DNA of 64,000 nt, from NCBI GenBank assembly GCA_963829055.1, contig CAWHHI010000005.1, forward strand, positions 64,001-128,000, in the 5' to 3' direction. Positions 1 to 64,000 of the stretch are shown one piece after another (the stretch's first letter is position 1; the number at the start of each line of letters is the position of its first letter). The stretch is from an uncultured Gemmatimonadaceae bacterium. Lineage in GTDB: Bacteria > Gemmatimonadota > Gemmatimonadetes > Gemmatimonadales > Gemmatimonadaceae. The notes under the pieces were generated by a model that saw only the letters and a program-made list of their open reading frames with translations, searched no databases and was not told the DNA's origin. Made by a program: the position numbers and the translations under genes.

Positions 1-1
1 G

Positions 2-235
2 TACACCGCGCCGAACGGTGACATCCTGTACGCCGCCAGTGCAGGCACCAACACCCCGACCAGCACGGGCGCGGACTTCACTGCCGTGATCACGTTCGCC
101 GGCGGCACCGGTCGCTTCGCGAACGCTCGCGGGCAAGCGCAGGCCATCGGCGAGGCGAATATCGCAGCGGGCACCAGTGAATACGTGCTCGACGGATGGA
201 TTGCGTACGACGCCGCCGACAGCGCGGGGAAGTAG
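2..235 (+). CDS. 3' part of a hypothetical protein with a GGTGRF motif (dirigent/allene-oxide-cyclase-like barrel), truncated by the window start
   Basis: Frame starting at base 2 reads YTAPNGDILYA...ITFAGGTGRFANARG...DGWIAYDAADSAGK, with TAG at 233-235. Confidence 0.6.
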   Translation, partial: YTAPNGDILYAASAGTNTPTSTGADFTAVITFAGGTGRFANARGQAQAIGEANIAAGTSEYVLDGWIAYDAADSAGK

Positions 236-300
236 ACCGCGCAACACGGATTGCTCTCGAGCACGTGGTCGGCTCCGGTAACCCTAACGTCAAAGCAGCC

Positions 301-783
301 ATGCGTAGAATCCTCGCAATCGCGGTGCTCGTGTCGCTGATCCCTGTTCTGATCGTCATGGGGCAAGCCAGGGCTTCACGAGCGCGTTCGTCGAATAGTG
401 CCGACGTCGAACGAGAGGTTCGGCGCGCGAGTGCCGAGGAAGTCACGGCCCTCGTGGCTCGCGACACGACGGCGCTCGAGCGCATCTGGTCCGATGATTT
501 CGTGGTGACGAACCCGCTCAACCAGCTGGTCGACAAGCGCCAGGTCCTGGCCCTGATCGAAACGGATACGCTGGCCTTTCGGTCATACGATCGACGGATC
601 GAGTACTTCCACAGGTTCGGCGACGTGGCCGTGGTCGCGGGAAGCGAGGTTGTGATCTGGGCCGGACGCATGCCACTCGCCGGCACACCATCGTCTCTTC
701 GGTTTACCGCGGTGTGGCGGGAGCACGATGGGCGCTGGGAGGAGGTGGCTCGTCATGCAAACGTCCTCCCGCAGCCCAGATAG
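301..783 (+). CDS. Secreted NTF2-like (DUF4440-type) protein
   Basis: ATG at 301 with hydrophobic signal MRRILAIAVLVSLIPVLI; SDDFVVTNP, FGDVAVVAG and RFTAVW...GRWEEVARH are typical of DUF4440. Confidence 0.8.
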   Translation: MRRILAIAVLVSLIPVLIVMGQARASRARSSNSADVEREVRRASAEEVTALVARDTTALERIWSDDFVVTNPLNQLVDKRQVLALIETDTLAFRSYDRRIEYFHRFGDVAVVAGSEVVIWAGRMPLAGTPSSLRFTAVWREHDGRWEEVARHANVLPQPR

Positions 784-899
784 CACCGTGAGAGGCGGAT
801 AAGTCACGTCGAATCCAGGCGGGCACGCCGTCACGCGTCCAGAAATCGCCGGCGGCTGATACCCGTGCTCGTCGATGTAATGCCCGATCAATTGCGGGC

Positions 900-1440
900 A
901 GGCGGAGGCATACGATCTCCGGGCACGAGGAGGCGGCGGCTCCGGGCGTGGAGGGTTCATGGCGCGCATTGCCTCGACGGGCAGATTCATATAGAAGACG
1001 CGTTCCGGCACGCCGGGCGCCCCGAAGCGCTGGAGCTGCGTCGCGATGGCGCTCACGATGCGGTGGTCTGGGTGACCCGTGCCGCCGTCGGGCCCCCACG
1101 TGATCACCGCATCGGGACGAAGCCGCGCGAGCTCCCCGGCGATGCGCTCCGTCGCGCGGTCAATGAGCGCGCGGTCGCCGACATAGTCGCCGAGCTTGCC
1201 GTCGGGGAACCCGAGGAGGATCGGTCGCTCGAGCCTAACGCCTGCGTCGCGCAGCGAGCCTCTTCGGCGCGCGGCGGACGAGATCCTCGCCCGCCACGGT
1301 GCTCTCAGGACGGGATCTGGCCCTGCTGGCCGGCGCCAGCACCGCCGCCGGTTGCGATGGTCAGGTACACCTGCACGCCCTCGCGGGCGTAGCGGGCGAG
1401 GATCGGCGCGACGGGGGTCTCGTCATCGGGAGCTCGACAT
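900..1440 (-). pseudogene. Frameshifted/truncated PIG-L family deacetylase
   Basis: Pieces in different frames: APDDETPVAPILARYAREGVQVYLTIAT, RAEEARCATQALG, LRPDAVITWGPDGGTGHPDHRIVS (HPDH motif); both ends degraded, boundaries approximate. Confidence 0.65.
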
Positions 1441-1561
1441 ACAGACGATTCGCATCTCGATCTCACCGCCCGTGTGACACGTCGTAGATTGTTGTCGCTG
1501 GCGAATCCGGCCGACCGTTGAAGGACAGCTACTGTTGAACGCTCACATCGCATCGACCCTC

Positions 1562-2993
1562 ATGCTCAACCGTCGACGAGCATGCGCACGCGCGCGCAGC
1601 CTGGCAGCGATTCCGCTCGTGTGGGCGAGTCTGGCCTGCAGCGACAGCCCCGCCGAGCTGCCCACGCGCGGCTCACTCGAGGTGACGATCGCCGGACTCC
1701 CCGCTGGTCAGTCGGCGGACGTCACCGTGACGGGGCCCGGCAACACATCACGGGCGCTCACCGCCACGGCGACAATGAGCGATCTCGCTTCCCGGGAGCT
1801 ATGCTGTCACAGCGCTCAATGTGACCGCAGGCGGCGTGGCGTACGTGCCGACGCCTGCTACCCAGAGCATCGCCGTAACAGGCGCCCTCACCGCCACGGC
1901 GACAGTTACCTACGCGTCGTCGACATTCGGCCTGCGCGCGCAACAGGTCGTGGAAGGACTCACGAACCCCGTCTATCTCACGGCGCCAAAGAATGACCCG
2001 CGACTGTTCGTTGTCGAACAGCCGGGTCGTATTCGCATCGTGAAGGGCGGCGCGCTGCTCGCTACGCCGTTTCTGGACATTACCGCACGTGTCATCTCCG
2101 GCGGTGAGCGCGGACTGCTCAGCATGGCGTTCGATCCGGCGTACGCGACCAACGGGCGGTTCTATGTCTACTACACCGGAACACAGGGCGACATCTTCGT
2201 CGACCGGTTCACGGTGTCGACCAACCCCGACGTCGCGAATACCACGTCGGACCCGGTGCTCACGATTCAGCATCGCGCGAATAGCAATCACAACGGCGGC
2301 CTTCTGTTGTTCGGACCGGACGGGATGCTCTATCTCGGAACCGGTGACGGCGGCGGCGCCGGCGACGTGCCTAACAACGCGCAGAACATCAATGTCCTGT
2401 TGGGCAAGATTCTTCGCCTCAACGTCACGGCCCTTCCGTACACGATTCCGGCGGGCAACCCGTTCGTCGGCCAGGCCGGCGCCAATGAGATCTGGGCGTA
2501 CGGACTTCGGAATCCGTGGCGTTTCGCGTTCGACGTTCCGCCGGATGGCTCGTCGCCCAAGCTCTACATCGCCGATGTCGGACAGGGCGCGCGAGAAGAG
2601 GTCAATGTCGTCGACGCTTCAGCCGCCGGCCGCAACTATGGGTGGCGGACGATGGAAGGAACGCAGTGCTACAACCCGTCCAGCGGCTGCAATCAGGCGG
2701 GCCTAACGCTTCCCATCGTCGACTACGACCACGGCCAGAACGGAGGCTGCTCGATCACCGGTGGCTTCGTGTATCGTGGCACGGCGATTCCGGAGGTGCG
2801 GGGCCACTACTTCTACTCCGACTACTGCTCGGGTTGGCTGCGAAGCTTCCGGCTCTCGGACGGAGTGGCTGTGGACCAGCGCGATTGGGCACTCGCGAGC
2901 ATTGGCAATGTCACGTCGTTCGGCGTCGATAGCGCAGGCGAGTTATACGTGCTCTCGGTGAACGGTCGCGTGTATCGCGTCGTGAAGCAGTAG
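1562..2993 (+). CDS. PQQ-dependent glucose/sorbosone dehydrogenase family lipoprotein (one frameshift near 1790)
   Basis: Lipobox-like SLAC in the upstream frame; GERGLLSMAFDP, NHNGGLLLFGPDGMLYLGTGDGG, YGLRNPWRFAFD and SFGVDSAGELYV in ORF 1821..2993. Confidence 0.9.
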
Positions 2994-2999
2994 TAAGCG

Positions 3000-3209
3000 T
3001 TATTCCTGGTCGGCCGCGAATGCCAGGCAGGCGCGGATATCCTCGCGCGTCAGGCTCGGAAACTCGCGCAGGATCTGCTCCTCACTCATCCCGCTGGCTA
3101 GATAGCCGAGAACGTCATCGACCGTGATGCGCGTGCCGCGCACGACCGGTTTGCCGACGCGGATCTCCGGGGCGAGGACGAGTCGCTGGCGATAGTCGGG
3201 AGCCGTCAT
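3000..3209 (-). CDS. DUF433 family protein (antitoxin-like), 69 aa
   Basis: MTAPDYRQRLVLAPEIRVGKPVVRGTRITVDDVLGYLASGMSEEQILREFPSLTREDIRACLAFA matches the DUF433 pattern. Confidence 0.9.
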   Translation of the reverse strand: MTAPDYRQRLVLAPEIRVGKPVVRGTRITVDDVLGYLASGMSEEQILREFPSLTREDIRACLAFAADQE

Positions 3210-3438
3210 GAGGCAGAGATAGGCCAGCGCTCTGGATGGCAAGCGGAGGCAGCGGCTCGGGCTCGGTAGAGGCGCGACGCAGGACGAAATGTACGCCTCT
3301 GGCAAATGCCGGAATGCCAGCACCGGATCTCGTTGCCGAAGCGGATCACCGGGGCGAGGAGGAGTCGCGGCGATAGTCGGGAGCGTATCGGACGATGGAT
3401 AGGCCAGCGCTCTGGACGCGGCAAGCGGAAGCAGCGGC
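3151..3438. repeat. Degenerate direct duplication of about 105 bp (3151-3256 and 3333-3438) covering the DUF433 5' end and upstream region
   Basis: Both copies share ttgccga.gcggatc.ccggggcgagga.gagtcgc..gcgatagtcgggagc and gataggccagcgctctgga...gcaagcgga.gcagcggc. Confidence 0.8.
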
Positions 3439-3690
3439 ACGGGCGTGCGCGTCACCGCCGCTTCCACACGGAATCTCGCACGCTCGCCTCGCGAATCCGT
3501 TGCAGCGACCTCCAGGATCGGCTGCCGCCCGCGGCGTGTCAGCCCGCAGCCGATGCGCGGAGGTACAGTGTCGAGATACGCCGTCACGGTATCCGGCACG
3601 ACGATGCGCAGTCTCGACCACCATGTGATAACCAATCGGTGCCTCGTAACCCGTGGGACAGTGTACGGAGCGTGCCGACGCCGAGACTGT

Positions 3691-4883
3691 CTATCTCGCA
3701 CGCGCGTCTGACACGGCCTGAATCGCCACGGCAGAAGGCACGACTTCGGTGAGCCTCGCATCCACGAGGCCGCGCGTCACCCAATCCGCTGCGAGCGCGC
3801 CGAGTTGGTCCTGTGCCGGATCGCCGGTGCGGTTCTCGAGCGGGAGTACTGCGATGCGTTCCTCACCGACGTCGCGTCCCCCGCGCGAAGACGTGGCCAC
3901 GCGAGCACCACGCCCCCGAGGACGACGACGGCGGCCACGACGCCTAACGTCACACGGCGCGCCCGCGTGCGGCCACCGCTCGCGGCGACTTGAACGGGCT
4001 GCGCCCCTCCGCTTGGCGTCTGGAGCCCCTCGAGTTGCGCGACCAACTCCTCTGCGCTCTGCCACCGGTCGGCAGGGCGCTTTTCCAGGCACTTCATGAC
4101 CAGGGACGCGAGCACGGCCGGCACCGCTGGGCGAAGCGCCGAGACGGGCTCGGCCGCCCGCGTCACGTGCGCGGCGAGGATCTGTTGGGGAGAGTTCCCG
4201 CTGAACGGTGGGCGACCTGTGAGGAGCTCGTACGCCAGCACCCCAAACGCGTAGATGTCGGCGCGATGGTCCGTGAGCGGGTCGGCGGTGCCTGCTCCGG
4301 GGCCATATACGCCGGTGTGCCTAACGCTACTCCGATAGACGTTGTGGCCGTCGAGAGGTCCGTCGCGCCATCGGTGCGCCGGGAGGCTGACCGCCAGCGG
4401 CAGTCAGCGCCTTCGCCACGCCGAAGTCGGTCACCAGCGCGTGGCGCCCAGCGAGCATGACGTTTTCCGGCTTGATGTCCCGGTGTACGACTCCGCGTAC
4501 GTGGGCATACGCCATGGCGTCCGCGACGTCGCGCAGAACGTGGACCGCGTCGGCGATGGGGAACTCCCCGCCGCGCTCAAGCCGCTGGCGCAGTGTCGGG
4601 CCGTTGACCAGCGGCGTAACATAGAAGAGGAGACCTGCGGCCTCTCCCGAATCGTGCAGCGGGAGGATGTGGGGGTGGGTGAGCGCGGCCGCGATGTTGA
4701 TCTCGCGCACGAAGCGCCTGGGCCCGAGCGAGGCCGCCAACTCCTCACGCAGGACCTTGATTGCCACTTTTCGGTGGTGCTTGAGATCCTCGGCGAGGTA
4801 GACGGTCGCCATCCCGCCAGCTCCCAGCTCGCGTTCGAGTCGGTAGCGATCGATGAGCGCCGCGGCGAGTTGCTGCGCTCAAG
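3691..4883 (-). pseudogene. Ser/Thr protein kinase (kinase-TM-TolB_N-like), frameshifted and C-terminally truncated
   Basis: DRYRLERELGAGGMATVYLAEDLKHHRKVAIKVL, HRDIKPEN, DFGVAK, LAYELLTGRPPF and IAVLPLENRTGD spread over at least 3 frames; no TPR tail. Confidence 0.8.
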
Positions 4884-5346
4884 CTCCTTCGCCCACAAGA
4901 ACGACGTACAACTCAGGTTGCGACACCGTCACCCCGCCGCGCTGCGGGGATGCGAGAAGATGCGTCGCAGGGCTCCACCCGTCGAGCATATCCAGCGACA
5001 CCCTCCTGAGTGACACCCTCTGCAGGATGGCGAAGCTCCTCACGCCGCAGGTCTGCACGCTCGCTAGGCGACTCACGCCGTCCAGCGGTGATGTTCGCGC
5101 GCGAGCGGGCCGGTGCCGGTGGGGATTCCGTCGGATGAGCGCGGGCAACTCCGTGCGATTCGCGCGAGCGATGGTATCTCGTGTCGGGCGTGAGCTCGTT
5201 CGGCCAGGCCAGCCGCTCTCGGATGCCTACTCGCCGGAAGAAACGCACAACGCCGCGCGAGCGAGGCAAGGTCGGCGGGACCAACGGCCTACCGCTCGTA
5301 CGCGTATTCAAAGATTCACCGCTCTACAACCCTACCCGGCCGCGAG

Positions 5347-8300
5347 ATGCGACTCTTCTCTCTGTCCGCCCGGGCGCTGCTCATAGCCGCGCTCCCTCTC
5401 CCTTTGCTCGCCCAGCAGGTCGCCCAGAACGCCTCCCAGAAAAAGGCCCTCACCCAGGCCGACTGGGACCGCTGGCGCTCCATCCAGAACCCCCAGCTGT
5501 CCAACGACGGCAAGTGGGCCGCCTACACCCTGATCCCCCAGGTCGGCGACGGCGAGTTCGTCGTCCGCGCCACCTCCGGGAGCACAGAGTACCGTGTCCC
5601 AATGGGTTACATCGGGCGGCCGAACAACGTCCCCGGTGGGCTTCGCCCGCCGCAGGCCGGTCCGCCGGGCGGTGGCGGACGCGGCGGTGGCGCTTCGGCG
5701 GCGCCGGCGCTCCCTCGCCGTTCTCGGCCGACAGTCGCTTCGCGTTCGTCATCACCCAGTCCAACAAGGCCGAGATCGAGGCGCTTCAGCGCCAGTGGCG
5801 CGCCGCTCGCGCGCAGGGCGGCGCCGGCGCGAACGCCGTCGATACCGCCGGCATTCAGTCGCTCGCCATCGTGAGCCTCGCCGACGGCAAGGTCACGACG
5901 CATCCCGGCGTCCGCTCCTTCCGCCTCCCGCGCGACAACGGGAAGTGGATCGCCTACGTCGGCCCCCGACACCGCGCGTCGCGCGGCGGGCGACTCCGCG
6001 AACCGCGGCGCCGGCGGCGCGCCGGGTGCGCGGCCGCGGCGGTCGCGGCCGGGCGCGGCGGCGCCGCGCGCGGCGGTCGCGCAGTACGGCATCGCGCATC
6101 GTCCTCCGCAACCTCGAGACGGGCGCCGAGGAGCGGCTCAACGACGTGCTCGCGCTACACGTTCGACGACAGCGCGAAGGTGCTCGCGTACACCGTCGTC
6201 TCGCGCGACTCGACGAAGGACGGCGCGTTACGTCCGCGACCTCACCAAGGGGACGACGCCGACGCTGCTCGCCGGCCGCGGCAACTACCGCGCGTTCGCG
6301 TTCGACCGCAACCAGCAGCAGTTCGTGTTCGAGTCCGACCGCGACGAGTTCGGCAAGCCGAACGCGCGCGCTACGCGTCTACTACGGCACGCTGAAGGGC
6401 GGCACGGCGCAGTCGCTCGTCGCGCCCGAGCATGCTGCCGCCGAGGATGCACCTCGCCGACAACGCGCCGCGTCACGTTCACGCGCACCGGCAACGCGAT
6501 CACGTTCAGCGATCGCGCCGCCGGCCGATCGACTCGGTGCCCGCCGATTCGCTCGTCGGCAAGGCGCGTGTTCGACCTCTGGCACTACAAGGACCCGCAG
6601 CTCCAGCCGACGCAGAAGCTCCAGCGTCGCGCGCGATCGCAACACGCTCGTACCAGGCGATCTACAACCTCGCCACGAAGAAGCTCGTGCAGCTCGCCGA
6701 CGGACTCGGTGCCGAACGTGCTCGCTGTCGGACGACGGCAAGATCGGCATCGCGTACCACGCGCGTAGCGCTACGACATCGAGCGCATGTGGGGCGACGA
6801 CGGCAACGACGTCTACGTCGTCGATCCGGCCGACGGGCACGCGCAAGCTCATCGGCGAGAAGATCACCGGACAGGCGCACGCTCTCCGCCGGACGGCAAG
6901 TACGTCATCTTCTTCGACAACGGACACTGGTACACGTACAACATCGCGACCGGCAAGACGGTCGACATCACGGCGCCGCTGAAGGGCGTGCACTTCGACC
7001 AGGAGACGTGGAGCACGCCGGCACGCCGGCCGCGTGGGGCGTCGCCGGCTGGACGAAGGGCGACCAGTCGGTGCTCGCTCTACGATCGCTTCGACATCTG
7101 GGAGCTCGACCCGACGGGCGCGCAAGCCGGCGGTCATCGTCACGGACTCCGTTAGGTCGCAAGAGCAGATCAGCTCGCTCGTTCCGGCTGCGGTGGACGC
7201 GGTCGGACCGCGGTGGCGGACGAGCGACGACCGCGCGCATCGACCCGACCGAAGCCGCTCATGCTCCGCGCGTTCAACGAAGAGACGAAGGCGAGCGGGT
7301 TCTACCGCGACCAGCTCGGCGCGAACAAGGCGCCCGAGAAGGTCGTCATGGCGGACCTCGCGTACGGCAACGCCGCTGAAGGCGCGCGAACGCCGACGTC
7401 TACATGGTCACGAAGAGCACGTTCATCGACTTCCCGAACCTCTGGGTCGGTCCGACCCTGACGTCGCTCACGAAGATCTCCGACGCGAACCCGCAGCAGA
7501 AGGACTACAACTGGGGCACCGCGGAGCTCGTGACGTGGACCAGCGCCGACGGCGTGCCGCTCAAGGGCATTCTCTACAAGCCGGAGAACTTCGATCCGAC
7601 GAAGAAGTATCCGATGATCTCGTACTTCTACGAGGATCTCTCGGACGGCCTGCACAACTACGTCGCCGCCGAACGGGCGCAACGTCATCAACCCGACGCA
7701 CTACGTCTCGAACGGCTATCTCGTGTTCGAGCCGGACATCCACTACGAGATCGGCTATCCCGGGACCGAGCGCGTTCAAGTCGATCGTGCCGGGCGTGCA
7801 GAAGCTGCTCGCAGCGCGGCTACGTCGACCCGAAGAGGCTCGGCCTGCAGGGCCAGTCGTGGGGCGGCTACCAGACGCTCGTACATCATCACGCAGACGC
7901 AGATGTTCTCGGCGGCGATGGCCGGCGCGCCGGTCGCGAACATGATCGAGCGCGTACGGCGGCATTCGCTGGGGCACGGGCATGGCGCGCGCGTTCCAGT
8001 ACGAGACAGACGCAGAGCCGCATCGGCAAGTCGATCTGGGAGGCGCCGACGCTCTACATCGAGAACTCGCCGCTGTTCTGGCTGCGCAGCGTGACGACGC
8101 CGCTGTTCATCATGAACAACGACATGGACGACGCGGTACCCTGGTACCAGGGCATCGAGCTGTTCGTCGGCATGCGCCGGCTCGGCAAGGAGGTGTACTT
8201 CATCGACTACAACAACGACGTGCACAACCCGGCGAGCCGCGCGAACCAGAAGGACATCGCGATGCGCATGCAGCAGTTCTTCGACAACAAGCTGAAGGGC

Positions 8301-8415
8301 ACGCCGGCACCGGAGTGGATGGTCAAGGGCATCCCGGCGAAGGACAAGGGACGCGATCAGGTCCAGATGCAGCTGCAGAGCGACGCAGTCGCAGAACGTC
8401 GTACCGAATCAGTAG
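5347..8415 (+). CDS. S9 family (acylaminoacyl/dipeptidyl-type) secreted peptidase with many frameshifts, probably assembly errors
   Basis: Signal peptide MRLFSLSARALLIAALPLPLLAQ; LYKPENFDPTKKYPMI, nucleophile GQSWGGY, DDAVPWYQGIE; likely stop TAG 8413-8415. Confidence 0.85.
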
Positions 8416-8549
8416 CTATCAGCCATCGGCCATCGGCCATCAGCTCAAACGGCGAACCCTCGGGATGCTTCTCTCGCCAAGAGAAACGTCCCGAGGGTTT
8501 GCGCTTTCTTAGCTGATGGCTGATGGCTGATGGCTGATGGCTGATGGCT
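8414..8549. terminator. Hairpin (8455-8499) flanked by inverted 7-mer tandem arms (GCCATCR)n / (GCTGATG)n
   Basis: aaccctcggga...tcccgagggtt stem followed by tgcgctttctt; agccatcggccatcggccatcagc left, gctgatg x5 right. Confidence 0.7.
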
Positions 8550-8657
8550 TATAGCGCTGGGCTTACTGGGAATGCACATTGTCGCGAGTGCTCGCGCGAC
8601 GCCGCGACTTGCCGACCGGACGCCGTCAGAGGCGTTGGACTCCTCTGGAGTACCACC

Positions 8658-9278
8658 ATGAAAATCGCTCTCGCTAGCGCATTCATTGGTGTTGTGGCGG
8701 CTGCGGCAGCCGCTACGATCCCCCACCGCACGTCTGCCGCCGAACCCGATCTCGCCGCTGTTCGAAAGGCGACCGAGCGTTTCCGCGACGTCAAAGTCGC
8801 CCTCGCCGCGGGCTACATCCGCGACCCCGGCAACATGTGTGATGTCGCGGAGATGATGGGCAAGCCCGCCAAGCTCGGGGTCATGGGCATCCACTACCTG
8901 CGCCCGGATCTCCTGGGGATCACGGGGCCGCCGAATCCGCGCGTCGACGGCACCGGCACGCACACCGATTTCATGACGCCGGCGGTGCTCATCTACGAGC
9001 CGCAGGCGGACGAATCACTGCAGCTCGTCGCCATCGAGAACCTGGTGTTCATCAAGGCGTGGGAGGCGGCGGGAAACAAGGCGCCGCCGCGTTTCCAGAA
9101 CGTGCCGTTCGATCGCATGGTCGATGATCCGGCCACCAAGGTCGACGAAGCCCATAACTTCGAGCCGCACTACGACCGCCACGTCTGGCTGTACCGCGAC
9201 AATCCGAACGGCATGTACGCGCAGTTCAACCCGAACGCGACGTGCAAGTATCACAAGGGCGGCTCACACACGCACTGA
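8658..9278 (+). CDS. Secreted His/Met-rich hypothetical protein, paralogue 1
   Basis: ggag RBS, signal MKIALASAFIGVVAAAAA; motifs GVMGIHY and HYDRHVWLYRDNPNG. Confidence 0.8.
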   Translation: MKIALASAFIGVVAAAAAATIPHRTSAAEPDLAAVRKATERFRDVKVALAAGYIRDPGNMCDVAEMMGKPAKLGVMGIHYLRPDLLGITGPPNPRVDGTGTHTDFMTPAVLIYEPQADESLQLVAIENLVFIKAWEAAGNKAPPRFQNVPFDRMVDDPATKVDEAHNFEPHYDRHVWLYRDNPNGMYAQFNPNATCKYHKGGSHTH

Positions 9279-9354
9279 GCCACGCTCCTCGATGGAACCC
9301 GTTAGGGGCACGCGATCTGCGCGCCGTGCACTCATCAACGACGGTGAGGAATCC

Positions 9355-9540
9355 ATGGCCAACGATCGCGAGCTCATCGAGCCCAACGAAGGCGATAAGC
9401 GCTACGTTCGCCGGAACGATCAAGGGGAGTTCACCGAGTCCCAGGACGACGTGGGGCGGTCGCTCTCGCAAGACCAGCAGCGCGATGCGAAGACCGAGAC
9501 GAAGAAAGGACAGGGCGACCGCGGCGACCGCCACGAGTGA
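9355..9540 (+). CDS. Small hydrophilic hypothetical protein (61 aa)
   Basis: gagga RBS then MANDRELIEPNEGDKRYVRRNDQGEFTESQDDVGRSLSQD...GQGDRGD; GC3-rich codons. Confidence 0.75.
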   Translation: MANDRELIEPNEGDKRYVRRNDQGEFTESQDDVGRSLSQDQQRDAKTETKKGQGDRGDRHE

Positions 9541-9612
9541 GACGGGCCGCGCTCGGCTAGCAAGCACGGCGATAGCACTCTAGTTGACGGAACGGCTGAA
9601 TTGGGGTCGCTG

Positions 9613-9644
9613 AATTGGGGTCAGACTCGAGTCTGACCCCAATT
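9613..9644. repeat. Perfect 32-bp palindrome, GGGGTCAGAC/GTCTGACCCC REP-like type
   Basis: aattggggtcagactc-gagtctgaccccaatt; extra half site aattggggtc just upstream; related gggtctgaccc near 40952. Confidence 0.8.
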
Positions 9645-9789
9645 CCGATTTCGGGACGTTTTCTGGGTCAGATGACTCATTCGCGAAGAATCGGGCAGGC
9701 GCAGATTCTCGGCAGGTCGCGCGAGGCCGCGCGACATGATCCGATAGATGCGCCGTCATCGGCGCCGCACCTGCTTCGCGAGTTGCGCC

Positions 9790-10422
9790 ATGAAAACCGC
9801 CATTGCCACTACCGTCCTGGGGCTCAGCCTCGTTGCTGTATCCGCCATTGCGGCGACCAGGACTCCTGCCCGTAGTTCCGCTACCGAGCCCGACCTCGCC
9901 ACTGTTCGCAAGGCGACCGACCGTTTCCGTGATGTGAAGGTCGCGCTCGCCGAGGGCTACATCCGCGACCCCGGCAACATGTGCGACGCGGCCGAGATGA
10001 TGGGGAAGCCCAAAGAGCTTGGCGTGATGGGTATTCATTTCTTCCGCCCCGACCTGCTCGGCATCACGGGTCCGCCGAATCCGCGCGTGAATGGAACCGG
10101 CACGCACACCGACTTCAACAAACCGTCGATCCTGATCTACGAGCCACAGGCCGATAGCTCGCTACAGCTCGTGGCCGTCGAGAACCTCGTGTTCATCAAG
10201 GCGTGGGAGAAGGCCGGGAACATGGCGCCACCTTCGTATCAGGGTGTGCCGTACGATCTTATGGCGGACGATCCCATGACGACGATCGACGAAGCGCACA
10301 ACTTCGAACCGCACTACGATCGGCACGTCTGGATCTACCGCGACAACCCGAACGGCGTGTTCGCGCAGTTCAATCCGAACGCGACCTGCAAGTACCACCT
10401 GGGCGGGGCACACAAGCACTAA
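9790..10422 (+). CDS. Secreted His/Met-rich hypothetical protein, paralogue 2
   Basis: About 80% identical by manual alignment to 8658..9278 over the mature region. Confidence 0.8.
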   Translation: MKTAIATTVLGLSLVAVSAIAATRTPARSSATEPDLATVRKATDRFRDVKVALAEGYIRDPGNMCDAAEMMGKPKELGVMGIHFFRPDLLGITGPPNPRVNGTGTHTDFNKPSILIYEPQADSSLQLVAVENLVFIKAWEKAGNMAPPSYQGVPYDLMADDPMTTIDEAHNFEPHYDRHVWIYRDNPNGVFAQFNPNATCKYHLGGAHKH

Positions 10423-10427
10423 ACTCT

Positions 10428-10672
10428 CGGGAATCGGGAATAGGGAATCGGGAATCGAACTGCAGGAGCTTGTAGCTGGCAGCTCGTGCTGGTCGCTGGT
10501 CGAAATGACAAACCCCGGGGCGCCACGCATTGGCATCCCGGGGTTGTCGTTCCCGACCAGCGACCAGCACGAGCGACCAGCTACCAGCCGCCGGTAGTAC
10601 GTTGAATCGAGTCGGGCTTTTCTATTCCCGATTCCCGATTCCCGATTCCCGATCCCGATTCCCGATTCCCGA
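10428..10672. repeat. Nested palindromic intergenic element with (GGGAATC)n / (GATTCCC)n outer arms and (CTGGTCG)/(CGACCAG) inner arms
   Basis: cgggaatcgggaatagggaatcgggaatc ... cgtgctggtcgctggtcg..acaaaccccggg / cccggggttgtc..cgaccagcgaccagcacg ... attcccgattcccg x6. Confidence 0.85.
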
Positions 10673-10685
10673 CATTGAGGCATCC

Positions 10686-12875
10686 ATGACCCGCGTCCAC
10701 GTTCGCCTCGTCACATTCGTGGCGTGTAGTCTCGTCGCTCTGCCGCTCGTGTCGATCTCTCCACAGACGCCGCCGACGCGCGTCCAGTACCCTGCCACGC
10801 GCACCGTCGAACACGTCGACACCTACAACGGCACCAAGGTCGCCGATCCGTATCGCTGGCTCGAGGCGATCGACAGCACCGGCGTGGCCGACTGGGTTCG
10901 TGCGCAGAACGCGGTGACGATGCCGTATCTCGCGGCGCTCCCCGGACGTGACCTGCTCAAGCAGCGCATCACCGCGCTCTACGACTTCCCACGCACGAGC
11001 GTTCCGTTCTGGGAAGGCACACGCTGGTTCTACACGAAGAACTCCGGACTCCAGCGTCAGAGCGTGTGGTACGCGCGCCTAACGCTCGACGGTCCCGAAC
11101 AGGTCGTGCTGGACCCGAACCAGCTCTCGCCGGACGGGTCCATCGCGCTCTCGGGATTCTCGCCATCTCCGGACGGCAAATCGCTCGCGTACGGGCAGAG
11201 CGAAGGCGGATCCGACTGGGTCACCTACTACGTGCGCGACCTCGGCACGGGGAAGAACACCGCCGACACGGTTCGCTGGGCGAAGTTCAGCGGCGCGTCG
11301 TGGACCAGGGACGGGAAAGGCTTCTTCTACTCTCGTTTTCCGGAGCCCACGAAGGCACAGCAGCTCAAGGTCAAGCTCGAGCACCAGACGCTCTATTACC
11401 ACAAGCTCGGCACGCCGCAATCAGCCGACGTGCGAGTGTACGCGCGGCCGGATCACCCGTCGTGGTTCGTGTTCGGCGGCGTCGATGAATCCGGCCGCTA
11501 CCTGTTCATCAGCACGTCGCCAGGGACGGACAGGACCGAGGTCTACCTCGCCGACCTCGGCGACCCGATGCATCCGAACGTGCGCGCAGCCATTCGGCCC
11601 GTCGTCACCGGGCAGGATGCCAACTACTTCCCGTTAGGCGTGGTCCACGGACGCCTGTACCTGCAGGTCGACAAGGACGCGCCGAAGCGGAAGATCGTGT
11701 CTGCGCCGGTCGCCACACCCGGACCGAGCTCGTGGACGACGGTCATCCCCGAGGGCGCCATGCCCATCGAAGCCGCATCGCTCGTCGCGGGACGCATCGG
11801 GACGCTCTCGCTTCAGGACGTCGCATCGGTGGTGCGCCTGTACTCGCTCGATGGGAAACTGGAACGCGAGGTGCCGATGCCCGGACTCGGAAGCGCGAGC
11901 GGGCTCGTTGGGCGCTTCGATCGCCCGGAGCTGTTCTACAGCTTCACGTCGCCGCTCCAACCGGCGACGGCGTTCGTGTACGACGCCAAGACGAATACCA
12001 GTCGCGCGTTCAACCCACCCAAGCTGACGTTCGACCCCGCGCAATTCGAGACCGAGCGCGTCTTCTATCAGAGCAAGGACGGAACGCGCGTGCCGATGTT
12101 CATCACGCACCGCCGTGACCTCGTGAAGGATGGCAGCAATCCGACGATGCTGTACTCGTACGGCGGCTTCTCGATCAGTGAAACGCCCGGGTTCCGCCCC
12201 GACGTGATCGCGTGGCTGGAGCAGGGCGGTGTGTACGCGGTGGCGAACATCCGCGGGGGCGGAGAGTACGGTGAGGAGTGGCATCGTGCCGGTCAGTTCG
12301 AGCACAAGCAGAACGTGTTCGATGACTTCATCGCGGCGGCCGAGTACCTCGTGCGGGAGAAGTACACGTCGAAAGAAAAGCTCGCGATCAACGGCGGATC
12401 CAACGGCGGCCTGCTCGTCGGGGCGGTGATGACCCAGCGACCGGACCTGTTCGGCGTGGCGGTACCGCAGGTCGGCGTGATGGACATGCTGCGCTACAAC
12501 GCGTTCACCGGCGGCGCGGCGTGGGCTACGGAGTACGGCGCCTCGAGCGACTCGGCGGCGTTTCGCTATCTGCGCGCGTATTCGCCGCTGCATAACGTGA
12601 AGGCGGGTGTCTGCTACCCGGCGACCCTGCTCACGACCGCGGATCACGACGATCGCGTGGTGCCGAGCCACTCGTACAAGTTCGCGGCGACCGTGCAGAA
12701 GGTGCAGAGCGCGACGCCATCGTGTGATCGCCCGGTGCTGCTGCGGGTCGAAGCGCAGGGAAGTCACGGCTACCGTCCGCTCGACCGTCGCATCGCCGAG
12801 CTGGCGGACATCTGGGCGTTCACGGCCTATCATCTCGGAATGAAGGTCCGTCCGCCTAACGCTGTCGTGCAGTAG
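10686..12875 (+). CDS. Prolyl oligopeptidase (S9A), secreted
   Basis: DPYRWLE, YQSKDGTRVPMF, YGGF, NIRGGGEYG, GGSNGGLL (Ser), DHDDRVVP (Asp), GSHG (His); gagg RBS before ATG 10686. Confidence 0.95.
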   Translation: MTRVHVRLVTFVACSLVALPLVSISPQTPPTRVQYPATRTVEHVDTYNGTKVADPYRWLEAIDSTGVADWVRAQNAVTMPYLAALPGRDLLKQRITALYDFPRTSVPFWEGTRWFYTKNSGLQRQSVWYARLTLDGPEQVVLDPNQLSPDGSIALSGFSPSPDGKSLAYGQSEGGSDWVTYYVRDLGTGKNTADTVRWAKFSGASWTRDGKGFFYSRFPEPTKAQQLKVKLEHQTLYYHKLGTPQSADVRVYARPDHPSWFVFGGVDESGRYLFISTSPGTDRTEVYLADLGDPMHPNVRAAIRPVVTGQDANYFPLGVVHGRLYLQVDKDAPKRKIVSAPVATPGPSSWTTVIPEGAMPIEAASLVAGRIGTLSLQDVASVVRLYSLDGKLEREVPMPGLGSASGLVGRFDRPELFYSFTSPLQPATAFVYDAKTNTSRAFNPPKLTFDPAQFETERVFYQSKDGTRVPMFITHRRDLVKDGSNPTMLYSYGGFSISETPGFRPDVIAWLEQGGVYAVANIRGGGEYGEEWHRAGQFEHKQNVFDDFIAAAEYLVREKYTSKEKLAINGGSNGGLLVGAVMTQRPDLFGVAVPQVGVMDMLRYNAFTGGAAWATEYGASSDSAAFRYLRAYSPLHNVKAGVCYPATLLTTADHDDRVVPSHSYKFAATVQKVQSATPSCDRPVLLRVEAQGSHGYRPLDRRIAELADIWAFTAYHLGMKVRPPNAVVQ

Positions 12876-12883
12876 TACGGTAA

Positions 12884-13009
12884 ATGTCGATGGCAGGCGA
12901 TTCGGGCCTCATGGCCAGATTTGGCAAATGCGCAGCGCAACACGCCCGTCACAGCGAGTCTCCATTTGCCAAATCTGGCAATACGGCCCGCCTCGCCTGC
13001 CATCGACAT
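12884..13009. repeat. 126-bp hairpin between convergent genes; same family as 33386-33443
   Basis: atgtcgatggcaggcga pairs with tcgcctgccatcgacat; gccagatttggcaaatg pairs with catttgccaaatctggc. Confidence 0.85.
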
Positions 13010-13054
13010 CTCGTTCGCTGCCATCAACGTCTCGAACGTGCTCCAGCAGTACGA

Positions 13055-15179
13055 TCAGGGCATCGCGGAGTCCCAGCGGATCCGGTAGAGCAGCGCGCGC
13101 TCATCCTCGTACATGGTCTCATACCGCTCGGCGGCGGTGCGCGCGTTGGTGAGCGCGTAGCTCTCCCACGTAATGCCCGGGCCGTAGCGGTTCGCCTGCA
13201 GGAACCGTTTGTCGATGAGGATGTGCGTGATGCCGAGCCGGCGCAGAGCGTCGAACGCGCGCCGCTCCTGTCCCGTCGGGGCGGCAGCGGCGTCGCGAAC
13301 CGCCGGTGAAAAGACCCAGATGCGCGATGCCGTCCCGAAGAAGTGATCGCCCCCGCTCCACGTAAGCACCATCGCGTTAGGCGGCAGCATGCGATTCGCG
13401 GCTCGCCATGCCGCGTACGTCGGTACCATCCGCTGCAGGTACGCATCGCGGGACTCCGCGCCGATCACCACGAGCGGCATCCCGTGCACCACGTGCGTCA
13501 GCCAGCCGGATCCCCCGGCCCAGTCACGGCGCTCGTGCTCGTGCGCCGGAGTGTACGGGGGAAGGTTCAGGATCAGCAGGGCTACGACGAGCACCGTCAG
13601 CGCCACGCGTGCCCGCAGCACCGTAGCCAGTTGCTCGTACCCGACAGCGGCGAGCACCGCGAGCACGGGCGTCACCGCCAGTACCCATCGCATCTGAAAG
13701 CTCGCGATGGGCGACGCCCACAAGGCCATGTACGCGATCACGAAGATGGTGAGCGCGGTGAGCGCACTCACCCGAGGCGCCCCATCGCCAATGTTACGGG
13801 TGCCGCGCCGGAGTCGCAGCGCAGCCAGCGGCACCAGCGCGAGAAACAACGGCCCGAGCGCGCCGCCGTAGCGCTCCTCGTGCATCGTCATGTCCCATGG
13901 GAGCGTGAGCTGGTTGACGGGCGTTCGCGGCCGGCCGAACTGGGCGAAGAAGCGCTCGAGCCCCGCCCGAGCCACCTCGTCCCACCGGTCGGGTGGCCCG
14001 CCGAAGATGCCGTACAGCTCGGGGAACACGGGATTCCCGGTCGCGAGCCACGCGCGGACGTACCACGGCAGCACCACCAGCAGGCTCATCACGCCTAACG
14101 TCGTCGCGGTGCGGAGGGCTGGCAGCAAACGCCGGTCGTCGTGCCAGCGGATGATCAGCGTGCCCGACGCACGCGATCGCGAGCACGATCAGTCCCACGT
14201 GCTTGGTGGCGAGGGCGAAGCCAAGATCGAGCGCCGCGACGACGAGCCATTGGACGCGCCGCGTCTCGCGATGCCGCAACAGCGCGAACACAGCCACCGA
14301 CACGTGAAACGTGAACGCCAGGTCCACGTAGGCCGTCGTTCCTTCCCAGATGATCGTCGGTACGGTGACGAACAGTGCCGCCGCGAGCCACGGCGACGCC
14401 GGCGGCGCGTACCGGCGCGTCAACTCGAACACCACCAACGCCGTCAGCGGCAGCGTGGCGCACTGCAGCAGCGCCGCCGTGTTTGCGCCACCTAACGCCA
14501 GGCCGTACCCGAACCATAGTTCCCACAACATCGGGTAGAGCGACACGTACTCGTGTCGGAGGTCCACGAAGCGGCCATGCTCGAGGAATACCTTTGGGAA
14601 GTGCAGGTGAAACCACAGCGCGTCGTAGTCGACCACGGGGGCCAGCGCCCCGTACAGCGAGAACAGCAGTGCGAGCGCCGCGACCCCGACCCATATCCGG
14701 CCGGCACGTGCGACGTCCGGCCACACCCTCGTCGACGACTTCGGGCCTGGCACCCGAACGCGCAACCAACTCGCGACCGACACGACGAGCACAACGGCGA
14801 TGACCGCGCGGAGCACCCAGGGCCGGTACGCTCCCACGACGGCGAGCACGAACCCGAGACACGCGAGCGACCCGATCCCGACGCTGGCTGCCACCGCAAT
14901 GCGCTCGGCCGCACCCTCGAACTGCCACCGCGCGAATCGCGCGATCGAGAGCCCGGCCGCGATCGCGGCGCCAGTGAGTACGACGGCGCCGAGCAGCGAG
15001 CCAGCGGCGCTGCGGATCGCCTCCCCGAGATACGGCAGCGAGAAGTCGCGTGGCCCGTCCAGCACTGGCCACGGGCCAAGCCCGCCGGCGATCACTCTCC
15101 AGAGCTGTCGGTAATAGAACGCCGCCACCAGCACGACCCACGCGGCACCGACCAATGCCACGCCACGCCGCCGCGTCAT
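13055..15179 (-). CDS. GT-C fold (ArnT/PMT-like) polytopic glycosyltransferase, one frameshift near 14165
   Basis: Many TM segments, DYDALWFHLHFP, TAYVDLA, LATKH and WYVRAWLATGNPVFP across ORFs 13794..15179 and 13055..14128. Confidence 0.75.
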
Positions 15180-15197
15180 GACGGCGTCACGACCACG

Positions 15198-16292
15198 TCA
15201 TGTCAGCGAGCGGCCTAACGCGCGCGCCACCACTCGACGCAACGTGCCGGCGCGCAATGCGCGCAGCCGGCCTAGCAGGCGCTGGATGCGAGTCCCTCCA
15301 CGCCGTGCCCGCTCGGCCGCCATCAGCTCCTCGCGCACGCGACGCCGCGCGCCGATCAGCCACGCGAGCTCGCGCTGATCACGCGCCTCGGCCTCGACGC
15401 CTTCCCAGTAGTGAGCGCCCTGCGTCAGCGCGGCTGCGACGCCCCACGCGCGACCGCCGCGATCGTTCCGCGAGAGCACAAAGCGCTCGAGCCACGGGAT
15501 CGCGTGGCTCATGCCCGGCCAGCGAGGAAAGGGCGAGAGCCCCATCACCTCGTCCACACTCGCCGGATGCTTTCGCGCGAAGATCACGTCCGCTCGCCCC
15601 ATGGAGCGGAACAGCCGTAGCCACTCGAGCGGTTCCTTCTCATAGTGGTGAACACCGATGGCGGTCGGCTCATAGACAAAGTGGAGACCCGCTCGCTGGA
15701 GTCGAAATCCGAGCTCGTAGTCTTCGCGGCCGTATCCGGTGAACGCCGCGTCGAAGCCGCCAAGCTCGACGAGTCGGGCCTTCGCGACGGAGACGTTGCC
15801 CGTCACGAAATCACGGAACGTGGCCTGGTGAGCGTGCGATGCCTTCTCGAGCAGCTCACCGTCCCACCACTCGCGCACCGTCCGGCGGTGCGCCGCCTCG
15901 CCGGGCACCGGCGTCATCGGGACGGCACCCGTCACCACCACGTCGTCGCGGTCCCGGTGGTGGCGCATGTGCGCCGCGAGCAACCCCGGGACGGCGGCGA
16001 TGTCGTCATCGAGCATGACGACCACACGACCGGTCGCCGCAGCGATCCCTCGATTCCGCGCGCTTCCCTGCCCCTGACGAGGTTGTTCGATGAGGCGGAT
16101 GACGCAGGCCGCGCCGCGCGCCACGTCATCGACTGTCGCGCTGGTCGCCGGGTCGGGACCGTCGCACACGACGATGATCTCCACTCGCGTCAGGTCATAC
16201 TCCTGCTGCAACAGCATCTCGAGCGTCCGACGCAGCGTGGCGGCGCGCCCGCGGGTCGGGATGACGACACTGAGATCGAACGACGGATTCAC
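15198..16292 (-). CDS. GT2 family glycosyltransferase
   Basis: LSVVIPTRGR, IVVCDG, ARNRG, MLDDD, GGFDAAFTGYGREDYELG; GTG start overlaps the upstream stop. Confidence 0.9.
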   Translation of the reverse strand: MNPSFDLSVVIPTRGRAATLRRTLEMLLQQEYDLTRVEIIVVCDGPDPATSATVDDVARGAACVIRLIEQPRQGQGSARNRGIAAATGRVVVMLDDDIAAVPGLLAAHMRHHRDRDDVVVTGAVPMTPVPGEAAHRRTVREWWDGELLEKASHAHQATFRDFVTGNVSVAKARLVELGGFDAAFTGYGREDYELGFRLQRAGLHFVYEPTAIGVHHYEKEPLEWLRLFRSMGRADVIFARKHPASVDEVMGLSPFPRWPGMSHAIPWLERFVLSRNDRGGRAWGVAAALTQGAHYWEGVEAEARDQRELAWLIGARRRVREELMAAERARRGGTRIQRLLGRLRALRAGTLRRVVARALGRSLT

Positions 16293-17245
16293 CGCGCGCC
16301 GCCCGGTACGCCACTGCCTCGCGCAACGCGTCGGCGCGCTGTCGCGTACGCGACCGGTCCCCACAGCGAGCCAGCCAGCTCCGCGAGCACGAGCCGAGCG
16401 GGGAGCTCGTCGGGCTCGCCGCGGAGCGCGCCCGGAAGGCGGCGCGCGTGGAATCGCAACGTGTCGAGCGCGAAACGGAACGCGTCGTGGTCGTGATGGC
16501 GCGTTAGGCGATGCGTCCAGAACGCGTACACGCCCACGCCGTACCCGAAGAGCTGTCGTCGGAGCTCGGCGAGCGTACGGCGGTGACGATGATGGACGAC
16601 CGCGCGTGGCTCGTACACGAGGCGCATCCCGGCGTCGATCAGACGGGCGAACATCTCGGTGTCGCCACCGCTGTGGGTCGCCGTTCCAGCGTCGAACGCT
16701 TCGTCGAACAGGCCGACTGCGTCCAGCGCCTCGCGGCGAAACGCCATGTTCGCCCCCGCGCCGACGTGCCCCGCGCTCGACGCCGGGAATGGTCGAACGA
16801 ACTCGCGCCGCTCGTGACGCGGGCGCGTTCGCGTCATGCGTTCGAGGTAGCGTTCGAACAGGCGTTGCGCGTTCGTCTCGAGCTCGAGCGGCAGCATGAC
16901 GCCCGCCATGCCCGCGACGCCCGGCTCGGCGAGCGTCGCCAGCACGACTGCTGCCCAGTCGCGCGCGGGGACGGCGTCATCGTCAGTGAACGCGATGAAC
17001 GCGGCGCGCGACGCAGCGAGCCCCGCGTTCCGCGCGCAGTCGAGACCGGGGCGCGGCTCGAGCACGTATCGCACGCCGGCCGCGTCCGCCACCCGGCGCG
17101 TGTCCCCGGTACGCGGCGCATTGTCGACGACAATGACTTCGAGCTCGCCCACTGTCTGCTCGGCGAGCGCGCGAAGGCAGCACTCGAGATCCTGTGGGCG
17201 CTCGCGTGTGCAGATGATGACCGAGAGTCGCGGCGCCGCGTTCAT
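16289..17245 (-). CDS. GT2 family glycosyltransferase
   Basis: SVIICTRER, VVDNAP, ARNAG, FTDDD, GANMAFRR, GGDTE. Confidence 0.9.
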   Translation of the reverse strand: MNAAPRLSVIICTRERPQDLECCLRALAEQTVGELEVIVVDNAPRTGDTRRVADAAGVRYVLEPRPGLDCARNAGLAASRAAFIAFTDDDAVPARDWAAVVLATLAEPGVAGMAGVMLPLELETNAQRLFERYLERMTRTRPRHERREFVRPFPASSAGHVGAGANMAFRREALDAVGLFDEAFDAGTATHSGGDTEMFARLIDAGMRLVYEPRAVVHHRHRRTLAELRRQLFGYGVGVYAFWTHRLTRHHDHDAFRFALDTLRFHARRLPGALRGEPDELPARLVLAELAGSLWGPVAYATARRRVARGSGVPGGAR

Positions 17246-18954
17246 TGTCCTGCGGTTGCGTGGGAGAGGCGGTCGCGCATCGCTCGCCCGGCCCGGCTTC
17301 GTGTCGCCTCGGCCCGCTTCTGCAGCGACGAGAGGATGCCCTCGGCCAGCTCGCGCTCGGCGCCTCGGTGATGCCTAACGCCCGTTGGCAGTCCGCAGAT
17401 CTGTGGGCCCGCGCTCTCTGCGACGATGTCGCGGAGGCGAACCACGCCCGCGGTGCGCCCGCAGTGCACGAGCGGCGGCGTCGTCACGGGCGATCCCTTG
17501 AACCTGATGTCGAGCCGCACGATGTTCGCGGTTCCCGGATGCGTGAATGGCTCGATCGGCGCGGCAAGGTCGACGACGTGATCGACGACGTGGGATGGTG
17601 CGCGCGTACCCGTGCGTGTGGTGCGACGCGTCACCCGAGGCAATGGGACGCTCGGGCCGAAGCGTCGCGCGATTTCGTCAGCGACAACTCGCGCCTGGTG
17701 GTAGTACTCGCGTCCGCCCGCGAGGCCAACAATCTCCTTTACCACCAGTCGTGTGGAGAGATCACGGTTGAAGAGCGACCAGAGCAGGCGGCGAAGGTGC
17801 CACGTCGCAAGCAACCAGTGGACGAGGATGGCAAATGGGAGCCGCTCTTCCGGATGGTTGAATCGATTTCGCTCCGCGTACGAGCGCATCGCCGTACCCC
17901 AGTTGCTCAGCTGCTCCTCGAGCTCGTGCATGTCGCGCCGGTGCTCGTGTCGGACCAGTGCTGATGGCTCGTACACGAGCGTGCCTCTGGCCTTGATGAT
18001 GCGAAAGAACATGTCGAGGTCGCCGCCGCCTTGCGTCAGTGTCCCGACGTCGAGCGCGGGATCGAAGCCGCCGATGATCGCGAGGGCCGAGCGGCGGAAA
18101 GCCATGTTCGCGCCGGTGCCGAACCGCCCTGAGTTCCCGTACTGGAGCGCGATCGCGTGCGCGCAGGGGTTCGGGTCTCCCCACCAGCGGCGTTCGAACC
18201 CGCGTCCGAAGCCCAGGTAACGTTCGAACTGCAACTGCGGCTCAGTCTCGAGCTCGAGAGGCATAACGAGTCCCGTAACTGCATGCACTTCGGGACTCGA
18301 GTCGAACAGGCGTGCGATTGCAGTTGCCCATCCGCGGTCGACTCTCGCGTCGTCATCGGTGAACGCGATGATGTCGCGTGTCGCCGCCATGATCCCGCGA
18401 TTTCGCGCGCGGTCGAGCCCCGGGGCCGGCTCGTGGATGTAGCGCGCTCCAGCCGGATGCGCGCGCGCGATGTGCTCGGCGGCGCTCCGAGCAGGCGCGT
18501 TGTCGACAACGATGATTTCCAGGTCAGGATGATCGAGACGCTCGATCGCGTCCAGGCAGCCCTGTAGTCTCTCCGGGCGGCCGCGCGTACACACGACGAC
18601 GGTCAGCCCGGACAGCGGCGCGGTGCGAGTGACCGGCGGGCGCGCCAACCGCTCTGCATCGAGCGGCATCGCATCGATCGGCGCTTCCACGCTGTGCCGA
18701 ATGGCGACGCGCACGATCGACGGCGCCAGTCTGTCGAGGATGGCCGCCGTGAGTATCGACGCACTGCACCGATCCTCTACGAGCGGCAACGAGATGACAC
18801 CGACGGATTCGCCGTGCAGGCGGACGAGGGCGTGGACCGACCGGTACCCGGGAGCGTGAACGTCGCCGAGCGGCTCGGCAAGCTCGACGTCGATGCACTT
18901 CGCGGGAACGCGAACGGCATCGAGCTCGCGACGTGTTCGCGTCGTGAACCGCAT
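17242..18954 (-). CDS. GT2 family glycosyltransferase with N- and C-terminal extensions
   Basis: ATG at 18954 overlaps the Wzt stop (TGATG); TVVVCTRGR, VVDNAP, FTDDD, GANMAFRR, GGDLD. Confidence 0.85.
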   Translation of the reverse strand: MRFTTRTRRELDAVRVPAKCIDVELAEPLGDVHAPGYRSVHALVRLHGESVGVISLPLVEDRCSASILTAAILDRLAPSIVRVAIRHSVEAPIDAMPLDAERLARPPVTRTAPLSGLTVVVCTRGRPERLQGCLDAIERLDHPDLEIIVVDNAPARSAAEHIARAHPAGARYIHEPAPGLDRARNRGIMAATRDIIAFTDDDARVDRGWATAIARLFDSSPEVHAVTGLVMPLELETEPQLQFERYLGFGRGFERRWWGDPNPCAHAIALQYGNSGRFGTGANMAFRRSALAIIGGFDPALDVGTLTQGGGDLDMFFRIIKARGTLVYEPSALVRHEHRRDMHELEEQLSNWGTAMRSYAERNRFNHPEERLPFAILVHWLLATWHLRRLLWSLFNRDLSTRLVVKEIVGLAGGREYYHQARVVADEIARRFGPSVPLPRVTRRTTRTGTRAPSHVVDHVVDLAAPIEPFTHPGTANIVRLDIRFKGSPVTTPPLVHCGRTAGVVRLRDIVAESAGPQICGLPTGVRHHRGAERELAEGILSSLQKRAEATRSRAGRAMRDRLSHATAGQ

Positions 18955-19755
18955 CAGCCCGCTCTCGAGGCCGCTGCTTCGTACGCGTCCAGCACGGTGT
19001 TCGCCTCCCCGGTCATCCGCACCTCGCCATTCTCCATCCACACCACGCGCGAGCACAGCTTGCCGGATCGTCCAGAGGTCGTGCGATACGACGATCAATG
19101 TCCCGCCCGCCGCGTGATAGCGGGCCAGTCGCGTTAGGCAGCGACCCCGGAACGACTCGTCTCCGACCGCCAGCACTTCGTCGAGCAGCAGAATATCGGG
19201 GTCGGCGCAGATGGCGACAGCAAACGCAAGCCGCGTGCGCATACCGGAGGAGTAGTACTTGACCGGGACCTGCATGAAGTCGCCGATGTCGGCGAACGCC
19301 ACGACCTCGGGATATCTCACGGCAATTTCCCGGCGACTGAAGCCGAGCGCGGCGGCATACAGCTCGACGTTCTCCGCTCCAGTGAGCTCGGGCTGGAAGG
19401 TCGCGCCAAGCTCGAGCACGGCGACGAGTCGGCCGCGCACGACGATGCGCCCCTCGGTCGGCGGGTAGATGCCGGCCATCAGTCGCAACGCCGTGCTCTT
19501 GCCTGACCCGTTCGCGCCGACGAGCGCGATCGACTCGCCGTGTGCGACGCAAAGGTCGAGGCGGTGGATCTGGAAGGTCGCTGACCGGGCCGGCGGTGGG
19601 CGGCGAAGGATGGTTCTCAAAGCAAATTCCTGAAGCGTCGTGGTGCGGTGCTCGTACAGGTAGAACCGCTTCACGACGCCAACGCACTCTACGGCGTTCG
19701 CGCGCGCTGCCTGGGGGCCGCGCAATTGCGGCTCGGCGATCGCCGCGTGAGCCAC
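18954..19755 (-). CDS. wzt: Polysaccharide ABC exporter ATPase (Wzt/TagH-like), one frameshift near 19063
   Basis: GANGSGKST, YSSGMRTRLAF, LLLDEVLAVGD, VSHD; C-terminus KLCSRVVWMENGEVRMTG...SRAG* in the shifted frame. Confidence 0.85.
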
Positions 19756-19756
19756 G

Positions 19757-20567
19757 CTAGATGATCTCGGCAAAGAGCGCTCGCTGGCGGCGGAAAAGTC
19801 CGACACCGATGACGCAGACGACGGTTGCGAGCGCGGCGCTGCCGACGAGCAGCATCGGGCTCGGCAATCGGCCCTCGTACAGAATCTCGTGGTACAACGC
19901 GAGCACCGCCGCCACCGGGTTGAGGAGGTACACCGTGCGGAAGCGCTCGGGCACGAGTGAGAGCGGGTAGTACACGGGGGCGAGATACCCGAGCATCATG
20001 AGCCCAACCGGCACCGCGTGCTGCACGTCCTTGAAGAACACCGCTGCCGCCGCGATAGGCATCGCGAGTCCGATGGCCAGAAGGACGTGGATGACAATGA
20101 TCACCGGCAGCAGCAGCATGCTGACGGGAATGCCATGGTGGTGAAACACCACCAGCGCGACGACCACGATCGCGAGCTCGGCCAGGTACTCCACGAGTCG
20201 AGCGAGCACCGAGCTGAGAACGAGAATCTCCGCCGGAAACGCCAGGCTCCGCGTCATGTACGAGTGATCGGTGATGACACCCGCGCTCGTCGCCACCGTG
20301 TGCTGTAGGAAGACCCAGGCGAAGTACCCGCTCACCAGAAATGCCCAGTACTCCGCGACGCCGATGCGGATGATGTAGTGGAATACCATCACGAGAATCG
20401 ACGATCGTGGCAAGCGGGTTCAGCAGTGTCCAGACGAAGCCGAGCACCGACCGCTGGTAGCGCATCTTGAGGTTGCGGACGACCAGGCGCGACAGCAACT
20501 CACGGTGCCGCCACAGATCCGGCAACATCGGTGGTCTGCCGCCGGCGGCATCGTAGACGATCTCCAC
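19757..20567 (-). CDS. wzm: Polysaccharide ABC exporter permease (Wzm/TagG-like), one frameshift near 20400
   Basis: RNLKMRYQRSVLGFVWTLLNPL, then FFKDVQH, YLAPVYYP, LNPVA, FAEII. Confidence 0.85.
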
Positions 20568-20787
20568 AGTGGTTCGATGGTTAGGCGCGAGTGTGGATCC
20601 GCGGTGACAGCGGGGCGCAGACCGTAGTGGTCGGTTCCGAGCTCCGATTACTGCGAGGGGCGCGCCACTACGACGGTGGCCGGGCCATTCGAGCTGCCGG
20701 CGTCACGGTTTCCTTGTCAGGATTTGGCTTGTTGTGATCCCAGCCACAGCTCGGTCGTCATCTGGAACCAGCCCTGTTCGACCTCTA

Positions 20788-23700
20788 ATGAAAGTGGAAC
20801 ACGTCGTGACCGATGACCGATGGGCGCGGCTGACCGATCTCTACCACTCCGCGGTTGCAATGACCGCGGAGGAGCGGGCGAGCTTCCTCGCCGACGCGTG
20901 TGACGGTGATGCGAGCCTCCGCGCCGGCGTCGAGCGCCTCGTTGCCGCCCACGAGCGCGCGAACCAGCCCGCCAGAGCCGAAGAACCGGTAGCAGTCGCC
21001 GCGATGCCAGTCGCCGGCGCATCGTTAGGCGCGATCGCGGAACCGGCATCGCTGGTTCACCAATTCGGCCCATATCGCGCCGTCCGGGAGCTGGGCCGCG
21101 GCGCCATGGGCACTGTCTACCTCGCGGAGCGCGCCGACGGGCACGACGGTCAGGTCGCCATCAAGGTGATCGAGCGAGCGGCCGACACGGACGTCCTGCA
21201 GGATCGGCTTCGGGCCGAGCGCAAGATTCTGGCGTCGCTCGACCATCCGAACGTCGGGCGCCTGCTCGACGGCGGTGTCAGCGACGAAGGGTTCCTGTAC
21301 TTCGTCATGGAGTACATCGACGGCGAGCCGCTCGACGAGTACGCCGACGCGTACCGCCTCTCCGTGCCGGACCGACTGAAGCTGTTCCTGCAGATCACGA
21401 GCGCGGTCGCGCAGGCACATCGCCTCCGCATCATCCACCGCGACATCAAACCCGCGAACGTCCTCGTCACGCCGGGCGGCGTGCCGAAGCTGCTCGACTT
21501 CGGCATCACGAACGTGCTCGACCCGGATGGCGACGGGCAGACGTCCTCGGATCTCCGAGTGCTCACGCCGGAGTACGCGAGTCCGGAGCAGATCGAAGGA
21601 CGTCGCGCGACGGCCGCGAGCGACGTGTACTCCCTCGGCGTGCTGCTCTACGAGTTGCTCACCGGTCAGTCGCCGTATCGCCTGCGGACACGGGAGCCGC
21701 TCGAAGTTTCCCAGGCCGTGCGGACGATCGACCCCGAGCGACCAAGCAAGGCGGCCAGACGTGAAATGGAAGCGGCGGGCAACAGCGAGAAGCTCGGCCG
21801 ACGACTGAACGGCGACCTCGACACGATCGTGCTCAAGGCGCTTCGCAAGGAGCCGGCCCAACGCTATCAGTCCGTGGAACAGCTCGCGGCTGACGTTAGG
21901 CTGCACCTCGATGGCCGGCCCGTCGCGACGCAGGCCGACAACACCGGCAACCGAAACGGCAGCTTCCTTCATCGGAACCGAAAGGCGGTTTCCGTCGTCA
22001 TGGCGGCCGCGTTCGTGGCACTGGCCCTTGGCGGCGGGTTCATCGCCTTCCGGCCGAAGACCGAGCGCGTCGCACCGCCGGTGGCGTTAGGCGCCCTGAC
22101 GTTGCATGACCGCATCGTCGTCGCCGACCTCGCGGACAGCACCGGCGACGCCGTGCTCGCCACTGCCCTCAGCGACGCGTTCCGCAAGGATCTCACGCAG
22201 TCCCCGTTCGTGCAGGTGCTCCCTGATCGCGAAGCTGGCTCGATGCGCGAGATCGCCGGGCGGGAAGGCGCGAAGGCGATCGTCACGGGCTCGATCTCGA
22301 AAGCCGGCGAGAGCTACGAGATCACCGCTCGGCTCGTGAGCACGGAGAAGGGCGACGTCCTCGCGACAGTTCGAGAAGCGGCGACCGATTCGACCGCTGT
22401 CATTGGCGCGGTGGACCGCCTGTCCAACAGCCTCCGCCGGCACATGGGAGAATCGTCAGCGAGCATCCAGGCGAGCCCGCGGCTCGAGCTGGTGACCACG
22501 AGCTCGGTGTCCGCGCTTCGATCCTACTCCGAGGGCGTGCAGGCGATCCGCGACGGCAATCGCACGCGCGGGCTGCAACTGCTGGAGAAGGCCGTCGAGC
22601 TGGATACGGGATTCGCGTCGGCCTACCGGGTACTCGGCGCCACCTACGGCGACATGGCGGAAACCGGCCGCTCGACGTCGGCGCTGGAGCACGCGATCGC
22701 GAATCAACCGCGTCTCTCGTTCTACGACCGGTATCACACGATCGCGACGCACGCCTCCACCGTGCTGAACGACAACATTACCGCGATCGATGCGTACCAG
22801 CACGTGCTCGAGCGCTACCCTAACGATGTTCCCGCGCTGACGGGCCTTGCCCACGTGTACGCGCTGCGTCGCGAGCATGCGGCGCAGGAGAGTCTGCTCG
22901 TCCGCGCGCTCGCCGTGGACTCGACGAATCCGAGGGTCTCCATCGCACTCGTGGCCACGCGGTTGAATCGCGGCGATTTCGAGGGCGCACGACGCGAGCT
23001 CGATCGCGTGGAGAAGCGTTCCGCCACGTTGAGCAGCGCACACCTCGCGGAGATCTACCTCGCTGCCGCGCAGCAGGATTGGGCGAGCGCCGAGCGTTGG
23101 GCGCGTTCGCGGATGGCGCTACCGTCAACCGGTCCCCTCGACTCGCTCGACGGTCTCGAGACGCTTGCGGGAATCGCGATGGCGCAGGGTCGGCTCGCCG
23201 AGGCGGAACGGCACTCGCGCGCGGCGCTCGCGCTTGCCGCGAGGATGAGGTCACCCGGACGCTATCTGTCGTCTGCGGTCAGGCTCGCGTCCATCGATCT
23301 CCGCTATCGGAACGCGCCGACCAGAGCGCGCGCGACGGTGACCGCGGCACTCGCACGGTATCCGTTGGGCAAGCTCCAGGAAAGCGATCGACCGTACGAC
23401 CTGCTCGCGCGCTTCTTCGTCGCCGCGGGGAACACGGCACGAGCGCGCGACCTGATCCTCCACGCCGACCAGACGAAGCTCGGCCGGCAGCGCGAGGTCA
23501 GTGCAGACCGTCGCTGGACGTTAGGCGTGATCTCGCTCGCCGAGGGACACACACCTGAAGCGACGGCGCAGCTTCGCGTGGCAACGGAGGAACACGAGTG
23601 TCCGATGTGCGCGCTGCCGGATCTGGCTCGCGCGTACGAAGCGGTGGGCAAGCCCGACTCGACGATCGCCGTCTACGAGCGGTATCTGCGCGAGCCGTGG

Positions 23701-23916
23701 GGACGGCGATTCGAAACCGACGCGACCGAGCTCGGATGGTCGATGCATCGGCTCGCGGAGCTGTACGAGTCGCGGCGCGAAACGACGAAGGTCGCGGAGC
23801 AGTACACGGCGCTCGTCGCGCTCTGGAACGGCGCCGACCGGGAGCTGCGTCCGGTGATCGAGGACATTCGGAAGCGCATCGATCGAGCAGGCCAGGTCAC
23901 CGGGCGACGCGACTGA
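20788..23916 (+). CDS. Ser/Thr protein kinase with TM segment and TPR-like C-terminal region
   Basis: ELGRGAMGTVYLA, VAIKV, HRDIKPANVL, DFGI, LTPEYASPEQ, DVYSLGVLLYELLTG; helical repeats downstream; start could be GTG 20806. Confidence 0.92.
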   Translation: MKVEHVVTDDRWARLTDLYHSAVAMTAEERASFLADACDGDASLRAGVERLVAAHERANQPARAEEPVAVAAMPVAGASLGAIAEPASLVHQFGPYRAVRELGRGAMGTVYLAERADGHDGQVAIKVIERAADTDVLQDRLRAERKILASLDHPNVGRLLDGGVSDEGFLYFVMEYIDGEPLDEYADAYRLSVPDRLKLFLQITSAVAQAHRLRIIHRDIKPANVLVTPGGVPKLLDFGITNVLDPDGDGQTSSDLRVLTPEYASPEQIEGRRATAASDVYSLGVLLYELLTGQSPYRLRTREPLEVSQAVRTIDPERPSKAARREMEAAGNSEKLGRRLNGDLDTIVLKALRKEPAQRYQSVEQLAADVRLHLDGRPVATQADNTGNRNGSFLHRNRKAVSVVMAAAFVALALGGGFIAFRPKTERVAPPVALGALTLHDRIVVADLADSTGDAVLATALSDAFRKDLTQSPFVQVLPDREAGSMREIAGREGAKAIVTGSISKAGESYEITARLVSTEKGDVLATVREAATDSTAVIGAVDRLSNSLRRHMGESSASIQASPRLELVTTSSVSALRSYSEGVQAIRDGNRTRGLQLLEKAVELDTGFASAYRVLGATYGDMAETGRSTSALEHAIANQPRLSFYDRYHTIATHASTVLNDNITAIDAYQHVLERYPNDVPALTGLAHVYALRREHAAQESLLVRALAVDSTNPRVSIALVATRLNRGDFEGARRELDRVEKRSATLSSAHLAEIYLAAAQQDWASAERWARSRMALPSTGPLDSLDGLETLAGIAMAQGRLAEAERHSRAALALAARMRSPGRYLSSAVRLASIDLRYRNAPTRARATVTAALARYPLGKLQESDRPYDLLARFFVAAGNTARARDLILHADQTKLGRQREVSADRRWTLGVISLAEGHTPEATAQLRVATEEHECPMCALPDLARAYEAVGKPDSTIAVYERYLREPWGRRFETDATELGWSMHRLAELYESRRETTKVAEQYTALVALWNGADRELRPVIEDIRKRIDRAGQVTGRRD

Positions 23917-23954
23917 TACTTGCCGTCCCGGGGTTCGTCAGACTCGGGACCTTG

Positions 23955-25181
23955 TCAGGCGGACGACGTCTCATCGAGCGGTAGAAGATCGCCACCCTCC
24001 TGCGGTCGCGACTCCCCGCTTCGGTCGAGCGCGAACCGCGCACTGAGCGGGCCGGCAATCTCGAAGACGATCACCGCCCCCAGCACGACGGTCGTCACCG
24101 TGGGCGCGATATCAGGAAATCGCTCCCGTGTCACGAGCACGAGCCCGACGGCGAGCCCCGCCTGCGCGAAGATCGACATTCCGAGCAGCCGCTGCACCGG
24201 CTCGGGGAAGCGCGTGCGCTTCGCGGCGAGCCGCGCGCCCGCGAGCTTTCCGGTAGCGCGGCAGAGTACGTAGACCAGGCCCAGCAAGCCTAACGACGGC
24301 AGCAGCGACAGGTCGAGATCGGCGCCAGCCAGCACGAAGAAGATCACGTACAGCGGCGGGTCGGTGCGGGACAGCGCGCCGAACAGCCGTCGACTCTTCC
24401 CCGACAGGTTCGCCATCGTCGCGCCGACCGCGAGACTGGCGACCAGCGGCGAGAGGCCCAGCACCGTCGACACACCCACCGTGAGCAGCACGCATCCGAT
24501 GAGCAGGATCAGGATCTCACCGGACTCGACGACCTGCGATGCCCACGACGCGAGCAGCAATCCGACGAGGAATCCGAGCGCCGCGGAGCCGACGAGCTGC
24601 CAGAACAGCGGAAACAGCGCGCGTCCGATCTCGCCCACGCTTACCCCGCCAGTCGCGGCCAGCGCGTTGACGTCGAGCGTCGCGGCCGCAAGGCTGAACG
24701 CGACGAGCGCGAAGATGTTGTTCAACCCGATCACGCCCGTCAGCGCTTCCGTGAACGGGCCAGCGGAGTTGTTCTCGCGAATCACCATCAGCGTCGACGC
24801 CGCTCCCGTCTCGACCGCGATGGCACCTAACAACAACGCGACGGGCCAGGGTTGGCCGATGATCAGCATCCCGACGAACACGAGCGCGGCTGCCAGTCCG
24901 GACTCGGCGAGCGTCAGCGTCACGAGGCGTCGGCCGATAGCGCGCACGCGCCCGAGCTCGAACACGGCGCCGATCGAGAACAGGATGAGCCCGAGGCCAA
25001 CCTCGCTGAAGATGTGCAGCGCCTCGAGGTTCTCATGGGTCACCCAGCCGAGCGCCGACGGCCCGACGATCATTCCGGCGACGAGGTAGCCCGTCACCTC
25101 GGGGACTCGCGCGAATTTGACCAGGTGGCCGACCAGCAGCGCGAACAGCAGGATGAGGCCGAGCGATGCGAGCTCGTTCAT
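23955..25181 (-). CDS. Cation:proton antiporter, CPA2/Kef-type membrane domain
   Basis: PEVTGYLVAGMIVGPS, LFSIG, FFVLAGA, QAGLAVGL; about 12 TM segments. Confidence 0.88.
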   Translation of the reverse strand: MNELASLGLILLFALLVGHLVKFARVPEVTGYLVAGMIVGPSALGWVTHENLEALHIFSEVGLGLILFSIGAVFELGRVRAIGRRLVTLTLAESGLAAALVFVGMLIIGQPWPVALLLGAIAVETGAASTLMVIRENNSAGPFTEALTGVIGLNNIFALVAFSLAAATLDVNALAATGGVSVGEIGRALFPLFWQLVGSAALGFLVGLLLASWASQVVESGEILILLIGCVLLTVGVSTVLGLSPLVASLAVGATMANLSGKSRRLFGALSRTDPPLYVIFFVLAGADLDLSLLPSLGLLGLVYVLCRATGKLAGARLAAKRTRFPEPVQRLLGMSIFAQAGLAVGLVLVTRERFPDIAPTVTTVVLGAVIVFEIAGPLSARFALDRSGESRPQEGGDLLPLDETSSA

Positions 25182-26371
25182 CGTGGGAGCAGCACGCCAC
25201 GCTGCGCGGAATCGCGTTCGAACACCACGAGCGTCGCGCCCTCACGTCGTTCGAGCAGCCGACGCGCGGTCCGCGGATCACGGACCGCGCGTCCGCCAAC
25301 CTCCAGCAATCGATCACCACCGCGGAGCCCGGCCCTGCCAGCTGGTGACTCCGCGCGAACGGCATCGATGATCACGCCCTCGGGTGGCGAGCGTTCCGCA
25401 AGTCGAATCCCGGCGTCGGCCGACCGAGCCGAGTCGGTTGGTGTTCCGACCACCGCGTCGCGACGCAGGATTCGAACTCGGGCGTCCGACTTACCGCGCC
25501 GGCGTACCACGTCGTGCTCGGCAGGCGGGTCGCCCACGAGGACCGCGAGGTCATCGGGCGCCGCGACTCGCTGGTCGTCGACGCCGAGAATCACATCGCC
25601 TGGGCGCAGTGCCGAAGCTGCGGGAGCATCCTGCCTGACGGTGACGACGAGCACACCCGAGTCGCTGGCGAAATACGCGCGTGCGAGCGAGTCGAGCGGC
25701 GACACGGCGAAGCCGTAGCCGTCCCAGACCCGCGCCGCGAGCGATGCCGTGGTAGCCAACAGTCGCGTGGCCTCGGCCATTGGGATCGCCGCCATCTGGC
25801 CGGCGCAGCGAACGACCATTCCGACCAGCCGTCCATCGAGATTGAACAACCCAGCGCCGGCGAAGCTGTCGTGCAGCGCCACGCCGAGGACCAACTCCGC
25901 CAGCGACTCGTTGCCGCACCGCCTAACGGCCCTCCCGCCGAACAGGCCGGCTGACGACACGACCCTGCCCTCCGGCGTGCGCCCGACCACGAGCAGCCAA
26001 TCGTTAGGTGCCGGGTCGGCAATGGCGGGCGGCGCGGCGCGTCCGGTGTCGCGGGCCGTCGCGGCGACGGAGATGACGGGACGACCCGCGAGCGTCGTCA
26101 CGAGCGTGTCCCCCTGACCAAACCGGAATCCGGCGGCACCCACGGTCGCGATGTAGACCACCCGCGGCGCGACGGCGGCGATGCGTGTCGCGAGAAAGTC
26201 CGAAACACGTTCGAGCTGTCCGTCCTGCGAGAGCTGCTGCAATGCAGACGCTTCGCTCGGCGGCGCTGGTGCTGACGGCTGCGCGCGCTGGAGGCGGCCG
26301 CGGATGAAAATGCCGATGGCCAACACGAGAGCGGCGCCGAGCGCCAGCGACGCGAGATACTTTCGGTTCAT
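25178..26371 (-). CDS. Membrane-anchored PDZ-domain protein with degenerate trypsin-like region
   Basis: N-terminal TM; GAGLFNLDGRLVGM; two PDZ-like segments APAASALRPGDVILGVD and SPAGRAGLRGGDRLLEVGG; stop overlaps CPA2 start. Confidence 0.7.
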   Translation of the reverse strand: MNRKYLASLALGAALVLAIGIFIRGRLQRAQPSAPAPPSEASALQQLSQDGQLERVSDFLATRIAAVAPRVVYIATVGAAGFRFGQGDTLVTTLAGRPVISVAATARDTGRAAPPAIADPAPNDWLLVVGRTPEGRVVSSAGLFGGRAVRRCGNESLAELVLGVALHDSFAGAGLFNLDGRLVGMVVRCAGQMAAIPMAEATRLLATTASLAARVWDGYGFAVSPLDSLARAYFASDSGVLVVTVRQDAPAASALRPGDVILGVDDQRVAAPDDLAVLVGDPPAEHDVVRRRGKSDARVRILRRDAVVGTPTDSARSADAGIRLAERSPPEGVIIDAVRAESPAGRAGLRGGDRLLEVGGRAVRDPRTARRLLERREGATLVVFERDSAQRGVLLPR

Positions 26372-26384
26372 GCGTGGCGATGGC

Positions 26385-27425
26385 TCACTGAAAAAAGTCG
26401 GTGGGCGCCCGTGGCGCATGAATCGCGCCGGCGGTCAGATGAGCGATCAACGTAATCAGGTACGCGAGATAGGCGCCGAACAACAGCGCGCCTTCGCCGC
26501 GCGAGAGCCGCGCGCCCGATCGCATGAGCGGCAACAGCAGCAGCGACGTGCCGATCATCCACCACATGTCGCTCCGCGCCAGCGCGGGCGCCACGTGCAT
26601 CGGCGCGATCACAGCGGTCACGCCGAGAATCCCGAGGATGTTGAAGATGTTCGAGCCGATCATATTCGCGACCGCCACGTCGGTCCGCTTGCGGAACGCC
26701 GCCACCAGCGATGTCGCCAGCTCGGGCGCGCCTGTGCCACCCGCGACGATGGTCAGGCCGATCACGCGCTCGCTCAGGCCCGCGATGCGCGCGAGCGTCA
26801 CGGCACCGTCGACCAGCAACCGGCCGCCGGCGATCAGCCCAACGATGCCTAACGCGAGCACGGCGAGGGTGACCGCTATCGACGCAGGGCGACCCACTGG
26901 CGTACCTGGACGGTCAATGTCACGCGCCTCAGTCTGCGCGGCGAACTGTCGGGCCTCCGCCGCGCCGACATCGCGCCGCGCGATGCGCACCGTGTACGCG
27001 ATGAACAGCACCATCGCGATGAGCAGCACACCGCCTTCGACTCGATCGATCGTGCCGCCCCTCGCGACGACCAGACACACGAGACTCGCCGCGAACATGA
27101 CCGGCCACTCGCGCCGGACGGCAGAACCGTGAACCGGCAGCGGGATGATCATGGCCGTGAGCCCGAGCGTCGCGGCGATGTTGAAGATGTTCGAGCCCAC
27201 GACGTTCGCGACGGCGAGGTCTGGCTCGCCCCGCAGCGCGGCGAGCAGACTCACCACGAGCTCGGGGAGCGACGTGCCGATGGCGACGACCGTCAGGCCA
27301 ATCACGGCGGGGCTCACGCCCGCGATCTCGGCGATCGTTGTCGCCGCGCGCACGAGCGCCTCGCCACCGCCGACGAGCAGCACGAGTCCACCCAGGATGA
27401 GGCCCAGCGGAAGTAGGATTTCCAT
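26385..27425 (-). CDS. Ca2+/Na+ antiporter (YrbG/CaCA family)
   Basis: Two alpha repeats GTSLPELVVS...ANVVGSNIFN and GTGAPELATS...ANMIGSNIFN. Confidence 0.9.
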   Translation of the reverse strand: MEILLPLGLILGGLVLLVGGGEALVRAATTIAEIAGVSPAVIGLTVVAIGTSLPELVVSLLAALRGEPDLAVANVVGSNIFNIAATLGLTAMIIPLPVHGSAVRREWPVMFAASLVCLVVARGGTIDRVEGGVLLIAMVLFIAYTVRIARRDVGAAEARQFAAQTEARDIDRPGTPVGRPASIAVTLAVLALGIVGLIAGGRLLVDGAVTLARIAGLSERVIGLTIVAGGTGAPELATSLVAAFRKRTDVAVANMIGSNIFNILGILGVTAVIAPMHVAPALARSDMWWMIGTSLLLLPLMRSGARLSRGEGALLFGAYLAYLITLIAHLTAGAIHAPRAPTDFFQ

Positions 27426-28908
27426 ATGCGGTGTTCGAACGCCCGCGTCCGCGGGCGACGACGTGTGAGGCGCTAGTCTGGCGGTCGCGGCGGGCTTTGG
27501 CAGAGGCGCCATTCCCCGTCGCAGCAAGAGACTGCCGGCTATGCCGGCGACAGCCGACGCGGCGAGGATGCCGAGCTTCGCGGCGTCGAGGAACTCCGCG
27601 CGTCCGGAGCCCTCCGGAAACGCGAGCCCGGCGATGAACAGCGCCATCGTGAACCCGATGCCGCCCAGCACCGCGACGCCGGCGAGCGCCATCCATGTCG
27701 AGCCGCGCGGCAGGGACGCGATGCCGAACCGCACTGCGAGCCACGCGAATCCGGCGATGCCTAACGGCTTCCCGAGCAACAGCCCGAGCGCGGCACCGAG
27801 CGCAACGGGGCTAGTGGCGCCGGCGCCGAGGGCGGCGGCGTCGAGCGTGACGCCGGCGTTCGCGAGCGCGAACAGCGGCATGATCCCGAACGCCACCACC
27901 CCGTGCAGCGCGTGCTCGAGGCGGATGAGCGGCGGCTGCGCCTGCTGGCACAGCGTCTCGATCTCTTCGAGCACCGTATGGTGCTCGACGTTCGAGAGAA
28001 CGGTCGTGTTCGGATCCGTTTCCGTCACCGTCGCCGCCGCATCGAAATGGTCGAGCGCGCGCCTGGCACTGCTGAGGAACTCCCGCTCGTTCACCCGCGT
28101 GCGAACCGGAATCGTGAACGCGAGCAGCACGCCGGCCACAGTCGCGTGAATACCGGACAGGAGCACGGTGCCCCACAGCGCGAGTCCGATCGCGCCATAC
28201 GTCCACGGGCGACGCGCGCCGGCGCGATTGACGACCGACCGCGAACAGCAGGAGCGCGCCCGCGGCGGCCAGCGGGCCCCACGCGACGCCTGACGAGTAG
28301 AAGATCGCGATCACGAGCACCGCGCCGATGTCATCCACGATCGCCAGCGCGGCGAGGAACACTTTGAGTCCCGTCGGGACACGATCACCGAGCAGCGCGA
28401 GCACGCCGAGCGCGAACGCGATGTCCGTGGCCATGGGCACGCCCCACCCAGCCGCGCCGGGGCCGCCACGGTTCACGAGCGCGTAGATCGCCGCCGGCAC
28501 GACCATCCCGCCGAGCGCCGCGATCATCGGCAACGACGCCGTTCTCAGCGACGCGAGCTCACCGGCGATGATCTCGCGCTTGATCTCCAACCCGACCAGG
28601 AAGAAAAACACGGCCATCAGGCCGTCGTTGATCAGATGGTGAAGGGTCGTTCGGAACGACGCTCCCCCGAACGTGCCGCCGACGGGCAGTTCCCACAGAT
28701 GATGGTAGCTCTCCGCCCACGGCGAGTTCGCCCAGCCGAGCGCGATCGCCGTTGCCAGCAGCAGAACCACACCACCCGACGACTGTGCGTGCGTGAATCG
28801 AAGAAACGGAGCGAGCACGCGCTCGATGAGCGGCGCCTCCGACGTCGACGCTCCGCCGAGGTCATCACTTACCGGTATCGGCCTGGTGGGGACGGACTTG
28901 CTGGTCAT
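27426..28908 (-). CDS. nhaA: Na+/H+ antiporter NhaA (frameshift near 28235; 3' end reads in frame into the CaCA gene)
   Basis: [65 protein letters not shown]. Confidence 0.9.
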
Positions 28909-29084
28909 CGACTTCGGTAGAGGACGCGACGCGCTGTCAGCGTTGCACGGCGACAGGCTCGCCAGCGGTAATGCGGAATTCGTCTCGCCGGTTCCGTGCC
29001 CGGGAGTCGTCGGTCGTGTCCTGACAGGCTGTACGCTCCCCACCGAAGCTCGCGATCTCGATGCGCTCGCGGTAGATGTCCCGC

Positions 29085-30260
29085 TTAGGCGCCGTTGAAC
29101 GACGTCGCGAGAACGCCGGCGACGCCGGCGGTGGCGATGACCAGCGGCTCGGGAATTTTTCGAGTCCGAAGCAATATCAGCAGCGTGACGCTGGCGATCA
29201 TCGCTGTCGTCAGGTCGACCACCGCTCGACGCCCCAACACGACCGCCGCTCCGGCAATCGCACCGGTGGCCGCCGCGGTCACGCCGTCCACGAACGCCCG
29301 CACCCGCCGGTCTGCCTTGAGCCGCTCATAACGCGGCGCGAGTACCAGCGTGATCACGTACACGGGCGCGAACACGCCCATGGCCGCCGCGGTGGCACCT
29401 GACGCGCCCGCGACCAGGTAGCCGATGAACGCGACAGTGATCACCACCGGCCCCGGCGTGATCAGCGCGACGGCCACGGCGTCGAGAAACTGTCGCTCGG
29501 TGAGCCAGTGATGCTGCTGCACCACGCCGCCATGAAGAAACGGCACGATCGCCAGCCCACTCCCGAACACGAACAAGCCGGCGGACGCGAAGTAGATGAA
29601 TATCGCTCCGATCATCACGAGCGACGTACCGCCCGCTCCCTCGAGGGCCGCGACGAGCCAGGTGGGCACGTGAGCCGTGCCGACGACTGGACCGACCGTC
29701 GCCACCCACCGCCCGGGCAGGCCCGAGCTCGTCCGTGCCATGACGGACACCACTCCGCATAACGCGAATACCCAGACGACCTCCGACTCGGTCCAGGCCG
29801 TCACGAGCGCGCTGGCGGCGAACAATACCCACATCAGGCGATCGCTGCCTAACGTCGTCCGGGCGAGCTTGACGGCGCTGCGCGCGATGATCGCGATTAC
29901 GGCCGCGCCGATTCCGTAGAACGCGCCCTGGAGCCAGGGTATACCGCCCAGCCGCTGGTAGAGCGCGGCGAGCACGAGCACCATCGCGAACGACGGCGCC
30001 ACGAACGCAATGCCGGCGACCGTCGCACCCCGCGCTCCGCGGCACAGCCATCCGAGGTAGATCGCGAGCTGGGCCGCGAGCGGTCCCGGCGCGAGCTGGG
30101 AGAATGCGAGACCGTCGCTGAGCTCCTGGCGCGTCACCCAGCGGCGGCGGTCCACGAACTCGTGCTCCATGTAACCCACCAGCGCGATCGGCCCGCCAAA
30201 GCCAGTGGTGCCGAGCCAGAGGAAAAACCGGAGCAGGTCGCGCGAGGACGGCCGTGTCAC
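29085..30260 (-). CDS. chrA: Chromate efflux transporter (long-chain CHR)
   Basis: [39 protein letters not shown]. Confidence 0.92.
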
Positions 30261-31222
30261 CTGGACAGTAAGGCGTACAGGTCATCGAACAGCTGATACC
30301 CGCGCTCGAGCCGAGCGGCGTCGTCGGGGTTCGATGCGGCGATGCCGGCGATGACCCGCTCGATACCGGCGGCGTCCTCTCGGGCGAATTTGCCATCCTT
30401 GAGATCGATGTCGTGCACTACTTCCGCGATGGAGCGCAGTGCGCCGTCATCCATCGCGAATCGCTCGAGCAATGTCTCGAACGTGCACCGCTCGCCCTCG
30501 TGCGTGAACTCGCCTTCGAACATGTCGAAGCGCAGCTCGCCCTTTGACGGACGATAGCCGTCGTCCGCGACGAACTTGAATCGAGCGGCAGGATCGATGA
30601 AACGATGGATGAGCCAGGCGCTCGCCATGCGGTCGACGAAGACGTCGGCGCGCGTGACCCACGTCCGGCTTCGATACCCAGAGCGATCGGCGATGCGCGC
30701 ACTGGTGGACGCCGCCACGGGCCTCAGCTCCGCCTCGGCGATGCCTAACGCCTCCTCGGCCATCCCACGCTCGGGGGCAGCAAAGAAATCGAGCGCGGCA
30801 ACGGCCGCGAACCGCTTCTGGAGCCTGGCGAGATCGTCGTCGGGGCGAGCGGGGCGTGACGCTGCGTCGCGGCGCCGGATCGCGGCCCAGAGCTCGCGCG
30901 CAGCCGCCGCGATCTCGGCGTAATCCGCGTTGCGAGCGCTCCGGAACATGTGCCGCAGCTGATCGGAGGTGAGGCCGTCGACGAAATCCGCTCGGCAGAT
31001 CGATGCGTCGCCGCCGCCGTCGATGATCTCCGTGCGGATCCACTGGAAGTCCTCGTACGCCTGTGCGACGTCCGGCAGGACGTACACGGAATTCTTCACT
31101 GGTACAGCGCCCACGCGCTGCAGGCGCCGCCCGATCTTGACGCGCAGGTAGTCCGGCTTGGGCGGGATCTGATGGATGAGCAGGAGCCACTGCGTGGCGG
31201 CGGCGTCAGCGGGCTTGCTCAC
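30257..31222 (-). CDS. chrB: Chromate resistance protein ChrB (N- and C-terminal domains)
   Basis: WLLLIHQIPPKPDYLRVKIGRRL, WVTR...VDRMASAWLIHRFIDPAARF, FTHEGERCTFE; GTG start overlaps upstream TGA. Confidence 0.9.
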   Translation of the reverse strand: MSKPADAAATQWLLLIHQIPPKPDYLRVKIGRRLQRVGAVPVKNSVYVLPDVAQAYEDFQWIRTEIIDGGGDASICRADFVDGLTSDQLRHMFRSARNADYAEIAAAARELWAAIRRRDAASRPARPDDDLARLQKRFAAVAALDFFAAPERGMAEEALGIAEAELRPVAASTSARIADRSGYRSRTWVTRADVFVDRMASAWLIHRFIDPAARFKFVADDGYRPSKGELRFDMFEGEFTHEGERCTFETLLERFAMDDGALRSIAEVVHDIDLKDGKFAREDAAGIERVIAGIAASNPDDAARLERGYQLFDDLYALLSR

Positions 31223-32295
31223 GGGGCGATGCCTAACGCCAGCGCGCCGACCGGCACCGAGGGACCTGCGAGGTCGACGGCGAAGCCTGCACCCGCGGCG
31301 AGGGCTCGCTCGTACACGAGTGCCGCGACCGCTACGTCCTGCAGCGCGGTGCCTGTGCTGTCGAAGATGATGACCTCGTCGTCCGACTGACGGCCAACGG
31401 TCCGCCCGGACACCACGTCCGCTAACTCGCCCCGTACATCGCTCGTGCGCATGACACCCGCATCGAGCGCATGGTGGAGATCGCCGATCGCGGCGCACTG
31501 CTCGACGATGTCGGCGACGACAACGCTCGCGGCCATGAGCTCCGGCTCGATCTCGTGCTTCTCCGGGTTGTCCGCGCCGACGGCCGCGACGAACGCGCCG
31601 CGCCTGACGTGCGCGCGTCCGAGGAACCATTGGCGGGACGACGTGCACGTCACCCAGACGTCGGTGGCGGAGGGAACGTGACCGAGGTCGGCCACGGCGT
31701 CGATCGGGATCTCGAGCTCCGCGCTCATGGCATGCGCGAATCGCTCCACCCGCTCACGGTCGATGTCGTAGGCGAAGACGTGACTCACGTGCCTCACGCA
31801 CGCGAGCGCCCGCAACTGGTGAGCGGCCTGCTCACCGCAGCCGCATAACGCGACGACACTCGCGTCCACACGCGCGAGGTACCGTGCGGCGACGGCCGTC
31901 GCGGCCGCGGTGCGGACACTCGTGATCTCGGCGGAATCGAGCACGGCGAGGACGCGCCCGTCGGTGGCGTCGAACAGCGCGATGACACCCTGAATGGTTG
32001 GGAGTCCCGCGCGTGTGGGGTTTCCGGGAAAGTTGGCATTGACCTTCGCCACGAACATCGATCGCCCGCCGGAGGCCTGGCCGAGCATGCCGGCGGTCTT
32101 CATGTGGAAGCCGCCGCCGTCGACGTGGGTCCCGAGCACCGCGGGCGCGATTGATTCGCCCCGCGCGTGTCGGCGAAACGCGTCTTCGACGGCGTCGATG
32201 CACGCTCTCATGTCGATGAGGCGATGCACCTCCGCGCGTGACATGATGAGCGTGCGGTGGACCTGCGGCGCTGTTACACGGGACGGCGAGGGCAC
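31219..32295 (-). CDS. Ornithine cyclodeaminase / mu-crystallin family protein
   Basis: FPGNP, ITSVRTAAATAVAARYLA, GCGEQA, AVGAD, FDSTGTALQD; start uncertain. Confidence 0.9.
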   Translation of the reverse strand: MPSPSRVTAPQVHRTLIMSRAEVHRLIDMRACIDAVEDAFRRHARGESIAPAVLGTHVDGGGFHMKTAGMLGQASGGRSMFVAKVNANFPGNPTRAGLPTIQGVIALFDATDGRVLAVLDSAEITSVRTAAATAVAARYLARVDASVVALCGCGEQAAHQLRALACVRHVSHVFAYDIDRERVERFAHAMSAELEIPIDAVADLGHVPSATDVWVTCTSSRQWFLGRAHVRRGAFVAAVGADNPEKHEIEPELMAASVVVADIVEQCAAIGDLHHALDAGVMRTSDVRGELADVVSGRTVGRQSDDEVIIFDSTGTALQDVAVAALVYERALAAGAGFAVDLAGPSVPVGALALGIAP

Positions 32296-32311
32296 GGGTT
32301 CATGGTACTAT

Positions 32312-32356
32312 CACAGTTGAATCATCGCAATGGCGATTGCGAATGGCACAGTTGAA
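32312..32356. promoter_or_regulatory. Candidate operator in the divergent OCD-chrBA / DUF1259 promoter region
   Basis: Direct repeats cacagttgaa (32312-32321, 32347-32356) flank the palindrome tcgcaat-ggcg-attgcga. Confidence 0.45.
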
Positions 32357-32406
32357 GCATCCGTTGTAGGGTGTCAGCCCCCTTCCCGAACCCACGAGCC
32401 GACAAG

Positions 32407-33372
32407 ATGACGAGCTCACCAATGACATTCCGCGCCGGAATCGCGGTCGTCGCGACCATCGTCGCCTGCAAGCCAGCAACCGATCGCCTGACGCGCGATT
32501 CGGCGTCCGGTGAAGTCGCGACAGCCGCAACACAAACGCAGACCGTCGACTGGAAGGCGGTCGACGCCGCCATGGGACGCGCCGCGGTCGTTCAACCCGG
32601 CGACGTGCACCGCTTCAACTTTCCGCGGAGCGACATGCACGTGACCGCCGCAGGCGTCGAGATCAAACCATCATTCGCGCTCGGCGGCTGGATCGCGATG
32701 AAGGCAGCGGCCGGTGGGGTCGTGGCGATGGGTGATCTCGTCCTCGCGGAAAATGAGCTGACACCGGTCATCACGAAGCTCCAGGCCGCCGGCATCGAGC
32801 AGACCGCGATCCACCATCACCTGATTCGTGAGTCGCCGCGGGTGCTGTACGTCCACGTGCACGGCCATGGCGATCCGGTGAAGCTGGCCGAGTCCATTCG
32901 CGGTGCGTTGTCGGTGACGAAGGTGCCGCCGGCTGCTCCGGCCGCGGCGACGCCGGCGACAGCGGCTAGCTTCGCGCTCGACACCGTCGCGCTTGCGAAG
33001 ACGCTCGGGTACACGGGGCGCGTCGCGGGCGGCGTGTATCAGGTGAGCGTCCCACGCGCCGAGACCATCCACGACGGAGACTTCGAAGTTCCTCCGTCCA
33101 TGGGGCTCGGGACCGCCATCAACTTCCAGCCGACAGGCGGTGGGAAGGCCGCGATCACCGGAGACTTCGTGATGGTGAGCAGCGAAGTGAATCCCGTGAT
33201 CCGCGCGCTGCGCGATGGCGGCATCGAGGTGGTGTCGTTGCACAGTCATTTGCTCGACGAACAGCCGCGGCTGTTCTTCATGCACTTCTGGGCGAACGAC
33301 GATGCGACGAAGCTGGCGCGTGGCCTTCGCGCCGCGCTGGACAAGACGAACTCGAAGCGGCCGACGCCCTAG
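32407..33372 (+). CDS. DUF1259 (LppY/LpqO-like) lipoprotein with two repeated domains
   Basis: IVAC lipobox; MGDLVL..TAIHHHL and ITGDFVM..VSLHSHLLDEQPRLFFMHFWA. Confidence 0.85.
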   Translation: MTSSPMTFRAGIAVVATIVACKPATDRLTRDSASGEVATAATQTQTVDWKAVDAAMGRAAVVQPGDVHRFNFPRSDMHVTAAGVEIKPSFALGGWIAMKAAAGGVVAMGDLVLAENELTPVITKLQAAGIEQTAIHHHLIRESPRVLYVHVHGHGDPVKLAESIRGALSVTKVPPAAPAAATPATAASFALDTVALAKTLGYTGRVAGGVYQVSVPRAETIHDGDFEVPPSMGLGTAINFQPTGGGKAAITGDFVMVSSEVNPVIRALRDGGIEVVSLHSHLLDEQPRLFFMHFWANDDATKLARGLRAALDKTNSKRPTP

Positions 33373-33385
33373 TGGACTATGAGTT

Positions 33386-33443
33386 AGATGTTGAGAGCAG
33401 GCGAGGCAGGCCGTATTGCCAGAATCGCCTGCTCTCAACATCT
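33386..33443. terminator. 19-bp perfect-stem hairpin after the DUF1259 gene; short member of the 12884-13009 family
   Basis: agatgttgagagcaggcga / tcgcctgctctcaacatct. Confidence 0.75.
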
Positions 33444-33548
33444 CACGCCTGCTGCACGCGCATCGCCGTTACGCGCTCGATACCGTTCGGTCGCGTCCGC
33501 CTGACGTGGCGCATCGATTCTCCCCTCATCTCAAGGTGAGGTTGAATC

Positions 33549-33836
33549 ATGCTGTCAGCCCGAACGCCAACGCTCTTCCGCCCGCGGACGCCCTCGCGCG
33601 TCGTCCGGCACCGCCACGTAAGCCGCGAGCCGCTCGGCTGCATCGTCGTGCGTCGCATCACGGATGACGCGGGCCGAGCGTGGCGGGTCCGCGAGTTCCG
33701 GTCGACGAGTGGTCTCGGCCTGTTCTTCCGCTGCGACGTCCCGGGCGTGCGGGCCGAGACGCGCGCTGCGGTCGCGCCGCTGGAGTCGTTGGACGAGGAG
33801 CGACTGATCGAGCTGCTGCAGGCCGGCGGCGAGTAA
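33549..33836 (+). CDS. Small hypothetical protein
   Basis: RRITDDAGRAWRVREF...GLFFRC...LESLDEERLIELLQ; plausible RBS gaggt; start uncertain. Confidence 0.55.
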   Translation: MLSARTPTLFRPRTPSRVVRHRHVSREPLGCIVVRRITDDAGRAWRVREFRSTSGLGLFFRCDVPGVRAETRAAVAPLESLDEERLIELLQAGGE

Positions 33837-33884
33837 CACCCAGCATCCCCGCGGCGCCCGGTCTTCGCGTAGAATGCGAGGACC

Positions 33885-34904
33885 ATGGATACACACCGAA
33901 CACACACGTCGAAGGTTCTGAGCAGGGCGTCGGCCGTCATCACCTGGACGCTCGCCACGTGCGCGCTCGTCGCCTGTAGCTCCGGCGATCGTACGAACGG
34001 CGGCGACTCTGGAAGTGCCGCGGCGTCTCGCGCCAACGATTCGTTAGGCGGTGAGCGCACGCTCGTCGTCTTCAACGCCGGGAGTCTCGCGCTGCCGCTG
34101 CGCGCGGCGCTCGACAGCTTCGCCGCCCGCGAGCACGTGACGGTCCAGCAGGAGAACGCCGGCAGCATCGAGACGGCGCGCAAGCTGACCGAGCTGGGGA
34201 AGATCCCTGATCTCGTCGCCGTCGCCGACTTCGAGGTGATTCCGCTCCTGCTCGTGCCCGAGCACGCGACGTGGTACGCGAAGTTCGCGCACAACCGCAT
34301 GGTGCTCGCGTACGGCGACCGCTCGCGCGGCGCGGCGGAGATCAACACCGGGAACTGGTGGCAGGTGGTGACGCGGCCGGGCGTGCAGGTGGGCCGAGCG
34401 GATCCGAGTCTCGACCCTAACGGCTATCGCACGTTGCTCGTCTGGCAGTTGGCGGAGCGCTTCTACAAGCAGCCGGGCCTCGCGCAACGTCTGCTCGCGA
34501 CGGCGCCGCCGCGCAACGTCAGGCCCAAGGAGGCGGACCTCGTCGGGCTGCTGCAGGCGGGCGAGTTCGACTACATCTGGTCATACGAGTCGATCGCGCA
34601 GGGCATCGGGCTCAAATACGTGACGCTGCCGAAAGAGATCGACCTGAGCGCGGCGAGCGACTCGGCGGCGTATGCGGTGGCGTCGACGCGCGTCGCCGGC
34701 AAGACGCCGCGCGACTCGGTGACGATGCGCGGCCAGCCGATCGTCTACGCGTTCACGGTACCCACGCGCGCGCCGCACGCGGCGCTGGCGGCGAAGTTCG
34801 CGGCGTACCTCGCGTCGGAGGATGGCCGGCGGGTGCTGCGTGGCGCGAAGCTCGACGTGCTGGATCGGTATATCGTGGTGGGGACGGGAGCGCCGACGTT
34901 ATAG
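33885..34904 (+). CDS. Molybdate/tungstate-binding lipoprotein (WtpA/ModA-like)
   Basis: LVAC lipobox; VFNAGSL, AGSIETARK, AVADFEVI, DPSLDPNGYR, YIWSYES. Confidence 0.8.
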   Translation: MDTHRTHTSKVLSRASAVITWTLATCALVACSSGDRTNGGDSGSAAASRANDSLGGERTLVVFNAGSLALPLRAALDSFAAREHVTVQQENAGSIETARKLTELGKIPDLVAVADFEVIPLLLVPEHATWYAKFAHNRMVLAYGDRSRGAAEINTGNWWQVVTRPGVQVGRADPSLDPNGYRTLLVWQLAERFYKQPGLAQRLLATAPPRNVRPKEADLVGLLQAGEFDYIWSYESIAQGIGLKYVTLPKEIDLSAASDSAAYAVASTRVAGKTPRDSVTMRGQPIVYAFTVPTRAPHAALAAKFAAYLASEDGRRVLRGAKLDVLDRYIVVGTGAPTL

Positions 34905-34908
34905 GCCG

Positions 34909-35111
34909 GAGGAAGGAGGCCAGCGAGGCTAGGAAGGAGGCCGTAGGAAGGAGGAGTAAAAGCACTGTCATCCCGAGGAGCGCCAGCGACGAGGGACCTT
35001 CTGTCATGGCATCGTAGCCAGGCCGGCCACCATGACGTTCGAGAGGTCCCTCGCTGGCGCTCGGGATGACAATGCTCCCCAGGCCTCCTCCTCCTCCTCC
35101 TTCCTCCTTCC
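34909..35111. repeat. REP-like doublet TGTCATCCCGAG...CTCGGGATGACA (34966-35071) with inverted AGGAAGG/CCTTCCT arms, between convergent genes
   Basis: tgtcatcccgag..cgccagcgacgagggacct / aggtccctcgctggcgctcgggatgaca. Confidence 0.85.
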
Positions 35112-35945
35112 TCATTCGAGCGCCGCGATGAGCTGGAACATCGGATTGTCCGGCGTGATCGCATAGCCATCCTCCACGCCCCAGACCAACGACAGCACCG
35201 CCTGCGCGAAAGCCCAGCGCGTGATCCGCTCACGGTCGAGCGATAGGCGCGACGAGAACACCCGCACTCGTCTTTCTATAGTCGCCGAGTCCGTGAAGAC
35301 CTCCGGCCGTTCGGCCGGATTGCGGAGTGAGGCGCCGAGCTCGTACTCGAGCTCACCGATCACGCCCTTGGGGTCGATCGCGACCCATCCGCGCTCGCGG
35401 TCGCGCAAGATGTTGTAGTGCTGAAGGTCGCCGTGCAGGAGCCGAGTGGGGCCTTGTGACTCGCAGAGATCGTCGTAGACGCGAGCGGCACGTCTGACGA
35501 GGGCTTCAGGAATCTGCGTGTCGCCAGTGGCCAGGTAGCGTGTGAACGCGCGACCCCAATCGGCCACGGTCGGACAGACCGCCGGAGGATTGCCCGGCGA
35601 CATGGACGCGATCACGTCCGCCAGGATGTTCGTGGCTTGGTCATCATCGCCCGTGCAGGCGAGCTCCGCGAGCGACGTTCCCGGCTCGAGTCGCTCGAGC
35701 AGCATGGCGCCATCCACGTGCTCGTACACGCGGACCACACCGCGACCCGCGAACGCGTCCAGCACCTCGCCCGAGCGCCACTCGTCGCCGCGCTGCTTCA
35801 CGACTTTGAGCACGACGGGCCGGTCGTCACGCCGACCGTAGCTGATCACGGAGCTCGGCGTCTCGAACGACTCGTCGACGATCACGCGCCAGTCACGCGC
35901 CAGCTCGGCGCCGCGGTCACTCGGATTGGGCATACTGGCCGTCAT
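35112..35945 (-). CDS. APH(6)-like aminoglycoside/hydroxyurea-resistance kinase family protein
   Basis: VVLKV, AMLLERLEPG, LLHGDLQHYNIL, WVAIDPKG. Confidence 0.85.
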   Translation of the reverse strand: MTASMPNPSDRGAELARDWRVIVDESFETPSSVISYGRRDDRPVVLKVVKQRGDEWRSGEVLDAFAGRGVVRVYEHVDGAMLLERLEPGTSLAELACTGDDDQATNILADVIASMSPGNPPAVCPTVADWGRAFTRYLATGDTQIPEALVRRAARVYDDLCESQGPTRLLHGDLQHYNILRDRERGWVAIDPKGVIGELEYELGASLRNPAERPEVFTDSATIERRVRVFSSRLSLDRERITRWAFAQAVLSLVWGVEDGYAITPDNPMFQLIAALE

Positions 35946-35970
35946 CGCTCGCTGGAATTGGGTCAGGACC

Positions 35971-36069
35971 GGGACTGGGGACTGGGAGTGGGGACAAGGA
36001 ACTGCTGCTTCTGTTCCCGGTCCCGAGTCCCCAGTCCCGAGTCCCCAGTCCCCAGACCCCAGTCCCCAG
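35971..36069. repeat. Inverted 7-mer tandem arms (GGGGACT)n / (AGTCCCC)n
   Basis: gggactggggactgggagtggggac ... gtcccgagtccccagtcccgagtccccagtccccagaccccagtccccag. Confidence 0.8.
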
Positions 36070-36175
36070 CGTTGTCGATCTCGCCAGGTGCTGTTCGACG
36101 TCCATGTAGAGGTCAGCAGCGCCGGTCGAATCCCGGCCGCATCAATATCGAAGTCACCTGCCCGGAGGCACGACG

Positions 36176-36589
36176 ATGAGCACCATAGCTATCTCCACCG
36201 GCCGCACGAAGCTCAGCATCTCCCGCGTCACCGTCGGGCGGGTCATCTCGGGTTTCGCCGTCCTGTTCCTCGTCTTCGACACGGTCATCAAGTTCACGCA
36301 CCACCCCTCCGTCGCGGAGTCCATGACGCAGCTCGGCTACCCCGTGTCGAGGGCGTTGGCGCTCGGCGTTATCGAGTTGCTCTGCCTCGCAGTCTACCTC
36401 GTCCCCCGCACGTCGGTCCTTGGTGCCGTCATCCTGACGGGCTACCTTGGCGGCGCGATCGCGTCCCACGTCCGCGTCGGCAATCCGCTCTTCAGCCACG
36501 TGTTGTTCCCGATCTACATCGCGGCCATGCTCTGGGGAGGACTCTACCTCCGCGACGCGCGCGTGCGCTCGATCATCTCGGCGCGCTGA
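36176..36589 (+). CDS. DoxX family membrane protein
   Basis: LGYP, LYLVPRTSVLGAVILTGYLGGAIASHVRVG-like segment, WGGLYLRD. Confidence 0.88.
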   Translation: MSTIAISTGRTKLSISRVTVGRVISGFAVLFLVFDTVIKFTHHPSVAESMTQLGYPVSRALALGVIELLCLAVYLVPRTSVLGAVILTGYLGGAIASHVRVGNPLFSHVLFPIYIAAMLWGGLYLRDARVRSIISAR

Positions 36590-36626
36590 ACTGACACACC
36601 ACGCGAACACCACTCAAGGAGACGCG

Positions 36627-37109
36627 ATGGCACCGGCGAAGAAGAAGGCGTCGTCCACGACCCCGACGTTCCGCGCGACCATCAAGGCCAGCGGCAAGAC
36701 CGCCACCGGAATCCAGGTGCCGGCGGCGGCAGTCGAGCAACTCGGGTCGAGCAAGCGGCCGGCGGTGAGAGCGACGATCAACGGGTACACGTATCGCACG
36801 AGCGTCGCGTCGATGGGTGGCGTCTTCATGCTCCCGGTCAGCGCCGAGGTTCGCGAACGTGCGGGAGTCGCTGCCGGCGACTCGGTGGACGTTCATCTCG
36901 AGCTCGACACGGAGCCGCGCGAGGTCACGGTGCCGCCGGACTTCGCCACCGCGCTCGCTGGCAACGCACCGGCGAAGCGCTTCTTCGATGGCCTGTCCTA
37001 CAGCAACCAACGCCGCTTCGTGCTCTCCATCGACGGCGCGAAGACTGACGAGACTCGGCAGCGCCGGATCGAGAAGTCGATCGCCATGCTGCAGGGCGGG
37101 AAGGTGTAG
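36627..37109 (+). CDS. DUF1905 + YdeI/OmpD-associated domain protein
   Basis: aaggag RBS; TGIQVP, VRATINGYTYRTS, VTVPPDFATAL, FFDGLSYSNQR, AKTDETRQRRIEK. Confidence 0.88.
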   Translation: MAPAKKKASSTTPTFRATIKASGKTATGIQVPAAAVEQLGSSKRPAVRATINGYTYRTSVASMGGVFMLPVSAEVRERAGVAAGDSVDVHLELDTEPREVTVPPDFATALAGNAPAKRFFDGLSYSNQRRFVLSIDGAKTDETRQRRIEKSIAMLQGGKV

Positions 37110-37121
37110 TACCTTGCCCCG

Positions 37122-37246
37122 TGTCATCCCGAGCGGCAGCGAGGGATCTTCCGTGAAGTATTCGTAGCCTTCGCTGGCTACGATGCCATCACAGAAGATC
37201 CCTCGCTGTCGCTCGGGATGACAATCGCTGCCGCTCGGGATGACAA
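37122..37246. repeat. REP-like doublet with a duplicated right end, between convergent genes
   Basis: tgtcatcccgagcggcagcgagggatctt...aagatccctcgctgtcgctcgggatgaca then cgctgccgctcgggatgaca. Confidence 0.88.
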
Positions 37247-37253
37247 TACGTTC

Positions 37254-37661
37254 TCAGTGCGCCGCCGCGTTAGGCGCGGCGGTCGCGACCTCCAGCTGGC
37301 TCGAGCCCGGCTGGTAATACGTGAGCGGCCGAACCTCGAACGCGCCACCCGGATTCGCCTGTCCCAGATCCTTCGCGACCTGCATCGCGTCCTCGTCCGT
37401 GTCGCAGTCGATCACGTAGAAGCCGAGGATCTGCTCCTTCGTCTCGGCGTACGGACCGTCGGTCACCAGGAACGGCTCGCGGTCCTTGTGGAGCGTCCGC
37501 GCGCTGGACGTCTGCCCGAGCCGAGCGACGGCGCCGAGCTTGCCGCGCTTCGCGAGCTTGTCCTGCACGGCGATGAGCTTCGTCATCACGTCGGCATCGT
37601 GCTCCCTGGTCCAGGAGCCGACCGTCTTCTCGCAGTTGTAGCAGAGGATGGTGTAGAGCAT
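37254..37661 (-). CDS. YCII-related (DGPF-type) protein
   Basis: MLYTILCY...VTDGPYAETKEQILGFYVIDC...FEVRP. Confidence 0.88.
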   Translation of the reverse strand: MLYTILCYNCEKTVGSWTREHDADVMTKLIAVQDKLAKRGKLGAVARLGQTSSARTLHKDREPFLVTDGPYAETKEQILGFYVIDCDTDEDAMQVAKDLGQANPGGAFEVRPLTYYQPGSSQLEVATAAPNAAAH

Positions 37662-37975
37662 TGGAGTTGGTTCGACGTCGGTGAAAGACAAGGCGGGCAC
37701 GAGCGCGCTGGCATGCGCGACGAGCCGTACTCGAAGATGACCTCGGTGCCGCGGTCCAGCCAGTGCAATCCGTGCCGGGACCACGCGTTAGGGCTCCCGA
37801 ACACGCTGGATCGAGAAATGCCCGCCGAGCTCGACAAACGCGAGGCGCAGGGCCGCGCCGCGAGCAGCAAGGGCGGCGGCGCGAAAGCCCGGTCGACGCC
37901 ATGCACGTCGACGCGCCCAAAAAGCAGGACAACACCCGGGGTCCTAAACAGCGCAAGCGCGCGTAGTCGGCTGAG

Positions 37976-38169
37976 GGCAGCATGCTGCGTCCACCGGAGC
38001 TTGCTGCTTGTAGGTCGCATCGGCGGCTCGCAGCGTGCTGCGACCAGCGGCTGCGTGAAGCGTGGGCTGCGTGCGACACGCAGCTCCACGTAGCACGTGG
38101 CCGCTGTTGGTAGCACACAGCAAGTGGCCGATGCGACGTGCAAGCAGCACCGTGCTCCAGCATGCTGCC
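37976..38169. repeat. About 190-bp imperfect foldback in a divergent intergenic region
   Basis: ggcagcatgctg / cagcatgctgcc outer; tgctgcttgtaggtcgcatcggc / gccgatgcgacgtgcaagcagca inner. Confidence 0.7.
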
Positions 38170-38257
38170 TCTTCCTGTTCAAACCCTCGTGAGGCATAGA
38201 TTGTCTATCCCCTAGCCACCCTCGTCAGGCCGCCCGCCCTCACTCGGTACCGCCGCC

Positions 38258-40921
38258 ATGCGCGAACTGTTCGCCCGCCTGTTCGACTGGCTACGGCGAG
38301 ATCGACTCGACGCCGAGCTGACCGAGGAGCTCTCCTTCCACCGTCGCCAGCTCGAGCGCGACATTCCGGGTGACGCCACCGTCGCGCGACGACGCATGGG
38401 CAACGTGACACGCGTGCGCGAGGAAGCGCGCGACCGATGGTCCGTCCCATGGTTCGACCATCTTCAGCAGGACGTCCGCTACGCGTTCCGCGGGCTCCGC
38501 CGCTCACCCGGCTTCACCGCCGCCGTCGTCATCACGCTCGGACTCGGCATCGGCGCGAACGCGGCGATGTTCAACGTGATCGACCAGCTGATGTTCCGAC
38601 CGTTCGCGTACCTGCGCGATCCGGACCATGTCCAGCGCGTGTACCTCCGGACTCCGGGACGAGACCGTCTACTCACGTCCGAGTCGTTCCCGTACTCGCG
38701 TTATCTCGACCTCAGAAAATGGACGACGTCGTTCTCGCAGTACGCGGCGTTCTACCCGACGATGGTCGCGGTGGGCACGGGAACCGCGTCGCGCGAGCGG
38801 CCGATCGCCGCCGTCACGGCGAGCTACTTCGACTTCTTCGACGCGCGCCCGGCGCTCGGTCGCTACTTCGTCGCGTCCGAAGACACGACGCCAGCCGGCG
38901 CCAGTGTCGCGGTGCTGAGCCACGCGTTCTGGCAGACCGAGTTCGGCGGCCGCAACGTGATCGGCCAGCCCATTCAGATCGACAACATCGTATGCACGAT
39001 CATCGGCGTCGCACCCAAGGGTTTCACGGGCGTCGCGGAGCGTAGCGCCCCCGACGTCTTTCTTCCCATGACGACCTTCGGCGCGCATCAGCCGGGCAAC
39101 TCATCAGTGCGGTACTGGGTGAACTACACCTGGGACTGGGCCGAGATGATCGTGCGTCTCAAGCCTAACGTGACGCATGCCCGAGCGAACGCCGATCTCA
39201 CACAGGCGTACGTCAAGAGCCGAGACGCCGCGCGTCGTATTCATGCGTTCCTGCCGCGGACCGACGTGCAGCCACCCGTCGCCGTCGCCGGTGCGCTCAA
39301 GACCGCCGCCGGTCCGTACCCGGGCCTCGAGGCGCGCACGCTCGTGTGGGTAACCGGCGTCGCCGCCATCGTGCTGCTCATCGCCTGCGCAAACGTCGCG
39401 AACCTGTTCCTGTCTCGCGCGCTGCGCCGCCGCCGTGAGATCGCGCTTCGTCTCGCACTCGGCGTCACGCGACAGCGGCTCGTATCCCAGTCCCTGACCG
39501 AGAGCCTCGTGCTGTCGTTCATCGGCTGCGCTGTCGGCATCGCGGTCGCGCAGTGGGGCGGATTGGTGCTGCGACGCCTCGTCCTCCCGACCGATGCGAC
39601 CATCGACGTGGTGACAGACTGGCGCACGTTAGGCGTCGCGGTGGCGGCGGCGCTGATCGCCGGCGTGCTGACGGGCATCGCACCCGTACTCCTCGCCGAG
39701 CATGGCGATATCATCAAGGCGCTCAAGGCCGGCGTGCGGGAGGGCACGCACCAACGGTCACGCGCTCGATCGTCGCTGCTCGTCGTGCAGGTCGTGCTCT
39801 CGGTGCTGCTCCTCGTGGGCGCCGGACTGTTCGTGCGCAGTCTGAACCACGTGAGCCGAGTCCACCTCGGTTACGACGCGAACCCGGTGCTGCTCGCGCG
39901 GTGGAACCGGCGCGGCGAGCAGGTGTCGACGAGCGAGCGCGTGACCATCCGCCGCCGTGTCCTCGACGCCGCGCGGGCGATTCCCGGCGTCGAGCGCGCG
40001 GCGTGGGCGAGCAACGTCCCTATCCAGGGGACGTCGACCATGTCGTTGTTCGTGCCCGGCATCGATTCGGTCGCCCGCCTCGGTCGTTTCACGTACCAGA
40101 CGGCGAGCACCGAGTACTTCGAGACGATCGGCACGCGGATCGTTCGCGGCCGGTCGTTCACGTCGGCGGACGCGGTCGGTGCGCCGAACGTGGCGGTGGT
40201 GAGCGAGGCCATGGCTCGCGTGCTGTGGCCCAACCAGGACGCGTTAGGCCAGTGCATGCGTCTCGGTGCCGACTCGATGCCGTGCACGCGCGTGGTGGGA
40301 GTGGCGGAGGACGCGGTGCACGATCCGGTGAAAGACCAGCCGCTGCGCTACTATCTACCGCTCGACCAGGTCCCCTCGGAGGGTAGCTCGTTGCTCGTGC
40401 TGCGGATGGCCGGCCAACCAGCCGCGCTGGCCGAGAACGTGCGCCGCGCGCTTCAAGCGGTCATGCCCGGGCAGCAGTACATCACCGTGCAGCCGCTCGC
40501 GGACCTGCTCGACGATCAGCGGCGATCGTGGCGACTCGGCGCGACGATGTTCGTCGCGTTCGGCGTGCTCGCGCTCATCGTGGCGGCGGTGGGACTGTAT
40601 GGCGTCATCGCGTACAACGTCGGGCAGCGGATGCACGAGCTTGGGGTGCGCCGAGCGCTCGGCGCGCAGGCGGGAGACGTCGTGCGTCTGGTGATGGGCC
40701 AGGGTGTGCGGCTCGCCGTGTTAGGCATTGCCGTCGGCGGGCTGATGGCGCTCGCGGTCGCGCGGTTCGTCGAGCCGTTGCTCTTCCGGCAATCGGCGAC
40801 GGACCCGGCGGTGTTCTTCGTCGTCGGCGCGCTGTTGCTCGCGGTCGCCATCGTCGCGTGCGCGGTGCCGGCGGCGAAGGCGATGCACGCCGATCCGAAT
40901 ACGGTGCTACGGGCTGACTAG
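38258..40921 (+). CDS. ADOP-type duplicated MacB/FtsX ABC permease
   Basis: QDVRYAFRGLRRSPGF, TLGLGIGANAAMF, LLIACANVANL, EIALRLALG, GLYGVIAY, ELGVRRALGA, DPNTVLRAD. Confidence 0.92.
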   Translation: MRELFARLFDWLRRDRLDAELTEELSFHRRQLERDIPGDATVARRRMGNVTRVREEARDRWSVPWFDHLQQDVRYAFRGLRRSPGFTAAVVITLGLGIGANAAMFNVIDQLMFRPFAYLRDPDHVQRVYLRTPGRDRLLTSESFPYSRYLDLRKWTTSFSQYAAFYPTMVAVGTGTASRERPIAAVTASYFDFFDARPALGRYFVASEDTTPAGASVAVLSHAFWQTEFGGRNVIGQPIQIDNIVCTIIGVAPKGFTGVAERSAPDVFLPMTTFGAHQPGNSSVRYWVNYTWDWAEMIVRLKPNVTHARANADLTQAYVKSRDAARRIHAFLPRTDVQPPVAVAGALKTAAGPYPGLEARTLVWVTGVAAIVLLIACANVANLFLSRALRRRREIALRLALGVTRQRLVSQSLTESLVLSFIGCAVGIAVAQWGGLVLRRLVLPTDATIDVVTDWRTLGVAVAAALIAGVLTGIAPVLLAEHGDIIKALKAGVREGTHQRSRARSSLLVVQVVLSVLLLVGAGLFVRSLNHVSRVHLGYDANPVLLARWNRRGEQVSTSERVTIRRRVLDAARAIPGVERAAWASNVPIQGTSTMSLFVPGIDSVARLGRFTYQTASTEYFETIGTRIVRGRSFTSADAVGAPNVAVVSEAMARVLWPNQDALGQCMRLGADSMPCTRVVGVAEDAVHDPVKDQPLRYYLPLDQVPSEGSSLLVLRMAGQPAALAENVRRALQAVMPGQQYITVQPLADLLDDQRRSWRLGATMFVAFGVLALIVAAVGLYGVIAYNVGQRMHELGVRRALGAQAGDVVRLVMGQGVRLAVLGIAVGGLMALAVARFVEPLLFRQSATDPAVFFVVGALLLAVAIVACAVPAAKAMHADPNTVLRAD

Positions 40922-40936
40922 GTGAAAATGCCAGAC

Positions 40937-41494
40937 TCATCGTCGGTCTGCGGGTCTGACCCATCGCGCAGAGCCAGCCGTGCTGTCGATCATGCGCTCG
41001 AACCGGCGGAGCTGCTCGATGATGTTCACCACCGAATGATCCGATCGCGCGAAGCAGCCATGGTAGTCCTCGACACGCTTCGCCCCGGCCTTGCGGAAGA
41101 GCGTCACGGTTGCGGTGGGGTGATCGGTCGCTTCGTCCGGGCAGAATCGCTTGTCGCTCGCGATGACGTCGGGCAGCGTGTCGAATCCGAGCGTGCTTGC
41201 TTGCGCGACGAGACGCTGCACGACCGCTGGCGTTAGGCGGTCGGTGGCGGTACGGCCGCTATCGCCAGGGTTCCGGGACTCGAACGCCACATCGCCCAAT
41301 GCGGCCACCCGCAGACGGTATGCCGGGCACGTGCCGTAGCAGCGCGTGCGCTCGAGTACGATGCTGTCCACGCCGGTCACGCTCGCCGAGTGCTCCTCGT
41401 GGGGCGGCTGGTGACAGGATGACAGCGCGTGGATCGCGAGGACCAGTCCGACGCGAGCTGTCGGGCGAGGGTGACGACAGATGATGGGATCCAT
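40937..41494 (-). CDS. DUF6438-like lipoprotein
   Basis: LSSC lipobox; IVLERTRCYGTCPAYRL, TDHPTATV, KRVEDYHG; start uncertain. Confidence 0.7.
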   Translation of the reverse strand: MDPIICRHPRPTARVGLVLAIHALSSCHQPPHEEHSASVTGVDSIVLERTRCYGTCPAYRLRVAALGDVAFESRNPGDSGRTATDRLTPAVVQRLVAQASTLGFDTLPDVIASDKRFCPDEATDHPTATVTLFRKAGAKRVEDYHGCFARSDHSVVNIIEQLRRFERMIDSTAGSARWVRPADRR

Positions 41495-41570
41495 GCGGCG
41501 CTTACCTGCACACGGTGGCTTATTCAATACGTTGGACAACTGCGTCTACGACAACGGCGGGAACTGCATG

Positions 41571-41663
41571 ACAGGATGGCCAGGATGGACAGGATTGGCG
41601 GGATGGCGGCAACTGCAACGGCAACCGCATGACAGGATTGGCAGGATGGACAGGATTGAACAG
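41571..41663. repeat. 9-mer tandem array (ACAGGATKG)n in two blocks
   Basis: acaggatggccaggatggacaggattggcgggatgg ... acaggattggcaggatggacaggattgaacag, separated by aactgcaacggcaaccgc. Confidence 0.75.
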
Positions 41664-41745
41664 AGGCTCCGTGTCGCGCCCAACCCCCCTCCCGCAACGA
41701 GCCCAGTATGGGGGGAACGGCCGCTCGGGACGCCACTCTCCCACT

Positions 41746-42105
41746 TTACTTCTGTGCCTTCGTCTCCCAGTGAAATCTGTGAAGGACGTGATGGAAGGTC
41801 GGCGCGAGGACGAGCGCCGTCACGGCGAGGAACACCAACCCGGAGTACAGCGAGAAGATGCCGGCGAAGATCTTCCCCGACGAGGTACTGAGTGGGGTCA
41901 CGGGTCCCATGCCGCCGAGCAGCATGCAGACGTTCACGAACGCGTCGATCCACTCCAGATCCGCCAGCCAGTGGTAGCCAACCATGCCCACCGCGAGTGA
42001 CACCAGGACCAGGGCCCCGGCATACGACATCGGCCGTGACATGCGCTGGAACAACAGGCGGCGCGTCGGTGCTTCCACGGGATCGATCCTCCTGAAGCGG
42101 ATCAT
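41746..42105 (-). CDS. Small 2-TM ion-channel-like membrane protein
   Basis: GMVGYHWL..WIDAFVNVCMLLGGMGP..GKIFAGIFSLYSGLVF..APTFHHVLHRFH. Confidence 0.75.
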   Translation of the reverse strand: MIRFRRIDPVEAPTRRLLFQRMSRPMSYAGALVLVSLAVGMVGYHWLADLEWIDAFVNVCMLLGGMGPVTPLSTSSGKIFAGIFSLYSGLVFLAVTALVLAPTFHHVLHRFHWETKAQK

Positions 42106-42155
42106 GGGTGAGCTACGCACCGAGCTCGACCCGCGCAACCGGTTGACTGATGCGA

Positions 42156-42188
42156 GCGAGCCCGCGGGTACCATGCCCGCGGGCTCGC
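42156..42188. terminator. GC-rich hairpin downstream of the BON gene
   Basis: gcgagcccgcggg-taccatg-cccgcgggctcgc. Confidence 0.5.
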
Positions 42189-42240
42189 TGCCTAACGCTT
42201 CTCCATCGACCACGCGGCGCTGGTGGCGGATGGCAGAACG

Positions 42241-43564
42241 TTACGTCGGGTTGGCGCCCGTCCCCGAGGAACCACCCGTCGTCGAGGTGCCACCGGAACC
42301 GGAGGTCGAGCCGGTCGCCGCGGTAGCGCCGGACGTCGATGCTCCGCCGGTGCCGGCGGACGACGTCGAGCTCCGCGAGCTTCTCCCGCGCGACTCGGAG
42401 CCGCTCCCCGCGTCCGCGCGTCCGCCCTCGCGCTCCGTCCCGCGTGTCACCTCACGGTCGGACATGCTGCTGCCGCTACCACCGCCACCACCACCGCGGT
42501 TCACGCGGATCTGGTTGTGCACCTCCACCACGCCCGAGCACTGCTCCACGATGTCCTCGGCCAGTCGCTTCGCCTGCCGATCATCCACCGTGCCGGTGAG
42601 CGTCACCTCGCCACCTTTCACGCGCACTTCGATCTCGCTCGCGTCGATCTCCGGATGGCGGGTCAGCTGCTCGTTGACCTCCTCCTCGATGCGCTCATCC
42701 GAGCGGCGATAGCCTTTGGGTCCGCGGCCCACGTGCGAGGTGCGACCGCCCTGCCAGCTCTGACTCCCGCGGCCTTGACCGCCATACGAGCCACCGGCGT
42801 AACTCTGCGCTCCCTGTCCGGCGTTCGCGCCACCGCTCGCGCCATACCCGCCGGTTTCTCCGTATCCACCCGAGCGGCCGTATCCGCCGGCGTAGCCCTG
42901 GCCCCATTCGCTTCCGGTATTCGGGCCGAAGCTCGAGCCGCCTTGCTGGCCGCCGTATCCACCCTGTTGACCACCGTACCCACCCTGCTGTCCTCCGCCA
43001 TACTGCTGGCCGCCACCGTACTGGCTGCCTCCGCCGTATCCGCCCTGCTGACCGCCGCCGCCTCTGTTGCCATACCCGCCGTAGTTGCCCTGGCCGCCTC
43101 CGTACCCCTGCGATCCGAAGTTGCCGGGCGAACCGTACTCGCTCTGTGAGCCGAACTGCGCGCCCTCTGGCGACCAGTTGGATCCGCCCTGCGAGGACCC
43201 GCCTTGCGAGCCGTAGTTGCCGTAGCTGCCCTGACCACCAGACTGTCCGCCGCCGTTCCCACCGTAGCCGCCGCCATATCCGCCACCGTACCCGGAATTG
43301 CCGCCGCTTCCGTAATCCTCGCTGCCGCCGCGACCATAGCCGCTGACGTTTCCACCGTAGCCACCTCCCCCTCCCTGCATGCCTCCGCCGTACCCGCCCT
43401 GTCCTTGTTGTCCCTGTCCGCCGCGGCTGCCGTAGCCGCCTTCGTTGCCGTATCCGCCTTGGCTGCCCTGTGCCTGGCGCCTGCCCGCTTTCACGCCACC
43501 CGCGCTGCTGCCCGCTGCGATCGTCGAAGTCGCGTCCGCCTCGTCCAAAATCATCGCGCGCCAT
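42241..43564 (-). CDS. BON-domain protein with a long Gly/Tyr/Gln/Ser low-complexity N-terminus (frameshift near 43480)
   Basis: ggagg RBS + MARDDFGRGGRDFDD in one frame; GRGPKGYRRSDERI..IDASEIEVRVKGGEVTLTGTV..GVVEVHNQIRV in the other. Confidence 0.85.
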
Positions 43565-43721
43565 ACCAACTACCTCCGCCCACGTAAACGAGAATTGCGC
43601 CGAGAGGACCCGCCTCTCGCGACGCGTGAGGGATGGCCGAATCGTCTCAAGAAACATTCCTGCGAGCGCCTATTCCTCGGGTATGCGACGTTGCTGGTCC
43701 GTCGCTGATCCACAGGTCAGT

Positions 43722-43771
43722 CCGGCTACGATGACATCAAACAGGTTCATCGCTGATGCTCGGGGATGACA
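43722..43771. repeat. Degenerate single arm of the TGTCATCCC REP-like family
   Basis: ccggctacgatgacatcaaacaggttcatcgctgatgctcggggatgaca resembles 53688-53738. Confidence 0.6.
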
Positions 43772-43891
43772 TTTCGCCGTGGCATCCTGCCTAACGCGGC
43801 ACGTGCCACCGCGCGACACCAACCATTTGCGACTTTGTCCTGTCCAACGGTTCAAACTGGTCCTGCCCCGACGCTGTCGATTGGGTAGTAT

Positions 43892-43906
43892 TTCTACATT
43901 GTAGAA
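43892..43906. promoter_or_regulatory. Palindromic candidate repressor operator upstream of an ADOP permease
   Basis: TTCTACA-T-TGTAGAA, 31 nt before ATG 43938. Confidence 0.55.
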
Positions 43907-43937
43907 GTCGCACAGCAGAAAACGCCTACGCACCCGC

Positions 43938-46592
43938 ATGCCCCTGCCTGAACCACGCCCATCCGAGCACGCCCTGCCAAGACTCCCGGCCGCCCTGCTG
44001 CGAGCCACGCTCCCGCGCCAGGAACGCGACGAGCTGATGGCAGACCTCGCGGCGGAATTCGCCGGGCACACGATGCAGCGAGGGCCGGCGGCAGCACGAC
44101 GATGGCTGTGGCGACAGGCACTTCACTCCACGCCTTCGTTATTCGCCTGGCAATGGTGGCGCGGTTGGACCGGCTTCGAACCGCGCGCGAACGTCTATCG
44201 GCCCGGAGGGCCCATGCTGAGAACCTGGATCACGGACGCCATGTACGCCGCGCGCCGCCTGCGCGCACGCCCCGGCTTCACTCTCCTGTCGGTGCTCACG
44301 CTCGCCCTGGGCGTCGGCGGCACGGCGGCCGTCTTCGGCATCGCCCGCCCGCTCATCTTCGACCCACTGCCGTATGCGAACGCCGACGAGGTCGGCACGT
44401 TCTGGATGACCGGCAGCTGGAACGAGGAGGAGTTCGTGACGCTGCGCGGGAAGATCCCGGGCTTCCAGCTGGTCGCGAGCTATCGGCCGACCGACGTCAC
44501 GATGCGCACCGGCGACGGACCCACGCGGCTCATTCCCGGCATCGGCACCTCGGCCGAACTGTTCGACGTGCTTGGCGCGCGTCCGCTGATCGGTCGCGGC
44601 TTTCGCGCCGGCGACGACGCGATCGGCGCCGAGCCGGTCGCCGTCATCAGCTACGGACTGTGGAAGGATCTCGGCGGGAATCCGTCGATCCTCGGCACCC
44701 GCCTGACGCTCGATGGCTCACCGCGCACAGTGGTCGGCGTGATGCCGCGCGGCTTCTGGTTCCCGGACCCCACCATTCGCATCTGGATCGCGCGGGCGCT
44801 CAACCCCGAGGGTCATAACGGGAGCTGGACGCTCGTCGGTCGTGTCGCGCCGGGTGTCTCGGTGGAACGCGTCGAGCCGTACGTCGCGCAACTCACGAAG
44901 ATGCTCGGCGAGCGGTGGAAGTACGACGAGAAGTGGGACAAGACTCGCAACGCGTTCGTGACGCCGCTCCGATCCAACCTGCTCGGATCGCTGCGTCCGG
45001 CGCTCGCCGCGACGTTCGTGGCGATGGCGTTGATCCTGTTGATCGCGTGCGCGAACGTCGCCGCGCTGATGCTCGGCCAGGTGGAAGGGCGAACCACGGA
45101 GCTCGCTGTCCGTTCGGCGTTAGGCGCCACGCGGAGACGTCTCACGCAGCAGCTCGTCGTCGAGGCGGTGCTCATCGGCCTGGGAGCGGGACTCGCCGGC
45201 GCCGCGTTGGCGGCCGTGGGATTTCGCGTCCTCGCATCGGCACTCCCGCTCGGTGCGTGGGCCGAGAGTGCAGGGTTCGACTGGACGATGTTTCTCGTCG
45301 CGCTCGGGATCGCCATCCTGGCGGTGTTGCTCGTCGTGCTCGTTCCGCTTACCGCACTCTCACGTGGCGACCTGCGACTCGCGCTCGGCGGCGGCCGCAC
45401 GGGCGGAATTCAGGGCCGAGGGGGGCGTATCGAGCGCGGTCTCGTGGTGGCGGAAGTCGCGCTCGCGATGCTCATCGCATCGGGTGCCGCGCTGCTCGTG
45501 CGCAGCGTCACGAACCTGTACGCGATAGATCCGGGCCTCGAGGCGGAGGGCGTCGCGGTCATCAAGGTCGTGCCGAGCGCGGAGCTGACGGCCGTGCAAC
45601 GTCGTCAGGCGATCGATGAGATGAATGCGGCACTGAGCGAGCTGTCCGGCGTGAAGTCGGCGGCGGCGGTGATGAGACTCCCGCTCGGCGGCGGCGGTGA
45701 CAGCTTCGGCGTGACGATACAGGGGCGGCCGGACATGAAGGAGACGGGCACGTATTTCCGCATCGTCACGCGCGGGTACTTCGAGACGATGGGCATCCGG
45801 CTGCGCGATGGCCGCACGTTCAACACGTCGGATCGGCTGGACGGCGGCGAGATGCCGATCATCGTGAACGACGCGTTCGTGAAGGCGTTCTTCCCGGGCG
45901 AGAACCCGTTAGGCCGAGTGGTGGGCGGTGGGTTCAACGCACCGCAGCGGATCATTGGCGTCGTCGCGAACGTCGCCGAAGGGAAGCTGACCGACGAGCC
46001 CGAGCCGGTGCGCTACTTCGTGTCCGGCGTGGCGCCGTGGTTCTCGCCGAGCGCCGCGCTGGTGATCCGGACCGCGCGCGCCGGGGATGCCGCGACGGTG
46101 CTGGACGCCGCGCGGCGCACCGTGCAGCGGGTGGCGCCGAACTTCGCGATCCAGGAGACCACGACGATGTCGCGGATACTGGACACCGCGGTCGGCCCGG
46201 CGCGACAGGTCATGTCGCTGTTGTCGCTGCTGTCGGGTCTCGCGCTGGTGCTGGGAGCGATCGGGATCTACGGCGTCATCTCGCACTTCGCGTCGCGTCG
46301 CAAGCGCGACTGGGCGATCCGTGTCGCGTTAGGTCTTCCCGGCACGCACGTGATCGGACACGTCGTGAGGCAGGGTCTGGTGCTGGTGGTGATCGGCGTG
46401 GCGTTAGGCGCCGTCGGGACGATCGCGCTCACGCGACTGTTGACGTCGTTCCTGTTCGGTGTGAAGCCGGTCGATCCGCTGGCATTCGCGGCGGCGAGCG
46501 CGGCGCTGCTCGTGATCGGCGTGGTGGCGGCGTTCGTCCCGGCGTGGCGGGCGGGAATGGTGGATCCGGCGCTGGCGCTGCGGGAACAGTAG
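43938..46592 (+). CDS. ADOP-type duplicated MacB/FtsX ABC permease
   Basis: RRLRARPGF, TLALGVGG, LLIACANVA, ELAVRSALGA, GIYGVISH, AIRVALG, VDPALALRE. Confidence 0.92.
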   Translation: MPLPEPRPSEHALPRLPAALLRATLPRQERDELMADLAAEFAGHTMQRGPAAARRWLWRQALHSTPSLFAWQWWRGWTGFEPRANVYRPGGPMLRTWITDAMYAARRLRARPGFTLLSVLTLALGVGGTAAVFGIARPLIFDPLPYANADEVGTFWMTGSWNEEEFVTLRGKIPGFQLVASYRPTDVTMRTGDGPTRLIPGIGTSAELFDVLGARPLIGRGFRAGDDAIGAEPVAVISYGLWKDLGGNPSILGTRLTLDGSPRTVVGVMPRGFWFPDPTIRIWIARALNPEGHNGSWTLVGRVAPGVSVERVEPYVAQLTKMLGERWKYDEKWDKTRNAFVTPLRSNLLGSLRPALAATFVAMALILLIACANVAALMLGQVEGRTTELAVRSALGATRRRLTQQLVVEAVLIGLGAGLAGAALAAVGFRVLASALPLGAWAESAGFDWTMFLVALGIAILAVLLVVLVPLTALSRGDLRLALGGGRTGGIQGRGGRIERGLVVAEVALAMLIASGAALLVRSVTNLYAIDPGLEAEGVAVIKVVPSAELTAVQRRQAIDEMNAALSELSGVKSAAAVMRLPLGGGGDSFGVTIQGRPDMKETGTYFRIVTRGYFETMGIRLRDGRTFNTSDRLDGGEMPIIVNDAFVKAFFPGENPLGRVVGGGFNAPQRIIGVVANVAEGKLTDEPEPVRYFVSGVAPWFSPSAALVIRTARAGDAATVLDAARRTVQRVAPNFAIQETTTMSRILDTAVGPARQVMSLLSLLSGLALVLGAIGIYGVISHFASRRKRDWAIRVALGLPGTHVIGHVVRQGLVLVVIGVALGAVGTIALTRLLTSFLFGVKPVDPLAFAAASAALLVIGVVAAFVPAWRAGMVDPALALREQ

Positions 46593-46599
46593 CGGAAAC

Positions 46600-46776
46600 G
46601 GGGACGGAGGGCGGAGGGCGGAGGCAGGACGGAGCGGTGTCATCCCGAGCGACAGCGAGGGATCTTCTGCGAACGTCTCGTGGCAAATCTGGCCACGATG
46701 ACGTTCGAGAAGATCCCTCGCTGACGCTCGGGATGACACCGCTCCGTCCGTCCCGCCGTCCGCCCTCCGCCGTCCG
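46600..46776. repeat. REP-like doublet (46638-46738) with inverted GGCGGAG/CTCCGCC arms, between convergent genes
   Basis: ggacggagcggtgtcatcccgagcgacagcgagggatcttct...agaagatccctcgctgacgctcgggatgacaccgctccgtcc. Confidence 0.88.
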
Positions 46777-46784
46777 GCTCCTCC

Positions 46785-47495
46785 CTATTCCCCCGTATCA
46801 GACGTCGACGCCGCCACCGGCTTCGATTGCGCCGAGCCCCGTTGACGGAGCCAGATCGAGATCACGACCAGTACGCCGACGGAGAAGAACTCACTCTGCC
46901 AATTCTCGAACGACTCGAACCAGAAGCGGCTCGTCCCGATGTAGCCCAGGGCCGATACCGTCGCGCCGCCGTGCTGCTGCTGTCCCTCGTTGTACGCCAT
47001 CGAGCCGCCGATGGCGTGGCCAACGAACGCGACGAGGAACATTAACAGCAGCACGGTGCCTAACGAGCGCTGGTACATGGCCAGCCACACGCCACCCCGT
47101 CGTACCGGCCACGGCGCGTCCGGGTCGTCCCGCGCCTCACGCGGATCCTGATCGACGGCGTCGGGCTCTTCGATCGTCTTGGACTCGGATGATCCCCGCT
47201 GGTACAGAAAGGATGTGAGGAGCACGAAGAGTCCCATCTGCAGGAACTCCGACTCCATGTTTTCGGACGTCGCCTCGATGAAGTGGCCACTTCGCAGGTA
47301 CGTCGCGAGACCGACACTCGGCTGCCCGTGCCCGCGCTGGTCCTCGTTGTACGTGCGATGACCCGCGACGATCTGGCCGGCGAACGACACGGCGAAGAAT
47401 GCGAACGCCGCAATGCTGAGCCCGTTTTCGAAGAGGAATCTTCCAATTTTTCCGCGTCTGCGGAGCGACTCGGTACGCAACGCCGCCGCTCTCAT
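46785..47495 (-). CDS. DUF6766-like membrane protein
   Basis: ENGLSI, ENMESEFLQMG, QRGSSESK, APWPVRRGG, FWFESFENWQSEF, LRQRGSAQSKPV. Confidence 0.8.
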   Translation of the reverse strand: MRAAALRTESLRRRGKIGRFLFENGLSIAAFAFFAVSFAGQIVAGHRTYNEDQRGHGQPSVGLATYLRSGHFIEATSENMESEFLQMGLFVLLTSFLYQRGSSESKTIEEPDAVDQDPREARDDPDAPWPVRRGGVWLAMYQRSLGTVLLLMFLVAFVGHAIGGSMAYNEGQQQHGGATVSALGYIGTSRFWFESFENWQSEFFSVGVLVVISIWLRQRGSAQSKPVAASTSDTGE

Positions 47496-47722
47496 CGCGG
47501 ACGGCGAACCGGCTCGCTCATGTTCGTCACGCTCGGCGCGGTCACGCGCTCGCTCTACCGCTTCCACGTTTCGCTCACGCACGCTCGGTGACACGAGTCC
47601 TCCTCCAGCGTTTATGTGATCGAGCTCGTGCCGCCGAAAGGCAAGTCGTGTTCCGGCTCTGCCGTGTGGACGGCCGACGTATGCGCTCCGGCTGCCGCTT
47701 GTCCGCGCGCCGAGCGCGGCGG

Positions 47723-47856
47723 TATACTCGGGCAGCGCGCCGAGCAGGGCGCGTCCCGTCCGCGGAAAGGGCCGCGCCCACCTGCCTGAGCGAAGAGGTT
47801 CGACGCACGACCTCTTTCTGCCCGTTCTGCGGACGCCGGGCGTATCGAAGGAGGTC
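47723..47856 (+). promoter_or_regulatory. Putative -10 box (TATACT) followed by a structured 5' leader and RBS of the ankyrin gene
   Basis: Stem 47757-47772 / 47820-47835 enclosing hairpin 47793-47816; aaggagg just before ATG 47859. Confidence 0.5.
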
Positions 47857-47858
47857 GC

Positions 47859-49433
47859 ATGTCCGGTCCCACCCCGCCGCGCGCCGCGCGGTCGCTCCCG
47901 GCTACGCCGAATCTGGAGCAGCAGAAGAAGCAGGCGCGCGAGCTGCTCGACGCCGCGCGTAGCCGGACGCGCGCCGCGCTCGCGCGATTCCGTGTTCACC
48001 CGCGGCTCGCCGCGTTCTCCGATGACGAGCTCCGCACACGCCCGTTCTCGCTGCACGAGGCGCAGCTCGTCCTCGCGCGCGAGTACGGCTTCGCGACCTG
48101 GGCAAGGCTCAAGGCGCACATCAATGATGGCGGTGGCGCTCGCCACACACGGCCGTTCGTGCGCGAGCTGTCGTATTACGACGATCGCGCGCGGGGGCTG
48201 CTCACGATCGTGCCGGACGGTGTGCCGAGCGCGCTCGAGCAGGTGCGGGCGTGGCATCCGCGCTTTGCGGACGCGTCGGACGACGACATCCGTGCCGCCG
48301 GCCTCACGATGGACGATACGCGACTCGTCTACGCTCGGCAGCACGGCTTCGCGAGCTGGGATGCGTTAGGCGCTCACCTCGCGGACGTCGCCGCCGGCGG
48401 CACGCCGGATCCGTTCATGGCGGCCTTCGAGGCGGGCAAGGCGCGAGACTGGGCGCGGGTGCGTGCGCTGCTCGCCGACCATCCGGAGTTGGTGCGGGCT
48501 CGCGGCACGAACGGCAACACGCTGCTCGGGCTGGCCGGGAGCCTCGTGGCCTGCCCGGCACCTAACGCGGTTGCGTCGGAGCCTGCGGCCGACGTGGCGA
48601 AGCGCCTGGCGCCGCTCGCGCTGCTGCTGTCGGCTGGCGCCGACGTCAACCAGGCGAATGACCGTGGCTGGACGCCACTGCATCAGGCCGGGTACCGGAA
48701 TGACTCCGCAATGGCGGCGATGCTCCTCGCCGCGGGCGCGCGCGTCGACGTCGAGGCGCATGGTGCTGGAGGCACGCCGCTCGCGGCGGCGCTGTTCTGG
48801 GGTCATCGCGAGACGGCCGAACTACTGGCAGCAGCGGGGATCCATCCGCGCAATCTGCGGGTCGCCGCCGGGCTGGGTCGCGCTGATCTCGTCCGCGAGT
48901 GCTTCACGGCGGGTGGCCACCTAACGCCGCAGGCAATGTTGGGGCGCGGTTTCTACCGACCACACAGCGGCTTCCCGACGTGGCGCGCGTCGGACGATCC
49001 GCAGGAGGTCCTCGACGAGGCGCTCGTGTGGGCTGCCATGAGCGATCGCGTCGATGTGCTGCCGCTACTCGTCGAGCGCGGTGCCCGCGTGAGCGCGGAT
49101 CCGTATCGGGGCACGCCGCTCGTGCGCGCGGCGTCGACGGGTCGTGTCGCTACGGTCGGATGGCTGCTCGATCATGGCGCTGACGTGAACCAGCGCTCGA
49201 CGTACGGCGGCCCGCACCACGGGTTGGACGTGACCGCGTTGCACATCGCGGCGCAGAATGACCATGTGGACGTCGTCCGGCTGCTCGTGGAGCGTGGCGC
49301 GGACCTCGAGGCTCGCGACGCGCTCTACGGGGGTACGCCGGCGCGCTGGGCGGAGCACGACCGGGCGATGAGGGCGCTCGCGTTCTTGTCATCCCGAGCC
49401 GCCAGCGACGGAGCCCCTGTGAGGTCATCGTAG
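47859..49433 (+). CDS. Ankyrin-repeat protein with N-terminal PNLEQ.KKQA / AREYGF.SW-type repeated domain
   Basis: GWTPLHQA, GGTPLAAA, GTPLVRAA, VTALHIAA ankyrin motifs; AQLVLAREYGFATW and RLVYARQHGFASW. Confidence 0.88.
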   Translation: MSGPTPPRAARSLPATPNLEQQKKQARELLDAARSRTRAALARFRVHPRLAAFSDDELRTRPFSLHEAQLVLAREYGFATWARLKAHINDGGGARHTRPFVRELSYYDDRARGLLTIVPDGVPSALEQVRAWHPRFADASDDDIRAAGLTMDDTRLVYARQHGFASWDALGAHLADVAAGGTPDPFMAAFEAGKARDWARVRALLADHPELVRARGTNGNTLLGLAGSLVACPAPNAVASEPAADVAKRLAPLALLLSAGADVNQANDRGWTPLHQAGYRNDSAMAAMLLAAGARVDVEAHGAGGTPLAAALFWGHRETAELLAAAGIHPRNLRVAAGLGRADLVRECFTAGGHLTPQAMLGRGFYRPHSGFPTWRASDDPQEVLDEALVWAAMSDRVDVLPLLVERGARVSADPYRGTPLVRAASTGRVATVGWLLDHGADVNQRSTYGGPHHGLDVTALHIAAQNDHVDVVRLLVERGADLEARDALYGGTPARWAEHDRAMRALAFLSSRAASDGAPVRSS

Positions 49434-49468
49434 CCGGTCTCGCGCGAGCTGCTCACAGTAGTGCGCGC
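49385..49468 (+). repeat. Left arm of an 84-bp inverted repeat (REP-derived) pairing with 53657-53740
   Basis: 78/84 identical to the reverse complement of 53657-53740 by manual alignment. Confidence 0.9.
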
Positions 49469-49678
49469 CGTCGGACCGGCCACACGAGCATCAAAGAAGG
49501 TCGCTCGCGGACGCTCGCGATAACGACCACAATTGTCGCGCGTCCAAACCTCCGACGCGTTCCGGCTGTCTCCAACGTTGGCGGCAGCGGCAGCGTTGCA
49601 GTTGTTACGCTGATGGCCTTCGGTAGTTCTCGATGGGCGTCAGGCGCCACCTGGTAGACACCCCTCGCCGCCGCAATC

Positions 49679-51579
49679 ATGCCTCGGCTCCGTTCAATCG
49701 CTTCCTTCTGCGTAGTTCTCGCCGCGACCGCGCTCGCGATCACCGTGCGCGGTCGACTCATGGCACCGGACTCGGAGGTTCGGCACTCCGTGACCGTCAC
49801 GGCAGCCATCGCGCATGACGTGTCACAGCCGCTCGACGGCAGCACGGCGTCATCGCTCAGCGGCCACGACCAGACCGCGGACACCGATGGCGACGCGCCC
49901 GATCCAGTCGACGGATCGCACCCGGCATTGCGCGCCGAGCCTAACGACCGTGAACACGAAGAGGTGGCGGCGACCCTGCCGACGATGAGCGTGCCCGCCG
50001 GGTCAGCCGACGTCGAGCAGACGACGTTCGGGACGAAACCGCCGGCGACGCTCGTCGCGAGCTTCGACGGGCTCGGCGTCGGCTTCAGCGGGACCGCAGG
50101 GCACCGCGAATCTCCGCAATCCGTCGGACAACACGCTCGCCGTCGGGCCGAACCACATCGTGCAGATCGTGAACACGCGCATGGCGATCTTCACGAAGAA
50201 AGGGCAAGCAGTACGACACGACCGGGCTCGTGCTGTACGGCCCGGGCGAGACGCGCAACGTGTTCAAGGGCTTCGGCGGCGGGTGCGAGGCGCGCAACAA
50301 CGGCGACGCCGTCGTGCGCTACGACCAGCTCGCGGATCGCTGGCTGATCGTCATGCCGATCTTCGCCGGCTTCCCGTTCGGCAGGACGCACCGCCGGCCG
50401 AGCAAGGCGGGCGAGCCGGCGACAGCCGAGCGTGCGCGGGCAGCCCGGGCAGCCCGGGTGCGGCAGCGCGGCTGTTCGAGCCGCCGCCACCGCCGCCCGG
50501 ACAGCGCGCGGCCCGCTGGCCAGCGTCCGCCGCGGCCAGCGACCGCCGCCGGATTCAGGGGTCTACGCGATGTGCTACGCGGTGAGCACCGGCGCCGACC
50601 CGTTCGGCCCCTACTACCGATACGAGTTCGTGCGGCCGCTCTTCCCGGACTATCCGCGCCCGGCGGTCTGGCCCGACGGCTACTACGTGCCGACCAGCAC
50701 CGGCGACGAGGTCATTCAGAAGCACGCGTGCGTCGTCGATCGCGCGAGCATGCTCGAAGGGCGAGGACGCGACCGAGCAGTGCGTCATCATCGACGACGT
50801 GAACTTCCTGAACAACGCGGATCTCGACGGCAAGCAGCTTCCGCCCAAGGGCGCGCCGAACATCATGATGGCCGCTGGCGGAACGCAGCTGAAGAAGGTG
50901 CTGGAGGACGACGGCATCTACGTCTGGAAGTTCCACGTCGACTGGAAGAATCCGTCGAAGACGAAGGTCGACGGGCCCGACGAAGATCGCCGTCGCGCCG
51001 TACCACTATCTGTGCGACGGGCAGCTGACGAACTGCGTGCCGCAGCCGGGCACCGAGCGGCGGCTCGACGCGCAGGGCGACAAGATCATGGCGCGGCTCG
51101 TCTATCGCCGCATCGGCAATCAGCGAGTCGATCGTCGCCGTGCACTCGGTGAACACGGCGAGCGGCGGCGGCGGCGTGCGCTGGTACGAGTTCCGGGTCG
51201 ACAAGCGGCGGAACGTCTCGCTCTACCAGCAGGGCACGTACGCGCCCGAGGGCTTCTACCGCTGGATGGCGAGCCCGGCGATGGACAGGCACGGGCAACA
51301 TCGGCATCGGCTACTCGTTCGGCGGGACGCCGCACTTCGCCGGCCAGCGCTTCGCCGGCCGGCTCGCGAACGATCCGAAGGGGACGCTGACGTTAGGCGA
51401 GACGGTGCTCGTCGAGGGCGAGGCGGCGCAGACGAACGACGCTGCGCTGGGAGGACTACACGCAGACGGCGGTCGACCCGAGCGACGACTGCACGATCTG
51501 GTACGTCGGCGACTACTTCAAGAAGGACGCGACGAACTACTCGACGCGGATCGGTGCGGTTCGAATGCCGGGGTGTTGA
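49679..51579 (+). CDS. Secreted hypothetical protein (likely beta-rich), many frameshifts
   Basis: Pieces PSDNTLAVGPNHIVQIVN, NGDAVVRYDQLADRW, FPDYPRPAVWPDGYY, GVRWYEFR, RWEDYTQTAVDPSDDCTIWY; TGA 51577-51579. Confidence 0.7.
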
Positions 51580-51604
51580 TCGGGAATCGGGAATCGGGAA
51601 TCGC

Positions 51605-53128
51605 ATGAGTGTAGCGCATCGCGTTAGGTACATCATCGTCGGACTGTCGGGCTTCCTGGCGCTTGGTCAAAGCAGCGCGCAGCTCACCGATAGCGCGCGT
51701 CCAGAGACGCAGCTATCCGCCGCGGATCTCCATCAGGATTTTCTGATTCTCGAGCGGATCTACAAGGAGCTGCATCCCGGCCTGTACCGTTACAACACGC
51801 CGCCACAGATGGCGGCGCACTTCGCCGAGCTCGATCGACGACTGAGTCGCGATCAGACGCTCGCGAGCGCGTATCTCGCGGTGTCGCAGTTCCTCGCGCT
51901 CATCAAGTGCGGACACACGCACGCGAACTTCTTCAATCAGTCCGATGCAGTCGTGGCCGAGCTGTTCGAGCGCGGCGGTCGGGTGCCGTTCTACTTCCGT
52001 TGGATCGATCGGCGGATGATCGTCACGAAGAACTTCTCCGGTGACGCGCGCCTAACGCCGGGAACCGAGGTGCTCACGATCGACGGGACGCCCGCCGCGA
52101 CGGTCCTCGACTCGCTGCTCACGATCTCACGGGCCGACGGCTCGAACGACTACAAGCGCCTGAGCAACCTCGAGGTACAGGGCTTCGACAAGTGGGAGAT
52201 GTTCGACATCTACCGTTCGCTGTTCTTCCCCGGCCGGGAAGACTCCGTGCGCTTCCGCGTGCGCTCACTCGCTGGAAAGGAAGCGACGTTCGCCGCGAAG
52301 GCACTGACGCAACGGGAACGTGAGTCGCTCGCGCCAAAGAGCGCGACGGAGACGAAGACGGACGCGGCACTCTTCGAGTCACGGTACCTCGACGCACGGT
52401 CGGCGTATCTCAGGATGCCCACGTGGGCCACGTATGATTCGAAGTGGGACTGGCGCGGGTATCTCAATGGCTTTCTCGATACCCTCGTCATGCGCGGTGC
52501 CGACCGACTGGTCATCGACCTGCGCGGCAACGAGGGCGGCGAGGACGTCGGCGACGTCATCCTGCAACGGCTCATCGATCGCGACCTTCCGCTCGCGCAG
52601 TACCGTCGCTTCGTGCGATACCGATCCGTTCCCGCCGACCTCAATCCCTATCTCGACACGTGGGACAAGTCGTTCCGCGACTGGGGCTCGGCTGCGCAAG
52701 AGCCGAAGAATGCGGACGGCTTCTACCGCCTAACGAAGTGGGACGACGACAGCACGGGCGCCGTCGTGCACCCGTCGGGCAAACGATTCCGCGGGCGCGT
52801 CTTCGTACTGGTGGACGGCTCCAACAGCTCGGCGACGTTCCAGTTCGCGAGCGCGGTGCAGCAGGCGGGCCTGGGCCAGCTCGTCGGCGAGCCGACGGGC
52901 GGGAATCGACGCGGGATCAACGGATCCGCGTTCTTCTTCGTGCGGTTGCCGCGCTCGCACATCGAGGTGGACCTGCCGCTGGTCGCCGAGTTCCCGACGT
53001 CCCCGCAGCCGGACGCGGGTCTCGTTCCGGATGTCCGGGTCCGCTATACCGCGGCAGACATCGCGAACGGAGTAGACCGGACGCTTCAGGCCGCGCTCAG
53101 CGTCACCACTAAGCGACCAGCGAACTGA
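51605..53128 (+). CDS. S41 family peptidase
   Basis: HPGLYRY, IKCGHT, LVIDLRGNEGG, NSSAT, LVGEPTGG, GLVPDV. Confidence 0.88.
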   Translation: MSVAHRVRYIIVGLSGFLALGQSSAQLTDSARPETQLSAADLHQDFLILERIYKELHPGLYRYNTPPQMAAHFAELDRRLSRDQTLASAYLAVSQFLALIKCGHTHANFFNQSDAVVAELFERGGRVPFYFRWIDRRMIVTKNFSGDARLTPGTEVLTIDGTPAATVLDSLLTISRADGSNDYKRLSNLEVQGFDKWEMFDIYRSLFFPGREDSVRFRVRSLAGKEATFAAKALTQRERESLAPKSATETKTDAALFESRYLDARSAYLRMPTWATYDSKWDWRGYLNGFLDTLVMRGADRLVIDLRGNEGGEDVGDVILQRLIDRDLPLAQYRRFVRYRSVPADLNPYLDTWDKSFRDWGSAAQEPKNADGFYRLTKWDDDSTGAVVHPSGKRFRGRVFVLVDGSNSSATFQFASAVQQAGLGQLVGEPTGGNRRGINGSAFFFVRLPRSHIEVDLPLVAEFPTSPQPDAGLVPDVRVRYTAADIANGVDRTLQAALSVTTKRPAN

Positions 53129-53162
53129 TTCTAAGCTCCGCGAATACGGTTGGGTCTCTAGA

Positions 53163-53653
53163 TCCAACAGCGACGCAGAAGTACGCAGGCGGGCGCTTCG
53201 CGGCCGCAACGCAGAAGGACGCAGAAAACTGCAACGGCCACGGCAACCGCTATTCAGCGCGGAGGACTGCTCCGGCAACCATCCACACGGACCGCTTCGA
53301 CACGGCCATCCAGAACCCGGAGTGGGAACTGATTGGACGGAAACAACGGGAACGGCCGGATCCCATCGCGACCGTGGAACGGGGCCGTTGAACGAGGGGA
53401 ACGACCTCGCGGCGCATTGGCCGCACGAGGTCGTTCCCCTTTCCGTCACGGCTCGTTGCGGCACCGACTCCTCCGGCATCGGGCCGATCCGGCCGATCCG
53501 ATGTTTCCGGCCGCTTCCGTTCACACCCTCCGTTCTGGATGCATGGCGATAGCAGTTCTCGGCGTCCTCTGCGTCCGCTCGCGGTGATAGCAGTTGCAGT
53601 CCTTCTGCGTTGCGCGCTCCCAGCGCGCCTGCGGATTCTGCGTCGCTGTTGGA
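53163..53653. repeat. About 490-bp imperfect palindrome (MITE-like or structured RNA)
   Basis: Perfect 18-bp termini tccaacagcgacgcagaa / ttctgcgtcgctgttgga, several nested paired blocks, central ggggaacgacctcg / cgaggtcgttcccc. Confidence 0.85.
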
Positions 53654-53656
53654 CAT

Positions 53657-53740
53657 GCGCGCACTACTGTGAGCAGTTCGCGCGAGACCGGCTACGATGA
53701 CCTCACAGAAGGTCCCTCGCTGGCGGCGCGGGATGACAAG
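53657..53740 (-). repeat. Right arm of the 84-bp inverted repeat pairing with 49385-49468
   Basis: gcgcgcactactgtgagcag.tcgcgcgagaccggctacgatgacctcacag...gggatgacaag. Confidence 0.9.
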
Positions 53741-53818
53741 CTCGGTCTAATGGCCTCGATGTGACGCTTGGCCGATCACGAGGGTAAGGCTTCTACAGCG
53801 TCACATCGAGGTAATGAG

Positions 53819-55389
53819 ATGGCGATCCGTATGCTCGCGGCCCAAGGCCACGCGCAGTCGTGGCGTCTCGCGAAGGCCGGCGTTTGCTGGGCGTTCTCCT
53901 CCGCGGCGCTCGTCGCGCCGAGCGCGGGAGGCGCGCAGCTGATCAACGTGAAGAGCGCGCCGATAGCCGACGGCGGGCAGTTCGCGTTCCTCCCCTCCGC
54001 GAACCTCGGCATGGGCGGCCTGTCCATCGCCCTCGCCGACTCGGCGCTCGACCCGTTCGTGAATCCGGCCAAGGGCGCGCGGCTGCGCCGGACGCGCGTG
54101 TTCGGCGCGCCGACCTTCTTCTCCGTCTCGCGCGACGCCGGCGGCGGTTTCACGCTCCCGCTCGGGACGAGCGTGTCGAAGGGCGCGTGGTTCACGCAGA
54201 TCGCCGTCGCGATGCAGGACCTCGACCGCCTCGGGAACGACGACCAGATCTTCGCGCCGAGTCCACTCAGCTCGGTTGCCGTCGACGTGAGCACCGCGGC
54301 CGATGACGGGCACAGCTCGCGACAGAACCGCTACGCGCACGCGCTGCTCGGGCGTCGCTTCGCGAACGAGACGTCGCGTCGCGCTCAGTGCGTCGTGGTG
54401 GACGCTCAACGCGATCGATGGCGTGGAGCTCTACTATCAGGGAAGCCAGCGTGTTCGCCAGCACGGTGACGCGCTGGACCTGCGCCTCGGCATCCTCCGG
54501 GAGTTGAGTCACGGGCAGTCGCTCGAGGCGGTCGTGGTTCGCAACCGCTTCGCGATGAACCAGGACGTCGCGTTCAACGACGTGTTCTGGGATCCGACGC
54601 AGCGGCAGTTCGTGCCCATCGCGCGCGTGGAGCCTAACGCGGATCGCAGCGACACCTGGGGACTGCATCTCGGCGTACACGCGCCCACTGGCCGACTCGA
54701 CGTGGCGCATCGGCGCGATCGTCACCGGCAACCGCATCCAGCAGCCCAGTCTACCCAACTACGATCTGCCCGAAGTGCCTGCGGACGCCGGACACGCGCA
54801 GGCGTACAACCTCGGCGGCGGGATCTCGCGGTCGACGGGTCTGTGGACCATGGGCGTCGACGCCATCTACGAGCCTATCTGGAGCCGGACGTGGGTCCGC
54901 ACCGATGTTCCTACGGAGACACGCGGTGGGCTGCCGCTCGACGCTGGCACGAAGACACTCGAAAACCGTTTCCGATACGACAATGGCATCGCGCGCGCTG
55001 GGCTCGCCGCCGCGGTCCCTCTGTCGAAGGACCAGTCGCTGACGTTCGAGGCCGGTGGCCAGCTGCGGGCGATCCGGTATCACCTCGACCAGTCGGATGC
55101 CATCCGGCAGTCGCGCAGCGCCAGCACGCAGAGCTGGAACGAGTGGACGCGCAGCTGGGGCGTGGGTATTCGCTTGGGCGGCGGCGACCTGCACTACCGC
55201 GGCTACCTGACGACCGGTGCGGGACGCCCAGGCTTCGATGACAACGGCGGTGTCGTCCTCGCCGCCGCGAGCACCAGCCCTCCGGGGCCAGGAACGGGTT
55301 TCGGCGGCGGATCCTCTGCGTTCGGTCTCACATTCGATGACGTCCGCGCCACGACGCATCAACTCTCCTTTTCGTTCCCCCTCCGATGA
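53819..55389 (+). CDS. Putative outer-membrane beta-barrel protein (frameshifts near 54375 and 54680)
   Basis: LGMGGLSIALAD..DPFVNPAKG, amphipathic beta strands, C-terminal HQLSFSFPLR; stop overlaps the next ATG. Confidence 0.6.
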
Positions 55390-56789
55390 CTCGCCATTCG
55401 GAAAGACAGCTGACGCAGCGAACGCGCCTAACGTGGATCGTCGCCTTCGCCCTGCCGGCGGTATTGGCGGGCTGCAAGGAGGAGTATTCCATCTCGGACC
55501 CGCCGGCCGAGCTGACGCTCGACACGCAGCTGCGCCAGACCATCGGTGGCTGGGGCGCGGTTCCCGTGCTGCCGGTCGCGGCACAGAACGCGGCGCTCGT
55601 GGATCTCGGTCGATCGCTGTTCTTCGACAAGATCCTCTCGGGGAATCGCGATGTCTCGTGCGCGACGTGTCACGACCCCGCGGCGCACGCGACGGACGCG
55701 CTGTCGCTGCCCATCGGTACCGGCGGCGTCGACGCGGGCGCGGCGCGGACGCTCGGCGCCGACCGACAGTTCGTCCCGCGGAATGCGCCCTCGCTGCTCA
55801 ATCAGGGGCTCGGGTTCTTCTATCTGTTCTGGGACGGGGGCGTCAACGAGGAAGGCGGGATCGGTCGCTTCAAGACGCCAACCGGTGTCGTGATGCCGGC
55901 GGGCGTCAACAATCTCCTCGCCGCGCAGGCGATGCTGCCGGTGCTCAACCGGACAGAGATGCGCGGCGCGATCGGCGACCGCGACCGCGCGGGGAACCCT
56001 AACGAGCTCGCGGAGATCGCCGACGTGTCGGCGGAGGAGATCTGGGCGGCGACGATGCGACGCGTGCTCGCCATCCAGCAGTATCAGGCGAAGTTCGCGG
56101 CCGCATACCCCAGCACGCCGGTGACGGCGCTCGGCTTCCAGCACGCCGCGAATGCGATCGCCGCGTTCGAGGTCGAGGCGTTCACGCGCAGCAACTCGGC
56201 GTTCGACCGGTTCATGGCCGGCACCAACCGGGCGATGACGAGCGAGGAGAAGCGCGGTGCGCTCCTGTTCTTCGGCAAGGCCCGCTGCTCTTCGTGCCAC
56301 TCCGGCCCGCTGCTCGGCGGCCAGAGCTTCGCGAACGTTGGAGTCCCACAGATCGGTCCCGGCGTCGGCTCGGCGGCACCGCTCGACATCGGACGCGGCG
56401 AGCGAGAGCCGCAGTTCTCGCAGTACAAGTTCGCGTTCCGCGTGCAGCCGCTACGCAACGTGGAGCTGACCGCGCCCTACATGCACGACGGCGCGTATCC
56501 CACGCTCGAGGCAGTCGTGCGCCACTACAACAACGCCGACTCAGCGCAGCGCAACTACAACCCGGCGCAGATCGCGCCGGCTTTGCGCGCGAGCTATCAC
56601 GGCGACGCCGCGACAGTCAAAGCGGTGCTCGAGACGCTCGACTTCCGGCTGCGGGAGCCGCTTCGTCTCACGACGACCGAGCAGAGTGAGCTGGTGGCGT
56701 TCCTCAAATCGCTCACCGATCCATCGGCGCGGGATCTGAGCGCGATTGTCCCGCCAAGTGTACCCAGTGGGTTGGTAGTTCGAGAGTAG
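55386..56789 (+). CDS. Di-haem cytochrome c peroxidase / MauG family lipoprotein
   Basis: LAGC lipobox; LGRSLFFDKILS, CATCH, RNAPSL, FWDG, CSSCH, PLRNVELTAPYMHDG. Confidence 0.92.
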   Translation: MTRHSERQLTQRTRLTWIVAFALPAVLAGCKEEYSISDPPAELTLDTQLRQTIGGWGAVPVLPVAAQNAALVDLGRSLFFDKILSGNRDVSCATCHDPAAHATDALSLPIGTGGVDAGAARTLGADRQFVPRNAPSLLNQGLGFFYLFWDGGVNEEGGIGRFKTPTGVVMPAGVNNLLAAQAMLPVLNRTEMRGAIGDRDRAGNPNELAEIADVSAEEIWAATMRRVLAIQQYQAKFAAAYPSTPVTALGFQHAANAIAAFEVEAFTRSNSAFDRFMAGTNRAMTSEEKRGALLFFGKARCSSCHSGPLLGGQSFANVGVPQIGPGVGSAAPLDIGRGEREPQFSQYKFAFRVQPLRNVELTAPYMHDGAYPTLEAVVRHYNNADSAQRNYNPAQIAPALRASYHGDAATVKAVLETLDFRLREPLRLTTTEQSELVAFLKSLTDPSARDLSAIVPPSVPSGLVVRE

Positions 56790-56889
56790 CCGGACGGAAA
56801 CCGGGGTAAACCAGTGAGGATCCGGAGTTCGGATAGCGCCTAACGAGTGAGTCGGGTCGGCTGCTATCGCCGTTCCAACGGCTCGCGGA

Positions 56890-57215
56890 TGGACGCAGAC
56901 GACTGCAACGGCGACTGCCATTCACCGCGGAGGACGCTGGGGACGCGGGGACTGCTTCAGCACGCATCCAGACGAAGGAGCGAACGGAATCGGCCGGAAA
57001 CACTGGATCGGGCGGATCGAGTCCGTTGTCATCCGCGAGGTGGTGCCGCAACGAGCGGATGGACAGGGGACATTGCCTGGTGAGCAACGCGTCCCGAGGC
57101 CGATTCCCTCAGTCAGATCCAGGCATCCGTTGCCGCGATCTGTCTGAGATCGCGATGCGGATCAGGCCATTTCAGTCGTTTCCGATCGTTTCCGTTCGCA
57201 CCTTGAGTTCGGACG
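56890..57215. repeat. Second, more degenerate member of the 53163-53653 family
   Basis: actgcaac..tcaccgcg..ggacgc..catccaga..gaacggaatcggccggaaacactggatcgggcggatc matches the reverse complement of about 53480-53600; partial return arm near 57160-57215. Confidence 0.65.
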
Positions 57216-57388
57216 TCGCGATGTCGTGTCGAAGCAGGTCCGTCTGGCCGTGGCGGGATGATGGATCGGGCTGCGATCCCAGCTGTCCGGATCCCGGCTC
57301 TCGCAGGGCGGTGACCGGCAGTTTTTACCGCCCGTGTTTGCGACCACGGGGCGTGACAGGAATGCGCCACGCCCATAAGTTGTTGCCT

Positions 57389-57779
57389 ATGAGGCGCTCG
57401 ACTGTGGACTCGTGTCATAGCCCTGTTCGTAGGGATCTGGTTCGTCGCTGCCGCGGCGGGACCGGAGCTGACACACGCCTGCCCCATGCATGGTGGACAT
57501 TCGTCGGCTGCATCTGCGGCCGAGCATGCCGACCACGGCGCTGTCGCCGAGCATCACCCGGCGTCGAGCTCGGAATCTCCGTCGCATCATGGGACGCAGT
57601 GCACCTGCCTCGGGCAGTGCTGCTCCACCGGCCCCGTCGCGGTCCTTTCCGCGCGCACAGCCCTCGGCGACACGGACACTGTTGCGACTCGTGACGCCGG
57701 GCTGCCGGACTACGCGTACGTTCCGGTCGCCGCCCAGCACGTCCTCCCACTCGCGAACGCTCCGCCGCTGAGCGCCTAA
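57389..57779 (+). CDS. DUF2946-like His/Cys-rich small protein (frameshift just after the ATG)
   Basis: RLWTRVIALFVGIWFVAAAAGPELTHACPMHGGH...HH...HHGTQCTCLGQCC...HVLPLANAPPLSA*. Confidence 0.65.
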
Positions 57780-58156
57780 CGGGCCAGCGCGCCGCCCTGG
57801 CGCCGCCCGTTCTCGACATCCGCCGCCGATTGCGCCGTCGCGACCATCTCGCGACGCGTGAGCGGGTCGATCGATGCGTCGCCGTCGCGATAGGTGCATG
57901 ACATGTCGCTCGCGCGCTCGCCAGGGATCGTTCGCGCGCCCGCGCGTGGGCGCGGAGGAACCAGACAATGCTCGCTTTCGTTGGCGGACTCCTCATCGGA
58001 GTCCTGCGGTTCTACGCGTGGACCGTCGGCCTCGGCCTGGTCGCGCTATTCCTGATCATGCTCGTCGAGGGTGCAGTCGACCTCGTTCGTGACCGCCGCT
58101 CATGGCGCGGGCCGCGACCGTCGCTCCCCGACACCAAGCCTAACGTGGGTCTCTCC

Positions 58157-60446
58157 ATGAAGAACTTGTTCGTCATCGCCTGTTGCTCGATCGTCGGCGT
58201 CCCGCTCGTCGCGCAAGGAACGCCGCCCGCGAAACGCGATACCGTGGCCAAGCTCGAGGGCGTGAAGGTCACGGCTGATCCATCCGCGCGCACCGCGCAG
58301 GTGACAGCGATCCAGGCGGCCACGTTGCCGGCCATCGTCAGCATCACCGCCGCAAAGGCCCACGAGACGGTCAACCTCATCGACACCGAAGACGCCGTGA
58401 AGTATCTGCCGAGCGTGTTCCTCCGAAAGCGGAACAACGGAGACACGCAGGCCACGATGGCTACGCGCACGTGGGGCGTGAGCTCGAGCGCGCGGAGTCT
58501 CATCTTCGCGGACGGCGTGCCGCTCACGGCACTCATCGCGAACAACAACACCATTGGCGGGCCGCGATGGGGCCTGGTGGCACCGTCGGAGATCGCGCGC
58601 ATCGATATGATGTACGGCCCCTTCTCGGCCGCGTACGCCGGCAACTCCATGGGCGCGGTCATGGAGATCACCACGCGTCTGCCCGAGAAGCTGGAGGGAT
58701 CCATCGCCCAGACGCATGCGGTGCAGACGTTCGACCTCTATGGAACCAAGAGCACGTACGGCACGGCGCAGACGACGGGCGACGTGGGTACGCGCTTCGG
58801 GAAGCTCACGCTCCGCGCGAGCGGCAATTATCAGAACAGCAACAGCCAGCCGCTGAGCTACGCGACGAGCGCGTCATTTCCCATCGGTACCTCGGGCGGG
58901 TACCCCGAGCTGAACAAGGTCAGCGCGCCGGCGAATGTCCTCGGCGCGACCGGGGAGCTGCACACGGGCATGACGAACGGAAAGATCAAGGCCGCGTACG
59001 ACCTCACCCCGACCATCCGCGCGGCGTACACGTTCGGCTTCTGGAAGAACGACGCCAACTCGGGAGTCGATGCGTTCATCAGCCGAGCCGGTGAACCGAC
59101 GTTCGCCGGACAGGCTGGGTTCGCGAGCGGCTTCTACAATCTCGATCCAGCAGCACACGTCGCACAGTCTGACGCTTCGGAGTGATACGCGGCGCAACTG
59201 GGACTTCGAGCTCGTCGGCACGATGTACGACTTCGGGAAGGACGAGCAGCGCACGCCGACCACGGCGTCGCAGATCGGTTCGACGTTCGGTTCCCCGGGC
59301 CGCGTCGCGGTGCTCGACGGTACCGGGTGGTCGACGCTGGACGCGAAGGGCATCTGGCGCCCTAACGGGACGACGTCGGCGCACATCCTGAGCTTCGGCG
59401 CGCATCACGATCGCTACGTTCTCCAGAACACGACGTTCAACACGCCGGAATGGACGAACGGTGACTACACGACGGTGGCGACCCAGGGTGATGGCAAGAC
59501 CCGGACGCAGGCGGTGTGGGCGCAGGATGCGTGGCGCCTAACGCCGACGCTTCGCTTCACCTTCGGCGGGCGGTACGAGACGTGGGACGGGTACGACGGC
59601 TACAACGCCAGCGGCACGACGACGATCACGCAGCCGACCGTGTCCGCGTCAAAGTTCTCGCCGAAGGGCGTGCTGACGTGGTACCCGAAGCTCGACTGGA
59701 CGGTCACGGGATCGGTCGGCAAGGCGTACCGCTTCGCGACCGCGGCCGAGCTCTATCAGCTCGTGTCCACCGGCACGACCTTCACGTCCCCGAATCCGAA
59801 CCTCAAGCCCGACGACGTGCTGGCGTCGGAGCTGCGAGTGGAGCGCAGGAAAGATCGCACGCTCGTACAGGTCGCGCTGTTCCAGGACGACGTGCACGAC
59901 GCGATCATCGCGCAGTTCCTGCCGCTCGTGCCGGGGTCGTCGCAGCTGTTCTCGTATGTGTCGAACGTCGACCATGTGCGGTCGCGGGGCGTGGAGCTCG
60001 TGCTCGGCACGAACGACCTGTTCGTTCGCGGCCTCGAGTTCCAGGCCAGCGGCACGTACACGGGCGCGAAGACGCTCGCCCTGTCGGGCCGCGCGAGCGC
60101 GACCGCGCCGGAGGGCGCGGCGATTGGCAAGCAGCTCCCGAACATCCCGAAGCGGCGGGCGACGTTCTCGGCGACGTACCGCGCGGGCGCCGAGCGGCGG
60201 CTGGCCCTCACGGTCGCGGGGCGCTACAGCGACATGATGTTCACGACGCTCGACAATGCGGACACGAACCCGAACACGTATCAGGGGTTCGGCGCGTGGT
60301 TCACGGCCGACGCCCGGGCGAGCTACCGCTTCGACCGTCACTGGTCGGCGTCGCTCGGTTCGGACAACGTGCTGAATCGGAAGTACTTCCTGTTCCACCC
60401 ATTTCCGCAGCGGACGTTCGTGGGTGGATTGAAGTACGCTCTATAG
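58157..60446 (+). CDS. TonB-dependent receptor (frameshift near 59145)
   Basis: Signal MKNLFVIACC; plug EDAVKYLPS, DGVPL, EIARIDMMYGPFSAAYAGNSMGAV; NPNLKP; C-terminal NVLNRKYFLFHPFPQRTFVGGLKYAL. Confidence 0.9.
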
Positions 60447-60457
60447 GACGGAGGCCG

Positions 60458-60662
60458 AAGGAAGGAGGCCTAGGAAGGAGGAGGACGGCGGCGGGCGGAT
60501 GGCGGACGGCGGAGGCAGACGGTCATCCCGAGCGGCAGCGTTGTCATCCCGAGCGGCAGCGAGGGATCTTCTCTGAAGTAATTGTGGCCGATCCGGCCAC
60601 GAGTGCGTCACAGAAGATCCCTCGCTGACGCTCGGGATGACAACGGCTCGCTCGGGATGACA
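60458..60662. repeat. REP-like doublet with both ends duplicated (60522-60662), preceded by AGGAAGG and GGCGGAC 7-mer runs, between convergent genes
   Basis: gtcatcccgagcggcagcg x2 ... agaagatccctcgctgacgctcgggatgaca + gctcgggatgaca. Confidence 0.88.
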
Positions 60663-60671
60663 CCACGCGCG

Positions 60672-62807
60672 TTAGGTACAGCCTGCCTGACGCCGACCCT
60701 GACCTGCCGGCTCGGGTGCCGGCGTTGCGGCACGCGGCCAGACGTTGTCGCTCGGGTCACGGTCCGGGAATCGGCAGCTCGGGTCGAGACGGATGCGCTC
60801 GATCGGGCGCGAGCCGAAGTCCAGCACCGCGTCGAACGTCTTCGCGCCCGCGAACCACACGTCCACCGGGTACGTCACGATCGCCGTCAGGCTGTCCTTC
60901 ATGACCGCGTTCGCATCGGGCGGATCGCCTGCTTCCCGGGCTCGAACTTCACCTCCAGCACCACCGGCGACGGCATCTGGCCGTCCTGCCTAACGGTGAC
61001 CGTCGTGCGCCGCCGCCGTATTCGACACGCTCCGCTGGATCGAGCCGTCCACGCTCTCCGTCGTGAACAGCCAGTAGTACCAGAACCAGCCGAGGTCGCG
61101 CTTGAGCGCGTTGCTCATGAAGAACATGTAGTCCCACGGCGACGGATGCTTGAACATCCACGCCTTCGCCCACTCGCGATGCGCGCGCTGCACCGCGCTG
61201 TCACCGACGATGCCGCCCAGCATCGACAGCATGAGCGGCGTCTTGCTGTACGTCGTGAAGCCGTAGAACTGCGGGCCGTCGTAGTTCGCGTTCCACATCA
61301 TCGGCGGCTCGGCCTCGTTGCCGCTCGTTCTGCCGTACGACTGGCCCAGTCCGTCGAAGTTCGGCGCCTGGCTCGCCGCATCCGCATCGGAGAGGATGTT
61401 CATGTACTGATTGAACCCCTCGTCCATCCAGCCGTACCACGTCTCGTTGTTGCTGACGATCATCGGCCACCACTGGTGGCCCGTCTCGTGGTCGGCGGCG
61501 CCCTTGTTCGAGTTGATCACCATCGGGTACTCCATGCCCGCGCTCGGTCCATCCTGCAGCGTGAGCTGCGGGAACTGATACGGGAACCACTGCTTCGAGT
61601 AGAACTCGAGCGCGTGACGCGCGACCTGGCCCGCCGTGTCGTAGAAGCGGCGCGCGATCCGGCAGATAGACCATGGTGATCGGGATCGGGCCCTTCCCCG
61701 GGATCGTCGCGCGCGTCATCTCCCACACGAACTTCTTCGCCGTCGCCCACGCGAAGTCGTTCACGGTGTCGGCGACGAAGTGCCAGACGAGGCGGTCGCC
61801 TTCTCCGCCAGCGGTCGGCGCGCCGCGCTGCGTCGCCTGACCTGGCCCGACCTCGTCGGGGCCGACGATCGTCGTGATCTGTCGTCCGACGAGCACGCGC
61901 TTGATGCCGCTCGCGCGCGTTAGGCGTGAGCACCTCCTCCGGATTCTGCAGCACGCCCGTGCCGCTCACGATCCAGCCGGCCGGCACGTCGAGCCGCACG
62001 TCGAAGCGGCCGAAGTTGTTGTAGAACTCCGACGGACCGAGGTAGAGCTCGGTGTCCCAGCCGCGGAGGTCGTCGTACACCGCGACGCGCGGATACCACT
62101 GCGTGGGCTGATACAGCGTGTCCGCCCAGCGCTGCGTCATGCGATGCCCGACGCCCGGACCACCTGGGATCTTGTGGTTCCACTCGATCTCGAGCGTGGT
62201 CGTGGAGCGCGGCGCGATCTTCGTCGGCAGGTTGACGCGTGCCGTGGTGGTGCGGAGCCCGAGGATCGTCGGCTGGTTAGGCACCTGCGCATTCTGCGCG
62301 GCCGCCGCGGCCTGCGCGGCGCGCGCCCCGTCGCCGCCGGCAGGCGGTGGCCCCGCGAGGTTCACGCTCTGCCCGTTGATGGTCATCCGCGTGATGACCA
62401 TACCGTCCGTCACCTCCGACGGCACCCACGTGGCGGCCTGCGGCGTGTTGCCGAGGAAGATGTTGGGATCGAGCCGCAGCTCGATCTGGCCGAGCGAGTC
62501 GGGGCTGTTGTTGTGCAGCATGACCGTCTCGTGTCCGGTGATGCGCGACGTGGTCGGCGTCGAGCCGGGCGTTGATCGTGTAGTCGGTGCGAATCTGCCA
62601 GTAGTTCCGTCCGGGCCGACCGGTCGAATCGCGGGTCCCGGCCGCGTAGGCGCGGCGGATCGTGTTGGTGATCGGGATGTCGCGCCGCACGGCACGTCGT
62701 GGGACGGGCGGCGTCGCCTGAGCGACCAGCAGGCGCGGCGGAATCGTTAGGCCCGCCGCAAGGATCGCGAGCGGGACAAGCAGCGTTCGGGGGAGACGCG
62801 CGGGCAT
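60672..62807 (-). CDS. M1 family metallo-aminopeptidase, several frameshifts
   Basis: GRPGRNYWQ, QWYPRVAVYDD, GMEYPM, HETGHQWW (HEXXH), WMDEGFN, FKHPSPWD. Confidence 0.88.
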
Positions 62808-63109
62808 GGCGGTGTCGTGAAGTTGAACGAGGGTGCGAACCTGGACGGGCTACGAGCCACGCCAGAGGATACCGCACGGACGCTCCCTGCGGGAGCACGG
62901 CTATGGCGTCAACGGCACGGTGTCCGACCCCAAGGACCTCGACAGTCTGCGCACCGCGATCCGCTTCTACAAGGTGGCCGAGTCGGCGCAGGCCAGCGAT
63001 ACGACGTCCTGTTTCATGGGGGCCACGAAGGTGCCCTGCCACTGACGAAACACGGGACATGGTGACGGGGTGTTGCTTCATGGGCGGCCAAATGATTTAT
63101 TGGTCGCCC

Positions 63110-63619
63110 ATGATTATCACCCTGCGACTCATCCATATCCTTGCCGGCGTGTTCTGGGCCGGCACCGCGATCTTCACCGCCGTCTTTCTCATCCCGAGCA
63201 TCCGCGCGCTCGGCCCGGGTGGCGGCCCGGTGATGCAGCAGATCGCGGGCGTGCGTAAGCTCCCGCTGTATTTCATGGGCGCCGGCATACTGTCGATCCT
63301 CTCGGGAATCGGCCTGTACTCGAAAGCGTCGGGCGGGTTCTCGAACGCCTGGATGCACTCGGGCCCCGGTGCGACGTTCGGCATCGGCGCCGTGTTCGCG
63401 CTCGCGGCCATGGTCGTCGGAATGGCCGTTGCGTCCCCGACGGCGAAACGCGCGTCGGAACTCGCGGGTACCATTCACGGCGCAGGCCGGCCGCCGTCAC
63501 CGGAGCAGATGGCCGAGATGCAGCGGCTGCAGGTGAGGATGGGGAAGGCATCGGCGTTAGGCGCCGGACTGCTCGTGCTCGCGACGGCGGCGATGGCCAT
63601 CGCGCGCTACATGCCGTAG
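63110..63619 (+). CDS. Four-TM hypothetical membrane protein
   Basis: MIITLRLIHILAGVFWAG...ILSGIGLY...AAMAIARYMP. Confidence 0.75.
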   Translation: MIITLRLIHILAGVFWAGTAIFTAVFLIPSIRALGPGGGPVMQQIAGVRKLPLYFMGAGILSILSGIGLYSKASGGFSNAWMHSGPGATFGIGAVFALAAMVVGMAVASPTAKRASELAGTIHGAGRPPSPEQMAEMQRLQVRMGKASALGAGLLVLATAAMAIARYMP

Positions 63620-63854
63620 CCAGCGGCTGCACGCTGCTTCTGCCGACGGCTGCATGCTGCGGCCGCACGCTGCCCGCTGCTGCTATTAGCGCCGGTACAC
63701 CACGCGCTGCTCGCTGCACGCAGCGGCGACCAGCTGACACCGTTGGCTGCGCGGCAGGCACCGCTTGCCGATCACCGGCGCCGGCGACTGAATCTGGCTT
63801 GAGTCGAGGCGTTGGGCGTCGCATGAATCCCGGAGACCCATTCCGCGGAGATCC

Positions 63855-64000
63855 ATGCGACGCCCGTTCTCGATCCTCGCGCTCATAGCCTGTGTAACCG
63901 CACCGGCGCGCGCGCAGGTGCCCGATGTTCCCACGCCCGACACGCTCGGCGCCAACTTCCGCCACGACAGCATCGGCACATCGACGCCCACGGACTTCGA
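63855..64000 (+). CDS. 5' end of a secreted protein, truncated by the window end
   Basis: ggag RBS; MRRPFSILALIACVTAPARAQVPDVPTPDTLGANF. Confidence 0.65.
   Translation, partial: MRRPFSILALIACVTAPARAQVPDVPTPDTLGANFRHDSIGTSTPTDF

What the first reader, a model, noticed from the sequence alone, without database searches (positions are those of the whole stretch)
283..63561. Highly iterated non-palindromic heptamer CCTAACG (mostly GCCTAACG), about 1 per kb, embedded in genes through rare codons
Seen: I counted about 66 exact copies by eye (about 38 CCTAACG and 28 CGTTAGG on the + strand; e.g. 283, 1234, 2702, 11078, 11632, 21023, 22085, 34416, 45118, 46327, 48561, 55998, 59537, 63555). About 51 extend to GCCTAACG. 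A zero-order estimate at about 69% GC gives about 7 heptamers and about 2 octamers, and near-cognates are scarce (I noticed one CCTAAA, one CCTAAG). Most copies lie inside CDSs on either strand and in several frames, producing codons otherwise avoided at this GC: TTA-GGC (Leu-Gly), CTA-ACG (Leu-Thr), CCT-AAC (Pro-Asn), GTT-AGG. They even occur in conserved motifs (RSALGA 45118, DPNGYR 34416). Established: such dispersed, codon-overriding words are the signature of DNA uptake sequences (Neisseria, Pasteurellaceae), cyanobacterial HIP1, and Chi/KOPS. Inference: being non-palindromic (unlike HIP1) and not strand-polarised here (unlike Chi/KOPS), it best fits an uptake/self-recognition sequence, a methylation-linked repair mark or a nucleoid-protein site. 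I know of no description of it, but have not searched.
Basis: partly seen in the sequence, partly recalled or inferred. Interest (0 to 1): 0.9.

Follow-up and report, generated by a model that had tools for sequence, protein, structure and literature searches.

The report
Hyper-abundant DNA word in Gemmatimonadota
This uncultured soil bacterium and several related genera have written the eight-letter DNA word GCCTAACG thousands of times through their genes against normal codon choice, much as bacteria that take up their own kind's DNA do, and the word is also the conserved end of the gene-cassette sites of these bacteria's integrons; what reads it is unknown.

Summary
Genome-wide there are 6391 copies (0.82/kb), about 70 times a masked Markov expectation and 8-20 times a synonymous-codon shuffle. 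The word is a compact RCCTAACG with no flanks. It is symmetric with respect to strand, replication and transcription. It is short of close pairs, denser outside genes, and fills 62% of all Pro-Asn-G sites. Within the genus it is kept 2.5 times better than average 7-mers, and it stands in independent metagenome contigs, probably short-read.

The same word, with no dialect, is enriched to very different degrees (37-1250/Mb) in scattered lineages of one order and in none of 102 genomes outside it.

The profile fits DNA uptake sequences best (confidence 0.4). Replication-polarised signals (Chi, KOPS) are refuted; Vsr-type patch repair and methylase-linked readings found no candidate gene.

The word equals the R'' end of integron attC sites. 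The genome has an integron integrase and about a dozen such sites, and word-poor relatives carry the word mostly in cassette arrays. But under 0.5% of words lie in attC sites, and the integrase does not track word density.

This scan found the same word before on two other genomes. I found no paper describing it.

The parts
283..63561 (.). 66 dispersed copies of CCTAACG (51 extended to GCCTAACG), 38 on + and 28 on -, about 1 per kb
11632..11639 (-). Word inside the prolyl oligopeptidase gene (Pfam S9), kept in the orthologues of G003, G004 and G005; the two other words of that gene (11078, 12855) are not kept
34416..34422 (+). Word read CCT-AAC-G (Pro-Asn-Gly) in a solute-binding protein gene. 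This is the class of site that is 62% occupied genome-wide.
45118..45125 (-). Word read CG-TTA-GG (Ala-Leu-Gly) in a MacB/FtsX-type permease gene. It uses TTA, of which 58% of all copies in confident genes lie inside the word.
60989..60995 (+). Word that supplies the TAG stop codon of the minus-strand gene 60990-61535 (my own gene call). Genome-wide, 312 of 924 TAA stops and 242 of 1906 TAG stops lie inside the word.
13375..13381 (-). Word that is polymorphic in the field: at 13380, contigs of runs X2 and X6 (and a minority in X1 and X5) read T for G, giving CGTTATG. Its complement GCATAACG is itself 4.75 times over expectation genome-wide.

Best explanation
RCCTAACG is a genome-wide identity word that is kept up at the DNA level. 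It most likely works like the uptake sequences of Pasteurellaceae and Neisseriaceae. An unidentified part of the natural-transformation machinery prefers double-stranded DNA that carries the word. Fragments from relatives that bear it are therefore taken up and recombined more often. This drive writes the word, by point substitutions, into every site that tolerates it: silent codon choices, stop codons and spacers. Shown here: the anatomy, the strength of the bias, its maintenance, and its phyletic pattern. Inferred: that uptake bias is the force behind it. The reader protein is unknown.
For: (1) Density is 0.82 per kb, and both strands are equal: 3154 against 3237. (2) There is no link to replication. 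In 50-kb bins with positive GC skew 48.0% of words (840 of 1751) are on +, in bins with negative skew 50.8% (1241 of 2445), while skew does follow gene strand (rho 0.45). There is no link to transcription either: 2046 sense against 2180 antisense. (3) All four stop-free frames are used, so the signal lies in DNA, not in RNA or protein. (4) It arises by substitution inside conserved genes. In rpoB the non-word relatives read the common codons at the same columns. (5) Occupancy falls with the number of changes needed: 62% of Pro-Asn-G sites, 29% of [SPTA]-Leu-Gly, 8% of Leu-Thr, 4% of Val-Arg. (6) Words are denser outside my gene calls (1.21 against 0.70 per kb) and just 3' of stops. (7) Close pairs are short: gaps under 200 bp are 6.4% against 15.3% for an exponential, the lowest of 40 equally common 7-mers. 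(8) Maintenance within the genus: 55 of 100 G000 words are kept in G005 over 132 kb at 77.7% identity, against 21.4% of all 7-mers. (9) The toolkit for transformation is present: ComEC in 40 of 41 relatives; in G000 also DprA, three PilT-family ATPases, and a ComEA-like HHH protein beside PilT. (10) Passages of PMC1939737 give the same profile for known uptake sequences: non-palindromic, no orientation bias, 35-65% inside genes, excess in non-coding DNA, growth by point mutation.
Against: There is no evidence of competence, of biased uptake or of a receptor in any Gemmatimonadota. ComEC is equally present in word-poor relatives, so the toolkit does not discriminate. I found no dialects. The very same word is the top or a leading word in G010, G014 and G021. 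It is enriched in lineages separated by word-poor ones. Known uptake sequences drift between genera. One-off variants at core positions 0-5 are at expectation (ratios 0.6-1.8, apart from two outliers, CATAACG 4.75 and CCTAAGG 2.85), a sharper cut-off than in Haemophilus, which has 764 one-off against 1471 perfect copies (PMC1939737 passage). Between genera, conservation is mixed: 5 of 17 G000 words are kept in G014 (baseline 13.5%) but only 5 of 67 G014 words in G000. The identity with the integron attC core is unexplained by this model alone.
Confidence: 0.4

Rival explanations
1. Integron-linked reader. The word is the double-stranded form of the attC R box. It is read by the integron integrase or by a protein derived from it, for example as landing sites for cassettes (attG-like) or as a shared signal for cassette traffic and chromosomal DNA.
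For: The word fits RYYYAAC/GTTRRRY, the attC inverse core and core sites (passages of PMC3053210 and PMC12901181), including the purine preference at -1 (G 78%, A 13%). G000 has an integron integrase at C20:208008-208985 (TIGR02249, 266 bits, cut-off 265). It also has about a dozen attC-like hairpins that begin GCCTAACG and end CGTTAGGC. In word-poor G027 and G025, every word I inspected on four contigs was the start of a roughly 95-nt attC in a cassette array, one array beside intI. The second commonest form, GCCTAACA (462 copies, 12 times expectation, 94% preceded by G), matches the other attC end in those relatives. The same word recurring in scattered lineases fits a reader with a conserved, pre-existing specificity.
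Against: Under 0.5% of words lie in attC-like pairs. Pairs in attC orientation are no commoner than the control orientation (81 against 67; the excess at good arm pairing is about 13). Integrase over the cut-off is found in 24 of 41 relatives, most of them word-poor. It was not found in word-rich G002, G004, G010 and G020, and lies in three frames in G014, the richest genome. Word-poor G293 has two to three copies, like its word-rich congeners. Genes whose TAA stop lies in the word have a downstream partner in only 5 of 312 cases, against 464 of 6795 for other genes. Integrase recombination restores target sequence and gives no known route to point substitutions (inference). A 7-mer match to one of many known motifs could be chance (32 of 16384 7-mers fit the consensus).
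Confidence: 0.15
2. Site of an unidentified chromosomal DNA-binding protein or self-marking system (nucleoid organisation, or protection of own DNA from a nuclease), kept up by selection on each site rather than by drive.
For: Sharp 7-8 bp specificity. Deficit of close pairs and of very long gaps. Maintenance within the genus. Three word-free blocks of 31-50 kb stand out.
Against: Selection per site would have to overcome rare codons at thousands of sites; 58% of all TTA codons lie in the word. No known nucleoid or self-marking system uses thousands of exact, unpolarised 8-mers inside genes (recalled knowledge). Density ranges more than 30-fold among related genera, which is odd for a housekeeping function.
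Confidence: 0.2
3. By-product of a methyltransferase-linked or very-short-patch repair bias, as proposed for cyanobacterial HIP1 and seen weakly for Dcm/Vsr.
For: Such systems can bias short words genome-wide (recalled knowledge). The patchy distribution would fit a mobile enzyme.
Against: Vsr (PF03852) was found in 0 of 7 genomes of the genus and in 4 of 41 relatives, none of them word-rich. In G000 (86% complete) there is no match to PF00145, PF01555 or PF02384. It has one D12-class methylase split over two frames. Homologues of that methylase are in word-rich G240 and G297 and in word-poor G293, and were not found in word-rich G304 and G014. Most gains need two changes of different kinds, for example CGCTCGG to CGTTAGG.
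Confidence: 0.07
4. Chi-like or KOPS-like signal read by a recombination or segregation motor.
For: An 8-bp non-palindromic over-represented word, as in E. coli Chi (recalled knowledge).
Against: No polarity with GC skew (48.0% against 50.8%; Spearman -0.15, p 0.08), although skew does track gene strand. The contig with a clear skew switch (C16) shows 159:201 and 248:246. Enrichment of about 70-fold is far above the few-fold of Chi (recalled knowledge).
Confidence: 0.03

Closest known systems
DNA uptake sequences: USS of Pasteurellaceae and DUS of Neisseriaceae
   Same: A short non-palindromic word at about 1 per kb. Equal on both strands, with no orientation bias. Inside genes in tolerated frames and in excess outside them. 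Built by point substitution. Shared by related genera (passages of PMC1939737; abstracts of PMC3630211 and PMC7811141 in the listing).
   Different: Different phylum and different word. 7-8 bp without flanking consensus. No dialects found. Density varies 30-fold among lineages and is patchy on the tree. No competence, uptake bias or receptor is known.
Integron attC core sites (R'' RYYYAAC and R' GTTRRRY)
   Same: Letter-for-letter fit of GCCTAAC/GTTAGGC. attC sites of this genome and of word-poor relatives begin with the very 8-mer (passages of PMC3053210 and PMC12901181).
   Different: More than 99% of words are solitary, lie inside ordinary genes, and have no L boxes or partner. Integrase presence does not follow word density.
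HIP1 (GCGATCGC) of cyanobacteria
   Same: A hyper-abundant 8-mer written into genes against codon choice; function unsettled (recalled knowledge).
   Different: HIP1 is a palindrome and is linked to methylases (recalled). Here the word is not a palindrome and no methylase tracks it.
Chi and KOPS/AIMS
   Same: Non-palindromic over-represented octamers read by DNA motors (recalled knowledge).
   Different: Those are polarised with replication and enriched only a few-fold. This word is unpolarised and enriched about 70-fold.

Membership tests
DNA uptake sequence (USS/DUS) | Short word hugely over-represented, about 1 per kb, equal on both strands and unpolarised | tested here: met
   6391 copies in 7.78 Mb, 3154+/3237-; no link to GC skew or to gene strand
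DNA uptake sequence (USS/DUS) | Sits in genes in tolerated frames, in excess in non-coding DNA, arises by point substitution | tested here: met
DNA uptake sequence (USS/DUS) | Shared by related species, with lineage dialects | tested here: inconclusive
   Shared by 7 of 7 genomes of the genus and by other genera. But 120-kb samples of G010, G014 and G021 show the same word and no dialect.
DNA uptake sequence (USS/DUS) | Transformation machinery encoded | tested here: met
   ComEC, DprA, PilT x3, ComEA-like HHH. Not discriminating: ComEC is in 40 of 41 relatives.
DNA uptake sequence (USS/DUS) | DNA with the word is taken up preferentially; a specific receptor exists | not testable with these tools
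   Needs uptake assays or binding assays
Integron attC site | Ends fit RYYYAAC ... GTTRRRY | tested here: met
   The word is GCCTAAC+G; its complement is C+GTTAGGC
Integron attC site | Two ends in inverted order 57-141 bp apart, with paired inner (L) boxes | tested here: not met
   81 pairs in attC order against 67 in control order among 7103 hexamer words; about a dozen convincing hairpins
Integron attC site | Lies in a cassette array beside intI | tested here: not met
   True only for the sites on C20 between about 103 and 206 kb. Words lie on all 20 contigs.
Chi / KOPS | Strand polarity with the direction of replication | tested here: not met
   contig C16
HIP1-type palindromic word | Palindrome; cognate methyltransferase | tested here: not met
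   Not a palindrome. No tracking methylase.
Vsr/Dcm-type patch-repair footprint | Vsr endonuclease and C5 methylase present | tested here: not met
   Vsr in 0 of 7 genomes of the genus. PF00145 not found in G000, which is 86% complete.

The most novel reading that the evidence does not exclude
In this order of Gemmatimonadota, one 8-bp signal serves both the integron and the chromosome. It could be an uptake receptor tuned to cassette ends, or a protein derived from the integrase. Where it is active, it has driven thousands of solitary R-box words into ordinary genes. Gene cassettes and self DNA would then share one recognition tag. That would link natural transformation to integron cassette traffic, and would provide dense potential cassette landing sites.
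Probability: 0.15. Interest if true: 0.9.

Novelty: new variant of a known kind. Interest (0 to 1): 0.75.

Why it matters
Sequence-specific DNA uptake is known from only two families of host-associated Proteobacteria (abstract of PMC1939737 in the listing). A word with the same genomic profile in widespread, mostly uncultured rhizosphere Gemmatimonadota would point to self-preferring gene exchange in soil. The window's DNA is held by 20 runs of 17 studies.

It would also give a simple marker for binning these genomes and for spotting foreign or chimeric DNA in them. The identity with the integron attC core offers a concrete, testable bridge between transformation and cassette exchange.

One genus, for example, holds genomes with about 950 and 13 words per Mb.

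Tried and rejected
- **Longer repeat.** I looked for a longer repeat around the word. There is none; information content drops to background outside -1..+7.
- **attC sites.** Pair spacing, folding, arm-duplex energies and a fuzzy search with one own attC arm find only about a dozen sites. My first strict arm-match scan was too strict and found only one site.
- **Cassette-like gene ends.** 5 of 312 genes with a TAA stop in the word have a downstream partner. Rejected.
- **Integrase as driver.** No correlation with word density.
- **IntI N-terminal fragment.** The ORF at C4:2850-3281 was seen only in G000 and G002 among the listed rows. Not pursued.
- **Repair and methylases.** Vsr and four methylase families gave no candidate.
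- **Dialects.** None in the relatives sampled.
- **Replication polarity.** None.
- **Pilus and competence cluster at C12:484-500 kb.** Only PilB/PilT/PilC-type parts; no receptor candidate.
- **First rpoB tree.** It used wrong reading frames for 9 rows. It was redone.
- **Public contigs.** Only 40 of 314 differences are listed, so no rate of polymorphism at words could be computed.
- **Papers.** Searches for the word itself, for Gemmatimonad* with 'uptake sequence', for Gemmatimonas with over-represented oligonucleotides, and for uptake sequence with integron and attC found no description.
Full report
**Observation.** The window is G000:C5:64001-128000 of a 7.78-Mb, 20-contig, 66.7% G+C assembly. 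Of these, 51 extend to GCCTAACG. Dinucleotide shuffles give 3.25 +/- 1.82 and 1.40 +/- 1.19, and none of 100 comes near.

Genome-wide there are 6391 heptamers (3154+/3237-) and 5004 octamers. Expected numbers are 249 and 102 under an order-2 Markov model, and 90 under an order-3 model trained with the words masked. GCCTAACG is the most over-represented 8-mer of the genome. A logo of all 6391 sites shows RCCTAACG (G 78%, A 13% at -1). There is a weak preference against G after it and nothing further out, so the word is not part of a longer repeat.

**Codon-preserving null.** No gene caller is on hand, so I called genes with a codon-likelihood script: 7378 calls covering 77% of the genome. The assembly has apparent frameshifts (see the last section), which lowers this cover. 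I shuffled synonymous codons within each gene, keeping each gene's protein and its codon counts. That gives 251.5 +/- 17.2 sense and 106.8 +/- 8.7 antisense words, against 2046 and 2180 observed (10 shuffles).

All four frames without a stop are used: CCT-AAC 1246, CTA-ACG 800, TTA-GGC 1631, GTT-AGG 549. In 4339 confident genes, the share of sites whose protein sequence permits the word and which actually carry it is:

| Site class | Carry the word |
|---|---|
| Pro-Asn-G | 1041 of 1677 (62%) |
| [S/P/T/A]-Leu-Gly | 1415 of 4917 (29%) |
| Leu-Thr | 670 of 8235 (8%) |
| Val-Arg | 450 of 10674 (4%) |

58% of all TTA codons lie inside the word. The word also supplies 312 of 924 TAA stops and 242 of 1906 TAG stops.

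**Layout.**
- Word orientation follows neither replication nor transcription. In 143 bins of 50 kb, bins with positive GC skew hold 840 of 1751 words on + (48.0%). Bins with negative skew hold 1241 of 2445 (50.8%). Skew itself follows gene strand (rho 0.45).
- Density is 0.70 per kb inside my gene calls and 1.21 outside. It is highest in the first 100 nt after stop codons.
- Gaps under 200 bp make up 6.4% of gaps against 15.3% for an exponential. That is the lowest value among 40 7-mers of similar count, a set that included the word itself.
- One-off variants at positions 0-5 are at expectation (ratios 0.6-1.8). The exceptions are CATAACG (4.75) and CCTAAGG (2.85).
- Variants at the last position are enriched: A 12-fold, C 3.8-fold, T 3.4-fold.
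- GCATAACG and GCCTAACA share the word's preference for G at -1.

**Reality in other data.** 20 public runs from 17 studies hold half or more of the sampled 31-mers of window 10001-20000. Most are rhizosphere metagenomes from 2016-2024; one is freshwater sediment. Contigs of four studies lie on the stretch in pieces of up to 3.4 kb with few differences. Of the 40 differences listed (of 314), one falls in a word, at 13380.

**Relatives.** Best matches of a window protein in named records are Gemmatimonadales and Gemmatimonadota MAGs at about 50% identity.

Among 41 relatives, all 7 genomes of the genus carry 2501-5112 octamers. G014, of another genus, carries 6360 in 5.1 Mb. Six more genomes exceed the reversed-word control (G010, G019, G020, G036, G038, G040). 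The other 27 lie below the control.

In 301 genomes of the phylum, 14 of 199 in this order exceed the control. These include G240 and G297 (about 950/Mb), G304 (596/Mb) and three genomes of one genus in a second family. None of the 102 genomes outside the order exceeds it.

An rpoB tree places the rich genomes in several places (quick IQ-TREE, SH-aLRT support only, 36 rows). It leaves out G001, G002, G003, G006, G007, G010, G015, G016, G019 and G024, for which no usable rpoB was found. G000, G005, G040 and G293 are partial.
- The genus of the window groups with G014, G165, G020 and G021 (54-1247/Mb; support 95).
- G240 and G297 have the poor G293 (13/Mb) as sister.
- G304 stands alone.
- A third family holds G036, G038 and G040 (52-187/Mb).

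Samples of 120 kb from G010, G014 and G021 show the same word as the top or a leading word, and no dialect. In rpoB, the word sits at the same columns in distant rich lineages, while poor relatives read common codons there, for example CGCTCGG.

Genomes flagged as unpublished enter only as single rows. G013 is one word-poor row and one tree leaf. G085, G124 and G203 are count rows. No conclusion rests on them.

**Maintenance.** I aligned 240 kb of G005 to G000, which gave 132 kb at 77.7% identity. 55 of 100 G000 words and 55 of 112 G005 words are kept, against 21.4% of all 7-mers. For G004 (30 kb aligned) the figures are 7 of 22 and 7 of 13, against 25.5%.

Between genera the result is mixed. 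G000 words are kept in G014 in 5 of 17 cases (baseline 13.5%), but G014 words are kept in G000 in only 5 of 67. For G010 the figures are 3 of 33 and 3 of 10; for G021, 2 of 35 and 2 of 3. Where a word is not kept, the other genome mostly has the common-codon spelling: CCGAGCG 12 times and CCTGACG 10 times in the G005 comparison. So words are held within the genus and turn over between genera.

**The integron link.** Passages of PMC3053210 and PMC12901181 give the attC ends as RYYYAAC and GTTRRRY. The word fits.

G000 has an integron integrase at C20:208008-208985 (TIGR02249, 266 bits, cut-off 265). It also has about a dozen attC-like hairpins that begin with GCCTAACG and end with its complement. 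Most lie on C20 between 103 and 206 kb, and a few lie elsewhere.

In word-poor G027 and G025, the words on four contigs lie about 550 bp apart on one strand. Each one I inspected starts a roughly 95-nt attC, and one array lies beside intI.

Several results argue against the integrase as the driver:
- Pairs in attC order are no commoner than in control order (81 against 67).
- Genes that end in a word-borne TAA have a downstream partner in only 5 of 312 cases.
- Integrase over the cut-off occurs in 24 of 41 relatives, most of them poor.
- It was not found in rich G002, G004, G010 and G020.
- It lies in three frames in G014.
- It is present in poor G293 as well as in rich G240, G297, G304 and G165.

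So the word has the sequence of the attC R box, but the words are not attC sites, and the integrase alone does not explain them.

**Other mechanisms.**
- Vsr was found in none of the 7 genomes of the genus, and in 4 of 41 relatives, none of them rich.
- G000 (86% complete) has no match to three common DNA-methylase families.
- It has one D12-class methylase in two frames. The homologues of that methylase do not follow word density.
- ComEC is in 40 of 41 relatives. G000 also has DprA, three PilT-family ATPases, and a ComEA-like HHH protein next to PilB/PilT/PilC genes.

**Reading.** The force acts on DNA. It is blind to strand, works by substitution, and is strong enough to fill most of the cheapest sites. 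It is sharp in specificity and active to different degrees in different lineages.

The only known process with this profile is the uptake-bias drive of USS and DUS. Passages of PMC1939737 describe the same traits for those. I therefore rank an uptake-sequence-like drive first, at 0.4. What is shown is the pattern. The uptake bias, the receptor and competence itself are inferred.

I keep this as the boldest reading: one signal for cassettes and chromosome (0.15). A selected binding site for an unknown chromosomal protein gets 0.2. Methylation or repair gets 0.07, and Chi- or KOPS-like signals 0.03.

**Novelty.** Four paper searches found no description of the word or of uptake sequences in this phylum. 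Integrons in Gemmatimonadota are on record (passage of PMC8618304). The scan itself met the same word before on two other genomes (e1-7736792 and e1-7737463).

**Caveats.**
- Gene calls are my own.
- The assembly shows indel errors. Single bases at 14163 and 19059 are absent from the contigs of all four studies. rpoB, a peptidase, a histidine kinase and the methylase are each split across frames.
- Relatives are MAGs of 70-100% completeness, so 'not found' does not mean absent.
- Kin are not independent samples.

Noticed in passing
G000 contigs C6:5440-55038, C6:591808-623330, C11:1-44055 (outside the window): Three blocks of 31-50 kb at contig ends hold no word or a single word (G+C 0.66-0.73). 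They encode housekeeping genes (FtsK, DAHP synthase, TrpBA, GlnA, IlvD, GreA). The FtsK there has a second copy at only 47% identity on C16. The blocks look like foreign DNA or chimeric joins in the assembly (contamination estimate 3.95%).
   Followed up: partly
window 10620-10672: Tandem heptamer TTCCCGA, about 7 copies, just upstream of the prolyl oligopeptidase gene. Near-identical runs lie at many places in the congeners. Public contigs pile up there at about 700-2000x summed depth.
   Followed up: no
window 37123-37244, 46639-46737, 60522-60661: Palindromic intergenic elements of about 100 bp with ends TGTCATCCCGAGCG and inner GAGGGATCTTCT arms. Their end words are the commonest 12-mers of the genome (about 670 copies). 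They are REP- or MITE-like. In outline they recall the NTS repeats of Neisseria described in PMC11893778 (passages).
   Followed up: no
window 14163 and 19059; G000 C19:47991-52509; L212; L213: Signs of single-base indel errors in the assembly. One base at each of two window places is left out in the contigs of all four studies. rpoB, a D12 methylase, an M28 peptidase and a histidine kinase are each split over two frames.
   Followed up: partly
G000 C20:103000-209000: A loose chromosomal integron. intI lies at 208008-208985 (-). About ten attC sites of one family are spread over about 100 kb among ordinary-looking genes, on the 3' side of intI. A conserved 31-nt hairpin (GTTAGGCGGCGAGGC...CTAAC) occurs at 120190, 185473 and 207951.
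   Followed up: partly
L203/L204 (G027:C95:1-26000), L202 (G027:C80), L205 (G025:C3): Large cassette arrays in word-poor relatives (24 attC starts in the first 20 kb of G027:C95) with very uniform attC sites of about 95 nt.
   Followed up: partly
G000 C4:2850-3281 (-), locus L128: A 143-aa ORF that is only the N-terminal domain of an integron integrase (TIGR02249 positions 2-104, 107 bits). A like piece lies at a contig start in G002. Either a remnant or a stand-alone DNA-binding domain.
   Followed up: no
whole genome G000: GCATAACG (820 copies, 4.75 times expectation) and GCCTAACA (462 copies, 12 times expectation) share the word's flanks. Either tolerated variants or decay products. CGTTATG is also enriched in the G021 sample.
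   Followed up: partly
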